From Octopus vulgaris (taxonomy: Eukaryota): DNA of 64,000 nucleotides. The position numbers were made by a program, and so were the translations under genes. Positions 1 to 64,000 of this stretch are shown here, in pieces; position 1 is the stretch's first letter, and each line of letters opens with the position of its first letter. The DNA is taken from contig OX597832.1 in NCBI GenBank assembly GCA_951406725.2, positions 68,820,001-68,884,000 on the forward strand, in the 5' to 3' direction. The notes beneath the pieces are model-generated. The model saw only the letters and a list, made by a program, of their open reading frames with translations, searched no databases and was not told the DNA's origin.

Positions 1-2109
1 TATGCTTGGAAATGTCTCCATCAAATTCTTTTAAAATTTACAAAGTACAGTGAAATTTTCAGTTAATATCCATCTATTTAGCTATCTATCTCTCTCTCTC
101 TACACACACACAGACACGGATATATAAGCATACAAACACAAACATATGTGTTTACATGTTTACATAAATCCCTATGTTTATGTGTGTGTGTGTGTGTGTA
201 GGTTTAGCAGAATGAAAGCATAATCAGGCATTCATGAAGAATCAAATCAATTTTATTAATATAGATTTATACTCATACATCATAGTTTTAGAATTTATTT
301 AGTCGAATTCCCCCACCCCACCCCAAACGTGAATATCACCCAATATTTCGCCTGTCCAAGGTGGCAAACTGGCAGAATCATTAGCTTGCTGGTCAAAAGT
401 TTTTGTGGCATTTGGTCAGTCTTTACAGACTGAGTTCAAGTTCAGCCAGGTTCAACATTGCCATTTCATCTTTTTGGTAGGGTCAATAAAGTCAGTAAGG
501 TTTGAGTTCAATGCTATTGACTAATCTCCTTCCTTGAAATTGCTGGCATTGTGCCAAAATTTGAATTCAAGATTTAACCTGTCCACTGTTAAACTCTCTG
601 AATCAGCTGCACTTAACAAGAGACATTGCTTATGGAGAAGTCATATAAGAAGCTATTGATATTGTAGAATATATTTATACTGAGTTTGTAGAATATGTCA
701 AAAGTAATATTCTCAGTTAAACAATATCAAAAGATTATTCATGAAGCTTTCACTGAGAAACAACCCAAATCTCAATAATTTGGCCAATTTAAAAGAGTTT
801 AATTAAAATGAGTTTAATATAGCATTTACTTCTGAAAAGAAAAATAAAGATGATTTTAATAACTTACTAATTCTTTCAAAGAATCTTTGTTTTTAAATCG
901 AATACATTTTATATCAAATATTGTATTTTAAATGGACAAACAATTTTAATTTCAAACTTTGCCTTTTTCCTCTTAGGAGGAGAGTGACACATGTGGACTA
1001 ACAGTCCACAAATGTTACTCGTGTTGTTACTGTTGTCTAGCATTATTGCTAACCTAGATCTATGAGACACAGTCTGACAATTGGGCTAACTTTTTTTTTA
1101 CTTACAAGATTAGTCTATCACAGACCACCTTATCTGATGTGCTCTTTTCAAGATGTTAGTTTGTGATTGATTTTTCTTTCATAGAAAATTTGGCAGCTAT
1201 ATCTCGCAACTTAAACCACCAAGTAGCTCTCTAACATTTATTCAATGTAAGGCGGTGAGCTGGCAGAACCATTAGCATTCCAGGCAAAATATTTAGCACC
1301 ATTTTGTCCATTATTTACATTATTTATCCATCAAATGTAAATAATGTAAATAATATACATAATTCCTCATCTCTTAAATATAGAACTGTACCATTTTGTC
1401 TACCTTTATTGTTCTGAGTTCAAATTCTAACGAGGTCGACTTTGCTTTTCATACTTTCAGGGTTGATAAAGTAAGTACCAGTTGCACACTGGAGTCGATG
1501 CAATCGAATTACCCCTCCCCAAAATTGCTGGCTTTGTGCCAGAATTTGAAACTAATATTTATTCAGTGCAGAAACTCTGTGCAATTTCTCTACCGCTACA
1601 GACTTGGCTTTCTAAACAGTTTCCATTTAATATACTTTTATATTGTGATAAAACCTTGAAGCAAATTAAATGAAAACTAAAATGAAAAACAAACACATTT
1701 ATGTTTTCTGTTGTCAAACTATTTTGAGTTGAAAATATTTCTTTTTAGACCAGGAGGAAGAGGTGGATGTGAAATATCATAAACTTTTTTAGACAATTTA
1801 AAAATCTTTTCCAAAACTTTAAAAAGTTTTTCATTGCAAATTTTCAAACTAATTTTTTTCTGATGTAAATTCATAAGTTTTTGAATTTTATTTTTTAAGA
1901 AGAAACTTTCAAAAAATTTTAAAGAACAAACAAAAATGTTCCAAAGTGATATAAATTTTCAACATACTTTGCTAAAATATCCAATCATTATTTTTGAAGC
2001 CTATAATTTGTAGAGAAACTTTTAACAAACCTCATTAATTGCTTTTTTTTAAATTAAAAAAGAAAACAAAGAACAACAAGCATAAAACAAAGATGATCAA
2101 TCTATCTAT

Positions 2110-2161
<52 letters not shown>

Positions 2162-3261
2162 ATCTATATATCTATCTATTTATACACACACATATCAGTA
2201 GTAATTATTCTCAGATATATTAGAGCATTATAATGGCCACAAGGTTAGGTAAATCATAACTGACCATATTCTCATCAGTTCTTTGTGCCTGTATTTGGGT
2301 ATACAAATCATTTTCTTAAAACAATATATAAAAAACCGAATTATAATTTTTAATCCCCTCAACATAATTATTTCTAGACAAATATTTATAGCTCCCTGCA
2401 TTAATCATTAACATTGCTTTAACCACTGAATTATTCAGGCTGATAGCATCAGTGAGGAGTTATCTTTTGTTAATCAATTCTATACCATCCATTATACAAT
2501 ATCATAGAACAGCTTTGTGGTTACTTTGCCATTAATTTGGCAATATGGTGAAATTTATATTTAGCTAGTGAAAACTTAATAAGGCTGAAACTTCACCAGA
2601 TTAGACTCTAAAGAATTAAAATAGAATTAGGCATTGAGCTATTGTTGTCTTTATTATATTGAACAATGATTTTCAGTTAGCATTTCATTGATTACTTCGC
2701 TAAATACATTATCACTCATCATACTGCATTCCTCGTCAAACCAATACAATTCTGTTTCTTACACATTGCCTGAATAATATAATTATGACACCATTTTATT
2801 CTTTACTTCATGGTCAAGCAACTAATAATAGGAAGTGATGGAAGAATAAAACAATTTATTCAGACAAGACTACAGCAGACACAAGATAAGACTTGTAAGC
2901 CAAACTGTCATGGTTGGTTTAACATCCACTTTGCCATGCTTCAATGGATCAGACAAAATTCATTGAAGCAAATATCCTATAGCTGGATGTGCTTTCATGA
3001 GGGGCACCACTTGCATAACAGCGACATTCGATTATAACTTTTACAAGATGTCGAAACAAAGCCAAAAAAGACAGACACTCGTACATGCATATACACATAG
3101 GCACACATATAGGTGTGTGTGTGTGTGTGTGTGTGTAGCTTCTTTCAGTTTCTGTCAATCAAATCTACCCAACGCTAAGGTAGGCCTAGGACTACTGTAG
3201 CAGACACTTATTCAAGGTGCATGTGGTGTGGTAGGAAAATGAACACTCACATACACACACA

Positions 3262-3322
<61 letters not shown>

Positions 3323-4039
3323 AGGCATCTTACAGATATAATTCTATCTGGTTGAATATTTCTTATGTAATTTTACATTCAACAGGGAATGCTTTTCTTT
3401 CATTTGAGCACACAGTATTCATTGCAAGTAAAAAGTGAAGTATCTTACGTTAGGATCATATGTTTAGAGTTTGAAGCAACATACTGCTGACTACAGCATA
3501 AATTGATATAGCCAGAAGAGATATACACCATACAGGAATGGGAGAAAAAGTTACCGTAAAGAAACAAACCTTATATTCAAAAACATTAATATATCAGCAG
3601 ATAACACAAACAAAATCAGAGATCTTTGCTAAATGCTGTCACTCTGTCAAGTATCACCTAAAACATTGTAAGATCATACCACTCCCTGATTGAATTAAAT
3701 CAATACTGAACTATTCATCAGGAACAATCACACAATCGTATTATTCATTTTTCAGCTCTAGCTCATAAATAATATTCCAGATCAGGCTATACTTCATAAC
3801 TTTACACTTAATCAGTCTATATTCAATTCTATGTAGCGGAATATATCATTGTGTCATTATATACCAGCAACAATAATGCTTGTTCTATCCTATCCTCTAT
3901 GTCCTTGCAGTATCATAATTCTTTAAAAATTTCGGGGTGTTTTTTTTTTTATTGTACAACAAAGAATTGTAATTCATCTGTAGAGATGAACATACATGTA
4001 AACTCTGAGAAGTAACACTGAAAATAGCAACAAAATAAA

Positions 4040-4077
4040 AGTAATATATACCTACGTACACACACAGACACACACAC

Positions 4078-4108
<31 letters not shown>

Positions 4109-4413
4109 TGTATGTACAAACACACATATATGTACATACCTACATACACACACATATATATATACATGCATATACATATTTATATATATGCATATATACA
4201 TATATATATGTACATATATGTATATATATATGTATGTATGTATGTATATATATATATATATACATACATATATGTATATATATATGTATGCATATATATG
4301 TGTTCATGTTGAATGATACATATATATGTACATATGTATCTTTTTCTCTCTATATATATACGTATGTATGTATATGTGCATGTATATATATATATATATA
4401 TACACACACCTGC

Positions 4414-4459
<46 letters not shown>

Positions 4460-4485
4460 ATATATATAAATATATATATACACTC
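4040..4485. repeat. Compound (CA)n/(TA)n/(TACA)n microsatellite (representative of dozens in the window)
   Basis: Directly visible. Similar tracts at 6520-6750, 7420-7630, 24185-24383, 26910-27370, 51555-51820, 58010-58092 and 62070-62228. Confidence 0.97.
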
Positions 4486-4707
4486 TCACTCAAACCATGC
4501 ACACATGTATGCCCTTACAAAACTATATGCACCTGCTGAATAATAGATGAATACAGCTATCACAAGAGCACATCATCATGCCATATCTTCCGATTACCAA
4601 TTACAAAGACCAACCATTTTTACTTGAATACTGAATGAACGGCAATAGCTAAATACTACTCTTTGGAATATTTCCAAAGGAAAGGAAGTAAATAATTATT
4701 CTATTAC

Positions 4708-4824
4708 CGTTTCAATTTGAAGTTTTCTTTCTTCCTGTGTAAGAACTTTAAATGCTTCATCATATAACAGCTTCTGGAGTCGTTTCACTTCAGCTTTTTC
4801 CATATTCTCTTTTACCAATAATTC
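4708..4824 (-). CDS. CCDC39: Internal coding exon of a CCDC39-like coiled-coil axonemal protein (39 codons, ELLVKENMEKAEVKRLQKLLYDEAFKVLTQEERKLQIET)
   Basis: 117 nt, open. Preceded on the minus strand by ttttgtattccaacAG and followed by GTaata. The peptide aligns by eye with the vertebrate CCDC39 segment [39 protein letters not shown] (recalled, not searched). Confidence 0.8.
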
Positions 4825-6521
4825 CTGTTGGAATACAAAAGACATAATATTTTAGAGTTTGCAATTTCTTTTGAGCTTGTAAATGATATTTTTATTGAAT
4901 TTTTATCAAAAATGTTATTTAAATATGTGTGTAATAAGCAATACTTCTCCCTCTCACCTCCATCTGTATGTAGTCATGTTCTGCTCTGTGCCTTTTATGT
5001 GTGGAGATAGACATTAAAGTATTTGTTCACATGAATGAGTACATATATATAAATATACATACAGATATATACATACATACATATGTGTATGTGTATCTTG
5101 GATAATTATGTGTGGCTCATACAATCAAAATATTAGCTCTTAATTTACTGCCTGGCCCTGTACTTGATTCCACTCATCCACTTTCACTTTACATTGTCTC
5201 CCCTATCACCTCCTCTGACTCTTCCTTGACCCCCCCCCACCTATTTCCTTCACTTCTTCCAAACTGATATTCACCATTGACTATACCCCACTCATGTGCT
5301 CCATTCATTTTAATCCCCATCTCTAACCATCCATCTCCAGTCCCATTTCTAATCCCTTTCTCTAACCCTTCATCACACACCGTTCATATTCCCATGAACT
5401 TGCCTAACCACACATCATTTCTCTTGCTCTAATCACACTCTCTTATATCCACCTTGTACTTTGGTGGTCCATCCTCAGCATCTCTCGCTCTCTTTCTTTC
5501 TCTCTCTCTCTCATTCTCACTTCCTCTCTCTTTCTCTCTCTCTCTTTCCACCTGGAGAAGTAATAATGTATCTCTCCTTAGGTCTTGTCATAACTTGAAG
5601 ATGTGTGTCTTTGCTAAGACTGTTGATACCCTATACATTATGCTTAGCATTTCCTCTAGTATAAAGATAAATTAATTTATTCTAAGGATAATCCCCACAA
5701 CAGCAACACAAGAACTACAGATTGCAGTTTTCTGAGCACCACCAGCCAAAACTTTGTGGATGGCAAAGGAAATATTTTGGGGCTTAGTACCAGAAACAGA
5801 TGAGGAAGTACCCTTTCTCTTAACAGTTTCAACTTGAAGTATGACACCGTCATCAAGCAACCTAGAAGAAATAATGGCAAAGGAAAATTTCCAAATGATC
5901 AAGGAAACAATAAGAAGAAATCCCACAAAAAAAACACACATAAAATAGATGAGAAGGAACAATTTTATCCAAATGATAAAGAAGAATTTTAGAAATGAAG
6001 AGAACAAAGATGAAGAAAGATTTGCTGTTCTTTGAAAATCAATCAAAGTGGCAGTTACAGGCAAAATTACACATATTTGGTGTCACAGTCTCTCAATTAG
6101 GGCACAAGCTACTAGATTCAGCTTATAAACAAGCAAAATATGGATTATTAGTAAAAGTAAAGCGAAATTAAGACATTATACCAAACATAAAAATTTTTAA
6201 AAAAAACTGTCAAGTTATTTTTCAGCCATCAATGTCTCAAAGAATCCTTAAAGGAATTCGGTAACACCCAAACACATTTTGAGAAACGATTATATGAATG
6301 AACTTGTGAAGCACCAAACTCCAGCTGGCCTGAAAATTCTTCATGTATTGTATATTTAAGCTATATCATGTTTCAATTACAGTGACAAGCTGGCAGAATT
6401 ATTATCGTGTCAGACAAATAACTTTGCAGTATTTCTTTTGGCTCTTTGCAATCTGAGTTCAAATGCTGCCAAAGTCTATGTTGTGCTTCATCGTTTCATG
6501 ACATCCTGTACCCACATATGC

Positions 6522-6655
<134 letters not shown>

Positions 6656-7551
6656 ATATTTATTTATCTATATATATATATATATATGTATAGATTTAAG
6701 TATGTACATATATGTATGTATGTATATATATATATATATATATATATTATCTATATTAGTATTTGATTGAATGCTATACATCCTCTTCCAAGTAAGTTTT
6801 ATCTTAATAATTCTGATGTGCACTATATATGATCTTTTTACTCTTTCACTTTTCTCTCTTTCACTCTCTTATTCTTTTATCTCATCTTCTCCCACTATTC
6901 TATCCTATTACTCTGCCACTCTCTCTCCCTCACTCCTCCTACACCCTTGCTCACGTGGCTCCCATTTGACCATCGGCTATCTTTCTTTGTTCTTCTAACT
7001 TGTGTTTCTTTCTTTCTCCCCATTGTAGCTGGAACAAGGAAGATGTGTTCTTGTTTGTCTCCTGCCCATGTTTGATTTACACGTTCACCACCACAACCTC
7101 GTTTAGGCTTAGCAGCCCTTCCTGTTTGTTTTTACTGTCATGTTTGCGTTAACAATATTGACCCTTTGCAAAATAGCAAATTTTATTTAATTTGCTTTGT
7201 GGGAGCAACTGTTTTATTGAAAGCATATATTGTTGTTAAATGCTCAAAATACGAGACTAGAAAAAAAAGCCAACAACTGATGAAGGGTCGTTCTTTATGT
7301 TGTTTGTTTTGTTTTCTATTTGTGTGTTTCATTCTTCAAAAAAATAGCTCATATTCCATGTACTTGTACTTTGTATTTTTTTTTGTATCCATTTCATGAC
7401 GTCCTGTGCCCACATATGCATATATATATATATTTACACATATATAGATATGTAAGCATGTACACATATGTATGTATATAGGCATATATATATATATTAT
7501 TTATATTATTATATATATGTATTTATATATATATGTATACATATGTATGTA

Positions 7552-7612
<61 letters not shown>

Positions 7613-7953
7613 ATCTATATGTGCATGTGTACATAGAGAGATAGGTAGAACATATGAAAATATAATGCTGCTAGACAAAATTATAATTATGTAGATAATG
7701 ATAATATATGTGAAAAGAAGACAGAATGGAATATATAGGTAATAATTTTAATACTGATTTTTTAATGAAGTTAACAAAATAATGATAATAATGATAATGG
7801 CTGCAATGATGTAGGCATTGATGTTAGTGGTGTCATAAATTGTGACAATGATGTTGATAAAGACGATGATGTCGGTGGTAGTGATTTTCTGAAGTCTTTT
7901 GAGAGGTTAAGCTTAGTAATTTTAACAAAACAAAAAGACAATATCAAACTTAA

Positions 7954-7984
7954 AATAATAATAATAATAATAATAATAATGATG

Positions 7985-8068
<84 letters not shown>
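7954..8068. repeat. (AAT)n microsatellite (representative)
   Basis: Directly visible. Other trinucleotide tracts at 8560-8775, 39550-39705, 43270-43470 and 49940-50103. Confidence 0.97.
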
Positions 8069-8069
<1 letters not shown>

Positions 8070-8580
8070 GGCAAATGAAAGAGATAAAAAATGAAACATG
8101 AGAAGACAAATCAACAATAACAAAAAAAAAGAAAAAATGGACAAAAGAAAACAAACCTACAAAATAAATAAGACAACAAAAAGAAATTAAAATAAATAAA
8201 TAAATGAATAATTAAACACTGAAGGCAGCAAAAATGAGAATACCAATACTTCATCATTACCATCACCACTACCACCACCACCAACAACAACAACAATAAC
8301 AAGAAAAACCTCAATGATGATGAATATTCATTAGGTGAATCAACATTTATGGTTTCAAACAATATCTTTGGATAGACATTAATATGTTGGCCAACGTTTC
8401 ATTGTATCTATTATTGGTCTTTAAATGATTCTAAATTCATAACCGAAAAACACTTAAAAGACAAGAAAAAAGAAAAAAAAAGGAAAGAGTAAGGCAACAA
8501 CAACAACAACTTCAGTAATGAAAGTAGCAATCATCATTAGTAATAACACTACTCTGGCACTGTTGCTGCTGCTGCTGCTG

Positions 8581-8623
<43 letters not shown>

Positions 8624-8697
8624 AACCACCTGTCATATCATTCCCACCACTAGCAGCACCACTGCCATCACTACCACTAGAACCAACACCACCAAAA

Positions 8698-8730
<33 letters not shown>

Positions 8731-8735
8731 GCTGC

Positions 8736-8776
<41 letters not shown>

Positions 8777-9831
8777 CAATTTACAATGATGAGTTGGCAA
8801 ATAAAAAAATGAAGGGAAACTGATACGGAAATGAATTATTCTAAAAGTTTAAAACCACATCAAATGGTAAACTGCAGAAGAGAGTGAATTAGGGATATGC
8901 TTTTTGGTGATGTTTATATTGTTATTTGCAGTTGTTTCTCTGTAGTTCCAAGGTAATGATGTCTAACATTTATATACCGACAAATATATACATAGATATC
9001 TTTTGAATCAATTAAGAATGATTAAGTTTAGGCATGCAAACGACTATCTTCACCTGTGGACATGTCTGAGAGACTTCATTATGAACGATTTCAAATGTAG
9101 TGTCCCCATATATATATATGTATATATATGATATTGATATCTATATGCATACATATGTATGTATATGCATGTGTATATATATATATATGTAATTATATAT
9201 ATATACATATATATAAACCAGCGACCGCAAATCGCTAAGCCCACTCGCTTTCGACTCCACTACGAATGCACAGCTCATGAACGGCTAAAAGTTAAGATTT
9301 CTTCTTTCAACCTCGCTCCTACTACCCTCTGCACGTATAATCACTATTCCTTCAGTTCCTTCAATTTCTCTCTCATATTTTCCTTCAAATTGACTTCTCT
9401 GATACTTTCAAACCTACTTTCTTGCTATCACGATTTTTCAGTACCCTCTATTCATATTTTCTTTCAGTTTTCAACATACCATTCATGTAATGTTTTTCGT
9501 TTAGCCTCATCTCGTCTCCCTATTTGCTCCCGTTTCATAGCCACTCATCGTCTCCCCTAAAAATTGACTTCTCTGATACTTTCAAACCTACTTTCTTGCT
9601 ATCACGATTAACAGAATCCTCTTGCTAGTTTGGGGTTGTGCCGCCCACCCACCCCTGCACACATGCCGGAAGTTCCTATTCTTTTCATCCCTGGGTTGCT
9701 TCCCTTGAAGACTGCAAATGCTCTTTCACCATCCCTACCCCCTAGTTTCGACCTAGGTAAGGTAATGATCATACAGTGCAAAATATGAATGGGTAGTGTT
9801 ATGCAGGTTGAATTGAAGGCTACTGTATTAC

Positions 9832-12800
9832 TTGCTCATGAATTCTGCCAAATGCGAGCTTTCTTTTCAGGTACATGAAGCTACTGTCCACCGACGCAGG
9901 GTCCCTAGGGCCCATACCTCCCACACCCTCAGGGTTGGCACCCTCAACGTTGGCACACTGAAAGGTAGGTCTGGCGAGATAGTTGAGATGCTTGAACGGA
10001 GACGTGTGGATATATGTTGTATGCAAGAAGTAAGGTGGAGAGGAGGTTCTGCTAGGTTCCTCACAGGCAAGGAACCAAGGTACAAGATTTTCTGGGCAGG
10101 GAACACTGACGGGGTTGGAGGCGTGGGTATACTTATCACTGAGAAATGGGTAGATAAAGTAATTGAGGTAATCAGAGTATGCGACAGAATACTTAAGATT
10201 AGATTAGCGCTTCATCATAGTTTAGCAACCATTATATCAGCCTATGCTCCTCAGTCGGGGCTACCTGATGGACAGAAAGACCGATTCTATGACACTCTAC
10301 TGCAGACTACCTCGTTGACGAACGACAGAGACCTTCTCTTTGTGGCTGGTGACTTCAATGGTCACGTTGGACGACATGCTGGGGGCTTCCACAGCGTACA
10401 TGGAGGCTATGGCTCTGGTTCCCGCAACGAGAAGGGAACCAGGCTGCTGGAGTTCTGCGATGCAAATAATCTTATGATTTGCAACACTAACTTCAGGAAA
10501 CCTACCAGCCACCTAGTCACCTACCGATCGGGCCAACATACCAGCCAAATTGACTACATCCTTGCCAGGCAAAGGGAGAGATGGCTACTTATAAATGCCA
10601 AAACCTTCCCAGGCGAAGAATGCACCCCACAACATAGACTGGTAGTTAGTGACTTTAGGATCAGGAGTAGGAGGACATCCAGAAGACGACCAACATGGAG
10701 AAGAAGGATCTGGAAGCTTAAGGATCCTGTGAATGGACAGAGATTTAGAGACATGTTACTTGAAGCCTTTGACGAAGTAGAAGGGGATAGTGTATCACAT
10801 GGGGTAGAGGACAACTGGACGTTTCTAAGGGACAACCTGCTGAGAGCCACTGACCAGATCTGTGGCTGGTGCAAAGTCCCCTCTCGTCCCAAGGTAACGT
10901 GGTGGTGGAACAGTGTCGTAGACAGGGCTATTAGAGAAAAGAGACAGACTTGGAAGCACTGGAAGAATGGTGGTAGCAGGGAATTGTATCAGACTGCTAA
11001 AAGGGAAGCTAGGAGACAGGTCTATCTAGCCAGAGGGGAAGCAGATAAGAAAAAATTTGCCAATGTTCTGCGCCGTGAGGACCAAAGACTGGAGGTGTTT
11101 CGCGTTGCAAGACAGTGTGTGAGAGAGAATTGTGATGTGGTGGGAGAGAAGTGTGTTCACATGGAAGATGGTTCACTTGTGCTAAACGAGGATGCAAAGA
11201 GAGAGGCTTGGAGATGCCACTATGAAAGGTTGCTGAATAAAGAAAATGAATGGGATAAAGAGAGTCTGCCAAACGTTGACCCAACAGAGGGACCAGCTAT
11301 CAGGGTTGATAGTTCCTTAGTAGCTAAGGCAATTAGAAGCATGAAGACAGGGAAAGCCCCAGGCCCATCAGGTATCACTGCAGAGATGCTCAAAATATCT
11401 GGTAGTGTCGGCTATAGCCTAGTCACCTGTATAGTTAATCAGGTGATACATGAAGGAGTCATACCCAATGACTGGTGTAGCAGCATAATAGTCAACTGCT
11501 ACAAAGGTAAAGGTGATGCCCTAGATACAAATAATTACAGAGGTATCAAGCTGTTGGATCAGGTGATGAAGGTTACAGAGAGGGTCATAAGCCAACTAAT
11601 TAGAGAGAGAGTTAGTTTAGATGAGATGCAGTTTGGTTTCGTGCCAGGGAAAAGTACCACTGATGCTATATTCCTGGTAAGGCAGCTGCAGGAGAAATAC
11701 CTAGCCAAAGATAAGGCCCTGTACCTGGCTTTTGTTGACATGGAGAAAGCCTTCGACAGGGTCCCCCGATCCCTCATATGGTGGTCAATGAGGAAACTAG
11801 GAATAGAAGAATGGTTAGTGAGAGCTGTGCAAGCCATGTACAGGGACGCTGCTAGTAAGGTGAGGGTTGGAAATGAGTACAGTGAAGAATTCCAGGTAGA
11901 GGTAGGAGTCCACCAAGGCTCAGTCCTCAGCCCCCTCCTATTTATCATAGTCCTCCAAGCAATAACGGAGGAATTCAAGACAGGATGCCCCTGGGAGCTC
12001 CTCTATGCTGATGACCTTGCTCTAATTGCTGAGTCATTATCAGAACTGGAGAAGAAGTTTCAGGTGTGGAAGCATGGTTTAGAATCGAAGGGCCTTAGAG
12101 TCAACCTAGCTAAAACCAAAGTCCTAATAAGTAGGAAGGTAGACAAATCACAAACGCCTTCAGGTAGATGGCCCTGCTCGATCTGTAGAAAAGGTGTAGC
12201 TAGAAACTCTATAAGATGCACCAAGTGTAAGCTATGGACACATAAGAGGTGCAGCAATGTCATAGGAAGGCTAACTAGGAAGATGGTTTTTGTATGTGGC
12301 AGATGCTCGGGAGCATTAACCTCTGAAAATCTGCAGAAAACAACTTCCGTCACTTTCCAGGGGGAAAAACTAGAAGTAGTTGATAGCTTCCGTTATCTTG
12401 GTGACCAAGTCAGTAGTGGGGGTGGGTGTGCTGAAAGTGTAACGGCTAGAGTAAGAATAGCCTGGGCAAAGTTTAGGGAGCTCTTACCTCTGTTGGTGAC
12501 TAAAGGCCTCTCGCTCAGAGTAAAAGGCAGACTGTATGATGCATGTGTACGAACAGCCATGCTACATGGCAGTGAAACATGGGCCGTGACTGCTGAGGAC
12601 ATGCGTAAGCTCGCGAGAAATGAAGCTAGTATGCTCTGTTGGATGTGTAATGACAGTGTTCATAGTCGACAGAGTGTAAGTACCTTGAGAGAAAAGTTGG
12701 ACCTCAGAGGAATCAGATGTTGTGTGCAAGAGAGACGATTGCGCTGGTATGGTTATGTGGTGAGAATGGATGAAGATAGGTGTGTGAAAAAGTGCCACAC

Positions 12801-12960
12801 CCTGGCAGTTGAGGGGACCTGTGGAAGAGGTAGACCCAGGAAAACCTGGGTCAAGGTGGTGAAGCACGACCTTCGAACTCTAGGTCTCACCAAGGAAATG
12901 ACCAGAGACCGAGACCTATGGAAGTATGCTGTGCGTGAGAAGACCCGGCAAGACCAGTGA
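9832..12960 (+). CDS. LINE ORF: AP endonuclease + reverse transcriptase with inserted PHD finger (1042 aa, uninterrupted)
   Basis: APE motifs TLNVGTL, MQEVRW, SAYAPQ, GDFNGHVG, SQIDYIL, QHRLVV. RT motifs KAPGPSG, NYRGIKLL, QFGF, DMEKAFDRV, GVHQGSVLSPLLF, YADD, FRYLG. RTE-type C-terminus RRLRWYG..RGRPRKTW. First ATG at 9838. Confidence 0.97.
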   Translation: MLMNSAKCELSFQVHEATVHRRRVPRAHTSHTLRVGTLNVGTLKGRSGEIVEMLERRRVDICCMQEVRWRGGSARFLTGKEPRYKIFWAGNTDGVGGVGILITEKWVDKVIEVIRVCDRILKIRLALHHSLATIISAYAPQSGLPDGQKDRFYDTLLQTTSLTNDRDLLFVAGDFNGHVGRHAGGFHSVHGGYGSGSRNEKGTRLLEFCDANNLMICNTNFRKPTSHLVTYRSGQHTSQIDYILARQRERWLLINAKTFPGEECTPQHRLVVSDFRIRSRRTSRRRPTWRRRIWKLKDPVNGQRFRDMLLEAFDEVEGDSVSHGVEDNWTFLRDNLLRATDQICGWCKVPSRPKVTWWWNSVVDRAIREKRQTWKHWKNGGSRELYQTAKREARRQVYLARGEADKKKFANVLRREDQRLEVFRVARQCVRENCDVVGEKCVHMEDGSLVLNEDAKREAWRCHYERLLNKENEWDKESLPNVDPTEGPAIRVDSSLVAKAIRSMKTGKAPGPSGITAEMLKISGSVGYSLVTCIVNQVIHEGVIPNDWCSSIIVNCYKGKGDALDTNNYRGIKLLDQVMKVTERVISQLIRERVSLDEMQFGFVPGKSTTDAIFLVRQLQEKYLAKDKALYLAFVDMEKAFDRVPRSLIWWSMRKLGIEEWLVRAVQAMYRDAASKVRVGNEYSEEFQVEVGVHQGSVLSPLLFIIVLQAITEEFKTGCPWELLYADDLALIAESLSELEKKFQVWKHGLESKGLRVNLAKTKVLISRKVDKSQTPSGRWPCSICRKGVARNSIRCTKCKLWTHKRCSNVIGRLTRKMVFVCGRCSGALTSENLQKTTSVTFQGEKLEVVDSFRYLGDQVSSGGGCAESVTARVRIAWAKFRELLPLLVTKGLSLRVKGRLYDACVRTAMLHGSETWAVTAEDMRKLARNEASMLCWMCNDSVHSRQSVSTLREKLDLRGIRCCVQERRLRWYGYVVRMDEDRCVKKCHTLAVEGTCGRGRPRKTWVKVVKHDLRTLGLTKEMTRDRDLWKYAVREKTRQDQ

Positions 12961-13019
12961 GAACAATCAAAATCAAATCATATATCAGAAAGCAGGGGTT
13001 AAGTGACCCATCTGTTCAT

Positions 13020-14230
13020 GTCCGCTGTCAGCCTCGTCTGGCACCCGTGCCGGTGATAGGTAAAAGCACCATTCGCTCATGGCCGTTTGCCAGCTCTGCC
13101 TGGCACCGTGTCGGTGGCACGTAAAAGCACCATCCGTTCGTGTTCGTTGCCAGCCTCGCCTGGCCCCGTGCCGGTGACACGTAAAAGCACCGTCCATTCG
13201 TGGCCGTTGGCCAGCTCTGTCTGGCCCCGTGTCGGTGGCACGTAAAAGCACCATCCGTTCGTGGCCGTTTGCCAGCTCTGTCTGGCCCCGTGTCGGTGGC
13301 ACGTAAAAGCACCATCCGTCCGTGTCCGTTGCCAGCCTCGGCTGGCCCCCGTGCCGGTGACACGTAAAAGCACCGTCCGCTCGTGGCCGTTTGCCAGCTC
13401 TGTCTGGCAACCGTGTCGGTGGCACGTAAAAGCACCATCCGTTCGCGTCCGTTGCCAGCCTCGCCTGGCCCCGTGCCGGTGATAGGTAAAAGCACCATTC
13501 GCTCATGGCCGTTTGCCAGCTCTGCCTGGCACCGTGTCGGTGGCACGTAAAAGCACCATCCGTTCGTGTTCGTTGCCAGCCTCGCCTGGCCCCCGTGCAG
13601 GTGACACGTAAAAGCACCGTCCATTCGTGGCCGTTCGCCAGCTCTGTCTGGCCCCGTGTCGGTGGCACGTAAAAGCACCATCCGTTCGTGGCCGTTTGCC
13701 AGCTCTGTCTGGCCCCGTGTCGGTGGCACGTAAAAGCACCATCCGTCCGTGTCCGTTGCCAGCCTCGGCTGGCCCCCGTGCCGGTGACACGTAAAAGCAC
13801 CGTCCGCTCGTGGCCGTTTGCCAGCTCTGTCTGGCAACCGTGTCGGTGGCACGTAAAAGCACCATCCGTTCGCGTCCGTTGCCAGCCTCGGCTGGCCCCC
13901 GTGCCGGTGACACATAAAAGCACCATCCGTTCGTGGCCGTTTGCCAGCTCTGTCTGGCCCCGTGTCGGTGGCACGTAAAAGCACCATCCGTCCGTGTCCG
14001 TTGCCAGCCTCGGCTGGCCCCCGTGCCGGTGACACATATAAGCACCGTCCGCTCGTGGCCGTTTGCCAGCTCTGCCTGGCAACCGTTTCGGTGGCACGTA
14101 AAAGCACCATCTGTTCGAGTCCGTTGCCAGCATCGCCTGGCCCCGTGCCGGTGACACGTAAGAGCACCATCCGTTCGTGGCCGTTCGCCAGCTCTGTCTG
14201 GCACCTGTGCAGGTGGCACGTAAAAACACC
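13020..14230 (+). repeat. Tandem array of 20 x ~61-bp monomers in the LINE 3' UTR
   Basis: The core GTGYCGGTGRCACGTAAAAGCACC recurs at 60-62-bp spacing (TAAAAG anchor from 13061 to 14221). Confidence 0.97.
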
Positions 14231-14451
14231 CACTACACTCGCGGAGTGGTTGGCGTTAGGAAGGGCATCCAGCCATAGAAACACTGCCAGATCTGACTGG
14301 GCCTGACGAAGCCTTCCAGCTTCACAGACCCCAGTTGACCCGTCCAACCCATGCTAGCATGGAAAGCGGACGCTAAACGATGATGATAAACGATGATGAT
14401 GTACGTATATATATATATATGTATGTGTATATATATATATATATGTATGTA

Positions 14452-15221
14452 TGTGAATAAAGGAAATTATATGACCTTGGTGAGTGTGTATGCTCCAACT
14501 ATGTGCTATACTGATGACAAAAAACTTTCTTTCTACCATGCTTTGAAGGGTATTATAAGAAATATCCCTCGGGCAGACAAAGTCATTGTACTGGGTGACT
14601 TTAATGCTAGAATGGACATATGGACTGTAATTGGAAAGCATGGGATGGGAAAGTGTAATAGTAATGGCATGCTTTTGCTGCAGATGTGTGAGGAGCTGTG
14701 TCTGTGTGTTACCAATACCATGTTTCAACAAAAGAATAAGCTTAAGACTACATGGATGCACCCTGCATCTAAAGAATGGCATATTCTGGATTACATCCTA
14801 GTTAGGGTGCATGACAGACAGGATGTACAGTGTGTTCATGTTCTTCGTGGAGCTGAGTGTTGGACTGACCACCGCCTATTACGCGCAAAAGTGAAATTAG
14901 TCACAATACATAAAATCCGAGCTGCAGGGATTACCCTGCCTAAAAGACTGAATGTTGATTGTCTTAGGTGTAATAGTGTGAAGAGAACTTTACAAGAGGA
15001 AGTGAATGCTGCAGATTTTGGGGAGGATTGGCCGATCCTTAAAAAGTCAGTTTATGATATAGGCAAGAAAGTTCTGGGATTGATACAAAGAAAGCATCAA
15101 GATTGGTTTAAAGAAAATGATGAACATATAGATGATTTATTGGCTGATAAAATACGTACTTTGTCATGCTATTTGTCAGCAAAGTCACAGGAAAGGGAAG
15201 TGTTGCATAGGGAACTCAAGG
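14452..15221 (+). mobile_element. Fragment of a second LINE family (AP-endonuclease region, RTE-like)
   Basis: SVYAPT, VLGDFNAR, NSNGMLLL, TWMHPASKEWHILDYILV, TDHRLL. Bounded by (TA)n tracts on both sides. Confidence 0.88.
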
Positions 15222-15252
<31 letters not shown>

Positions 15253-15256
15253 TATG

Positions 15257-15300
<44 letters not shown>

Positions 15301-15321
15301 TCTATATACATATATATGTAT

Positions 15322-15516
15322 AGGGAGAGTTTACGAAAAATCAAAAGACGAAGACAGGTGGTGTAGAAAACAAACAGATGTATTAGTATAACACTCAGAA
15401 ATAGAAAAAGTCTTTTACGTTTTGAGCCTACACTCTTCTACAGAAAAGGACACAGAAAAAACAAGGAGAGAAACAAAGAGAGAAAAAAATATGTGTAGTG
15501 GCTAACGATCTATCAT
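15322..15516 (-). mobile_element. Short repeat fragment carrying a hammerhead-like motif (probably Penelope-derived)
   Basis: Non-microsatellite island between (TA)n tracts. The minus strand reads CTTTT-CTGTAGA-A-GAGTGTAGGCTC-AAAA-CG-TA-AAAG. Confidence 0.4.
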
Positions 15517-15531
15517 GTGTATAAATATATG

Positions 15532-15577
<46 letters not shown>

Positions 15578-16066
15578 CATACATATATATATATGTGTAT
15601 ACAGTTGTGTAAATGCATATATATGAATGTATTCATATATGTACAGATGTACATAGGAATACATAGATGTAATTTGCATCATCATCGTGATTTAAATGTC
15701 CAATTCCTAATGCTTGTTTCGGTTGACTGGAGTCTATTGAGGCTTGCCCTTCCTGCCAGATCCTTACCCATTTCCATGCAAGGTAATACTTCCTGTGCCC
15801 CACATGTTTTCAGAGATTATTAGCCCCATAAACGACAGTGATACTCATTTGCAACACTTCATTTGTTGTCAAGATAAGGGGACACAAACATACACACACA
15901 AATACATGATTGGCTTTTTACAGTTTCCATCTATCAGATCCACTCACAGGATATTGGTTGGCATGAAACTTTAATAGCAAACTCTTTCAGAGGATGTCAC
16001 ACTGTGGAACTGAATCCAAAACCATGAGGTTGCAAAGCAAACTTCAGCCCCTTTCCCCTAATATAT

Positions 16067-16275
16067 ATGACAAGGTGCTAAATAGTTCATGGCTTTGAGT
16101 AAAGGAAAATGTAGGGGGATCAGTTAATTATGGTTTTATTCAACATATTCCCCTCTCAAATTCACAAGCTTGGTCCTTCAGATTGTTTAAGCCCTGTAAA
16201 AGAACTCAGAAGGTTTGGCTTCCAACTAGACCTTTCACAATCCCCTTAAAGCCAGGAATTTTTCAGCACTCCACT
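16067..16275. mobile_element. Mariner-type MITE
   Basis: Imperfect TIRs GTGCTAAATAGTTCATGGCTTT ... AAAGCCAGGAATTTTTCAGCAC, adjacent to TA. Confidence 0.6.
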
Positions 16276-17344
16276 CCCAACCCGTATAATCAACAACTTC
16301 ATTCCCATCATTAACCATTACATTTAAACAGCAGCTGGTTAGCATCAACATAATGAATTGTTGCTTAAATTCACTCTTAAAGCATCTACTCTTTCTCTCC
16401 CAATATTCAGAGATCTGATCTCACTACTTCATCACATACAGTGTTCACCATTTGTATATTATGTCATTTAGATCAAAGTTTGTCTTTTTCTTCAGCATTT
16501 GTATCTTACCTTCATAGCATTGTTAAGCCACCTTCAGTACATCAGCTGATGTCTTTACAACCAATATTGAACACTGCTCAGAAAGATACTATAAGCTGCA
16601 TCTAACAGTATGCTATGTACGTAATTAACCCATCATTCAAAACTTTGCTTTTACCATAGATGGTGGGAAGAAACCTTCAAAACCACTTATCTCAGCTGAA
16701 TTATGAGCTCCCATACAAAATTTAAACAGGACTGTTATTAAATATTTAATCCATGTAACACTACCGTATATTAGAGTATTTTATCAAACTAATATCATCC
16801 TTTTAATCTTGCTCTTTGTGCCAATAATATTTTTGTATGATTCAGAAAAAATGAATTTAGTGTTAGATGTGTAATATTCTTTCCTATAATTTTTATTGGA
16901 TTATTGATACCATTAATAGAACGGACACTTCTTAAAGCATGGGATTAATTCAATTCATACTTTTGTTGATTTTACTGATATTTGTCTTGATTTAGGTGTG
17001 AAGATTGTTCTGAGTTCAGCTTTGCCAAGATCATCACTCTAAGTTCAATCAAATATGATGCCAGGCAAGTGGCGGGAGCAATAATATTGACTAAGCAACT
17101 ACACCTCAAAATTTCTCACCTTATGCTTAAATTAGAAACAATTATTATTATGAGTTTTTTCTTCTTCCTTCAATTTTCTTTCCATTTTTGACAATTTTCT
17201 TACTGATATCTAAGCCAAAAGAAACTCTTTGTATACATCGATAGACCAGTCGAATAAACACATCTGATTGTTCATTTACAAAATCCAATAAAGTTATGTA
17301 GAGAAAAAAACACTATTTGAATGAATGATAAACATTCTCACAGC

Positions 17345-18095
17345 AACAATGCTCTTCTTAATAGGTGTGACATCCCATTGAGGACAATCTTTTGAACTTC
17401 TTGCAAGGATGGTAAACCAGGGATCATTTTCAAATAATTTTCACTTCCTTATTTCATCATTCCAAGTGATCCTAATTACTGGTATTCTAATTTCCCTGAG
17501 ATGTCGCATTTTTTGTGATTTCAATGAGCAAATCTTCATATTTTCTCAGCTTATCAAATTCTTTTGCCCCAACAATTAACGCATGCTAATTTAGTTAGCA
17601 GATATTAAAATATCTTGATGTTTGGTGACAATAAGTTTCCTCAAATCATAAGAACCAAAGGTCAACAATGACAGTTTCAATTCCATTCTCTTTCAGTCTT
17701 TTAAATAGGATTTTGGGTGTGGTGCCAAGTGAACCAATTACTACAGAAACAATTGTTGCTTGGAACTTTCAGTCTCAGCACTTGGGATGGATCCTGATAT
17801 TGCTCAATTTTTTTTTCCATTTCTTTATCTTTGACTCTGCTATTATAAGGAATTGCAAAATCTGTGATCTTATACTCTTTGTTTATTTTGTTTTCTGCAA
17901 TCATGCCTGGTCTTCTGACACAAAATAGTATGGTCAGTCTTTATAGGGAAGTCACACAAATTCTTGTAATCCTCATTTTCTATCACAGCCTCTGGTCCAT
18001 GTTCATACAACTTATCTGTTGCTTTCAAGCCACAGACGTGGCCAACATCCCAATACACTCTTTTACCTTCACACACTCATGTCTGCCCAATATCA
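17345..18095 (-). mobile_element. Decayed R4/Dong-like (restriction-like endonuclease) non-LTR fragments
   Basis: Frameshifted LYEHGPEAVIENEDYKNLCDFPIKTDH, ITDFAIPYNSRVKDKEMEKK and IGSLG motifs typical of the RLE C-terminus. Confidence 0.7.
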
Positions 18096-18338
18096 TCGAA
18101 GTAGTGAGCTGGCCAAATTGTTAACACATTGGAAAAAATACTTAGCAGCATGTCTTCTAGATCGTTATGTTGTGAGTTCAAATTCTGGAAAGGTTATCTT
18201 TGCTAGTCACCCTTTCAGGATCAATAATATAAACACCAGTTGACAGGGGTCAATGTAATCAACAATACGCTCCGCACACAAAAAAAAAAACAAAAACTTC
18301 AGGCCTTTTACATATAGTAGAAAAGATTATTATTATTA

Positions 18339-18387
<49 letters not shown>

Positions 18388-18389
<2 letters not shown>

Positions 18390-18682
18390 GAAAACTCACA
18401 GCTTATTTTACTGGGGATGATGGAAAGTGTCAGCTGCCCTCAGCCAGCAGACTAAGGTGATACTTGTGTACTGGTCATGATTCAAGAACCCTATGAAGAA
18501 TTCTTACAGTTCCAAGGAATGGGGATTTTTGTAGGTGTTCTACCTTCTCACTTGCAGCAATGTTTTCCAGCTATGTTGATAGCTGACTGCTGATACTTCC
18601 AAGTGACCCAATTACTATTGCTATCTCCTCTACTCTCCTCATTGACCACAACCTTCATGTTTCCCACTTCAAATTATTGTAT
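18388..18682 (-). mobile_element. 3' fragment of an R4/Dong-like LINE flanked by (ATT)n
   Basis: The minus strand encodes VIGSLGSIS...EHLQKSPFLGTVRILHRVLE. (TAA)n-type tracts lie on both sides. Confidence 0.7.
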
Positions 18683-19349
18683 TATCATTATTATCATTAT
18701 TATTATCATTATTATTATTACTAAAGCAGTGAGCTGGCAGAATTGTTAGTACACAGAGTGAAATGTTTAGCAGTAATTCATCTGCCGCTATGTTCTGAGT
18801 TCAAATTCTGCCAAAGTCGACTTTGCTTTTCATCCTTTCAGGGTCAATAAATCAAGTACCAGTTGAGTACTGGAATCGATGTCATCAACTGTCTCCCTCC
18901 CCACAAAATGCATCCCTTGTGCCCACAGTAGAAAGGATCATCATCATCATCATCATCATCATCATTATTATCATCATCATCCTCATCAACATTATTATTA
19001 TCATCATCATCAGCATCATCATTATTACTATTATTATCATCTTTGTTAGATATATCTATGATTGCAAGCATGTTTATGATTAGCAAAGACTAGAATCTTT
19101 TAAAAGCTTTGTTCTTTGCAACGTGTAAGCCCCACCAGAATTAAATATGTATATTCTGTGAATCATCTTTCTTGTTCCTTCAGTTGAATTTCAAACTTCT
19201 AATCGCACCAAATATTATGTAGAAATGATTAACTCCCTTATACTAACTGGTGACCAGGGAACAGTGTGCATCTGTATGTACATATATATCAAAGTGTGCA
19301 TTTGCATGCATATATATGACAATTCATCAATATGCTCATGTACGTATAC

Positions 19350-19771
19350 TCTTTTACCCTTTTACTTGTTTCAGTCATTTGACTGCAGCCATGCTGGAGT
19401 ACCGCCTTTAGTCAAATCAAATTGACCCCTGGACTTATTCTTTGTAAGCCTAGTACTTATTCTATTGGTCTCTTTTGCCGAACTGCTAAGTTACGGGGGA
19501 CCTAAACATACCAGCATCGGTTGTCAAGCGATTTGGTGGTGGTGGTGGGGGGAGACAAACACAGATCCACAACATATACACATACATACATATATATATA
19601 CATATATACGACAGGCTTCTTTCAGTTTCCGTCTACCAAATCCACTCACATGGCTTTGGTCGGCCTGAGGCTATAGTAGAAGACACTTGCCCAAGGTGCC
19701 ATGCAGTGGGACTGAAACCGGAACCATGTGGTTCGTAAGCAAGCTACTTACCATACAGCCACTCCTGTGCC
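19350..19771 (-). mobile_element. tRNA-derived SINE, family B (full length)
   Basis: Minus-strand head GGCACAGGAGTGGCTGTATGGTAAG...GGTTCCGGTTTCAGTCCC has A/B-box-like motifs. Homologous copy at 61705-62068; fragments at ~3135, ~15910, ~29560, ~36670 and ~58750. Confidence 0.8.
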
Positions 19772-20278
19772 TAAATATATGTAAAAATATTATATATGAT
19801 CATATCTATACATCTATATATACATATATACACACAAGCACGCACGCACACACACGCGTGCACAAAGTATGGTACTTACATTTTTTCCCTCTATCTCTCT
19901 ATTACTCATCAATATTACTCATCTTCTATTACTCATCTTTGTTAAATATTCCTCTCTTTCTCGCTCTCTATGACTAAGATTCAATCACAAAAACAGCAAC
20001 GCATGAATAGCAACAATGATGATGATGATGGTATTTCTAATAATAATGTTAACAGTGATGGCATTGTTAAATAATAGATTTTTGTGTATTATAGCTAATA
20101 TGATATTATAAGTTCAAATTATACACCGTAATTCTCTTCGTTAATTTCTTTAACTTCATAAAAAGATGTTTCTAATTTGATGGTGCCTACAATAGAATCA
20201 AGATAAATATATGTCTAGTTTCTTGTGTAGGTGAAAACAGACAAATATGTTCATTTCTTTCTTTCACCCACCTCTCTC

Positions 20279-20323
<45 letters not shown>

Positions 20324-21163
20324 ACACACACACACACCTTGCAGCAGACATGTATGTATAGTTAAGAAGCTTGCTTTAGAACAGTGTCATTATTGTTTCA
20401 GTCTCAGAACATGAACGTTGTTGGCTAAGAGTCTGTACGATACCTTGGCAAACAACTTAAAGTGAAATTGGTTGAGAGAAAGGGCAGAAATTATTGATAT
20501 CTATTTATCTGTACCTGTGTATATGTGTGTCTCTAATGTGTATGAGTGAGTTTGTATTTCTCCTCATCTTTATGTGTGATCACTAACTGTAAGGAAACAA
20601 CATCTTCTCTATCAATACAGTTGGTGTCATTTGCTTGAAGTCAGCCACGGAGACATGCCCAGGCTTCTTCACACATTGTGCAGGCCTTTTGAATAAAAAA
20701 GCTTGATTAATTAGTGCTGTTTGCTTCCTGTTTACTGAATAAATAAGTCTAGGCTGTTCAGAAGACAAACAGATAATTATCTTGGTTAGAAACAGGTGAG
20801 AATTGGCAACAAAAAAGGCATCCAACTGTGAAAATCTACCTCATTAAATACAGTCTCATACAAGCATAGAAGAGTGGACATTAAAACGATAATAGGAATG
20901 GACTGAAAGCAGCCAGGCAGAATGTTTGTTCTCTCCAATTAGATCTTTCATTGATCACTCTCCTACACCACCAAGAATCTCTCCTCCACCACCAAGTACC
21001 TCTCCTCCACCATCATACAGCTCTCTCTTCCCGCCAATCACTAAATCTGCCCAATGCTCTTACAGCTACATGCTACATCTCCGAGAAATCCCGTTAGTTG
21101 TAAACAAGTAGTTATGCCTAACACTTCAACTATATCATACACACAGACACACAACACCACACA

Positions 21164-21219
<56 letters not shown>

Positions 21220-21221
<2 letters not shown>

Positions 21222-21398
21222 GGGAGGAGGATTTGAAAATGCAGAGGTCTTTTAAAGATGTTTTTTGACTTGACTGGTTTCACTTTTTTTAAAAAACGAT
21301 TTTCAAAGGTAAAGTGCAAGGCTTTGTGTAGCCTTTGTGGTGTTAAAGCTTAGTTAACATCTTTAAAAGACCTCTGCATTTTAAAATCTTCTTCCCTA
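21220..21398. mobile_element. MITE with ~42-bp TIRs, TA-flanked (Tc1/mariner-type)
   Basis: AGGGAGGAGGATTTGAAAATGCAGAGGTCTTTTAAAGATGTT ... AACATCTTTAAAAGACCTCTGCATTTTAAAATCTTCTTCCCT. Confidence 0.8.
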
Positions 21399-21435
21399 TA
21401 TATTTCCACTCTTGTGGCACCTTCAAATTTTACTT

Positions 21436-21497
<62 letters not shown>

Positions 21498-21499
<2 letters not shown>

Positions 21500-24185
21500 T
21501 CATCATCATCATCATCATTTAACATCTGCTTTCCGTGCTAGTATGGGTTGCACAATGTTGACTGAAGGCTGGCAAACCAGATGGCTGCACCAGGCTCGAG
21601 TCTTGATCTGGCAGAGTTTCTACAGCTGGATGCTCTTCCTAACGCCAACCACTCCGAGAGTGTAATGGGTGCTTTTTACGTGTCACCGCCATGGGGGCCA
21701 GTCAGCTGGTACAGGAAGAGACCTCACTCGAATCTTTTTACACGTGCCACCAGAACAGGTGCCAGTAAGGCAATGCTGGTAACGATCACGCTTGAATGGT
21801 GCCCTTTTATGTGCCACAGGTAAGGAAGCCAGTTGGCTGCTCTGGCACTGATCATGCTCCGATGGTGTTCTTGGCACCCTACTAGCACAGGTATAAGTGC
21901 CAGTAAGGCGACACTGGTAACGATCATACTCGAATAGCCGCTTTGTCAATGATCACACTCGTGTGGTGCTCTTTGCACCCCGCTAGTACGGATGCCAGTC
22001 ATGGAAATGATTTTGATTTTGATTTCACTTGCTTCAACAGGTCTTCGCAAGCAAAGTTTAGTGACCAAAGAAGGAAAAGGTACGCATAAGCGGGCTGGTT
22101 ATGCTCCTGGCATAGGTCACAGGTTAAGGTCTCATCTGGCTTGCCGGGTCTTCTCGAGCATAGCATATTTCCAAAAGTCTCGGTCGCTAGTCATTTCTTT
22201 GGAGAGGCCTTATGTTCAAAGGTCATGCTTCACCACTTCATCCCAGGTCTTCCTGGGTCTACCTCTTCCACAGGTTCCCTCACTCCGCTAGGGTGTGGCA
22301 CTTTCTCACACAGTTATCCTCATCCATTCTCACCACATGACCATACCAGCACAGTCGTCTCTCTTGCACACTACATCTAATGCTTCTTAGGTCCAACTAT
22401 TCTCTCAAGGTACTTACACACTGTTGAGTATGCACACTGACATTACACATCCATCGAATGATACTGGCTTCATTCCTTGCAAGCTTATGCATATCCTCAG
22501 CAGTCACAGCCCATGTTTCACTGCCGTACAGCATGGCTGTTCATACACATGCATCATACAGTCTACCTTTTACTCTGAGCGAGAGGCCCTTTGTCTCAAG
22601 CAGAGGTAAGAGCTCTCTGAACTTTGCCCAAGCTTTTCTTATACTAGCAGCTACAGTTTCAGTGCACCCTCCTCTGCTACTGACATGGTCACCTAGGTAA
22701 CGGAAGCTATCAACTACTTCTAGTTTTTCTCCCTGGCATGTGGCGGAAGTTGCTCTCTGCGCATTTTCAGTGTTTATCGCTCCCGAGCATCTGCCACATA
22801 CAGAACCTATCTTCCCAGTTAGCCTTCCTTTGATATTACTGCACCTCTTATGTGTCCATAGCTTACACTGGGTACATCTTATAGAGTTTCTACCTACCAC
22901 TCTACAACAGATCGTGAAGGGCCATCTACCTGAAGGGATTTGTGGTTTGCCTGCCTTCCTACTTATTAGGAATTTGGTTTTAGCTAGGTTGACTCTAAGG
23001 CCCTTCGATTCTAATCCTTGTTTCCACACTTGAAGCTTCTTCTCTAGTTCTGATAGTGACTCAGCAATTAGAGCAAGGGCGTCAGCACAGAGGGAGCTCC
23101 CAGGGGCATCCTGTCTTGAATTCCTCCATTAATGCCTGGAGGACTATGATAAATAGGAGGGGGCTGAGGACTGAACCTTGGTGGACCTCTACCTCTACCC
23201 GGAATTCTTCACTGTACTCGTTGCCAACCCTCACCTTACTGACAGTGTCCCTGTACATGGCTTGCACAGCTCTCACTAACCATTCATCTATCCCTAGTTT
23301 CCTCATTGACCACCAGATAAGGAATCGGAGGACCCTGTCAAAGGCTTTCTCCATGTCAACGAAAGCCAGGTACAGGGTCATATCTTTGGCTAGGTATTTC
23401 TCCTGCAGCTGTCTCATCAGAAATATGGCATCAGTGGGGCTTTTCCATGGCACGAAACCAAACTGCATCTCATCCAATTTGACTCTCCCCCTAATCAGTT
23501 GGGCCTGGGGCTTTCCCAGTCTTCATGCTTCTAATTGCCTTAACTACCAAGGAACTGTCAACTCAGATAGCTGGTCCCTCTGTTGGGTCAACATTCGGTA
23601 GACTCTCTTTATCCCATTCATTTTCTTTATTCAGCAACCTTTCATAGTGGCGTCTCAAAACCTCTCTCTTTGCATCCTCATTTAGCACAAGTGAACTGTC
23701 ATCCATGCGAACACATTTCTCTCCTACCACATCACTCTTACACACTGTCTTCCAACACGAAATACCTCAAGTCTTTCATCCTCATGGCGCAGAACATTGG
23801 CAATTTTTTTCTTATCTGCTTCCTCTCTGACTAAATAAACCTGCCGCCTAGCTTCCCTTCTGGCAGTCTGATACGCTTCCCTGCTACCACCGTTTTTCCA
23901 GTCCTTCCAAGCCTGTTTCTTTTGTCTAATAGCCCTGTCAACAATATTGTTCCACCACCACGTTATTTTGGGTCAAGAGGGGACTTTGCACCATCCACAG
24001 ATCTGGTCGGTGGCCCTTAGCAGGTTGTCCTGTAGGAACCTCCAGTTGTCTTCTACCCCATGTGAAGCTATTTCCCCTTCTATTTCGTCAAAGACTTTGA
24101 GTAATATGTCTCTGAAACTGTCCACTTGCGGGATCTTTAAGTCTCCAGACCATTCTTCTCTTTGCTGGTCATCTTCTGGGCATCC
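21498..24185 (-). mobile_element. Truncated, frameshifted copy of the RTE-PHD LINE family
   Basis: ORF pieces closely match the 9832-12960 protein (e.g. DMEKAFDRV, QGSVLSPLLF). It has a (CAT)n tail at 21498, a degenerate 3' array at ~21670-21990 and a ~230-bp internal deletion near 23500. Confidence 0.93.
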
Positions 24186-24200
24186 ATATGTATGTATATG

Positions 24201-24265
<65 letters not shown>

Positions 24266-24314
24266 ATGTATACATATGTATATATGTATATATATGTATA
24301 AATGTATATATTTG

Positions 24315-24363
<49 letters not shown>

Positions 24364-24383
24364 ATATATGTATATGCATATAT

Positions 24384-26043
24384 AGAGTGAAAAAAACTAC
24401 AGAAGCTTGTTTTATAAGGTTAAAGAATATATTTAAGTCGTTATGTTAGAAAAATGTTATGAAATTTTCTGTATAGTAACATAGTTTTTGGAGAAATAAC
24501 CGGTTTCATGTAAACTTTTCAAATTTCTCAAATTTCTTTACCTATATCGTGTCATGTCTTCGTTATGAAGTGCAAAGAGGAGTTCCGGGCAAGGGGGAGG
24601 CAATGAGGGATTTCTTCCGGTATAAGGGAGATAATCGCTTTATATTTTTTTATTTTTTTCAATGAGATGAGTTTCTCTGTATAAGAATGTTAGGATGGTT
24701 AAGTTTAGGCTTATATTTTTCAATGAAGAATGTTTCCTTGTTTAATCTAATTTGTGTTGGTGTTCCACTAGCACATTGATAGAATGGAAAGATTAAAAAT
24801 CGTGGAAGTAGTTGATTTGCGCATTTCTCAATATGCTCACTAAAGAGTATCATTCTGTATTCTGGGAATGCAATCTGTTGTTAATGCTGAGTGCATCTGC
24901 ATCTGAGTGATAATCCAGTGGACCCTACGTAGTTTTGGTGGCAGCCCGAGCATCTTATGACATAAATTATGTTTTCAGAAGCACAAGTAAAATTAGATTT
25001 GATCTTGAATTTTTGTCCCTCTTTCAAAAGGAAATCTGATCCTTGCAGAAGGTTTGGGCATGTTGCACAGTTTGGTCTACAACATTTTTTAAACTTTTGC
25101 ATCCGTAATTTCAGAAAACAATTTTGCCTTTGTGAGAATCTTTTTTAGTGATTTAAGTTGTTTGTAGCTTTTAATGATTTTATGTATATTTAGAATTTCC
25201 TTTAATTTGGGGTCCTTATGAAGTATTGGTAACTACTGATGACGATGAAGGCTTCTTTATTTCTGGGGTTGTATGTGGATATGTAAGGCAGACACTACCC
25301 AGTTCAACTCAGAGAGGATGGGATCAGACGTGCAACAGAAATCGACATAAAAACTTTGAGAAAAGTTAAACACAACAACACACCTTCCCCGAAAATACTG
25401 CCTTACATATCCACATAAATTCAAGATCAAATCTAATTTTACTTGTGCTTCTGAAAACATAATTTATGTCATAAGATACTCGGGCTGCCACCAAAACTAC
25501 GTAGGGTCCACTGGATTATCACTCAGATGCAGATGCACTCAGCATCAACAACAGATTGCATTCCCAGAATACAGAATGATACTCTTTAGTGAGCATATTG
25601 AGAAATGCGCAAAGCAACTACTGCCACAATTTTTAATCTTTCCATTCTATCAGTGTGCTATTGGAACACCAACACAAATTAGATTAAACAAGGAAACATT
25701 CTTCATTGAAAAATATAAGCCTAAACTTAACCATCCTAACATTCTTATACAGAGAAACTCATCTCATTGAAAAAAAGAAAAAATATAAAGCAATTATCTC
25801 CCTTATACCGGAAGAAATCCCTCATTGCCTCCCCCTTGCCTGGAACTCCTCTTTGCACTTCATAACGAAGACATGACACGATATAGGTAAAGAAATTTAA
25901 GAAATTTGAAAAGTTTACATGAAACCGGTTATTTCTCCAAAAACTATGTTACTATACAGAAAATTTCATAACATTTTTCTAACATAACGACTTAAATATA
26001 TTCTTTAACCTTATAAAACAAGCCTGCTGTAGTTTTTTCACTC
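24384..26043. mobile_element. Penelope-like element (GIY-YIG endonuclease) remnants in head-to-head inverted arrangement
   Basis: CRPNCATC...FTCASENIIYVIRCSGCHQNYVGSTGLSLRCRCTQH...RLNKETFFIEKYKPKLN on the minus strand. The portion from KFKIKSNF onward is mirrored on plus (arms ~24384-25012 and ~25418-26043). Confidence 0.9.
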
Positions 26044-26165
26044 TTTTCAATTTTTTATACATCCAACCACGTGCTTTCTCACACCAACTTTCTCACCTAT
26101 ATATATATATATATATAGGTGTATGTATGTATGTATGTATGTATGTATATGTGTGTTTGTGTATG

Positions 26166-26213
<48 letters not shown>

Positions 26214-27332
26214 GCTTATATATCTGAGTAGCTGTGTAGCTACCTTACAAAAAGGCTCCTTGTTATTCACTTCAACCCATTATCCCCTAATACAGAGCTG
26301 CCTCCTCCTCTACTGTATTCCTACACAGTTGAAGTGATACTTAATCTTGCAGGATGTACGGTAAACACTAATGCTGGTGCCATGCGAAAGACACCCAGTG
26401 CATGCTATCCAATGGTTGTCATTAGGAAGGGTATCCTGCTGTAGAAGCCTTGCCAAAGTAAACATTGGAGCATGTTGTGGTCTTTGAACCCATCGGATCT
26501 CATCAACTCATCTAACCCGTGCCACATGGATCACTAAGTCTAAATGATGCTAAAGATACTGATAACGATATGTATTTATATATCACACACACATACACAC
26601 TTGCAAGAGTGTGTTTAAACATGCGTACGGACATACATATATATGTATCATTTGAAATCTGTTTCCTATTTACAAGATTTTGTTAATGGATATAATTAAT
26701 TAGAAATAATCGAAAGACAAATATTAATAATCTGAAGACTTAACAAAATAATTCCTAGTTCCTCAACTTGTCCGTTACTTTAATTATCAGTCACAACATA
26801 AACAGAAATGACTTCCAATCCAATTTCACTTTTTTCAACACAATTCTATTACTTTCATAATGATTTGAGTTAATTAATTGAGTTGTGCACACAATGTTTC
26901 ATATATATTACAAGCACACACACACATGCACACACTCATACATACAACAAACATATGTATATATATGTACATTTCTATATTTTCATGATGTTAATCTATA
27001 CATATGCGAATATCAATGTACTTACTCTTATGTATTTGTGATTGTGCATGTGTGTGTAAGTGCATGCATATATGCATATATAAATATTTATGTTTCTATA
27101 TCTATATATCTACTTACACACATACACACGCAAACATATACACACATACACATATATTTATATATATATATATATATACATATATCACTAATAGAAACAC
27201 AGAAGCACCTGTACACACATAGATTTATTAAAATATATATAAACACAAATGCACGTGCATACACATACATACATGCACGCACATGCACACACGCACACAC
27301 ACACACATGCTCACACACTCACACACACACGC

Positions 27333-27369
<37 letters not shown>

Positions 27370-30300
27370 TCTTAATTTGTTTGCATTCTAAGCATCAACC
27401 TGTTCCATCTTGATGTGTCTAATCAATAATTATTAATATCAAAATGTATTAATTACTCCACTGTTATGAAAATAAGCTAATTACAAACCAACTACTTGAC
27501 TATCTGAAAAAAAAACATAATAATTAAAAAATATGTTATATATTCTGTGTGCAGGTGCTTGTATTAATAATATATTTTGCTCTAAGAAACGTTATTTATA
27601 TATTTAGGAAAGAAACTTTTTTTTAAATATCTGGAAAAATAAAATATAATAAAACAGCACAAATCTGGTAAACTTCTTTTCCAAGTATATTGTCTGTTGG
27701 AGTTGTATATTATCAGAATATACTAAACTTAAAATAGTGCATCTCAAATGTTAGTCATCGTGTTCAAGTTCCTAGCACAGATCATATTTTTGCTGTTGGT
27801 TCATCACACCAGACACACGCGTAATTGAGAGGATGGAATAGAACAGACAATGAAAGGCAATGCATGATTGATAGGCCAGAATATAATATGTACTGAATTG
27901 CTCTTTAATCATTGTCTGGAGGAAAACTTCAACTAATTCAAAATACTTTTGTTTCCTCAGAATTCATTTATCTAAATCTATGATAGTGTCACTCTTTAGT
28001 TATTCTTCTTGATTCATTTTATTTTCTTTTATTTGTGCATCATTTGTTATACATATGAAAAAAAAAATCTATAATCAGTATATCAGAGACAGGCTTGATT
28101 AGATTATATGATGTTAATAAAGTCTAATAAGACTGAAACATCTGCAGAGTAGTTCCCCTTGAATAGAATGGATCATGAAATATATAACTCACTTTTGTGA
28201 ACTTACTCCCTACTTTTAAAGTTATCTTCTATTTTATTTACAATTAATGCCAGAAGTGAAATTTCTGTTAATCCACAAGTTATTATAAGTATCATTTGGT
28301 GCACCATCCCTAATTTACTTATATGGGGATAATATAACAAGTTTAATTAATTATCAATATTTCTCTGTTTTTGACATCTTCATCAGCACTGAGTATAAAA
28401 TCAACAGTTTATGAGGACTTTATCTTTCTATTTGAATTTACGCTTTGCATAAATTCCTTTTTGAAACTATTTAGATATTTCATTAGTTTTGGTCTTTGAA
28501 AAAAGATCATAAAATTGCTTTTAAATTAATTTGACAGTATTGATTTCTAATATAAGTTTTTCCGATTTTGATATAATGAAGTGATGAAATGATACTGTGG
28601 CATCTCTAAGTTTGTTCTTCTCAACAACATTGGTCATTTTTAGGGCACAACCAATTCCCTGCAATCACTCTGCAGCTTGCTGCAACTCAATCCCCAGATC
28701 ACTGCTACTGACAGGCTGTTACTTCATTGTGTCTTCAGTTGTCATGAGAATGGCTTTTGCCCTTTTCAATTTAGCTTTCTTCTCATTCATTCCAGCACTG
28801 GCCTTTCCAGCATGACTCTTCTTTATTTTTTATCAGTTGTATTATGCCTTGTGCTACAGGTTTTGCTTTGAGTTCAAACCACACCATGGTCAGATTAGCC
28901 TTTCTTTCGTGGGGGTCAAGGAAAATTTATTTATTGATGCCAAGTAATAGACTGGCAGAACTATAAGAATATCAAACCAGATATTTTATGGCATTTGTCT
29001 CATCTCTATGTGTTCCTGTGACCATATCTGCAACTCTTGGCTGGTGTTTCTAGTAGAAGTAGCTCTCTTCAATACTGACTTCTCTTTTTGTTTTGTTTTT
29101 GTGCTGTTTTTCTTTTTGAATTCCACAAAAATTCCTAAAGCTTTCAGAATAACAAGCATGCAAGAAATATGAAGCTCATATATTTAAGAAGATAATTACT
29201 TCTATTTCTTCTAGTGAGTGGTGGTGGGAGGTTATTGCTATGCTTGATATTTCCATTATAAAATCGAAAAAAACCCTTCTGGCTAACTTTGAACCCAAAG
29301 GTGCAAGCATGTTAAGTGATTTGTTTCCTGACCATGTGCTTTTTAGTCCAATCGCCAATTTTCTACGGCTGGATGCCCTTCCTGTCACCAACCCTTTTTA
29401 GTTTTCACAGAAGATGGGAAATGAAGGACACCAATTGTACCACAGTGATTGCTCACTCACAACTATCATGCAATGTCGAGAAAGGACAGTATAAAACACA
29501 CACAACAAGCTTCCACACAGTTTTCTTCAACAAAATCAACTCATAAAACTTTGAATGACTTGAGAAGACACTTGCCCAAGGTGCCACAGAGTAGGACTGA
29601 ACCTGATGCCTTATGGTAGGGGAGAAAACTTATTACCCACACAGCCATGCCTGTACCAACATGAATGACAGAGAATATACCAATCACTGACGAACAAGAA
29701 ACCAAGAAAATCCCAGGGTGGAACTGAAGTTGGCAAATAAGAGGAGAAAATTGATTGCTGGGAGATATTTAGTCCCAATACACTAAACTTCTCCATGAAG
29801 AATCTTTAACATAGAATCTAATTTAAAATATTAATTGAAAACAAACAATTAAGAAGGTAGATTGTCTTATACTGAAATATGACTAAAATCTCAATTATCT
29901 CGCTAATACAAATTTACATTTCGGTGAAATAAATAATTAAACAAACAAAAAATAACCCAAAATTATTACACCATTTTTTCTATGTATTTATTTATACATT
30001 ATGACTGGATATATAATTCTGATATAATTTAATAAATAGAAATACTAGATTAATCTGCCGAATAAATTTCATTTACCTTTTGAAATTTTAAATTGAATTT
30101 CAAATAGAAAAAGAAAAATACATTTTTGATTACAGTTTCTGTATAATCTTAAATATTCTAGAGAGTGATATGCTGTAAAATAAATGAGTAAACTGTAGCC
30201 AAATGCTACAATATCCTAAAAAAACCCACAAAGAATAACAAAAGAAAAGCTATTTTGGTTACTAATTAATTCAGTCAAGCAATCGAACAAGATTTCAAGT

Positions 30301-31684
30301 GAATTCACTGATTTCTTAAGAAATTAATCCAAATCCAAAGTAAATATTCCGTTAGTGGCTTTCTCTCAGACTGTCTGTTCCTTTGTTTCAAGATTTTGTT
30401 TGTAATTTCTGTTAAAATTATTAATTGAAAACTAAATTTGAAAAAATACTAAGAAACAATGATATTTAAATAAGTATTTCTTGTTTTAATATTTTCAAAA
30501 TATTCTAAGCCGAAAAAATGATAGAATAATAAGTTGTGGCCAAACATACTAAGGACATCATTACAATGTAGTGAGACAAGTTAATCAAAATGAAGCCTAA
30601 TTAAACTTCAGTTTGTAACAAGCATCAATATATTTGTTTCAACTGATAAACATTTTAATTAGATATTAATATTATTATGCATTATCAATATTATTGTCTC
30701 CTTCCTCCAGTCTTTTTGTCAAACTTTAATTATTATGATTGAGTTTTCATTCTAAGCTCAAAACCTACCAAGGTCAATTTTGCTTTTCATCCATTTGGTG
30801 CTGATAAAAGGGAGTACCAGTCAAATATTGGGGGTCAATGTAATCAAGGAAACTCCTCCTACACAATTTCATGCCTTGTCTCTATTTTAGAAAGAGTTAT
30901 TATCTTATAATAATTCTGCTTGTCATTGCATTACTTAGCCCATTGGTTACGCTTTCATGTGATTAGAGCAAAAGAGGGAGAGACAGAAAAGAGGGAGAGA
31001 GAATGAGAGGGAAGGAGAAAAAGAAAGAGGGAGAGAGGAAAATAGAAAGAGAGAGAAGCATCCGTGATGTGAGATAGGGGAAACATAATGATTTTAGCAG
31101 AGGGGTGATGTTCTGATGGTGAAGTTAAAGAAAGACAGAGAAAGTGAGGGAAAATAGAGCAAGGAAGGAAAGAAAGAGGAGAAAAAGAGAGGAGGGAAAG
31201 AGATGATGATGGTGGTGGTAGTGATTAGATAGTGAAAAGTGTATTTTTTTAATTGAACTTCCTCATATCACCTATCATTTAACACATGCATGTAAGTGCA
31301 ATTCCATGAAATATTCACGCTTATTTATGTGGCAGACATATGCAATTTAAATAAAGGTTGTATCACATGTACAGGATATTTGGGGTTTTTTTTCTTCCTT
31401 TATGGGAAACATGGAAAAATAAGAGTGAATATTTATTTTGAGTACTGTGATTTAAGTCTATAAAACTGTTCAGAAATTATATAAAGTGGATTAAGTAATC
31501 ATCGTATTCCAATTTCCTTCACTTTCCTGTGATTAGCAGATGAGTGACCATCTTTCCATACAGACATAACACAGGCTACACTTTCAGGTTTTTTGGATAA
31601 GACTTTCAGAAATAACACCATTGATTTATTATTAATTCCATGAAATATTCGTGGATTCCATTGGATATGAAGGTGCACTATCCA

Positions 31685-31910
31685 AACATGATCGATGCCA
31701 GGCCTGCCTGACTGGCTCCTGTGCCGGTGGCATGTAAAAAGCACCCACTACACACTTGGAGTGGTTGGTGTTAGGAATGACATCCAGCTGTAGAAACCTT
31801 GCCAAATCAGATTGGAGCCTGGTGCAGCTGCTGGCTCTCCAGACCTCAGTCAAAACGTCCAACCCATGCCAGCATGGAAAACGGACGTTAAACAATGATG
31901 ATAATGAGGA
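31685..31910 (+). mobile_element. 3'-end fragment of the RTE family or of an RTE-tailed SINE
   Basis: GTGCCGGTGGCATGTAAAAAGCACCCACTACAC...CCATGCCAGCATGGAAAACGGACGTTAAAC plus a GAT tail. Similar fragments at ~26370-26550, ~48030-48250 and ~59650-59850 (minus). Confidence 0.8.
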
Positions 31911-32196
31911 TGTACCAAGCTGGCAGAATTGTTAGAGCAATGGACAAAATACTGATCACCATTTCTCGAAGCTCTTTAGATTCTGAGTTCAGATACCACT
32001 GAAGTCAAATTTGTCTTTGATCTTTTTGGAGATAAAATAGCAGTCATGTGCTAGGGTTGAAGTCATTGTCTAATCCCTAACCCTAAAATTCCTAGTCTTG
32101 TGCCAGAATTTGAAACAACCATTACCATTATTAAAGGAGCAAATAGGCAGAATCCCTACAGTATCAGAAAAATTGCTTTCCAGTCTTAATTTTGGT

Positions 32197-32823
32197 CCTG
32201 GAAAGTTTTGGCATTTATAAGCAGCCATCTTTGCCTTTTTCAGGTGAGGATGTAGTCAATCTGACTAGTGTGTCTGCCCGAGCGGTAGGTAACTAGGTGA
32301 CTGGCAGGTTTTCTGAAGTTAGTATTGCAAACCATAAGATCATTTGCGTCTCAGAACTCCAGCAGCCTGGTTCCCGCCTCATTGCGAGTGCCAAAACCGT
32401 AGCCTCCATGTATGCCATGGAAACCCCCAACATGTTGTCCAACATGTCCATTGAAGTCACGAGCCACAATGAGAAGGTCCCTATCATTCGTCAATGCGGT
32501 AGTCTGCAAGAGGGTGTCATAGAATCGGTCTTTCTGTCCATTGGGTAGCCCTGGCTGAGGGGCATAGGCCGAGATAATGGCTGCTAACCCATGGTGGAGC
32601 ACTAATCTAATCTTAAGTATTCTGTCACATACCCTGACTACCTCAATTACCTTATCTACCCATTTCTCCGCAAGAAGTATACCCACACCTCCAATCCCGT
32701 CAGTGTCCCCTGGCCAGAAAATCTGGTACCTGTGTTCTTTACCTGTGAGGAACCTAGCAGAACCTCCTCTCCTCCTAACTTCTTGGATGCAGCACATATC
32801 AACACATCTCCGTTCAAGTATCT
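32197..32823 (-). mobile_element. APE-domain fragment of the RTE-PHD LINE family
   Basis: The translation matches the N-terminal region of the 9832-12960 ORF (nt ~9986-10613). Confidence 0.92.
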
Positions 32824-33003
32824 GTATTTTTATATATGCATCCATGTCTTTATTTAATTTCAGTAGGGAAGGAAATTAGATGACTTTTTAAGAGTCATTT
32901 TTGAAAGATAAACATGACACATTTGCAGAGTTTTCAGCAATATTAAATGGTATTTTCCTCATTAGCATTGTTATAAGGGTACACATATAATAATAAGATT
33001 ACA

Positions 33004-33615
33004 TCATCATCATTGTTCGACCGTGGTCGAGACAATGGAATTTACCATGCTACGCCAGACTTCACGGTCCATCATAGCATTATGGAGGTCCTGTTGCTGG
33101 ATGCCTGTATCCCTGGAGATTACATCAGGGTAGGAGAGTGTGCACCCGCTGGTATCGCTAGTAGATGGCTTCCAGAGGAGAAGAGTAGAAATTGCCTTGT
33201 TTTCAGCTCTACAACAATGTCCAGCAAACTGGACTCTCCTACCTTTCACAAGAGATGACACAAGTGGTAGTTTCCCATATATTTGCATTTTGGTTGGATG
33301 ACACTTCCACAAGAGATTTTGACTAAAGCGTTGGACTCTGTAGATAGGTACAAAATGTTTGAAATCCTTAAGCTCTATGGGATTCCAGACAAAATCATTT
33401 CTACCATCAAGGTCCTCTACACAGACCTTAACCCCTGACGGAGAAACATCATCTTTCTCAATCAAAGCTGGAATACTACAGGGAGACACACTTGCCCCAT
33501 TTCTCTTCATCATTGTCGTTGACTATGTGCTACATATGTCAGTTGATACCATCTCTGGCAAGTGCTTTGAAAGAAAACCTAGAAGAAGTTCCAGACACCC
33601 AGCTGAATACTTGAC
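33004..33615. mobile_element. 5'-inverted, truncated LINE (RTE-like, different family) with 14-bp target-site duplication
   Basis: The 3' end lies on minus (RRVQFAGHCCR...AMMDREVWR, (GAT)n tail) and an RT segment on plus (GILQGDTLAPFLFIIVVDYVL). ATAATAAGATTACA occurs at 32990-33003 and 33616-33629. Confidence 0.9.
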
Positions 33616-35798
33616 ATAATAAGATTACACACACACACTCATATGAATATATATGTATATACATAGGCATACATAATGTATACATGCATATTTATACACA
33701 CACATACATGCACAGCATACAAATATATACACAATATATCCATTTACATATGCACACATACATACACACACACACATTCACACAGAAATATACAAACACC
33801 TGTCTGTTCAATGAAATAATCTCTGAAATCATTTAAAAGTAACATATTGCCCATTCTGTAATCCTATAACTTAGATACCTACGAATGCAAATACAAAATT
33901 TATGACCATCAACATAGACATAAGAATAGATATGTTTCTTGTTCTAAGTAGGTACATGAAAGTTTGAAATGTAACAACAATGCAAAAGAACTATTTCCTG
34001 CCGCATACCACAAGAAATATCTAATTCTTTGCAACATGAAACAGCTGCTAGGTTGAGTTGCAAATAGAACTTTGTTGAAATATAGCATTGTCAAATCACC
34101 TCTGGACCTCCAGCAAAAAGTACATGGAAACTAAATTTTCTCTATGTATATTCATAGACATAGACTGACAGTATGTCATATACTCATCTCTCTCTCTCAC
34201 TTTCACTTTCTCACTATATATATATATATATATATAAACACATACAGATATACATATGCAAATATAAAGATACACATAAGTATATACGTATATAATATGT
34301 ACACAGACAAACATACATGTTACATGTGTGTGTGTGTGTGTGTGTGAATACATACGTACTTGCAGACATTTCATTTCACTAAGCTTACACTTCCATCCAT
34401 CAACTGCAAACTTCAGCAGAAATAGTGATATTGACAGGTCTGTCCCAGAATAGAAGCAGGGTGGATGAGGCTTAAGGTAAATTTTGACAGCCTTTGAGTG
34501 CTGTGTGAGGTAGCACTCACTCACCACCTGCTAAACAACAGCAACAAATTTAACTAAACCAACCAAGTACTTAAACATAACATTTTGCAAGGCAAGAGTG
34601 TGCATCACATGAGACACCCACTTCCTGGTGACCTTGCATACAAACCCAGAAGTACAGCATTGAAATATTTCAGCAAATCCCAGCAGAAGAATCACTCCAC
34701 ATGACAAAAAGGGGTATTAAATGGGTATGTTACCCACAAATTCATGTGAAAATTACCATGAAGTGTAGCTTGTCTCAAACTCTTGATTGCTACAAGACTT
34801 CACATCTGAAAGCCTATATTTTAGCAATCCATGGGCAGGAAATAGCTAAGAAATATCTAATGAGTAAACAAGAGTGAAGTGCTTAAAATCCAAAGGTAAA
34901 ACTAAATGTTGCTTACACTCTGTGGAGGACATACCACATGTAAACAGTATCTGCCCCCAAAATGTCTCTAAGGTACTGCCATTGTGATATGATGATGTTG
35001 TTGTTAAAGCATTATAAAATGCAATCACCTGTAAAAACTGTCTTGAGATTAATATAAGCCACAGATCTGCTATTGACTGTGTGTGTAGTTAACACAAGCA
35101 ATATTGGTCATTCCGATCAAAATTTGTATCAAGTTCAATCATAACTTGCCAGATATATCTTTTGAAGACTGATAAGAAGAATCACAGAGAGTCATAGAAA
35201 TCAGATGCTCAGCAGATGTGAACTCCAGTTTCAAAAGAAGCAAGAACGAGAATATTTATGGACAACTGCTTCAAAGCTTACATCTCCTCTTCTTTGATTA
35301 TAAATTCCATTTATATCAAAAATTATCAGTGCACATATCTAGGTAAGTTAATTTTGATGTGACAATATTGGAATGCTCAGATTTTCAGAGAAAAGGAGAG
35401 AGCAGTTAAAATGTAATTTATGGAGGCAATTTATGAAAGGAACAGTAAAAATATGCAAGAATTTTCTGGAGTCCAAAATTGAACAGTGATTGTTATTGCT
35501 ATCGGAATTCAAGTGATGAAGCTTTTGTTTCTCTGCCAGACAGAAATGCCTTTCATTCTGGAAGAATTCTAATTAAAAACAAAGCAACAATATAATGGCA
35601 TACACACTCACACACACACAAACGTATACATATATATAGTTATTCATATTCACACACACAGACACATATATCCATATACATATATGGGAAAGAATTCATA
35701 GTAGTGAATACATTTGCATTTCATGGACTTAGAAATAAGAAATAAGAAATTCTTAAGTCTTACAACTAGGTGAAACTGAAATAAATTAATGTTGTGTC

Positions 35799-35846
<48 letters not shown>

Positions 35847-38800
35847 TATCTGTGTGAATGTATTTAAAATCCACTATGTTAATTTTTTTGAGTTATTTTA
35901 AAGTAATTTTTATATAGTATGGTGTATGAATTCTAATGGGAACATCTTCTAGTAGTTTGGATATGGCAGTAACTACATCCTTCTATCTCTCTGATTGAAT
36001 TTACAAATGTCTTTCTCTGCTGCTATTTTTATCTTTCTCTCATTTCCACTGTGTGTGTGTATGTGAGTTTGTGTGTCTGTGTGTATGTGTGTTTTTGTGT
36101 GTGCATGTACATACTCATATATAAATATGTATGTAGGTATATGGAGATGTATATTTGCAGCAAGTATAAGTGAGTCCATATATTTCAGAGAAAATGCTAA
36201 TTCCATGAATACAAATATATACAAATGATAAATGCATGAAGACGTATGGGGTTTGCTATTACCACACCAAATATCTCAACTGCTGTACACTGCTTTGAAA
36301 GTTCTGTGTTTTCTGGATGTGGTCAGCCAGATGAAAGCAACTCAGGTTGTATTTCACAATCAGGCAGCAGCACATGCAGAAAAAAAAACCATGGTGTCTG
36401 CATTTAGATGTTGTAGTATTGATCCTAACGCCATATTTTTAATGCCCATTTTTGCATGGGTCAGAAAGAATCTGCTGAAGAAGATTTTCTCCAGCTGGAT
36501 GCTCTTCCAGTCACCACTTCTCACCTATTCTCAAGCAAAGAAATATTTCCTTGTGGTCAGACATGTTTTCATGGAAGATTGGAAATTAAGAAATCAGTGA
36601 TGCTATACTATATCAAATAAAGTAAACCAACCCATCACCATCAACATGCATACACATATACAAACATATATATAACAGGCTTCTTTCAGTTTCTTTCCAT
36701 CAAACCCAATCACAAAACTTTGGTTAGCCTAGAATTATAGTAGAAGACACTTGCCAAGACACTTCCCTGTTTTGCATATGGCCAGGAGTCATTTTATAGA
36801 GATTCAGCTTCTATTTCTAGCATATATAGTGATTGCATAAGAGTCTTCATTGTGAGTTCTTTTGAATGGGCTGAGTATTGCAGGATGAACAGAGGCAGCC
36901 AAAAGTATGTTGGTAAGGAACAAAAGAGAAGAACTACAAGAATTATTTAGGGGTCGCAGCCAAACCTGAGTGTTTTGACTTCTATACTATTGAAAGAAAC
37001 GATGCTATATCACCACAAAATAAAGTGTTTCTTTTTAAAATTATTTCTTGAACATTTGGAATATTTCTTTTTATTTCTTAACAAATCTGAAAATAGGACA
37101 TTAATATTCTTACGAAATAACCAATATTGTTATTGCTGTTGTTGACCCCCAAATCAATCCTGAACATTCAGATCCATGAGCAAAGATGTTTCAGTTTTAT
37201 AAATACCATCTTCCTTTATGAATATTTACTGCATTACCTGAGTCTTTCATTCTACTGAGATGAGAAGTTGTGATTGGTGGGATATTTAGCTACTGTTGCT
37301 ATTTCTTGCAATGTAACTGGCAAGAGAGAAGCTCCCTCATGGCTTTACACTCACTCAGTGGTTTAATTCTATATAATTGTTAACTTTTTATTAAATCCAT
37401 TCTTTTTTTCTTTATGTTCTTTACCAAACACTAGAAGATTTTTTGCCTTTTTTTATATATATATTTTAATTCCAGACTTGACTAATTTCTTATGGGAAGA
37501 GTTAAAGGGGGTTCAGATGCTAATTTAGGTGATGGCAAGAAGCTGAAATCATTACTAGACAACACTGCTCTTTAATCAATAATGATAACATATCTCAGTA
37601 GACAAATAATGATGGTTTATCTGTGTTTGTGGATAATCCATACTGTCTGAAAGCAATTCAAAACATGTACACACTGACACACTCATAATTGCTGTCAAAA
37701 TCCTTTCAGTCTGATAAAGATGATGATTCAAAGCACTTTGCAACCATCAAAACTCAACTCAGCCATAACCCTAACAAATTCCTCAATCTAATGTTCCCTT
37801 GCAAGCGGGATAGCAAAACTGCAACAAAACAGTACCTGGCAGAGTTTCTTCAGGAAATCTCCATCAACAGTGACTATTATCTCTGTTAAAACATGAATGT
37901 GTCCAAAGACGGAGGTGAGGCAACAATTTTAACAGTTCAAGTAAGAAGCTGACAAAGGACAATTGTTGTGTAGAGTCCCACACAACAAACTGCTGTGCAA
38001 GCTTCTAAAAGCCCATATTAGGGTTGAGTGATGGAGATCTGTTAAGTCAATCCTTTATGCTACGAAATATATCAACAATAGCAGAGACATTACTGAAATT
38101 CATTTTACTGCAAATATTTGTGCCAGGTCAGTAGTTTGACGATATCTATATCCCTCTTTCCAAACAATCCACTGAGGCCCTCTTAAATTGTATTGGCATT
38201 GTCTTTCATTACTGACTGAAAGAGAAACATAAATAACCTTGAGGTTTCTTGTTTGATAATAATGGCAAGAATTTTAGTCGAGTCACTCCCCTAGTCTTTA
38301 GCATATGGTGATACTAAAAATATGGTGATGCTACAAAGGAAATAAAAAAGAACTCAAGATGTTAGACAGAACAAATGTTTAAAATATTACTTATGATTAA
38401 AATTTTGCATCCTTCTATTACTCTCGTTCACATTCCAGTTTATAGCTAACCCTTATATGCAGCTGGCTGACTTTATTTATAACTTTGGTTGATTCCAGCA
38501 TTTACAGCATATGACATGATGTTCTACTGATTTCCAGCCATGTCATTGTCTATGTTTAATTCTAATCAGTAGTTCTACTAATTTTAACAATACAGTACTT
38601 TTTTCATGACAGCATTCTAAAAATAACTCAGACTTCCTTTTCAATGAAACTGCTGTTTAGGGTGGAAAGTAAGTAAATCCTGATTTGCCTGAAAATTATA
38701 CTTCTAGCAGAATTTCAGTGTAGAATACCATAGATGGTAAATAATATACTGGAGATTTGTTTCCCTACCTGTCCAAAGATGTTTCATATATTCATCAAGC

Positions 38801-39128
38801 AATGATAGATTACCTTTACATTTTGCAAGTTAAATGTTTTATAATATTTGTATTATGTGGGAAAATGTCCGAGAATCAGACTTAAGACAGTCTTTGTGAG
38901 ATTAAATTTCACATTGTTTGAATGGGTGGTTAACTAAGACAATTTTACGATCACTGTTTAAATTTCTATTACCTTCCATTATCTCAAATTACTTCAGAGC
39001 TTGGAATAACTTTAATTTTATCGTTAAATACATGATGCTCCCGCACTTTAACATAAATATGTCTGTTTAAAATTTTTGGTCACATATAATTATGGTCCTA
39101 CTCTAGAAAGTTGTACAATTATAAGTAC

Positions 39129-39266
39129 CTGATTTTCTCTTATATTCTTCTTGAGTAACTTATCTGAGCTTTCATTGAATAGTGTTATGTCAGCAATCTT
39201 CTTTATCAGATCCTCCATTTCACCAGAATGTTTCGATATGTCAGATTCAATTTTGAATGTATCATC
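39129..39266 (-). CDS. CCDC39: Internal coding exon of the CCDC39-like gene (46 codons, DDTFKIESDISKHSGEMEDLIKKIADITLFNESSDKLLKKNIRENQ)
   Basis: 138 nt, phase 0-0, acceptor ttccatttcAG, donor GTactt. Resembles CCDC39 [46 protein letters not shown], which directly precedes the segment matched by exon 4708-4824. Confidence 0.8.
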
Positions 39267-39568
39267 CTGAAATGGAAATAAAGCAAAAGTAAATAGATAG
39301 ATAAATGATATCAATAATAATAATATATGGATTTCAATGTAACTCTTTACAAAAGTAAATAAATAATAGGAAGAGTGTCATGTGATATGTAATACATGTA
39401 CATGGATGCTCTGTCTGTTGAATTGAACACTATTTTGACACTATGTGTATAGTCATTGGGTTCTAAATGAAAAAATCTTAAGTATGCAGAATTATGGAAG
39501 TTCCAAATTTGGACTGGAATATCCCACAATCCTTTCTACATAAAATGACATAATAATGATGATGATAA

Positions 39569-39599
<31 letters not shown>

Positions 39600-40528
39600 G
39601 GTGGTGGTGGTGGTGGTGGTGGTCGTGGTGGTTATGGTGGTGGTGGTTATGGTGGTGGTGATGATGATGATGAAGATGACGACGACGATGATGATGATGA
39701 TGATAACACTATTCTTTAGCAGTGACTTCAAAGTTTCAGCCAGCCAAGCCAAGGAGTAAACCTTCAGATTAATGTAAAACTGTTTTTATTATAACTGAAC
39801 ATAAAAACAAACATTAATGTGTGTGTGTGTGTGTGTGTGTGCATATTTCTCTTGATAATCTCATCCATTTTCATGCTTCTTTGTTTTAGTTGATGGTGGA
39901 CACAGATGCAGCAGCACCAGCAACAATGCATGCACACACATGCTCAAGCACAAACACATACGCACGTGGAAAACGTTCATGTTCCAGTCAAACAAGACAA
40001 GAGAGACAACTCTGTTATTTAAATGAGATAAAATCAAACGAAACAGAAAACAGCAGGAGCAGTATTATATTAGCAATCACTTAACTCTCTCTTGATTCCA
40101 GCTGAAGGGGTTCCTGAGTAAACAGCCATTATATTTCTAAATATGTTGAACAATGAATTGCCATGCTTCCAGTGCCTCTGTCAATTTATCATCTCTAAAT
40201 AATGGCTAACTTTAAACAATATTCGACTTTTAAAAGATTCTTAGATAGTGGTAGGTTATATTTCACCTTTTTAGATCTTATAATAAGTTCTTATGAAACT
40301 GCTTCTATGTGTGTGTGTGTGCGTGCGAGTGGCCGTTGCTGGTGCTACGACTTTTGCGTCTGTAATGCACTAAAACAAAGAAACTAGTAAATGGGAAGAA
40401 ATGGAAGAGATAAATGGGAAGGAAAATAGAAAGCACTAAGAATATACATACGCATGAGGCACATATAAGAGCATAGACATTTGTACTTAACATATAAATA
40501 CAGAGCAAGCAAGCTGAGAGTGTGTGGA

Positions 40529-40577
<49 letters not shown>

Positions 40578-42252
40578 TTATATAGGTGATGGTGATGGTG
40601 GTGGTGGTGGTGGTGATGGTGGTGGTGATGGTGGAATTGCTATCATAAAAGCGTCAGAGTTTCCTTTGAAATGAATGGAATAAAAACAAGAGAATGGCAG
40701 GCAATGGGTTTCAATCAATTTAAAAGGACTCTGTTGAAATTTCTCTTCTCTGCTGACTATGAAAATATTTCCTCTATTATCCATGGTGGGCAAATTGGAA
40801 ATTATGGTACACTGTCTGCTTTTAATATTTGCAGAGCTTCAGGCATCTTCACACATTGTTTATTATATTTCATACATGACATTCACCCGAGTTCAGTGAC
40901 AGATTGTAATTTAAATTATTCATGTCATCACCATCGCCATCATTGCTATCTATGTTACCACTTTTATCATCATCATCATCATCATTAACATCATCTTTCT
41001 CACTGTTACCATTGTGGTGCTGCTTTCATGTAGCTTACTTTAAATTTTAAAGCAATAAGATTCGAGTCTTCACCACAGTATATCTCAGAATGATTTTCTT
41101 ATTTTTTCATATTTTTTATACAGTAATAAAAAATGAAATGATATTGTTGACGTGAGCAATTGTTGTCTCAGAATGCTAATGGTTAAAAGAAATTTACAGA
41201 ACAAGTCTGGTTGTCTTGACAGTGGAAGAAGAAAAAGAAAACATAATTCCTCAAATGTTAAGAGATTCTTACTATTTTGGCATTGTACCCCACAATGTTT
41301 TTTGAAGGTATTTTCCTTTTTCATTTTGAAATACATAATATGACAAATAACCATTATTTCTAGCATTGACAAAATTTGCCACAAATTTTGGGGAAGGACT
41401 ATTGGTGGTTTACATTCATACCAGTACTTGACAAATCTGATTGAGGAGAGATAAAAGTGGTCCTGGTAAAATTTTAACACACAATATAAGCATAATTATA
41501 GCTACTAATTTGACTAGTACAATTTCACTTATTTGATCTTATTGAAGTTTTATCCCTTGATGGTTGGTTTTTGATGATAATCATTCTTAGAGAGAATTTC
41601 TGTCTGGTAATTGCAAGGAAAACCTCATTTAATCTGTGGAACTTACTATACTAATTATATGAAATCCTACCATATGTGTTTATTAATCAAAATGCTTACC
41701 TGGAGGCAAACCTGCACACCTTAGTCATATTATGTCACTCACCATTCCATCCATCTCTTCCACTCACTATCTCTGGGAAGGATAATGGTGGGGTAGAATC
41801 TAAAGGCACCTCCTCTATAGGGTTCTATCAGCAGTAACTGTCATTAGACTTTCCAGTCAGAGTCTCAAAGGTGACTAAAGGAGACTGGATATTATCAAAC
41901 CAACTCATCTTTGGTCTACCTCCCATGTCTCCTGCCAGTTTGCTTGACTTGAAGTATCCAACTTGCAATCCTTTCCCATAACATTCTAATCACTTGTCCA
42001 TGGTACAAGTGATGTGACCATTCAATGGGAAGAAGTAGCAACTGGACCAAGAAATATTTGGTCCAAATCTTTGGCATTTCATCTGGCTCTACAGGTTCTG
42101 AGTTCAAGTTCCACTGAGGTTGACTTTGCCTTTCATTATTTATGGGTCAATTAAATAAGTACCAGTTGAACACTGGAGTCTATGTAATCATTTTACTCCC
42201 ACCCTAAAATTGCTGGCCTTATGGCAAAACTTGAAACTGTTATCATCATCAC

Positions 42253-42312
<60 letters not shown>

Positions 42313-43312
42313 GACAACATGCTAGCAGAATTGTTAGCCCAGTGGTCAAAATGCTTAGCAGCATTTTGTCCATCTTTACGTTCTGAGTTCAAATTCCACT
42401 GAGGTCAACTTTGTCTTTCATCTTTTACAGGGTGAATGAAATGAGTACCAGCTGAGTACTGGGTGTCAATGTAATCAACTGGACGTTCCTCCGTTCTTCC
42501 AAAGCATTTCAGGCTTTGTGCTTATAATAGGAAGGACTATCATCATTATTATTACCATTTATTAGTTTCCCTGAATTCTTTTTTTATATCTTTTATTATA
42601 TCATTATTTTTCTCATTCTTTTTCGATTGTATTGTGCATTTCCTCCTTTTATAAAGCCCACAATGTCTTCAGCCCTAGTGGCCCATAAAAGAAATCATCA
42701 TCGTCATTGACATCATTGATGACATCCTTTTTTTTTTTCCCTGTCTTTTAATGGAGACACTATCAATGGCTGATTATTTCAATGTAAACAACACAATTTC
42801 AGAATTCTCCTAAGTTTGCAATGAAAGGATAACAGAAACATCTATCAAACTGTATTACCATAAAGAAGAGCAAAGGGAAGGAGGAGGAGGTGAGGAAGAG
42901 GAAAAGGAAGAGAAGGATGGAGAAAGAGATGATAAAAAGAAAAACGAGGCAGACAGCAATCATGAAAACCAAGAAAAATAAAAACAAATAAAGTAAGCAA
43001 ATATGCCAATAAAATATGATTAAACTCAAATACAAAAATAATACATTACCAAACAAAAAAAGTAAACACAAGAAAAAGAAAAGACAATTCAATCTGCTAA
43101 TTAGAAAATTAATAAGTGGGTTCAAATTGTTAATAATTCTCAATGTCTCTCAACGTAGACATTCAGACAGAAAGTTTAATGTGCAATACCACATTGTGCC
43201 AACATTGAAGATATTCACAGAAGTTCTTCTAAGTAATGCCACACGTCTTTCACTTCCACCATTACTGCTTCAACTACTACTACTACTACTACTGCAACTG
43301 CTGCTGCTGCTG

Positions 43313-43403
<91 letters not shown>

Positions 43404-43413
43404 TAACAATAAC

Positions 43414-43460
<47 letters not shown>

Positions 43461-44248
43461 TAATAATAATACAGTAATAGAAATGATAAAAATAATAATT
43501 ATAGCTCAATGATTTGTTTTATATACACCGAACACGAAAGATATTTTAAACACAAATCTCAGAAAGTAGAGTGTATTTTATGCTTTACTTATTTTATTTT
43601 ATTTCATCTTATTTTATTTAAAATTTCATGAGATCATGTTTTGTTGTTAATCATTTTATCTAATATTTTGTTTATTATTACTATTATTTTTACTTTTATT
43701 TATTTATCTATTTATTGGTCTTCCAATAAATTTTGGGTGCAATAATTGTAATTCTTTTTCAATTAAAAATGTAAATATAACAAATAAAATTTAATGTAAT
43801 TGTATAAATAATAATAAAAAAATGTTGCCATCTTTTGGTTTTCTTTTTTTCTTTTTTTCTTTTTGTTACAATATAATTATCATGTTGGGAAACCAATTTT
43901 TAAATAACTTTAATCATGTATAATTTTCTGCTTCACTTGAAGCAGATAATGATTCGTATTACAAGAGAACCGGTTAAACTTGCTCAGAAGGTCACAGCTG
44001 TAGCTTTGCTTTACAAAACATAAATAACTGAAGGACAAAAAAAAAAAATAAAAAATAAATGACCGAACCTTCTGAGTGATGGTATGAATTTTGAACACCC
44101 GTGCAGTTCATTTCCATCTACATATTTTCACGAGTGAAATAATAATATAATAATGATAATGAAAATATCAATTGTCATGGTAGACTTAGCCAGCATTTAC
44201 ACTGGATTATGTGCCTTAAGAAGAATTGGTAAGAACATAAAGCCTATC

Positions 44249-44518
44249 AAGATTGACTGCCAAAATAATATGGCAGTCCTGGTTTAGGACGAATATTGCT
44301 GCATTTGAGACCCAGGAGACATCGTCTCCAGCTGGCTATATGACATGATCTGTGTCCTTATATCTTTGAACAAGAGAATCTAGCACCCCTACTCTTGTTC
44401 GAAAATATAAGGACACAGCTCATGTTGTATAGCCAGCTGGAAACGATGTCTCCTGGGGCTAAATTGCAGCAACATTCGTCCTAAACCATGACTGCCATAT
44501 TATGTTGCAAACAATCTT
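44249..44518. mobile_element. Palindromic MITE (~125-bp imperfect arms)
   Basis: ATATGGCAGTCCTGGTTTAGGACGAAT...GAACAAGAG / CTCTTGTTC...ATTCGTCCTAAACCATGACTGCCATAT. A decayed relative lies at ~54110-54200. Confidence 0.8.
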
Positions 44519-44599
44519 TACTCCAAAGTACTGTTGCTGATTATCTCTCATTGTGAGATTTAAAAATAGTAATTTCCTGTCAACATAGTTCAAAATAAA

Positions 44600-44900
44600 T
44601 ATATCAATTCTCTTCAGAAATTGTTGTGAAAGACCAAAACAATAAAATCTGTTTATTGCTCAACATGAGTATCCCTTGCGATTCCAATATTTCAGCAAAA
44701 GAATTTGACAAGCTCAGAAAATATAAAGATTTGTTCATTGAAATTTTAAAAAAGTGTGGCATCTGAAGGCATTTACAATACCAGTGATTTGCAGGAACGT
44801 CTGAAATGATCAAAGAAGGAACTAAAAATTATTTGAGAATGATCCCATTCATGCCAGAAGTGCAAAAGGATGAACTGAGAAGAGCATTGATGCTGGGACG
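44600..44900 (+). mobile_element. Decayed R4/Dong-like RLE fragment
   Basis: KICLLLNMSIPCDSNISAKEFDKLRKYKDLFIEI resembles the RLE motif D(x)IP(x)D..(x)KE..K..KY.DL. Confidence 0.6.
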
Positions 44901-45317
44901 GTGATAACCTATCATGAAAAGAATTTTTGAAAATTAACTTTAGTTGATTTTGTTAATGAACAATCTGGTGTGTTTATTTTAATAGCCAATCAATGTATAT
45001 GGTTTCTTTAGCCTAGGGGTTGAGAAGACACTTGGCCAGAAATGTAAACAAAATTGAAGGAAAAAGGAAACAAAAAACCCTAATTGTAGTAGTAGCAGTA
45101 GTACTAGTAGTTGTAGCAACAGCAATAGTAGTACAATAGTCACAAGGCCTGGGATTTTGTATTTATTAATTCTAGTGCAACACTATTATTTCATTGACCC
45201 CAAAAGAATGAAGGGCAAAGTCAACTTTAGCAGAATTCGAACTCGGAACATACAGACAGACAACATGCTGCCAAGTATTTTGCCTGGCATCCTAATGGCT
45301 CTGACAGCGTACCACTT

Positions 45318-45716
45318 TAACAAACAAGAGTGCCTAATAATTGATGTGGCAGAGCCAGGAGATCAACATATCATGAAGAAAGAAAGAGAAAGAGTTGATA
45401 ATTATGGAGACTTCAGAACTGAGAGCGGTAAGATGTTGCAGCTACGAGAGTCAAACATAAAGGTTGTCCCTATTATCATCGGAGCATTGGGTTCAATACC
45501 ACCCAATGTGAAAAAAAAAAACATCTGAAAACCTTAGAGATACTCTACAATCTACATGTATTGTAAAAGTCAGCATTACTTGGAACTGCACGCATATTGC
45601 GTAAAGTACTGTCTGTCTGAGGTCCTTGTTGTGACTTGACAAACAGTAGAAATCTCCAGTAGATACAATATCTTCAATACACAACCTCACGATATTGTAT
45701 ACTGTATGACGTCTTT
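45318..45716 (+). mobile_element. R4/Dong-like LINE 3' end followed by (TAA)n
   Basis: CLIIDVAEPGDQHIMKKERERVDNYGDFR...VVPIIIGALGSIP...KSALLGTARILRKVLSV-stop, a short UTR, then (TAA)n. Confidence 0.82.
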
Positions 45717-45732
45717 AATAATAATAATAATG

Positions 45733-45765
<33 letters not shown>

Positions 45766-45774
45766 TGTTTCGTT

Positions 45775-45998
45775 ACTACCCACAAGGGGCTAAACATAGA
45801 GGGGACAAACAAGGACAGACAAATGGATTAAGTCGATTACATCGACCCCAGTGCGTAACTGGTACTTAATTTATCGACCCTGAAAGGATGAAAGGCAAAG
45901 TCAACCTCGGCAGAATTTGAACTCAGAATGTAGCGACGGGCAAAATACCGCGAAGCACTTCGCCCGGCGTGCTAACGTCTCTGCCAGCTCGCCGCCTT
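45775..45998 (-). mobile_element. tRNA-derived SINE, family A
   Basis: Minus head AGGCGGCGAGCTGGCAGA...CTGAGTTCAAATTCTGCCGAGG and core TTTGCCTTTCATCCTTTC.GGGTCGATAAATTAAGTACCAG. Confidence 0.85.
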
Positions 45999-46013
45999 AA
46001 ATAATAATAATAA

Positions 46014-46180
46014 TAACATACAGAAAATTGCACTACTAGGCACCGCACACATCCTACGCAGAACACTTTCCATACAATAACCATCAGAGCATCACAACAA
46101 ATCACAGCACATACCTAAGGAACACAGAGCTGCGCTCAGTAGTGAAGTGAAAGCACACTATAAAAATAAAACTACTGAAT
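46014..46180 (+). mobile_element. Very short R4/Dong-like 3' end inside a (TAA)n tract
   Basis: NIQKIALLGTAHILRRTLSIQ-stop, with (TAA)n on both sides. Confidence 0.75.
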
Positions 46181-46181
46181 G

Positions 46182-46236
<55 letters not shown>

Positions 46237-47124
46237 TGATAATAATAATAATATTGACAACAACATTTTCTTTATTAATTTTCAAGTGTTGACAAAAAAA
46301 TCAAAAATACTACTGAATGATATTATGTGGCATAAAAGTGTGTACAAATAAGGAAAAGGATAAAAAAGAAAAAGAAAAGAAAAAGAAGATATTGAAACAA
46401 AGAGAATTTCCTCAAAAGGAGAAAATGTCCGAGGTTCTCTGCCAGTTTTCTGCAGGGACAGGCAAAGAGCAGGGCTGGTCATTCAGATTCAGCTCACCAC
46501 TCTCACTGACCCTTTCAACAAACGTGGATGCAGTCTGCCCTCCCTCCTTTTATCTCATTTTCATTTTTGTAGGAGAAACAAACACAAAAAAAGAGTGATT
46601 AGGGCTTAGCCAAAAAGGGTGTTTGTCTTCAATTTGGCTCATCATACAACATTATTCACCACAACCACCACACAGATAAAAACTGTCTGCCCTTCCTGAC
46701 CCAAGGGTAGCAGTGCTATGATCTTCATAATGGACTCAGCTGAGAGCCAGATTCATCCAACTCTTGACAGCAGTTGTTCCACATAGTTCCAAAAGTCTGT
46801 CATGTTTGGACACTAATCAAGTACCTGCAAATAGTTTCATCATTCTACACCCATTTAAGAAAGGCTGTGGACAATGCATCAGATAAATGATGACCATACT
46901 CGTTCACCATCAGGGAATTGCTGGATATGTCTCAGCCTCAGTGCATGTCTGCATATCCTCAGCAACAACAAGTCCATCTTCCCATGCCATGGGTATTGCA
47001 GCAAATTCAAGCCTGATCCGTAGAATGCATCCCTTCTTCATAAGTGAAAATGTAGACCCTCTTGTCTGGGCAGACATGAACTGATTGAAGGATGACAGTT
47101 AGATAGTAATAAATAATAGAAGTA

Positions 47125-47340
47125 AGGTTGCGAGATGACACAAACGTTAGCACACTGAGCAAAATGTTTAGTGGTATTCCATCTGTCTTTACGTTCTGAG
47201 TTCAAATTCTGCCGAGGTCGACTTTGCCTTTCATCCTTTCTGGGTCGATAAATTAAGTACCAGTTGCATACTGGGGTTGATCTAATTAACTGGCCCCCTA
47301 TCCCATAATTTCGGGCCTTGTACCTAGAGTAGAAAAGAAT
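47125..47340 (+). mobile_element. tRNA-derived SINE, family A (representative)
   Basis: Same head and core. Further copies at ~358-570, 1250-1550, 6385-6495, 18115-18325, 18722-18935, 30740-30895, 31915-32110, 42075-42235, 42310-42535 and 58430-58562 (+), and 45155-45310, 50105-50300 and 54465-54680 (-). Confidence 0.85.
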
Positions 47341-49102
47341 AAATGATGGAAGTGATCTAGTTATTAACTTTGCCTGCCTTACTATTCTTAGGTGTATTCC
47401 TTTAGCCCATTTTTTAGTGTAACTGGCCACTGTGCTTATCATCTTATTCCAATTCCTTTTCTTCATGAAATCAGGACCAAAAAGATTCTGAACAATTTAA
47501 CTAATTACTTCATCCAGCACCCCATGATGCAGTTGGACAAGATGAAGCTGCCCTCCTCAGGTGCCAAACTGCAGGCCTACTCTCTTTTTCTAGTAGACTT
47601 TGGCTCCTGTCTCCACCTCGTAGACCATCCAAGATGTACCAATGAATATGACATGCTTAGTATCCAATACTATTATGGTGATATCTGCATATGCCAGCTA
47701 AGATCTCACTGTAATTTAGATGGGATGCCTTGAAATGGGAATAAAGATTTGGCTGCAATATGACAAGTACATGGAACACCTGTAGTGGCTAATGGTGTTG
47801 TGAGAAAGTTAAAAGGTAAGCTGAGGAAATTAGAGCCAAATATCTTGATTTTCTGCAAAAGTGATGGAAGGATCAGGCACCAGACTGGAGATATATAAAG
47901 GGAGAAGAAAATAATTGAATCTATCAGCCAAGATCCTGACTGGTACTTTAGTCTATCTCCACTGGAAAGACCCATACTCTGCAGCAGAAGTGTTACGACC
48001 ATTGACCCTGGTGAAAAGGATTGACCTGCAGGGGTCCTGTGCTGGTGTCTCATAAAAGGCACTCATGGCAGTACCACATTCAAAGCACTCGTGCAGTGCT
48101 ACATGCAAAGCACCCAGCACACCTGTAAATTGGTTGGTATTAAGAAGGGCATCCAGCTGTGGAAACCCTGCCAAATCAGAAGACTGAAGCCTAATGCAGC
48201 TCTGGTCAAACCATCAAACCTGTGCCAGCATGAACAATGGACATTAAGACAAGTAAATTTGATGCTAGCAGCATTTGAACTCACAATCTTAAGAACTGGA
48301 AAAAATACCACATGGCATTTTATCCTATGCTCTGGTGATTTTTAGATGTTGTTATTTAGCATAGGAAAAAGGCCTTAGATTATATCAGACCCAGAACATG
48401 GTTAATAACCAAAGTTGCAGCAGTAGCAGCAGCAGAGGCAGTGAGGGCAGCGGCAGCAGTAGCAGTAGTACCCTCTGCACAAGAAGAAGATGACCAACCA
48501 GGGCAATCAAACATAATTGGATCCCATTTGGAATTTCCGACTATGAATGTTCAATAGTTTGATCAGCAAATCAGAATCTTTGAATCAGCATCAATGTAGC
48601 TTGGTATTCTACAGTTTCTTTAATGTAATTCTCAGGTAGAATCAATGTGGCTAAGAGACACGTAGCTGTACCATTGAAATTACAAATGCAATCCACCTGA
48701 AGGTTTCAGTACATGTTCCTTTTATTAAATGTAATTGGGTTGACCCAAAACCATAGAAAATAACATTTTCCTACGATACCATATAGTGGAATCAAAATCG
48801 GGAGCTCATGACAGCAAAACTATCTTCAGAACCATTTGGTTGTATGGTGCCAACAATCAAACTGTAGTCGTAGACAAAAACTATTTGATTTTTATTGCAT
48901 AGATAAATTTTGGCCAGTTATTTACAAGTGAAGATCTGTGTTATCAACATGAAGAATAATTTAGTCATTTGTTGTATCAGATTTTGTGGGCAGCATCGAG
49001 TAGTTTGATCTATAGCGTCTACCATTCTTTTGGTCATTCCCTTTTATTTTAATAATTAAATCTACTTCTAAATGTCAATGAGTAGAACTTAGCCCTTCCA
49101 GC

Positions 49103-49133
<31 letters not shown>

Positions 49134-50013
49134 CTGTGTGTGTCTGTGTGTCTGTGTGAATGCCAAGTGCTGCTGCATTGAGAATTGATGCTAACAATTT
49201 GAATAGGACTTTGATTAAGGATTGAAAGCATCTAATACACATGTAAGCCAGCAATTGTTGTTAGCAACTGTGGACAGGTTCTATAATTTAGAAATTTCAT
49301 GTCTTTCAAATGGGAATAAAGATTGGCTGCAATATGGCAAGTACATGTTACACTTGTAGTGGATAATTGTGCTGTGAGAAAGTTAAATGATATGTCGAGT
49401 GAATTAGAGCCAAACTACTTTCACAAATTTCAACTCGTGTTTGATGTATAGAAAACATTATTACCAACATTGGACATGGCATTTTCAAGAGTTTGCCTCA
49501 AGCCTTTCCTCTCTCTTCTCTCTATTTTAAGGGGCGAATACAATTAAATTTCTTCAGCAACTCATAAGAAAATAATAAGCGTAAGAAAGTATAATTTTGA
49601 TTTGCAGTAGCAGTTTCATTTCCCTTGGAACCCTGCTGCATTAGAAATGGTCGTAGCTTCTATGCATTCTGCTTCTCTTATCCACTAAGACTTACAGCCT
49701 TAAATACTAAATGATTTATAGATGTGAATGGAACACACAACAGCTAAGGAAGAAGGCATACATGCTTAAAATACTGACCCTTCTGTTCACATTGCCAACC
49801 TAGCAGTCACCTCTTATTGTTCCCTTTGAGCTTTATAATAGAAAGAAGGATAAGTAACTTAGTCTCACTTTTTTTCCTATTTTAAGAGGTGAATACAATT
49901 AAACTTCTTTGGCAACTAATAAGAAGAAAAAAATTTTTTTAATAAATAATAATGATAATAATAATAATAATGATAATAATAATGATAATGATAATAATAA
50001 TAATAAAAATAAA

Positions 50014-50103
<90 letters not shown>

Positions 50104-51617
50104 CTCAAATTTTGGCACAAGGCTGGCAATTTCAGGGCAGGATTTAAGTTGATTACATCAACCCTAATACTCAACTGGTACTTATTTTATCGGCCCTGAA
50201 AAGATGAAAGACAAAGTCAACCTTTGTGGAATTTGAACACGGCACATAAAGATGGAAGAAATGCTGCCAAACATTTTGCCAACCATGCTAATGATTCGGC
50301 CAACTTTTGATGCTTTTTATCAATAAGAAAATATTAACCATGAAACTATGTAATTTAAATGCTATTGAATTAAAATGGTTGTAAATATTTATATTTTGGT
50401 TCTCTTATTCAGCAAGAAATACGGCTTTGTGTACTGAGAGATATAAAGTTGACGATGAAGTGCACAACCTGTAAAGAGGAAAGTGTTAAAACTCTGAGCT
50501 CTCATTGCCCAATATTCAGCTCTTACTAAAAGACAGTTGTACTCCACTTCATTGGCTGAGAAAAGGAAGAAAGGCTTCTGACTTGAAGAAAATATTTTTT
50601 CTTCAATAAATATACAACAGCCATAACACATGTTAAAATAAAATGAAAGTAGAATAAGAAGGTAGACATATTTTTCCAGAAGTAAATTAAATTTTGACAG
50701 GAACAAATTTGGGCACTGGTCCAGCACTTTCCAGCCGCTATGATATATTTAAAACTACAGAAAATACGGACACTGGTGTAGTTTTTGTCTGGGTTCTTAG
50801 TGTCTCCAGAGATTTAAGCAGATGAAATTGGAAATATGGAAATGAATCAGAAATCGATAGAAGGAAAAGCTAAATTAAAGTTATTTAAAATGTTGTCCTT
50901 TAATTTTAAAAGAAAGACAAAAAAATTTAGTTACATACAATATTGAAACTATCATATTAATAATTATAGTGGTTGTTGTTATTACACCAGTTCTGTAATG
51001 CATTAATTTTCACAAATAACATAACTTGAAAAATTACCATATTTTGTTTATCTAAGCTGAACGAATGAAACTCTGATAAGCTGTACAATCTATAAGTCTT
51101 GTTGTTGATGAAAATAATTATCTTCCTTTAGAAGCAAAACTTACATTCAATTATCATAATGGAATTTCCCAGTCAAGCGTAAACTTGATTAATTTCTATT
51201 AAGAAAAATATCATAAATTACATCAATTGAAAACAAAAAAAAATATAATGATGAAAATATAAATATATAAAAAAAAGAAGCGAGAGTAAAAAGATATCTT
51301 AACAACTTGAGATTATTAGTAACACAACTTAATACCGAAAGAAAATACACAAAAATGGAATTAAAAGAATAAATATTTTCTTTCCAGCTCTTAGATAAGA
51401 CAAAAAAAAATAACTAACAAAAGAAACAAACAAGGTAAAAAGAAATACAGAAGGACAGAAAGAAAGAGTGATAGGATCACTTGTATCTTGTGTGAAAGAA
51501 TAACAAAATTTAGTTTTTGTTCTTATGTTTACAGATATCAACTGTTAGGTTTATCTTATATATGTATATGTGTATACATATGTATATATGTATGTATATA
51601 TGTACACATATGTATGC

Positions 51618-51679
<62 letters not shown>

Positions 51680-51740
51680 ATATATACATATACGTATGTA
51701 TATATGGTTGTATATATATATATGTATATGCATGTATGTA

Positions 51741-51784
<44 letters not shown>

Positions 51785-51894
51785 TGTATTTATAAATTTA
51801 TATATGCATACACATATATTGTTGTATATTGGGTGGGTCATTATATCAATAATAAACACAGGAACTGTTTATGTCTCACTTCTTTATTATTACG

Positions 51895-51933
<39 letters not shown>

Positions 51934-52069
51934 AATCAACTAATTAACTATTTAACCAATGAACAAATTGCTTGTTAATTGTTCGATCAATCAATCATTT
52001 ACCTAGGTTCGTCAGAGTTTTTTCATCACCATTCAAACCTCATCAATGACATCCTATAGTGTGACATGG

Positions 52070-52760
52070 TTTGGCTCATTTGGGCCAAATGTATAGGCTT
52101 TGGTCATTTGGGGATTGTGATGATGACTTGTTTCTTCTTCGGTGATTCTCGTCTGCAGCAGTTACTCTGATCTTCTCAAACTGTTTGCAGTAATCTGGAT
52201 GCTGTCTCACCCCACCTCCTTCCATGATACAACTCCTCACCCTGTGGAGTTCTATCCCTGCCTGGGTGGGCTGGTGTTCCAACCCTCTTTTAAATACTTC
52301 TGAGATAATACCTCTGTCTCTTGACCTGGCCCAGCTTGTTGTACAATACGGCCTTCAGCATTTTGGATTAGTCCATCTGTGAGACTTGACCTGCTCATCT
52401 GAGCTGTGTGAGCAGCAGCATGATTTCAGTGCTTGGAAGGTTGACCTATTGGAGGACTTAGTTGTTAGTGACAGCTACCTCCCATGAGATGCTCACGATG
52501 TAGTGAAAACATCTTTGCTGGAGGCATTTCAGCAACTTCACCTACTTCCTCTCCAGCAGAAGACAGCACTGATGACAATTGGCTTTTAAACTTTGATCCT
52601 GGTAGTTAGCACACTCTTTTACCATCTGCAAACATCTGAAGGAAGTACTGGCTTTGGCAATGTTGTCTTTTTAACAGGCTTTGCCATTAGAAGTGAAGCT
52701 CCCCAGGTAAATGTTTGACTGAGTTAAAGCAGTGTCTTTTGATGCTAATTTGTGGAGGTC
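52070..52760 (-). mobile_element. Highly decayed RTE-like LINE 3' region
   Basis: GC-richer island with minus-strand remnants such as YLGSFTS, IAKASTSF and TRIKV, plus many stops and frameshifts. Confidence 0.5.
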
Positions 52761-52822
52761 AGTATGTGTCATGAAATGGTTTCTAGTACAGTACTTCAGC
52801 TTTTCTCATGCACACATGCGCA

Positions 52823-52899
<77 letters not shown>

Positions 52900-55600
52900 C
52901 CACATTATTCCATTATTGAACTCTGAAACCAAACAGAACCTCTCCTATCAAGAACTCCAAAATTAACTCAAAGGACCATATACTCAACATCCAATGTAAG
53001 TTCTCTCTTAGAATAATTTGTCCTTCTTAGTCCAATATTGGTAGAATTAGTAACCAAATTATGGATAGAATTGTCTCTATGCTCAGAAAGAAAATTTTAC
53101 TTGACTTGTCATCTTCCACCTCTGAAGTAATGGCTTCTATCAATGATAGATATTAAATTTCTGCGGTTCGATATTGATCGCCACAACTCTTCCATCTCAC
53201 CTACACTTCTAAGAAAAGCACTCCTCTTTGCTATGAAAATCTCTGATTTACTAAAAAAGGACATAACCATTATATCGGCATCTAGATGAATTATGAAATT
53301 TTACAATAAGCTCTGGGCTAGGAAAAAATAAACAAAATAACATCGACATCACCTTGAAATCTAATCACTAAGCACAAGTCATAGATTTTGTGGATATAAA
53401 CTTATTAAATTGAATTAAGAATGAATTTCAAAATCTGGAATGGAATCTATGTAGGGGTGATGCTTTGATCATAATCTGAGAATTATAGCAATGCTATGAG
53501 AGAATTAAGAGAAGAGTTATAGGACACTTTAAAAATTTAGGTTTCTCTGTTGTGTTTAATGAAGACCATAAAATGGTGAACTTATTATATTATATAAAAT
53601 GGTGAACTTATATATTACTCTAGAGCTCAGTATATGTCTGCAGCTTTAAATAACAAGTACAATTAATCTCAAGGCTTCCACACAGTATCCATTAATCTGG
53701 TTTCACTCACAAGTTGAGGATATCTTAAAAGATACCACACAGTGAAATCAATCCAGAGAAACAAATTTCTTACTCACTTGGTGAAGCAATGTCAACTCTT
53801 AAATTAACAATATCAATTACTCAACAGATTGATTTTCCTGATTGAAAGGGATCAGTTAAATTTTGCCAAGTGATGCACTTTGAGACCAAGAAGATAATAT
53901 TTTCATTTTCATTTAATGTCTGCTTTCCATGCTGGCATGGACTGGAGGATTTGAGAGGAGCTGCCTGTTTTGGTTAAATCCTCTTCCTAGCAGACAAAAT
54001 ATCTTTTGAAAATAGAAATAATATATGTCTAAATCTCTCAAAGGGATTTATGCAGTAGCAGCCCAATAAAGTGATAATATGTCGTCAACTTAATGTGACA
54101 GTCCCATAAAAAAGGGAAGAATGCTACTGTTATTTAGCCCTAGGAAACACAGTTTCCTGCTGGACTTGACACATTTCCTGTGTCCTTATGTTTTCAAAGT
54201 GGAGACAAGCACCTCCACCCATCAAAGCCAGAAGCCAGAGATTAGTTTCAGAATCATTGCTCATCACCAGTAGGATTCTTCCCTTTTTATGGGACTGTCA
54301 CATTAAGTTAACGACATGCTATCAAAATATCTTTTGGTATTCGAATACAAAGTTTTGTGTTCTGCATTCGAGTTGTGCAGGTCATCTTTTGCCATTTGTT
54401 CTCAAAGATCTATGAATTAAATACTGGCCACATTTGAGAGAGGGAAACAAATAGGATAAAATATTCTTTTCTACTCTAGGCACATGGCCCGAAATTTTTG
54501 GGGAGGGGCCCAGTTTATTAGATCGACACACAGTATTCATCTGGCACTTAATTTATAGACCCAAAAGGATGAAGGGCAGAGTCAACCTCGGCAGAACTTG
54601 AACTCAGAATGTAGAGACAGACGAGATACTGCTAAGAATTTTGCCCAGCATGCTAATGTTTCTGCCAGCTCACCACCTTAAGAGGATAAAATATTTGATG
54701 CTGTACTAGACAAAGAAAGAGCAATACAGCCACATGACCTGCTAAAAATATCAGCCAAATTTCACATGAAAGTGAAGGTTACATTGGCTATTACAAATAT
54801 TTATTGATCAAAATGACAAGATGCTAATATATTGAATGTCATTGATTTCATATTTGCTCAAATTGGTCACACATGGAAGCAAGAAAAGAAAAAAGAAAAG
54901 GGATATTAAAAATAAGTCATTTTTAGCAGTGGAACTTGAAAGATACGAAGTTGTAATTAACAACATGTAGAAAATTGGGTTAAAAGGTCCACTTGGATGG
55001 ACCAAATGACAAAGGCTGCCTGTGGGATAGAAACAACAATAAAGGTAAATATTTCTGAAAGTAAATTTGGATGGAATCGGTAAATATATGCGACTTTAGT
55101 TATGTGCACAAGATGTAACAACTGTGAGTAAGAAACTAAATCAATTCTGTTATGAATTAGTTGATTGAATGACTTCCTTGAAAATGTCAGAGAATGGTTG
55201 GTTATGGAAGGGGTTTAATCATGTACGCAAGCTCCAAACAAAACTAAAAAAAAAAAAACAGAAAGTCTTCCCTTCCTTGTATATCTTATGTATATCTTCC
55301 TCTTATTCAAAGTGTGTGTGAAAAAATAGGAATTTGTGAAAACGTAGTTTCTGTCCTTTCTATTTATATAAAGAAGGAGCTAATTAAATGTGATCACACT
55401 TTAACAAAGAACAACAACAATCATCATAAAGCTAACAAAAAGAAAAATGAAGCAAGAGGAAAAGAGAAAGGAACAAACAACAGCCAAAAGAAACTAAATA
55501 AAAGAACGGTGAAAATGAAAGGAAAGGGCACTTGTAACTTTAATTTCAATTGTGAATTTCTCATACTTTTTTGGTCACAAAAACAAGAAGCAGAACTATA

Positions 55601-55768
55601 GCTGCTGCTGCTACTACCACCACCACCACCACCACCACCACCACCACCACCACCACCACCACCACCACCACCACCACCACCACCACCACCACCACCACCA
55701 CCACCACCACCACCACCACCACCACCACCACCACCACCACCACCACCACCACCACCACCACCACCACC

Positions 55769-55812
<44 letters not shown>
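55601..55812 (+). repeat. Compound microsatellite (GCT)n-(CAC)54-(TAC)11
   Basis: Pure CAC run at 55618-55779, then TAC to 55812. Confidence 0.97.
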
Positions 55813-55814
<2 letters not shown>

Positions 55815-56887
55815 TTATTTTCACGTCACCAGCCAACAAAAATATATCAATGTCAAAACAGAATCCATCAATCAAGTCTTTAAGTAAGAGTTGCTTTAAG
55901 ATGAAATTGCTTTGTGTAATGGATTTTTTTTTTATCTTACAATATTTATATATTAATATATGTGTATATATGTGTGTATGAGTACTACATCATCATGATA
56001 TATTTATTACTAAGATATATATATGTATATATATATGTATATGTATTATGTATAGATATATGTGTGGCGTGTATGTATATATATTTATATATATATATAT
56101 ATGTGTGTGTGTCTGTGTGTACAGATATTTTTTAGGGGTTAGCAAAGATAAATAGAGATAAAAAAAAAGGTAACAGACAATGAAGGAAAAGCTCTTGATA
56201 AAATAATTTATTTTTCCCCCGCACGAATGTAATATTGCTGTGTCATTTATGAGGGAAAATCACTTAAAATGAGCTGCACATTTTGCTGTTTTGATTCTGG
56301 ATTGAATATAGTCGGAGTAATTACATTTAATGTCTCAACTAAATGAAATAAAATGTCATTTTATTATATGAATAAAAGTACAATGACATAAATACACACA
56401 CAGCTAAGCTTTGATGTAATATTGACACAAACACATTCAAGCAACAACATAAGAAATGCATACAAATGCACAATTGGGAATTAAACCTAATATAGATTTA
56501 TTTCTTTACTAAAACAAGGTCAACACGAAGTGCAATCATACACACACACACACATAGATGTAGATAAATAGATATATGCATAGATAGGTAGACAAATGAT
56601 ATATGATACTAGACTTACCCGGGGAAAGTATTCATGGTACTTATGCATTTATATATGTTTAACCTACTTTCTGAACTTACTTAATTGGAACTATCCAAAC
56701 AATAGTATTCAATTTATATAAGTAGAAGTTTTTTTTTTAAACAATTTTTATCCTAAAAATCACCTGTTACTTTTGCTTTAAAGTGAAAGAGAGGAGAAAG
56801 TGAAAGATGTATGAACGTGTATGTGAAATGGATGTGTATGTGTGTGTCTGTGAGAAAGAAAAACAGAGAGTGTGTTACTTACACATA

Positions 56888-57297
56888 CAAGAAGTTGGTG
56901 GATAAGATGGTGCATCATGATCTTTGGTTGTTGAGTCTCACAGACATGATGACAAGTGACAGAGATTTCTGGCAATTTGCTGTGCTTGAGAAGACACATC
57001 AAGCCATGTGGAAACGTGGTCGGGGCCAGTGCTGGTGATACATGAAAGGAAACCATGCCAGTGACATGTAAAAGGCACCTGTACCAGTGGCACATACAAC
57101 ACACCAGTGTCAGTGACATGTAAAAGGCATTCTGTACACTCTGTGGAGTGGTTGGTGGTAGGAAGGGCTTCCAGCCATAGAAAATATGCCAAAGCAGATG
57201 ACTTGAACCTGTTGCAGCTCTCTGATTTATCAGCTCCTGTCAAACTGTCTAACCCGTGCCAGCATGGAAAACAGATGTTAAATGATGATGATGATGA
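56888..57297 (+). mobile_element. 5'-truncated old copy of the RTE family (ORF tail + short-unit array + GAT tail)
   Basis: VHHDLWLLSLTDMMTSDRDFWQFAVLEKT matches the ORF end VKHDLRTLGLTKEMTRDRDLWKYAVREKT. About 4 core units of ~25 bp follow. Confidence 0.8.
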
Positions 57298-58008
57298 ATT
57301 CCTCTCAACACATGGCTATGATGCTGCCCCACTACTTCTGCTCAGAGATGTACATATCGTCAGCCACTAAGAGACATGCTCAACTGGATAAGGTCAAACA
57401 ACTGGCAAGCAAATCTGTGGTATTGAGCAGAATATTTGCTGAAGCCCATCTTTTATTGCAAGACAAAAACAACGTACAAGATTTCCCCTGTTTCATTATC
57501 AATGGTCTGCTAGTGGCCTGCCCCCTTAATTGTCAGCTAACATCTTGATTTAAGTTTTCCTTTACAAAATCCCATGATATTGCTTCAAATAAATCTTGAT
57601 TTTTATGACTATACCCACTATGATTTCTGTCGACTCACTAAGTCATACCCCTAACAGACCCGGCCTTATATATACAAGAATTTGATAAAACTAGTCTATA
57701 AATTAAAAGTGACCCCATATAAAAGTGACAAGCAAAATCTGTAACAAGTCTTTCTTCCTGATATCTTAGTAGCTTCTAAGTGGAAGGAAAAGCAACAATG
57801 TTCTTTGTCTATCTCCTTAACTTCTTGGAGATTTTAGGCAAAATTATACTAATGTGTCCATCTGTTTTAATTTAATTAAATTCTATGTCTTTGTGCAGCT
57901 GAAGATTGTACTGCATTTAAAATGATGCAATGGTTGCATTGTTCAATTAAATGGAGTTGCATGAAACGATCGTGCTGCATTACCTCTGAATATCCTTGTT
58001 GCTTATTT

Positions 58009-58075
<67 letters not shown>

Positions 58076-58692
58076 CATATGTATATATATATAGAAAGGT
58101 TGGCTTTTCTTTGAACAGATCTTATATATTTGAATTTTAAATGTTTGAAATATTATCAAACTTGATTCCAATAATGATTGCAATGTAAATGAATTCAGAA
58201 TATTATCTTACACATTTATCTGTTTTTATTTTTTTCTCAATTTAATTATTTAAAATCTTACACTGAAAAATGTCAAGAGATCAGAAACTGAATTACTCTT
58301 AATTAGCAAAAATAATTATTTATTAAAATAATAAACAGGCTTAAATATCAACAGTGGAATGATTACTATTTTCTCCATTCAATCTACATGACTACAGAAC
58401 ATTTACCAGTTATTGCTATTTGACCAATACTGCCAAGGTCAACTTTGCCTTTCATTCTTTCAGTTTCAATGAAATAAGCATGATTTATGCACTAGGGTCA
58501 ATGTAATGGACTATTTTCCTCCCCCTACAAAATTTCAGGCCTTGTGCTTATAGTAGAAAGGATTATTTGTTCTGTTCAATGACAAAAACGCTAAAAAAAA
58601 AACAAAAATAAAAATATACATACATACATATGTATATACATAAATACATACATGCATATATATACATACATACATATATATACATAAATACA

Positions 58693-58748
<56 letters not shown>

Positions 58749-60011
58749 CAACAGTCTTCTTTCAGTCTCCATCTACCAAATCCATTCACACAGCATTGGT
58801 CAGCCTAGGGCTACAGTAGCCCAAGTTCCCATGCAGTGGGACTGAACCTAGAACTATGAGATTGTGAAGTAAACTTCTTACCACACACGCACACTTTCAC
58901 CTATGATTGATGAAGTATAAATCACATCTCACCACCAAGTGGTACTTCCCTGTGACCAGGTGTACTCGGCTATTGAGCAATAAGTGTATTAAAATGAGAG
59001 GAGCAGTGAGAGGGCAAGACTTAGTCCAGTCAACTATTGATGACCTGATCAATCATAACAATCAAATTATGATAGAACAAATATGTGATCACAAATTTAC
59101 ATTTATCTTGAAATATTTGGAAATTAAACGATTAGGAAAGACATTGTAGCTTATTGGAAATATATATGTCACACTCTACACACCTGTTTATATTGAGTTA
59201 ATTTGTAGCTGTACATACACAGTTAATTGGTTTAGATTACTTTCTATTACAGAATCCAATTTTCATATTAACGCCATCAAATTATTTAATCTAGATGTCG
59301 ACTGATTTTTAACTAATTGTTGATGAGGTTTCAGCATGTTTGCTGCACATGCAATTCATTAAAACTTAAAAGATACACAATTATGCCGTTACCTAAAGAA
59401 ATCAATATTGATCAATGACTAATATTACCTTCATTTTATTTGGCAACTATGGGGGACAACTCTGGGCATGCTTCAGTATATTCTGATCTCATCAGTTAGG
59501 TTTATATTTATCATAGGAATATGATGATGACAATGATGATGATGATAAGGAGGAGGAGGAGGAGGGGGATTAAGACACTGATGATGATGATGATGATCAA
59601 TATAAATATTTACATGTTGATATGGCTGTGTGTAACAAGTATGCTTCCACGTTGTTTAATGTCCGCTTTCCATGTTGGTATGAGTTGGACACTTTGACTG
59701 AGGCCTGGCAAGCCAGAAGGCAGCACCAGGCTCCAATCACACTCAAATAGTGCTTTTTATGTGCCACTATTACAGGACCAGTCACTCAGCACTAGCATTA
59801 ATCATGCTCAAATGGTGCTTTTTACATACCATCAGCACAGGTACCAATAAGGTGGTACTGTCATCAGCCAAGTTCTGCTGTGTGTACCTTGGGCAAGTGT
59901 CTTTTACTATAGCCCCTGGTCATCTAGTGCCTTGTGTAGACAGAAACTGAAATAAGACCATTCTGTATGTGTGTGCATGTGTGTGTGTGTGTGAGTACAT
60001 ATATATATATA

Positions 60012-61144
60012 TTCAGTGTGCAACTAATTTCCCACCATTTTTTTAATTTTGAAATTTATTACGTTTTTAAATTTTGGCATCTATTTTTTTATCAAGAATT
60101 CTGTTTTTGAATCATTTTGGAATCTATTTTGTTTTTTTTTTCTAGTTAATTTTAGTTCACTTTTGTTTATTTTCAGGTCATTAAAATGGAATGTCAAGTT
60201 AAGAAAAATGAGCATTTTTGACACCTGTTTCTTTTTGCTTTTAATCAAGGTTCTATGGCCACAAAAGCTGCTTGCAACAATTGTGCTGTGTATGGAGAGG
60301 GTGCCATAGCTGAGAGAACCGTTTGTGATTGGTATACCAAGTTCAAAAATGGCAAGTCTGACCTCAAAGATGCACCTCATTCTGGCCGTCCAGTTGAATT
60401 CGAAGAAGAGAGATTAAACCAACTTTTGCAAGAAAATTCTCATCAAATGACAAGGGAACTGGCAGAGAAAATGGAATACTTCCACACTGCTATAGAGAAG
60501 CATCTTCACTCGATGGAAAAGGTTCAGAAGTATGGAGTATGGGTTCCGCATGCTTTAAGTGACAACAAAAACCAATGAGACACAATCTCTGCTGGTTTGC
60601 TTGCTTGTCACCACTCAACTCATGGACGCAAGCAATGATATCTTTACCGAATCATTACTGGCTACAAAAAATGGTGCCTGTACCTGAACTTTATGCTCAA
60701 CAGATGGATTGGCTCAACATGGCTATTCAAGAGAAAACACTAATTGGCAGCATGGAGTTCTTCTGCTGCACGACAATGCCTGCCCTCATGTCACCAATAT
60801 GACCAAAGAAGCCATTCAAATACATGGTTGAGAAGTGGTGCCACACCTGCCACACTCTCCTGATTTGGCATCAATGAATTTCTACCTGTTTTGATATCTT
60901 TCAAATGCTATGCGCAGTTTTGTTTAATACTGATGCAGAATTGAGAGGTTGGTTGGATAAATTTTTCGAGTTGAAATCGGGTGATTTCTACCAATGAGGT
61001 ATTGAAAATTTTGTTGAACATTGGGAAGAAGTTGTAAACAAGGGTGAATAAATAATTGATTAATTAGTTGTTATTTTTTTTATTAAACCTTTTAAAATAC
61101 CTAAATTAAAAAAAAAAACGGTGGGGACTTAGTTGCCAACTTTA
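60012..61144 (+). mobile_element. Decayed, internally deleted mariner transposon
   Basis: TIRs GCAACTAATTTCCCACCATTTT / AAAACGGTGGGGACTTAGTTGC in TA context. Transposase remnants WYTKFKNG, SGRP, TRELAE, WVPHAL and HSPDLA, with stops and frameshifts. Confidence 0.9.
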
Positions 61145-61164
61145 TATATGTATATATATATATA

Positions 61165-61600
61165 TATATATGTGTGTGTTATGAGAGGTAATGGTGTCAA
61201 AAAAACCCAAGGTATCAGGTAATGGTAAGTGCTATGGACAGACTATAGTTAAGCTCCAGGTTCGGTGATTCAATAACACTGTTTACAAACTCTATGCTTG
61301 GAATGACCAATTTTAAATACTATTGGAGCTTACACACAAGGTACAGGAAACTTATATGTATACCATTCTACTTAAATAATGGAACTGCAGATACAATATC
61401 CCTGCATATCTCACATATGTTTTCATTCCTCCCGTTCAGTCTCTATTTCATATCTTCTGTAGAATACCTATTGCTCAACCATTTTCTCACACCATCTCCG
61501 ATGAAGGGATATATAATATATCCCAGAAACAGCTGTGAGACCTTTGCTTTATAAATATTCTGAAATCTTGCACAGCCTTGGATTTTTATCTTATTCTGTT
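61165..61600 (+). mobile_element. Probable decayed Penelope-like 3' end with a minimal hammerhead-like motif
   Basis: CCGATGA-A-GGGATATAT/A/ATATATCCC-A-GAAA-CAGCTG-T at 61498-61536, with weak GIY-YIG-like remnants (YGQT, IPFY) upstream. Confidence 0.5.
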
Positions 61601-61648
61601 AATTTTATATATATATATATAGATATATAGATAGATAGATAGATAGAC

Positions 61649-61691
<43 letters not shown>

Positions 61692-61704
61692 CATAAATAT
61701 ATAT

Positions 61705-62068
61705 TTTATTTGTTTCAGACATTTGACTGTGGCCATGATGCAGTACCACATTTACTCAAACAACTTGACCCCAGAACTTATTCTTTGTAAGCCTAGTACT
61801 TATTCTATCAGTCTCTTTTTTGCCGAACCACTAAGTTACTGGGACATAAGCACACCAACATCAGTTGTCAAGTGGCGATGGGGGGAAAATCAGACATACA
61901 CAAACAAATACATATGCATATATATATGACGAGCTTCTTTCAGTTTCCATTCACAAGGCTTTGGTTGACCCAAGGCTATAGAAGAAGACACTTGCCCAAG
62001 GTGTCACGCAGTGGGACTAAACCAGTAACCATGTAGTTGGGAAGCAAGCTTCTTACCACACCTGTGCC
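61705..62068 (-). mobile_element. tRNA-derived SINE, family B
   Basis: Colinear with 19350-19771. Confidence 0.8.
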
Positions 62069-62095
62069 TATATACAAATATATACATATAAATAC

Positions 62096-62150
<55 letters not shown>

Positions 62151-62185
62151 CATATACATATATATATATATATACATATAAATAC

Positions 62186-62225
<40 letters not shown>

Positions 62226-62233
<8 letters not shown>

Positions 62234-62684
62234 ATATTTCGGAATGGTCATATTGCCAGTTTAGCCAATAAAAACACACGCACTATATATTTGGTGTTAT
62301 TTTGCTTCAGTGATATTTATTTTTTACATTAATCTTAATCTTATTTCGGCCAAAGTTCTTTCGTCACACTCCTGTGACCGCATCAGTGGTCCTTTGTTTT
62401 CTTCTCACTTACTTGTGTCTCTCCTTACTAACCATCAGCCATTTTGTATTTCTAATAGAAATACAAAATGGCTGACGGTTAGTAAGGAGAGACACAAGTA
62501 AGTGAGAAGAAAACAAAGGACCACTGATGCGGTCACAGGAGTGTGACGAAAGAACTTTGGCCGAAATAAGATTAAGATTAATGTAAAAAATAAATATCAC
62601 TGAAGCAAAATAACACCAAATATATAGTGCGTGTGTTTTTATTGGCTAAACTGGCAATATGACCATTCTGAAATATAACAATAT
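62226..62684. repeat. Near-perfect palindrome, 229-bp arms, 1-nt spacer
   Basis: The arms are reverse complements about A62455, with two mismatches seen by eye. Confidence 0.95.
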
Positions 62685-62767
62685 CTGTTTCAACACACGA
62701 CTTCACATAAAAAATCTTGCACAACAAATATTTAAACGTATATATATATATATATTCATATAAATAC

Positions 62768-62811
<44 letters not shown>

Positions 62812-62856
62812 ATACATATACATATATATATATATATATACATATAAATATATATA

Positions 62857-64000
62857 CATCATCATCATCATCATCATCATTTAACGTCCGTTTTCCGCGC
62901 TAGCACGGGTTGGACGCTTCGACCGGGGTCTGGGGAGCCAGGCTCCAGTCTGATCTGGCAGTATTTCTACAGCTGGATGCCCTTCCTAACACCAACCACT
63001 CTGCGAGTGTAGTGGGTGCTTTTTACATGCCACCTGCACAGGTGCCAGAGGGGTCTGGCATCGGCCACGATTGGTTGGTGCTTTTTATGTTCCACCGGCA
63101 CAGAAGCCAGTCGAGGCGGTGCTGGCATCGGCCATGTTCGGATGGTGCTTTTTATGTGCCACCGGCACAGAAGCCAGTCGGGGCGGTGCTGGCATCGGCC
63201 ATGTTTGGATGGTGCTTTTTATGTGCCACCGGCACAGAAGCCATTCGAGGCGGGTTTGGCATCGGTCACGTTCGGATTGTGCTTTTTATGTGCCACCAGC
63301 ACAGAAGCCAGTTGAAGCGGCACTGGCAACGGCCACAGGTGCCAGAGGGGTCTGGCATCGGCCACGATCGGTTGGTGCTTTTTATGTGCCACCGGCACAG
63401 AAGCCAGTCGAGGCGGTGCTGGCATTGGCCACGTTCGGATGGTGCTTTTTATGTGCCACCGGCACAGAAGCCATTCGAGGCGGGGTTGGCATCGGTCACG
63501 TTCGGATGGTGCTTTTTATGTGCCACTGGCACAGAAGCCAGTCGAGGCTGCACTGGCAACGGCCACGTTTGGATGGTGCTTTTTATGTGCCACTGGCACA
63601 GGTATCACAACTACTGTTTCCATTGATATTTGGTTCGATGTTCATGTACATGCACTTGACTCAACAGGTCTCCTCAAGCACAGCGAGATGTTCTGGGATC
63701 CAAGGTACTTTGAATGGGCAGGGGGTATGCGGAACTGGTGCCGGAAGTATCCCAGGTCTTAGTAGTCACAGCACATCTCCAGAGATCTCGGTCCTTCGCC
63801 ATTGCCTCAGTGAGGCCCAACACTCTGAGGTCATGCTTGACTAGCTCATCCCATGTCTTCCTGGGTCTACCTCTCCTCCTGATTCCTTCAACTGTTTGGG
63901 AGTGGCACTTCTTCACACATCTCTCCTCATCCATCCGCAGTACATGACCATACCATCGCAAGCGTCGCTCTTGCACACCGCATCTGATGCTTCTTATGCC
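62857..64000 (-). mobile_element. 3' part of another RTE-family copy (runs off the window end), with a 9-copy ~67-bp array
   Basis: QERRLRWYGHVLRMDEERCVKKCH...RGRPRKTW. The core motif recurs at 63017, 63079, 63146, 63213, 63280, 63376, 63443, 63510 and 63577. (CAT)n tail next to (TA)n. Confidence 0.93.

Follow-up and report, generated by a model that had tools for sequence, protein, structure and literature searches.

A variable-number tandem repeat in the 3′ untranslated region of a young RTE-type LINE of Octopus vulgaris

The DNA analysed here is a 64,000-nucleotide stretch of the Octopus vulgaris genome (assembly GCA_951406725.2, contig OX597832.1, positions 68,820,001 to 68,884,000, forward strand), hereafter called the window, to which all coordinates below refer. 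The setting is a 2.8-Gb, microsatellite-rich animal genome. On the forward strand of the window lies a LINE copy whose 5′ UTR (9208–9816), delimited by alignment of 20 copies, starts at a TATA-like word within a (TA)n tract. A single open reading frame follows (ORF; 9817–12960, forward strand), which spans 1047 amino acids from stop to stop and comprises an APE endonuclease, a reverse transcriptase (RT) and a PHD-like finger; Pfam matches were RVT_1 (E = 1.8e-31), Exo_endo_phos (4.5e-9) and PHD (0.0034, below its cut-off). The protein has 869 homologues, with a best identity of 54%. These homologues are unnamed, and we assign the element putatively to the RTE clade of LINEs from its architecture: it has a single APE-RT ORF, a 3′ microsatellite tail behind a terminal stem-loop, and dispersed, variably 5′-truncated copies. 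This layout is that of an RTE-type LINE, and the family is young. A check for target-site duplications found (TA)n on both sides of the copy. Its (GAT)n tail (14378–14400, forward strand), also present in sister copies, carries a slipped duplication and is followed by (TA)n target DNA.

Some sister copies (L102, L109, L110 and L113) reach further upstream, with 5′ repeats of ~830–850 bp that run from the TATA-like word. Where the ORF begins, there is a short ATG reading frame that is out of frame with it, and just upstream of this the aligned copies keep a GT-AG intron-like stretch (~9757–9873, GTAAG followed by a pyrimidine tract and CAG). At the other end, a piece of another endonuclease-type LINE (14390–14800) adjoins the tail.

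Downstream of the ORF, a family-specific spacer of 49 bp (12961–13009, forward strand), with identical layout in sister copies, leads to a tandem array of 20 units of 60–62 bp each (13010–14230, forward strand), called by TRF with a period of 61, 19.6 copies and a score of 1528. The first-pass annotation of this DNA had recognised an RT-linked array of 20 units of ~61 bp, which we confirmed; it had placed the start ~60 bp past the stop codon at 12960, and the close spacing holds at a measured 49 bp. Contigs from sequencing runs of two organisms span the ORF-array junction. The 19 internal monomers (13010–14168, 60–62 bp) are of two types that mostly alternate (BABAABABABAABABABAB), and a terminal-type monomer (14169–14230) is the last unit in 30 of 30 copies. 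The motif GCCAG-N6-CTGGC (hairpin 1) occurs throughout, unit 1 reading GTCAG, and the core TAAAAGCACC is found in 17 of the 20 units, with a variant form in units 17, 19 and 20. In the candidate second hairpin, CGTGYC-GGT-GRCACG, type A monomers carry T with G at the Y-R pair and type B monomers C with A. CRISPR arrays share with this array a regular period of ~60 bp and palindromic parts. The octopus array differs in repeating whole units without unique spacers, in its eukaryotic genome and in its adjacent gene, a LINE ORF, and so the earlier judgement that it is not CRISPR stands.

The last core continues into a 3′ block common to other elements in the window. This block had been described as a terminus shared with short elements; the sharing is real, and the short elements are mostly 5′-truncated copies of the LINE, three of those in the window still holding the ORF end. 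An interpretation of the short elements as a SINE was rejected, since they have no fixed 5′ head and are scattered truncations of the LINE 3′ UTR; 5′ ends were scattered in 90 family copies. The block consists of a conserved module (14231–14290, forward strand) with a small hairpin and the AGGAAGGGCATCC block, a family-variable stem-loop (14295–14337, forward strand; predicted fold, with variants between families) and a predicted 3′-terminal stem-loop (14342–14372, forward strand). The last 111 nt fold at z = −2.66, and in family 2 (described below) one A-U pair of the terminal stem is replaced by G-C, a compensatory variant. RT recognition probably resides in the terminal stem-loop.

Elsewhere, the conserved module is a 5′-UTR block of RTE-like elements. 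A degenerate pattern of the block was found at 120 metagenome loci and at 0 places in viral contigs. By pattern, the block stands behind a twister-like sequence in 93 of the 120, and a twister-P1 model matched 4 of the 7 metagenome loci scanned, with E values between 3e-8 and 1e-3 and scores short of the gathering score. Four metagenome loci have a homologous ORF start 229–313 nt downstream of the block, and 16 are short block-class elements with a hairpin upstream, most of them with a nearby 3′ stem-loop and repeat tail. On this evidence, the block elsewhere is a piece of a 5′ UTR or of a bipartite element. Its position 3′ of the ORF here, versus 5′ in the RTEs of other animals, is a new observation. 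The sole exact match in the octopus genome to the twister-P1-like pattern (L261, 1490–1545) lies directly after a (TA)n tract. Of a candidate MetaSINE/Ceph-domain origin, the Ceph-domain part was compared and rejected: the Ceph-domain block is not the tail block, and a search with three motifs gave 0 matches in the PMC5786205 supplement.

The array is copied with the element, and its length changes in steps of whole monomers; one such change is a duplication found at this locus only. Among sister copies (99% identical), it was present in all 30 of the best copies, chosen from 40 candidates scored, with 4–20 units in each. A 36-nt tail word specific to the family occurs 1,285 times in exact form in the genome; in the first 90 of these on contig 1, taken unselected, the 15 complete arrays hold 6–15 units. 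One tail SNP splits the 30 copies into sets with array lengths of 5–20 and 4–20. A tree of the 30 copies was spoiled by the flanking DNA of truncated copies, and the 205 shared nucleotides gave 0 informative sites. At the present locus, a 7-monomer block of 426 bp occurs in two copies (13041–13894, forward strand, bounds approximate), duplicated locally after private mutations. A variant of units 1 and 8 occurs twice genome-wide, both times at this locus and 426 bp apart; two further variants are likewise doubled here, one of which also occurs once in L312, and the duplicated blocks differ at 6 of 428 columns. Because private variants are doubled 426 bp apart in nearly identical blocks, the 20 units represent 13 plus a local duplication, and the number 20 is not a property of the element. 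With head-to-tail units whose number varies between copies, the array is an element-borne VNTR of an ordinary kind in a LINE tail; the undescribed system that had been suspected is not supported.

The array is a trait of the whole superfamily, of which a 33-nt tail word has 39,124 exact copies in the genome. A second RTE-like family in the window (family 2; 62858–64000, reverse strand) shows an ORF end, 9 cores in monomers of mostly 67 bp and the same tail module; across 20 loci its 67-bp units number from 2 to at least 15, and three loci with a common tail variant have just 2. An older related LINE copy (21496–24179, reverse strand) has the same tail module behind monomers that have decayed. 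In other families, about 2–7 cores were counted in twelve ORF-linked copies, two of which are doubtful rows, and in group-2 families the 25–26-nt core alone is repeated. In three family-2 loci (L045, L046 and L049), pieces of the UTR preceding the array have been copied into it, giving composite units of 126–209 bp. In one group-2 family (L354, L355, L363 and L368), the whole core-hairpin-block module (~100 nt) is duplicated; the region upstream is pyrimidine-rich, unlike an RTE ORF end, and these are possibly another LINE or SINE with the same tail. A dense cluster of tail copies at 4.15–4.45 Mb of contig 1, with about one exact match per 4–5 kb, is a possible repeat hotspot or piRNA cluster.

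One subfamily has lost 15 nt between the two TGGCAC repeats of its terminal unit, so that hairpin 2 and both 5′ pseudoknot arms are gone. It numbers 313 exact copies versus 1,070 intact copies of the same loop type, and its terminal unit retains the linear motif, with two intact cores upstream. Most of 20 inspected copies have the sequence upstream in common, whereas family 1, that of the present element, shows the deletion in just 1 of 612 monomers; it was therefore probably present in an active source element. A strict pattern for the deletion matched 12 of 160, of which 11 were genuine by eye.

O. vulgaris also carries RTE-2_OV which, according to the accessible text of PMC9115989, is likewise a young RTE LINE; its primer LineR7 matches exactly at 122 places in the genome. 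RTE-2_OV differs in its protein (28–29% identity), its short 3′ UTR and its (ATT)n end, and it has the core in 0 of 6 loci. Two RTE-2_OV primers had no match in the window, and the 3′ ‘microsatellite’ reported for it in that text is not the present array. Copies of the RTE-2_OV type, which terminate in (ATT)n and carry no core, show that the array is not required for RTE mobility in this genome. The view that numerous units are required finds no support, given the spread of the 2-unit and arm-deleted subfamilies and the lack of an array in RTE-2_OV.

When families 1 and 2 are compared, internal monomers agree at 47/54 and 46/55 positions outside the loop (84–87%), in comparison to 118/194 (61%) four-fold sites of the ORF (p = 2e-5 and 2e-4, respectively), and the tail module agrees at 58 of its first 60 nt. 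Since the monomers exceed the silent ORF sites in conservation, a redundant signal within them is likely, and a linear one is the best fit to the evidence as a whole. The proposal of a multimerised cis-acting RNA element may thus be right as to a conserved motif; for its structural part no covariation was found in the monomers. Our preferred reading, which we consider reasonably probable, is that the array is a variable-number 3′ UTR minisatellite of redundant short signals, with a unit number that is probably not tightly selected. Several points speak against it. The conservation of the monomers far above silent ORF sites, and invariant stems combined with variable loops, are unlike a purely neutral repeat; the arm-deleted subfamily retains two intact cores, and one intact structure may still be required; and the longest arrays are those of the youngest family examined, a pattern to which a copy-number benefit would likewise lead. 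The cross-unit pairing and the weak bias in truncation phase described below also count against it.

The same comparisons bear on a fully neutral minisatellite, conserved through recent 3′-end exchange and through turnover from a constrained terminal unit, which we regard as unlikely. L034, with a family-2 body and a group-2 tail, is the kind of exchange that this reading predicts, and such exchange between families could imitate part of the monomer conservation. Upstream monomers have decayed in some families, and tandem expansion occurs elsewhere too, in a ~34-bp unit of the 5′ UTR of one copy (L106) and in the homogeneous local array of L408. The first-pass annotation had linked a neutral minisatellite to the lack of covariation and to an unconstrained copy number, and at the sequence level this is largely what we observed. 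However, internal and terminal units differ in loop and linker and not in stems and core, and the tail hairpins have diverged between families whereas the cores have not, both of which argue against neutrality.

In 210 monomers, the stems are 94–100% invariant, whereas the loops differ in sequence and are 6 or 10–11 nt long; the unpaired spacer is also fairly conserved. The covariation analysis that had been suggested for the array found no compensatory change in the stems of 218 monomers, and no pair did better than independence. Hairpin 1 stands as a motif, with a mean pair probability of ~0.52 in the folded array, and lacks compensatory support. Hairpin 2 did not withstand examination: its arms are anti-correlated, the Y-R position being Watson-Crick in 3 of 335 internal monomers from the 30 family copies (G-U in 162, mismatched in 170), and its mean pair probability is 0.017. 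The proposed two-hairpin switch is accordingly not supported; the alternative GGUG/CACC pairing has a probability of 0.05 in this pseudoknot-free model. Relative to shuffled sequences, lone monomers gain little or nothing in folding (z = +0.56 and −1.64), and z is −1.9 for AB dimers and −2.4 for BA dimers. In 298 of 330 neighbouring pairs, one unit's left arm is Watson-Crick with the right arm of the unit that follows. The A/B alternation traces to a single divergence event and is absent from family 2, and this cross-unit pairing is therefore better regarded as unexplained than as covariation.

These data also bear on the possibility that the array is a multivalent platform of H-type pseudoknots (NGUG/CACN, GGUG/CACC, with an A-rich loop) or double-GCAC sites whose number matters. 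We consider this quite unlikely, and equally so its more detailed form, in which many copies would recruit either the ORF protein or a protein of the RBPMS/couch-potato type that stabilises or localises the RNA. The core is retained in every family examined, as a platform would have it, and the evidence for the pseudoknot, drawn from base identities, is mixed. At the junction, group 1 has a G, which could extend stem 1, and group 2 a C, which faces G in 29 of 30 loci; the outer stem-1 pair of group 2 is A-T in one family (5 of 30) but open in 20 of 30. The terminal pseudoknot arms have been lost in a subfamily that spreads, and a copy number ranging from 2 to 20 also speaks against the platform. 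GCAC occurs 34 times in the 1,221-nt array versus 6 times in the 3,144-nt ORF, although this enrichment follows trivially from repetition. Ten GCAC pairs lie 6–7 nt apart; in the portion of PMC5311487 available to us, paired GCAC sites separated by more than 6 nt are reported to be preferred, but with a best spacing of 10–12 nt for couch potato and RBPMS. A double-GCAC site for RBPMS-family proteins may serve as a lead only.

More speculatively, a 5′-UTR module might have moved to the 3′ end and its leading edge multimerised, so that pseudoknots or double-GCAC sites would form a tunable array that loads the element's own protein or a host protein of the RBPMS/couch-potato type, a scenario that we hold to be improbable. 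RTEs are not known to have an ORF1p. If the scenario were true, copy number would set RNA stability, localisation or cis preference, and would have aided the superfamily in reaching its tens of thousands of copies.

Self-cleavage or nuclease processing of the array into phased ~61-nt RNAs, possibly as a twister relic, is very improbable, since, although the core lies upstream of the block at the position of the twister-P1-like ribozyme in metagenome loci, an Rfam scan of 9000–14600 with E values up to 10 gave no match to a ribozyme family, the monomer's similarity to the twister was not significant (p = 0.15 and 0.11), 42 truncation points within the array were unphased (phases 7–58, KS p = 0.41), and 21 of 72 clean copies span the array entirely. 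The processing or small-RNA signal that had been envisaged is therefore not borne out. The sole Rfam match on the array was NLPC-P60 (E = 5.7). The 42 points derive from 62 copies called array-truncated, from which 20 were dropped (3 duplicates and 17 mis-walked or ambiguous); the best 3-nt phase window held 6 (p = 0.54), and a Rayleigh p of ~0.046 indicates a weak broad bias. Truncations per unit fall smoothly in the 72 copies (11, 8, 6, 3, 3, 2, 3, 3, 1), and do not point clearly to a site at which the RT is blocked. A likeness to pistol and HDV-like ribozymes was rejected for an unfit strand order and the lack of a model match. In L349 and L350, pieces of the array are 5′-inverted at the truncation point, as twin priming predicts.

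Under the preferred reading of a minisatellite of redundant signals, an ancestral RTE probably captured a 5′-type module, from a 5′ UTR or a piece of a bipartite RTE, at its 3′ end. The core at the leading, upstream edge of this module would then have duplicated repeatedly, by itself in group 2 and together with a hairpin spacer in group 1. Units may be gained and lost through slippage or unequal exchange at GCACC/TGGCAC microhomologies in DNA, and the same microhomology-driven changes probably also occur as the RNA is reverse-transcribed. Not the array but the last ~150 nt (the module, the terminal stem-loop and (GAT)n) are most likely what the RT recognises, and it would prime at the terminal stem-loop and (GAT)n; recognition of a 3′ stem-loop is described for stringent LINEs in the accessible part of PMC3747384. 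What is conserved in the monomers is most likely the linear motif TGSCACRUAAAA(A)GCAC, whether or not the GCCAG/CUGGC hairpin belongs to it. This motif may be bound by the element's own protein or by a host protein, the cores being at most redundant binding sites.

Tandem repeats in the 3′ UTR of retroelements are known from Ogre/PisTR-A of pea, the Gmr9 minisatellite and the HeT-A 3′ region, as summarised in the available text of PMC9659126. These are alike in having a variable 3′ UTR repeat that is element-borne and able to expand locally. The octopus element differs from them, as far as that text describes them, in being a non-LTR APE-RT element and in having a unit motif that crosses families and abuts the 3′ recognition region. 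RTE LINEs and bipartite RTEs, in the available portion of Kojima 2018 (PMC5786205), share the single APE-RT ORF, the microsatellite tail and the joining of 5′-UTR pieces to 3′ ends; the difference from the bipartite RTEs described there is that a 5′-UTR-type block here lies in the 3′ UTR of autonomous elements. The 5′ twister of the Schistosoma Perere-3 RTE, in the accessible text of PMC8501958, is similarly an RTE-linked structured RNA, whereas the octopus array is 3′, without the twister core and without sign of cleavage. We found no description of the octopus RTE 3′ array in the literature, including PMC9115989 with its supplements, PMC13282606 and PMC8967140 in the parts accessible to us; Repbase and Dfam consensus sequences, which were outside the search, probably hold the sequence.

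Collectively, a block that follows the 5′ ribozyme of other RTE-like elements is found here at the 3′ end of a repeat that ranks among the most abundant in the genome, which helps to locate the cis-signals of RTEs. The natural variants, with 2–20 units, arm-deleted or core-only, represent a ready series on the relation of UTR repeat number to retrotransposition.

What the first reader, a model, noticed from the sequence alone, without database searches (positions are those of the whole stretch)
13020..63600. Conserved core, exchangeable spacer: each RTE copy has a different array built on the same ~24-nt motif
Seen: the core GTGCCGGTGGCACRTAAAA(A)GCACC is repeated 20x at 61 bp (13.0-14.2 kb), 9x at ~67 bp with a different spacer (63.0-63.6 kb, minus), ~5x degenerately (21.7-22.0 kb, minus), ~4x at ~25 bp with almost no spacer (57.0-57.1 kb), and 1-2x in short fragments (31.7 kb, 48.0 kb). 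The 67-bp spacer also keeps a GCCAG...CTGGC stem with a longer loop. Inference: repeated independent amplification with retained stems points to selection on RNA structure or to a motif-triggered RT template-jump mechanism.
Basis: partly seen in the sequence, partly recalled or inferred. Interest (0 to 1): 0.7.

Follow-up and report, generated by a model that had tools for sequence, protein, structure and literature searches.

The report
Variable repeat array in octopus retrotransposon
A very abundant jumping gene of this (likely octopus) genome carries a chain of short repeats near its tail whose design is inherited within each subfamily and whose length changes from copy to copy, likely by slippage between similar units as known for the primate SVA element, while the last repeat and two short stems stay conserved and may fold into a small RNA knot.

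Summary
The arrays are real: 20, 9, 5 and 4 cores in the window, all in the 3' UTR of one RTE-type LINE lineage (21,407 exact copies of one 27-mer genome-wide). The title is half wrong. Spacers are not exchanged: all 61-67-nt units align end to end and only a hairpin loop varies. Array design belongs to the subfamily; copy number varies within young subfamilies (4-20 cores, 28 of 30 different unit orders). Remodelling after insertion is shown: segmental duplicates of one insertion hold 5 versus 2 cores, and private mutations are copied along arrays. Breakpoints are spread over the unit (6 of 17 in the core), so a motif-triggered jump is unsupported. Verdict: an SVA/LAVA-like VNTR in an autonomous LINE. 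The scan's notes showed no earlier report of it.

The parts
9209..14402 (+). Young RTE-type LINE copy (subfamily A), 5'-truncated inside a long 5' UTR
   Evidence: 98-99% identity to other copies from 9209 onward; two longer copies continue upstream
9817..12960 (+). Open frame of 1047 aa: AP endonuclease + reverse transcriptase + Cys/His finger
   Evidence: relatives carry PF00628
13046..14231 (+). Array of 20 cores, 61-nt units; units 1-7 duplicated as 8-14 after three private substitutions
14206..14231 (+). Terminal core (candidate H-type pseudoknot: pairs 1-4 with 15-12, 7-10 with the final CACC)
   Evidence: structure inferred, not shown
14246..14282 (+). 37-nt block, 35 of 37 columns invariant in 7 subfamilies; found at the 5' side of RTE-type elements of other animals
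14341..14402 (+). 3' stem-loop and (TGA)n tail
21498..24179 (-). Broken subfamily C copy; 5 mutually diverged cores at 21990, 21889, 21824, 21757, 21693
26370..26560 (+).
31690..31900 (+). 5'-truncated 3' fragment: part of one spacer, terminal core, block, tail
48038..48245 (+). Old 3' fragment with decayed 26-nt core-only units
56904..57305 (+). Old subfamily D copy: ORF end, four 26-nt core-only units, terminal module
62857..64000 (-). Subfamily B copy (continues beyond the window); 9 cores in 67/62-nt units at 63600-63015

Best explanation
This is a variable tandem array in the 3' UTR of an RTE-type LINE: each subfamily inherits an ordered set of units from its source element, and units are then lost or gained at genomic copies after insertion, likely by slippage or recombination between similar units, while purifying selection likely keeps the last core and the short stems in active elements. 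Steps: (1, shown) a 26-nt core sits once in the terminal module of all 7 subfamilies sampled. (2, shown) Old subfamilies D and H have 2-4 core-only units; A, B, C, E and G have 61-67-nt units with one homologous spacer. (3, shown) Unit order is inherited: two sub-lineages of A, told apart by a SNP outside the array, carry 11-core and 15-core versions. (4, shown for single loci) Arrays shrink and grow as DNA. (5, inferred) A remodelled copy that becomes a source founds the next subfamily design; arrays whose units have diverged freeze. (6, inferred) The core folds as a small pseudoknot or is read by a protein, probably the element's own; one terminal copy would suffice and extra copies are tolerated.
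For: Homologous spacers in 22 unit types. Array group follows ORF end in 87 of 93 copies. A sub-lineages: 4-11 vs 4-20 cores, p=0.0007; 25 of 30 copies shorter than the inferred source order, 2 longer. Same insertion, same private changes and 3' flank, 5 cores in L038 vs 2 in L053-L056 and L060, junction in the spacer. Private substitutions repeated within arrays: window A copy (3 shared), L338 (41 cores), L339, L159. Subfamilies with diverged units are stable: C and G, longest exact match between units 9-14 nt, G 5 cores in 27 of 30; A and B 29-30 nt. Junctions with short overlaps spread over the unit. Same picture published for SVA/LAVA (PMC4432496, passages and section 15 read).
Against: Repeated private sites were found in few loci only (2 or more sites in 1 of 30 A, 1 of 23 B, 1 of 27 D, 0 of 30 E), and deletions leave no such trace, so most changes are undated. 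Departure from 15 cores does not grow with age in A (Spearman -0.03, p=0.89, n=30) and nearly unmutated copies already differ, which fits loss during reverse transcription. D has near-identical units yet 4 cores in 20 of 27 copies; D, E and G were fetched with queries that held the array, which favours equal lengths. Large source arrays despite a deletion bias may need selection for size.
Confidence: 0.65

Rival explanations
1. The core is a functional RNA module (H-type pseudoknot, with the spacer hairpin as partner) and source elements are selected for more copies, for example as extra loading sites for the element's protein or as blocks to RNA decay.
For: All 7 terminal cores keep the 7 inner pairs; two alternative pairings break in 4 of 7 and 3 of 7. 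Paired core columns change 1.1 vs 2.3 times per column (p=0.008). Source arrays of 11-15 cores persist although 25 of 30 copies are shorter. Every subfamily has at least 2 cores in its consensus.
Against: No two-sided change except C-G to T-A at a CpG pair; all 6 changes in the spacer stem break pairs. 13 of 33 upstream unit types break the knot, 3 of 3 in C. Folding z-scores of array pieces -0.1 to -1.9 (pseudoknots not modelled). 11 SINE-type copies with the block and an RTE-like tail have no core. No Rfam family.
Confidence: 0.15
2. Most unit losses arise during reverse transcription, when the enzyme switches between homologous units of its own RNA; this needs similarity, not a special motif.
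For: Strong deletion bias and no age trend; the duplicated block in L011 shares only one CpG change of six; repeat deletion by reverse transcriptases is known from retroviruses (recalled).
Against: DNA-level loss and gain are shown directly; de novo LAVA integrants kept their VNTR unchanged (PMC4432496, passage); age range in A is narrow, so the null trend is weak.
Confidence: 0.15
3. The core triggers a template jump of the reverse transcriptase at a fixed place.
For: The 3' edge of the array is the end of the core in all 7 subfamilies; one inherited long duplication in E joins 6 nt behind a core.
Against: 6 of 17 distinct breakpoints lie in the core, about 41% expected by length (my count, leaving out one mis-parsed row, one ambiguous row and two A-run expansions); decayed cores amplified in L159; non-core stretches of 5' and 3' UTR are duplicated too.
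Confidence: 0.05

Closest known systems
VNTR domain of SVA and LAVA retrotransposons (PMC4432496; passages and section 15 read)
   Same: Subfamily-specific ordered repeat units, conserved first and last units, variable interior, microhomology at breakpoints, remodelling at DNA level
   Different: Here in the 3' UTR of an autonomous LINE of an invertebrate, next to the reverse transcriptase's recognition tail; units derive from a core present once in the terminal module; followed across seven subfamilies of about 0.4-16% divergence
RTE-2_OV of Octopus vulgaris (PMC9115989; passages read)
   Same: RTE-clade LINE with endonuclease, RT and zinc finger; 3' UTR of about 600 nt described as mostly 'microsatellite'
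   Different: Identity with this family not tested: no sequence hit in 8 supplementary files searched, files 5-8 not searched; the paper's passages describe no 61-67-nt array
Bipartite RTE-derived short elements, 5' UTR piece + 3' tail (PMC5786205; passages read)
   Same: The last 130 nt (block + 3' stem-loop + simple repeat) have the layout of short elements in other animals: 48 of 69 such loci end in the same tail motif about 195 nt behind the block
   Different: Here the module sits behind an intact ORF; the block itself was not in that paper's supplement
Mouse and rat L1 5' UTR monomer arrays (recalled; also named in note e1-8670260)
   Same: Subfamily-specific tandem units of variable number in a LINE UTR
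   Different: Those are promoter units at the 5' end; this array is 3' and no promoter role was tested
Deu/Nin SINE domain (PMC4824008 supplement, parts 1-2 of 4 read)
   Same: Short look-alike of the core: GTG/CAC stem followed by TAAA and ACC
   Different: Best likeness is to the youngest subfamily, not the oldest; exact Deu-type pattern has 0 matches in the genome; no such match outside this LINE in the unselected stretches

Membership tests
RTE-clade LINE | Single ORF with AP endonuclease and reverse transcriptase, no ORF1, no RNase H | tested here: met
   Pfam RVT_1 and Exo_endo_phos only; no other ORF of 150 aa on + between 4540 and 9817; the window copy is 5'-truncated, so the far 5' end was not scanned for ORFs
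RTE-clade LINE | 3' end with short simple repeat after a stem-loop | tested here: met
   (TGA)n after a nested stem-loop in all 7 subfamilies, with one two-sided pair change in B
RTE-clade LINE | RT phylogeny groups with named RTE elements | not tested
   Best 120 relatives carry no clade names; clade label rests on layout and recall
Retrotransposon VNTR of SVA/LAVA type (works like) | Subfamily-specific ordered units with conserved ends and variable interior | tested here: met
Retrotransposon VNTR of SVA/LAVA type (works like) | Copy-number change at DNA level with microhomology | tested here: met
   L038 vs L053-L056, L060; overlaps of 0-7 nt at simple junctions
Retrotransposon VNTR of SVA/LAVA type (works like) | Array affects mobilisation | not testable with these tools
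   needs a retrotransposition assay
SVA/LAVA family (membership) | Non-autonomous primate composite with Alu-like part, moved by L1 | tested here: not met
   autonomous ORF, invertebrate-type genome
H-type RNA pseudoknot | Two interleaved stems possible in all members | tested here: inconclusive
   7 of 7 terminal cores, 20 of 33 upstream unit types
H-type RNA pseudoknot | Compensatory base changes | tested here: not met
   only a CpG-type C-G to T-A change
Known ribozyme or Rfam family | Covariance-model match | tested here: not met
   only chance-level hits
MetaSINE domain | 66-nt Meta-domain sequence | tested here: not met
   compared by eye with the supplement alignment: different sequence
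Deu/Nin SINE domain | Extended (70-120 nt) domain similarity | tested here: not met
   only a short look-alike

The most novel reading that the evidence does not exclude
The 26-nt core is an undescribed compact RNA pseudoknot that an octopus RTE lineage has kept next to its 3' recognition tail for tens of millions of years and multiplies up to 40-fold; arrays shrink in most copies, but source elements are selected for many knots (protein loading or RNA protection), so a LINE tunes its own activity through a structural repeat.
Probability: 0.15. Interest if true: 0.6.

Novelty: new variant of a known kind. Interest (0 to 1): 0.33.

Why it matters
It gives a natural series for how a tandem array evolves inside an autonomous retrotransposon: seven dated designs, frozen and fluid states, and about 2 x 10^5 copies by extrapolation (63 modules in 780 kb). 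The loci are ready-made length markers. If the element is the brain-expressed RTE-2_OV, its unresolved 3' UTR is explained. If the knot proves real and dosage-dependent, it would be a new cis signal of RTE elements, whose RNA recognition is poorly known.

Tried and rejected
Meta-domain origin of the block: my recall was wrong. Deu/Nin origin of the core: negative. Homology of the core region to the hairpin upstream of the block in other animals' RTE 5' ends: local scores no better than shuffles (85-405 of 500 shuffles reach them). Ribozyme: no Rfam match in array or in four such 5' ends. Perfect core-only tandem: 0 exact matches. Block in viral contigs: 0. 5' truncation hot spot at the core: 17 of 88 unselected copies end in the terminal core against 4 in the next 38 nt, but old subfamilies missing from my library inflate this; inconclusive. 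Raw reads X22-X24 were too distant (2-37 reads laid) to map junctions. No RNA holder listed; contigs of four runs cover the stretch but say nothing on expression. ORF-end tree used a wrong anchor for B, C and G and was redone (E had too little ORF sequence). Stem counts came from a misaligned 3' arm and were redone; crashed. Group counts lost copies to over-merging and were redone.
Full report
Observation. The window is AT-rich, microsatellite-rich animal DNA from a 2.8-Gb genome, likely an octopus (inference from size and element type). The arrays are there: 20 cores at 13046-14231, 9 at 63600-63015, 5 at 21990-21668, 4 at 57028-57131, 1 at 31720, 2 at 48038/48064 and one more at 26370; 31 window matches against 0 in 30 shuffles. 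The quoted core is a consensus: 0 exact matches in the 13-kb array, 4 at 63 kb.

Anatomy. Every copy has the same order: ORF end, a variable stretch, the array, then a terminal module of core, 16-nt linker, 37-nt block, middle part, 3' stem-loop and (TGA)n. The intact ORF (9817-12960) has endonuclease and reverse transcriptase domains; relatives are unnamed, so 'RTE' rests on layout and recall. One 27-mer of the module has 21,407 exact genomic matches; 63 modules lay in 780 kb of unselected sequence. Of 131 cores in unselected stretches, 8 lacked an intact downstream block, and by inspection these too are pieces of this UTR.

Subfamilies. I fetched the 30 best loci for each of eight queries and analysed seven groups; the eighth (L371-L400) was mixed and left out of group statistics. 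Divergence of the terminal module from group consensus: E 0.4%, A 1.5%, B 4.7%, G 4.9%, C 5.8%, H 12%, D 16% (best-hit samples, so biased low). D has four 26-nt core-only units, H two or three; C and G have five mutually diverged 64-67-nt units; A 61-nt, B 67/62-nt and E 62-66-nt units with higher-order repeats. If the rate in PMC13282606 applies (distance 0.065 = 18 million years; passage read), D is some 40-50 million years old. In 87 of 93 copies the nearest ORF neighbour has the same array group. So the design belongs to the subfamily.

Spacer. Twenty-two lineage-level unit types (of 28 upstream types in A, B, C, E, G; 6 without a full spacer were dropped, which favours the stem) align end to end (window units). 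Only the hairpin loop (6-11 nt) and the last 3 nt turn over. Core versus spacer as wholes: p=0.24. 'Exchangeable spacer' is not supported. What may be exchanged is the whole 3' UTR: A and B are 78% alike at the ORF end but 89% in the terminal module, A and C 92% and 85%; this is an inference from two small alignments.

Copy number. In A, 30 copies have 4-20 cores and 28 different unit orders, all readable as deletions or block duplications of one order. A SNP outside the array splits them into an 11-core and a 15-core sub-lineage (p=0.0007); 25 copies are shorter than the inferred source, 3 equal, 2 longer (the source order is my reconstruction and tends to be long by construction). B ranges from 2 to 41 cores. 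C and G are stable, and their units share only 9-14-nt exact matches against 29-30 nt in A and B. D is the exception: near-identical units, 4 cores in 20 of 27 copies, one with 14; D, E and G samples are biased toward the query's length.

When and how. Shown at DNA level: L038 and L053-L056/L060 are duplicates of one insertion (same private changes, 93-98% identical flank) with 5 and 2 cores, the junction lying in the spacer. In the window, units 1-7 were duplicated after three private substitutions; L338, L339 and L159 repeat private variants, and L159 amplified cores that no longer pair. Against a pure DNA-level view: such traces occur in few loci, and array length shows no age trend in A, so loss during reverse transcription may contribute. 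Breakpoints of irregular units fall at 17 distinct positions from 4 to 66 in the unit, 6 in the core against about 41% expected (my count), with overlaps of 0-7 nt where the junction is simple. The motif is not a trigger.

Constraint. Between source lineages the spacer stem changes 0.6 times per column, linker 1.7, loop 4.3 (p=0.0005 and 0.003; loop columns are aligned by their ends, which inflates them); paired core columns 1.1 against 2.3 (p=0.008) (columns treated as independent, structure chosen after seeing the data). After insertion stem and loop mutate alike (G 7/280 vs 6/224; C 4/130 vs 5/104). All 7 terminal cores keep an H-type pseudoknot of 4+4 pairs with 2-, 1- and 6-7-nt loops (H lacks the outermost pair); a simple hairpin breaks in 4 of 7. 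The size resembles plant-virus frameshift knots (recalled). But the only two-sided change is at a CpG pair, all six spacer-stem changes break pairs, 13 of 33 upstream types break the knot, folding z-scores are weak, Rfam has nothing, and 11 SINE-type copies use the block and tail without a core. Constraint is likely; whether on shape or on letters is open.

Origin of the module. The block occurs in 120 metagenome loci from other animals (scan cut at its limit): 90 near the start of short elements, 48 of 69 of which end in the same tail motif, and one 255 nt before an RTE ORF start; none of the 9 loci with ORF hits has an ORF end close upstream on the same strand. This suggests that the octopus LINE took up a 5'-UTR-plus-tail module of the bipartite kind (PMC5786205, passages). 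Inference only; sequence upstream of the block shows no significant likeness.

Known context. The closest system is the SVA/LAVA VNTR: ordered subfamily units, conserved ends, microhomology, DNA-level change, no change in de novo integrants (PMC4432496; passages and section 15). RTE-2_OV may be this family (PMC9115989, passages; supplement files 5-8 unsearched). Nine full-text searches listed no description of this array; of the listed papers I opened six (also PMC4824008: part 2 of 6, passages, supplement parts 1-2; PMC4758252: passages); Repbase and Dfam were not available and probably hold the consensus. The scan's notes had no look-alike; one note describes a 5' monomer array in an RTE of this genome.

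Verdict. Real, abundant and mostly explained by a known process in a new place; a conserved terminal core of unknown role is the open point. New variant of a known kind, interest 0.33.

Noticed in passing
window 14246-14282; L228, L205-L320: The invariant block behind the array is a 5'-side element of RTE-type elements in other animals but lies in the 3' UTR here; suggests capture of a bipartite 5'+3' module.
   Followed up: partly
window 29345-29652 (-); L147, L165, L166, L167, L176: SINE with a tRNA-like head (by recall) that ends in the same block and an RTE-like tail but has no core; candidate SINE-LINE partnership.
   Followed up: partly
window 63660-63760 (-); subfamily B: B's 3' UTR holds a second look-alike of an ORF end, and its ORF and UTR similarities to A disagree; possible 3' UTR swap between RTE lineages.
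   Followed up: partly
window 9387-9609; L332:1589-1862: The long pyrimidine-rich 5' UTR has its own duplications (49 nt at 174-nt spacing, and a larger block).
   Followed up: no
L338:5700-8900: 41-core array with 343-nt higher-order repeats and an A-run expansion inside one core; a small satellite forming in place.
   Followed up: partly
L053-L056, L060, L038: One insertion spread to six places on different contigs by segmental duplication.
   Followed up: partly
L237, L215, L235, L226 (about 84 nt before the block): 5' ends of another animal's RTE carry a 6-bp hairpin followed by TAAA, like the core in layout; no significant sequence likeness, no Rfam match.
   Followed up: yes
L327: Rearranged A copy: inverted 5' part joined to the 3' part.
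   Followed up: no
window 14390-15391: A different LINE endonuclease fragment (30% identity) directly follows the A copy's tail.
   Followed up: no
window 32200-32827 (-): Isolated endonuclease fragment of the same RTE family.
   Followed up: no
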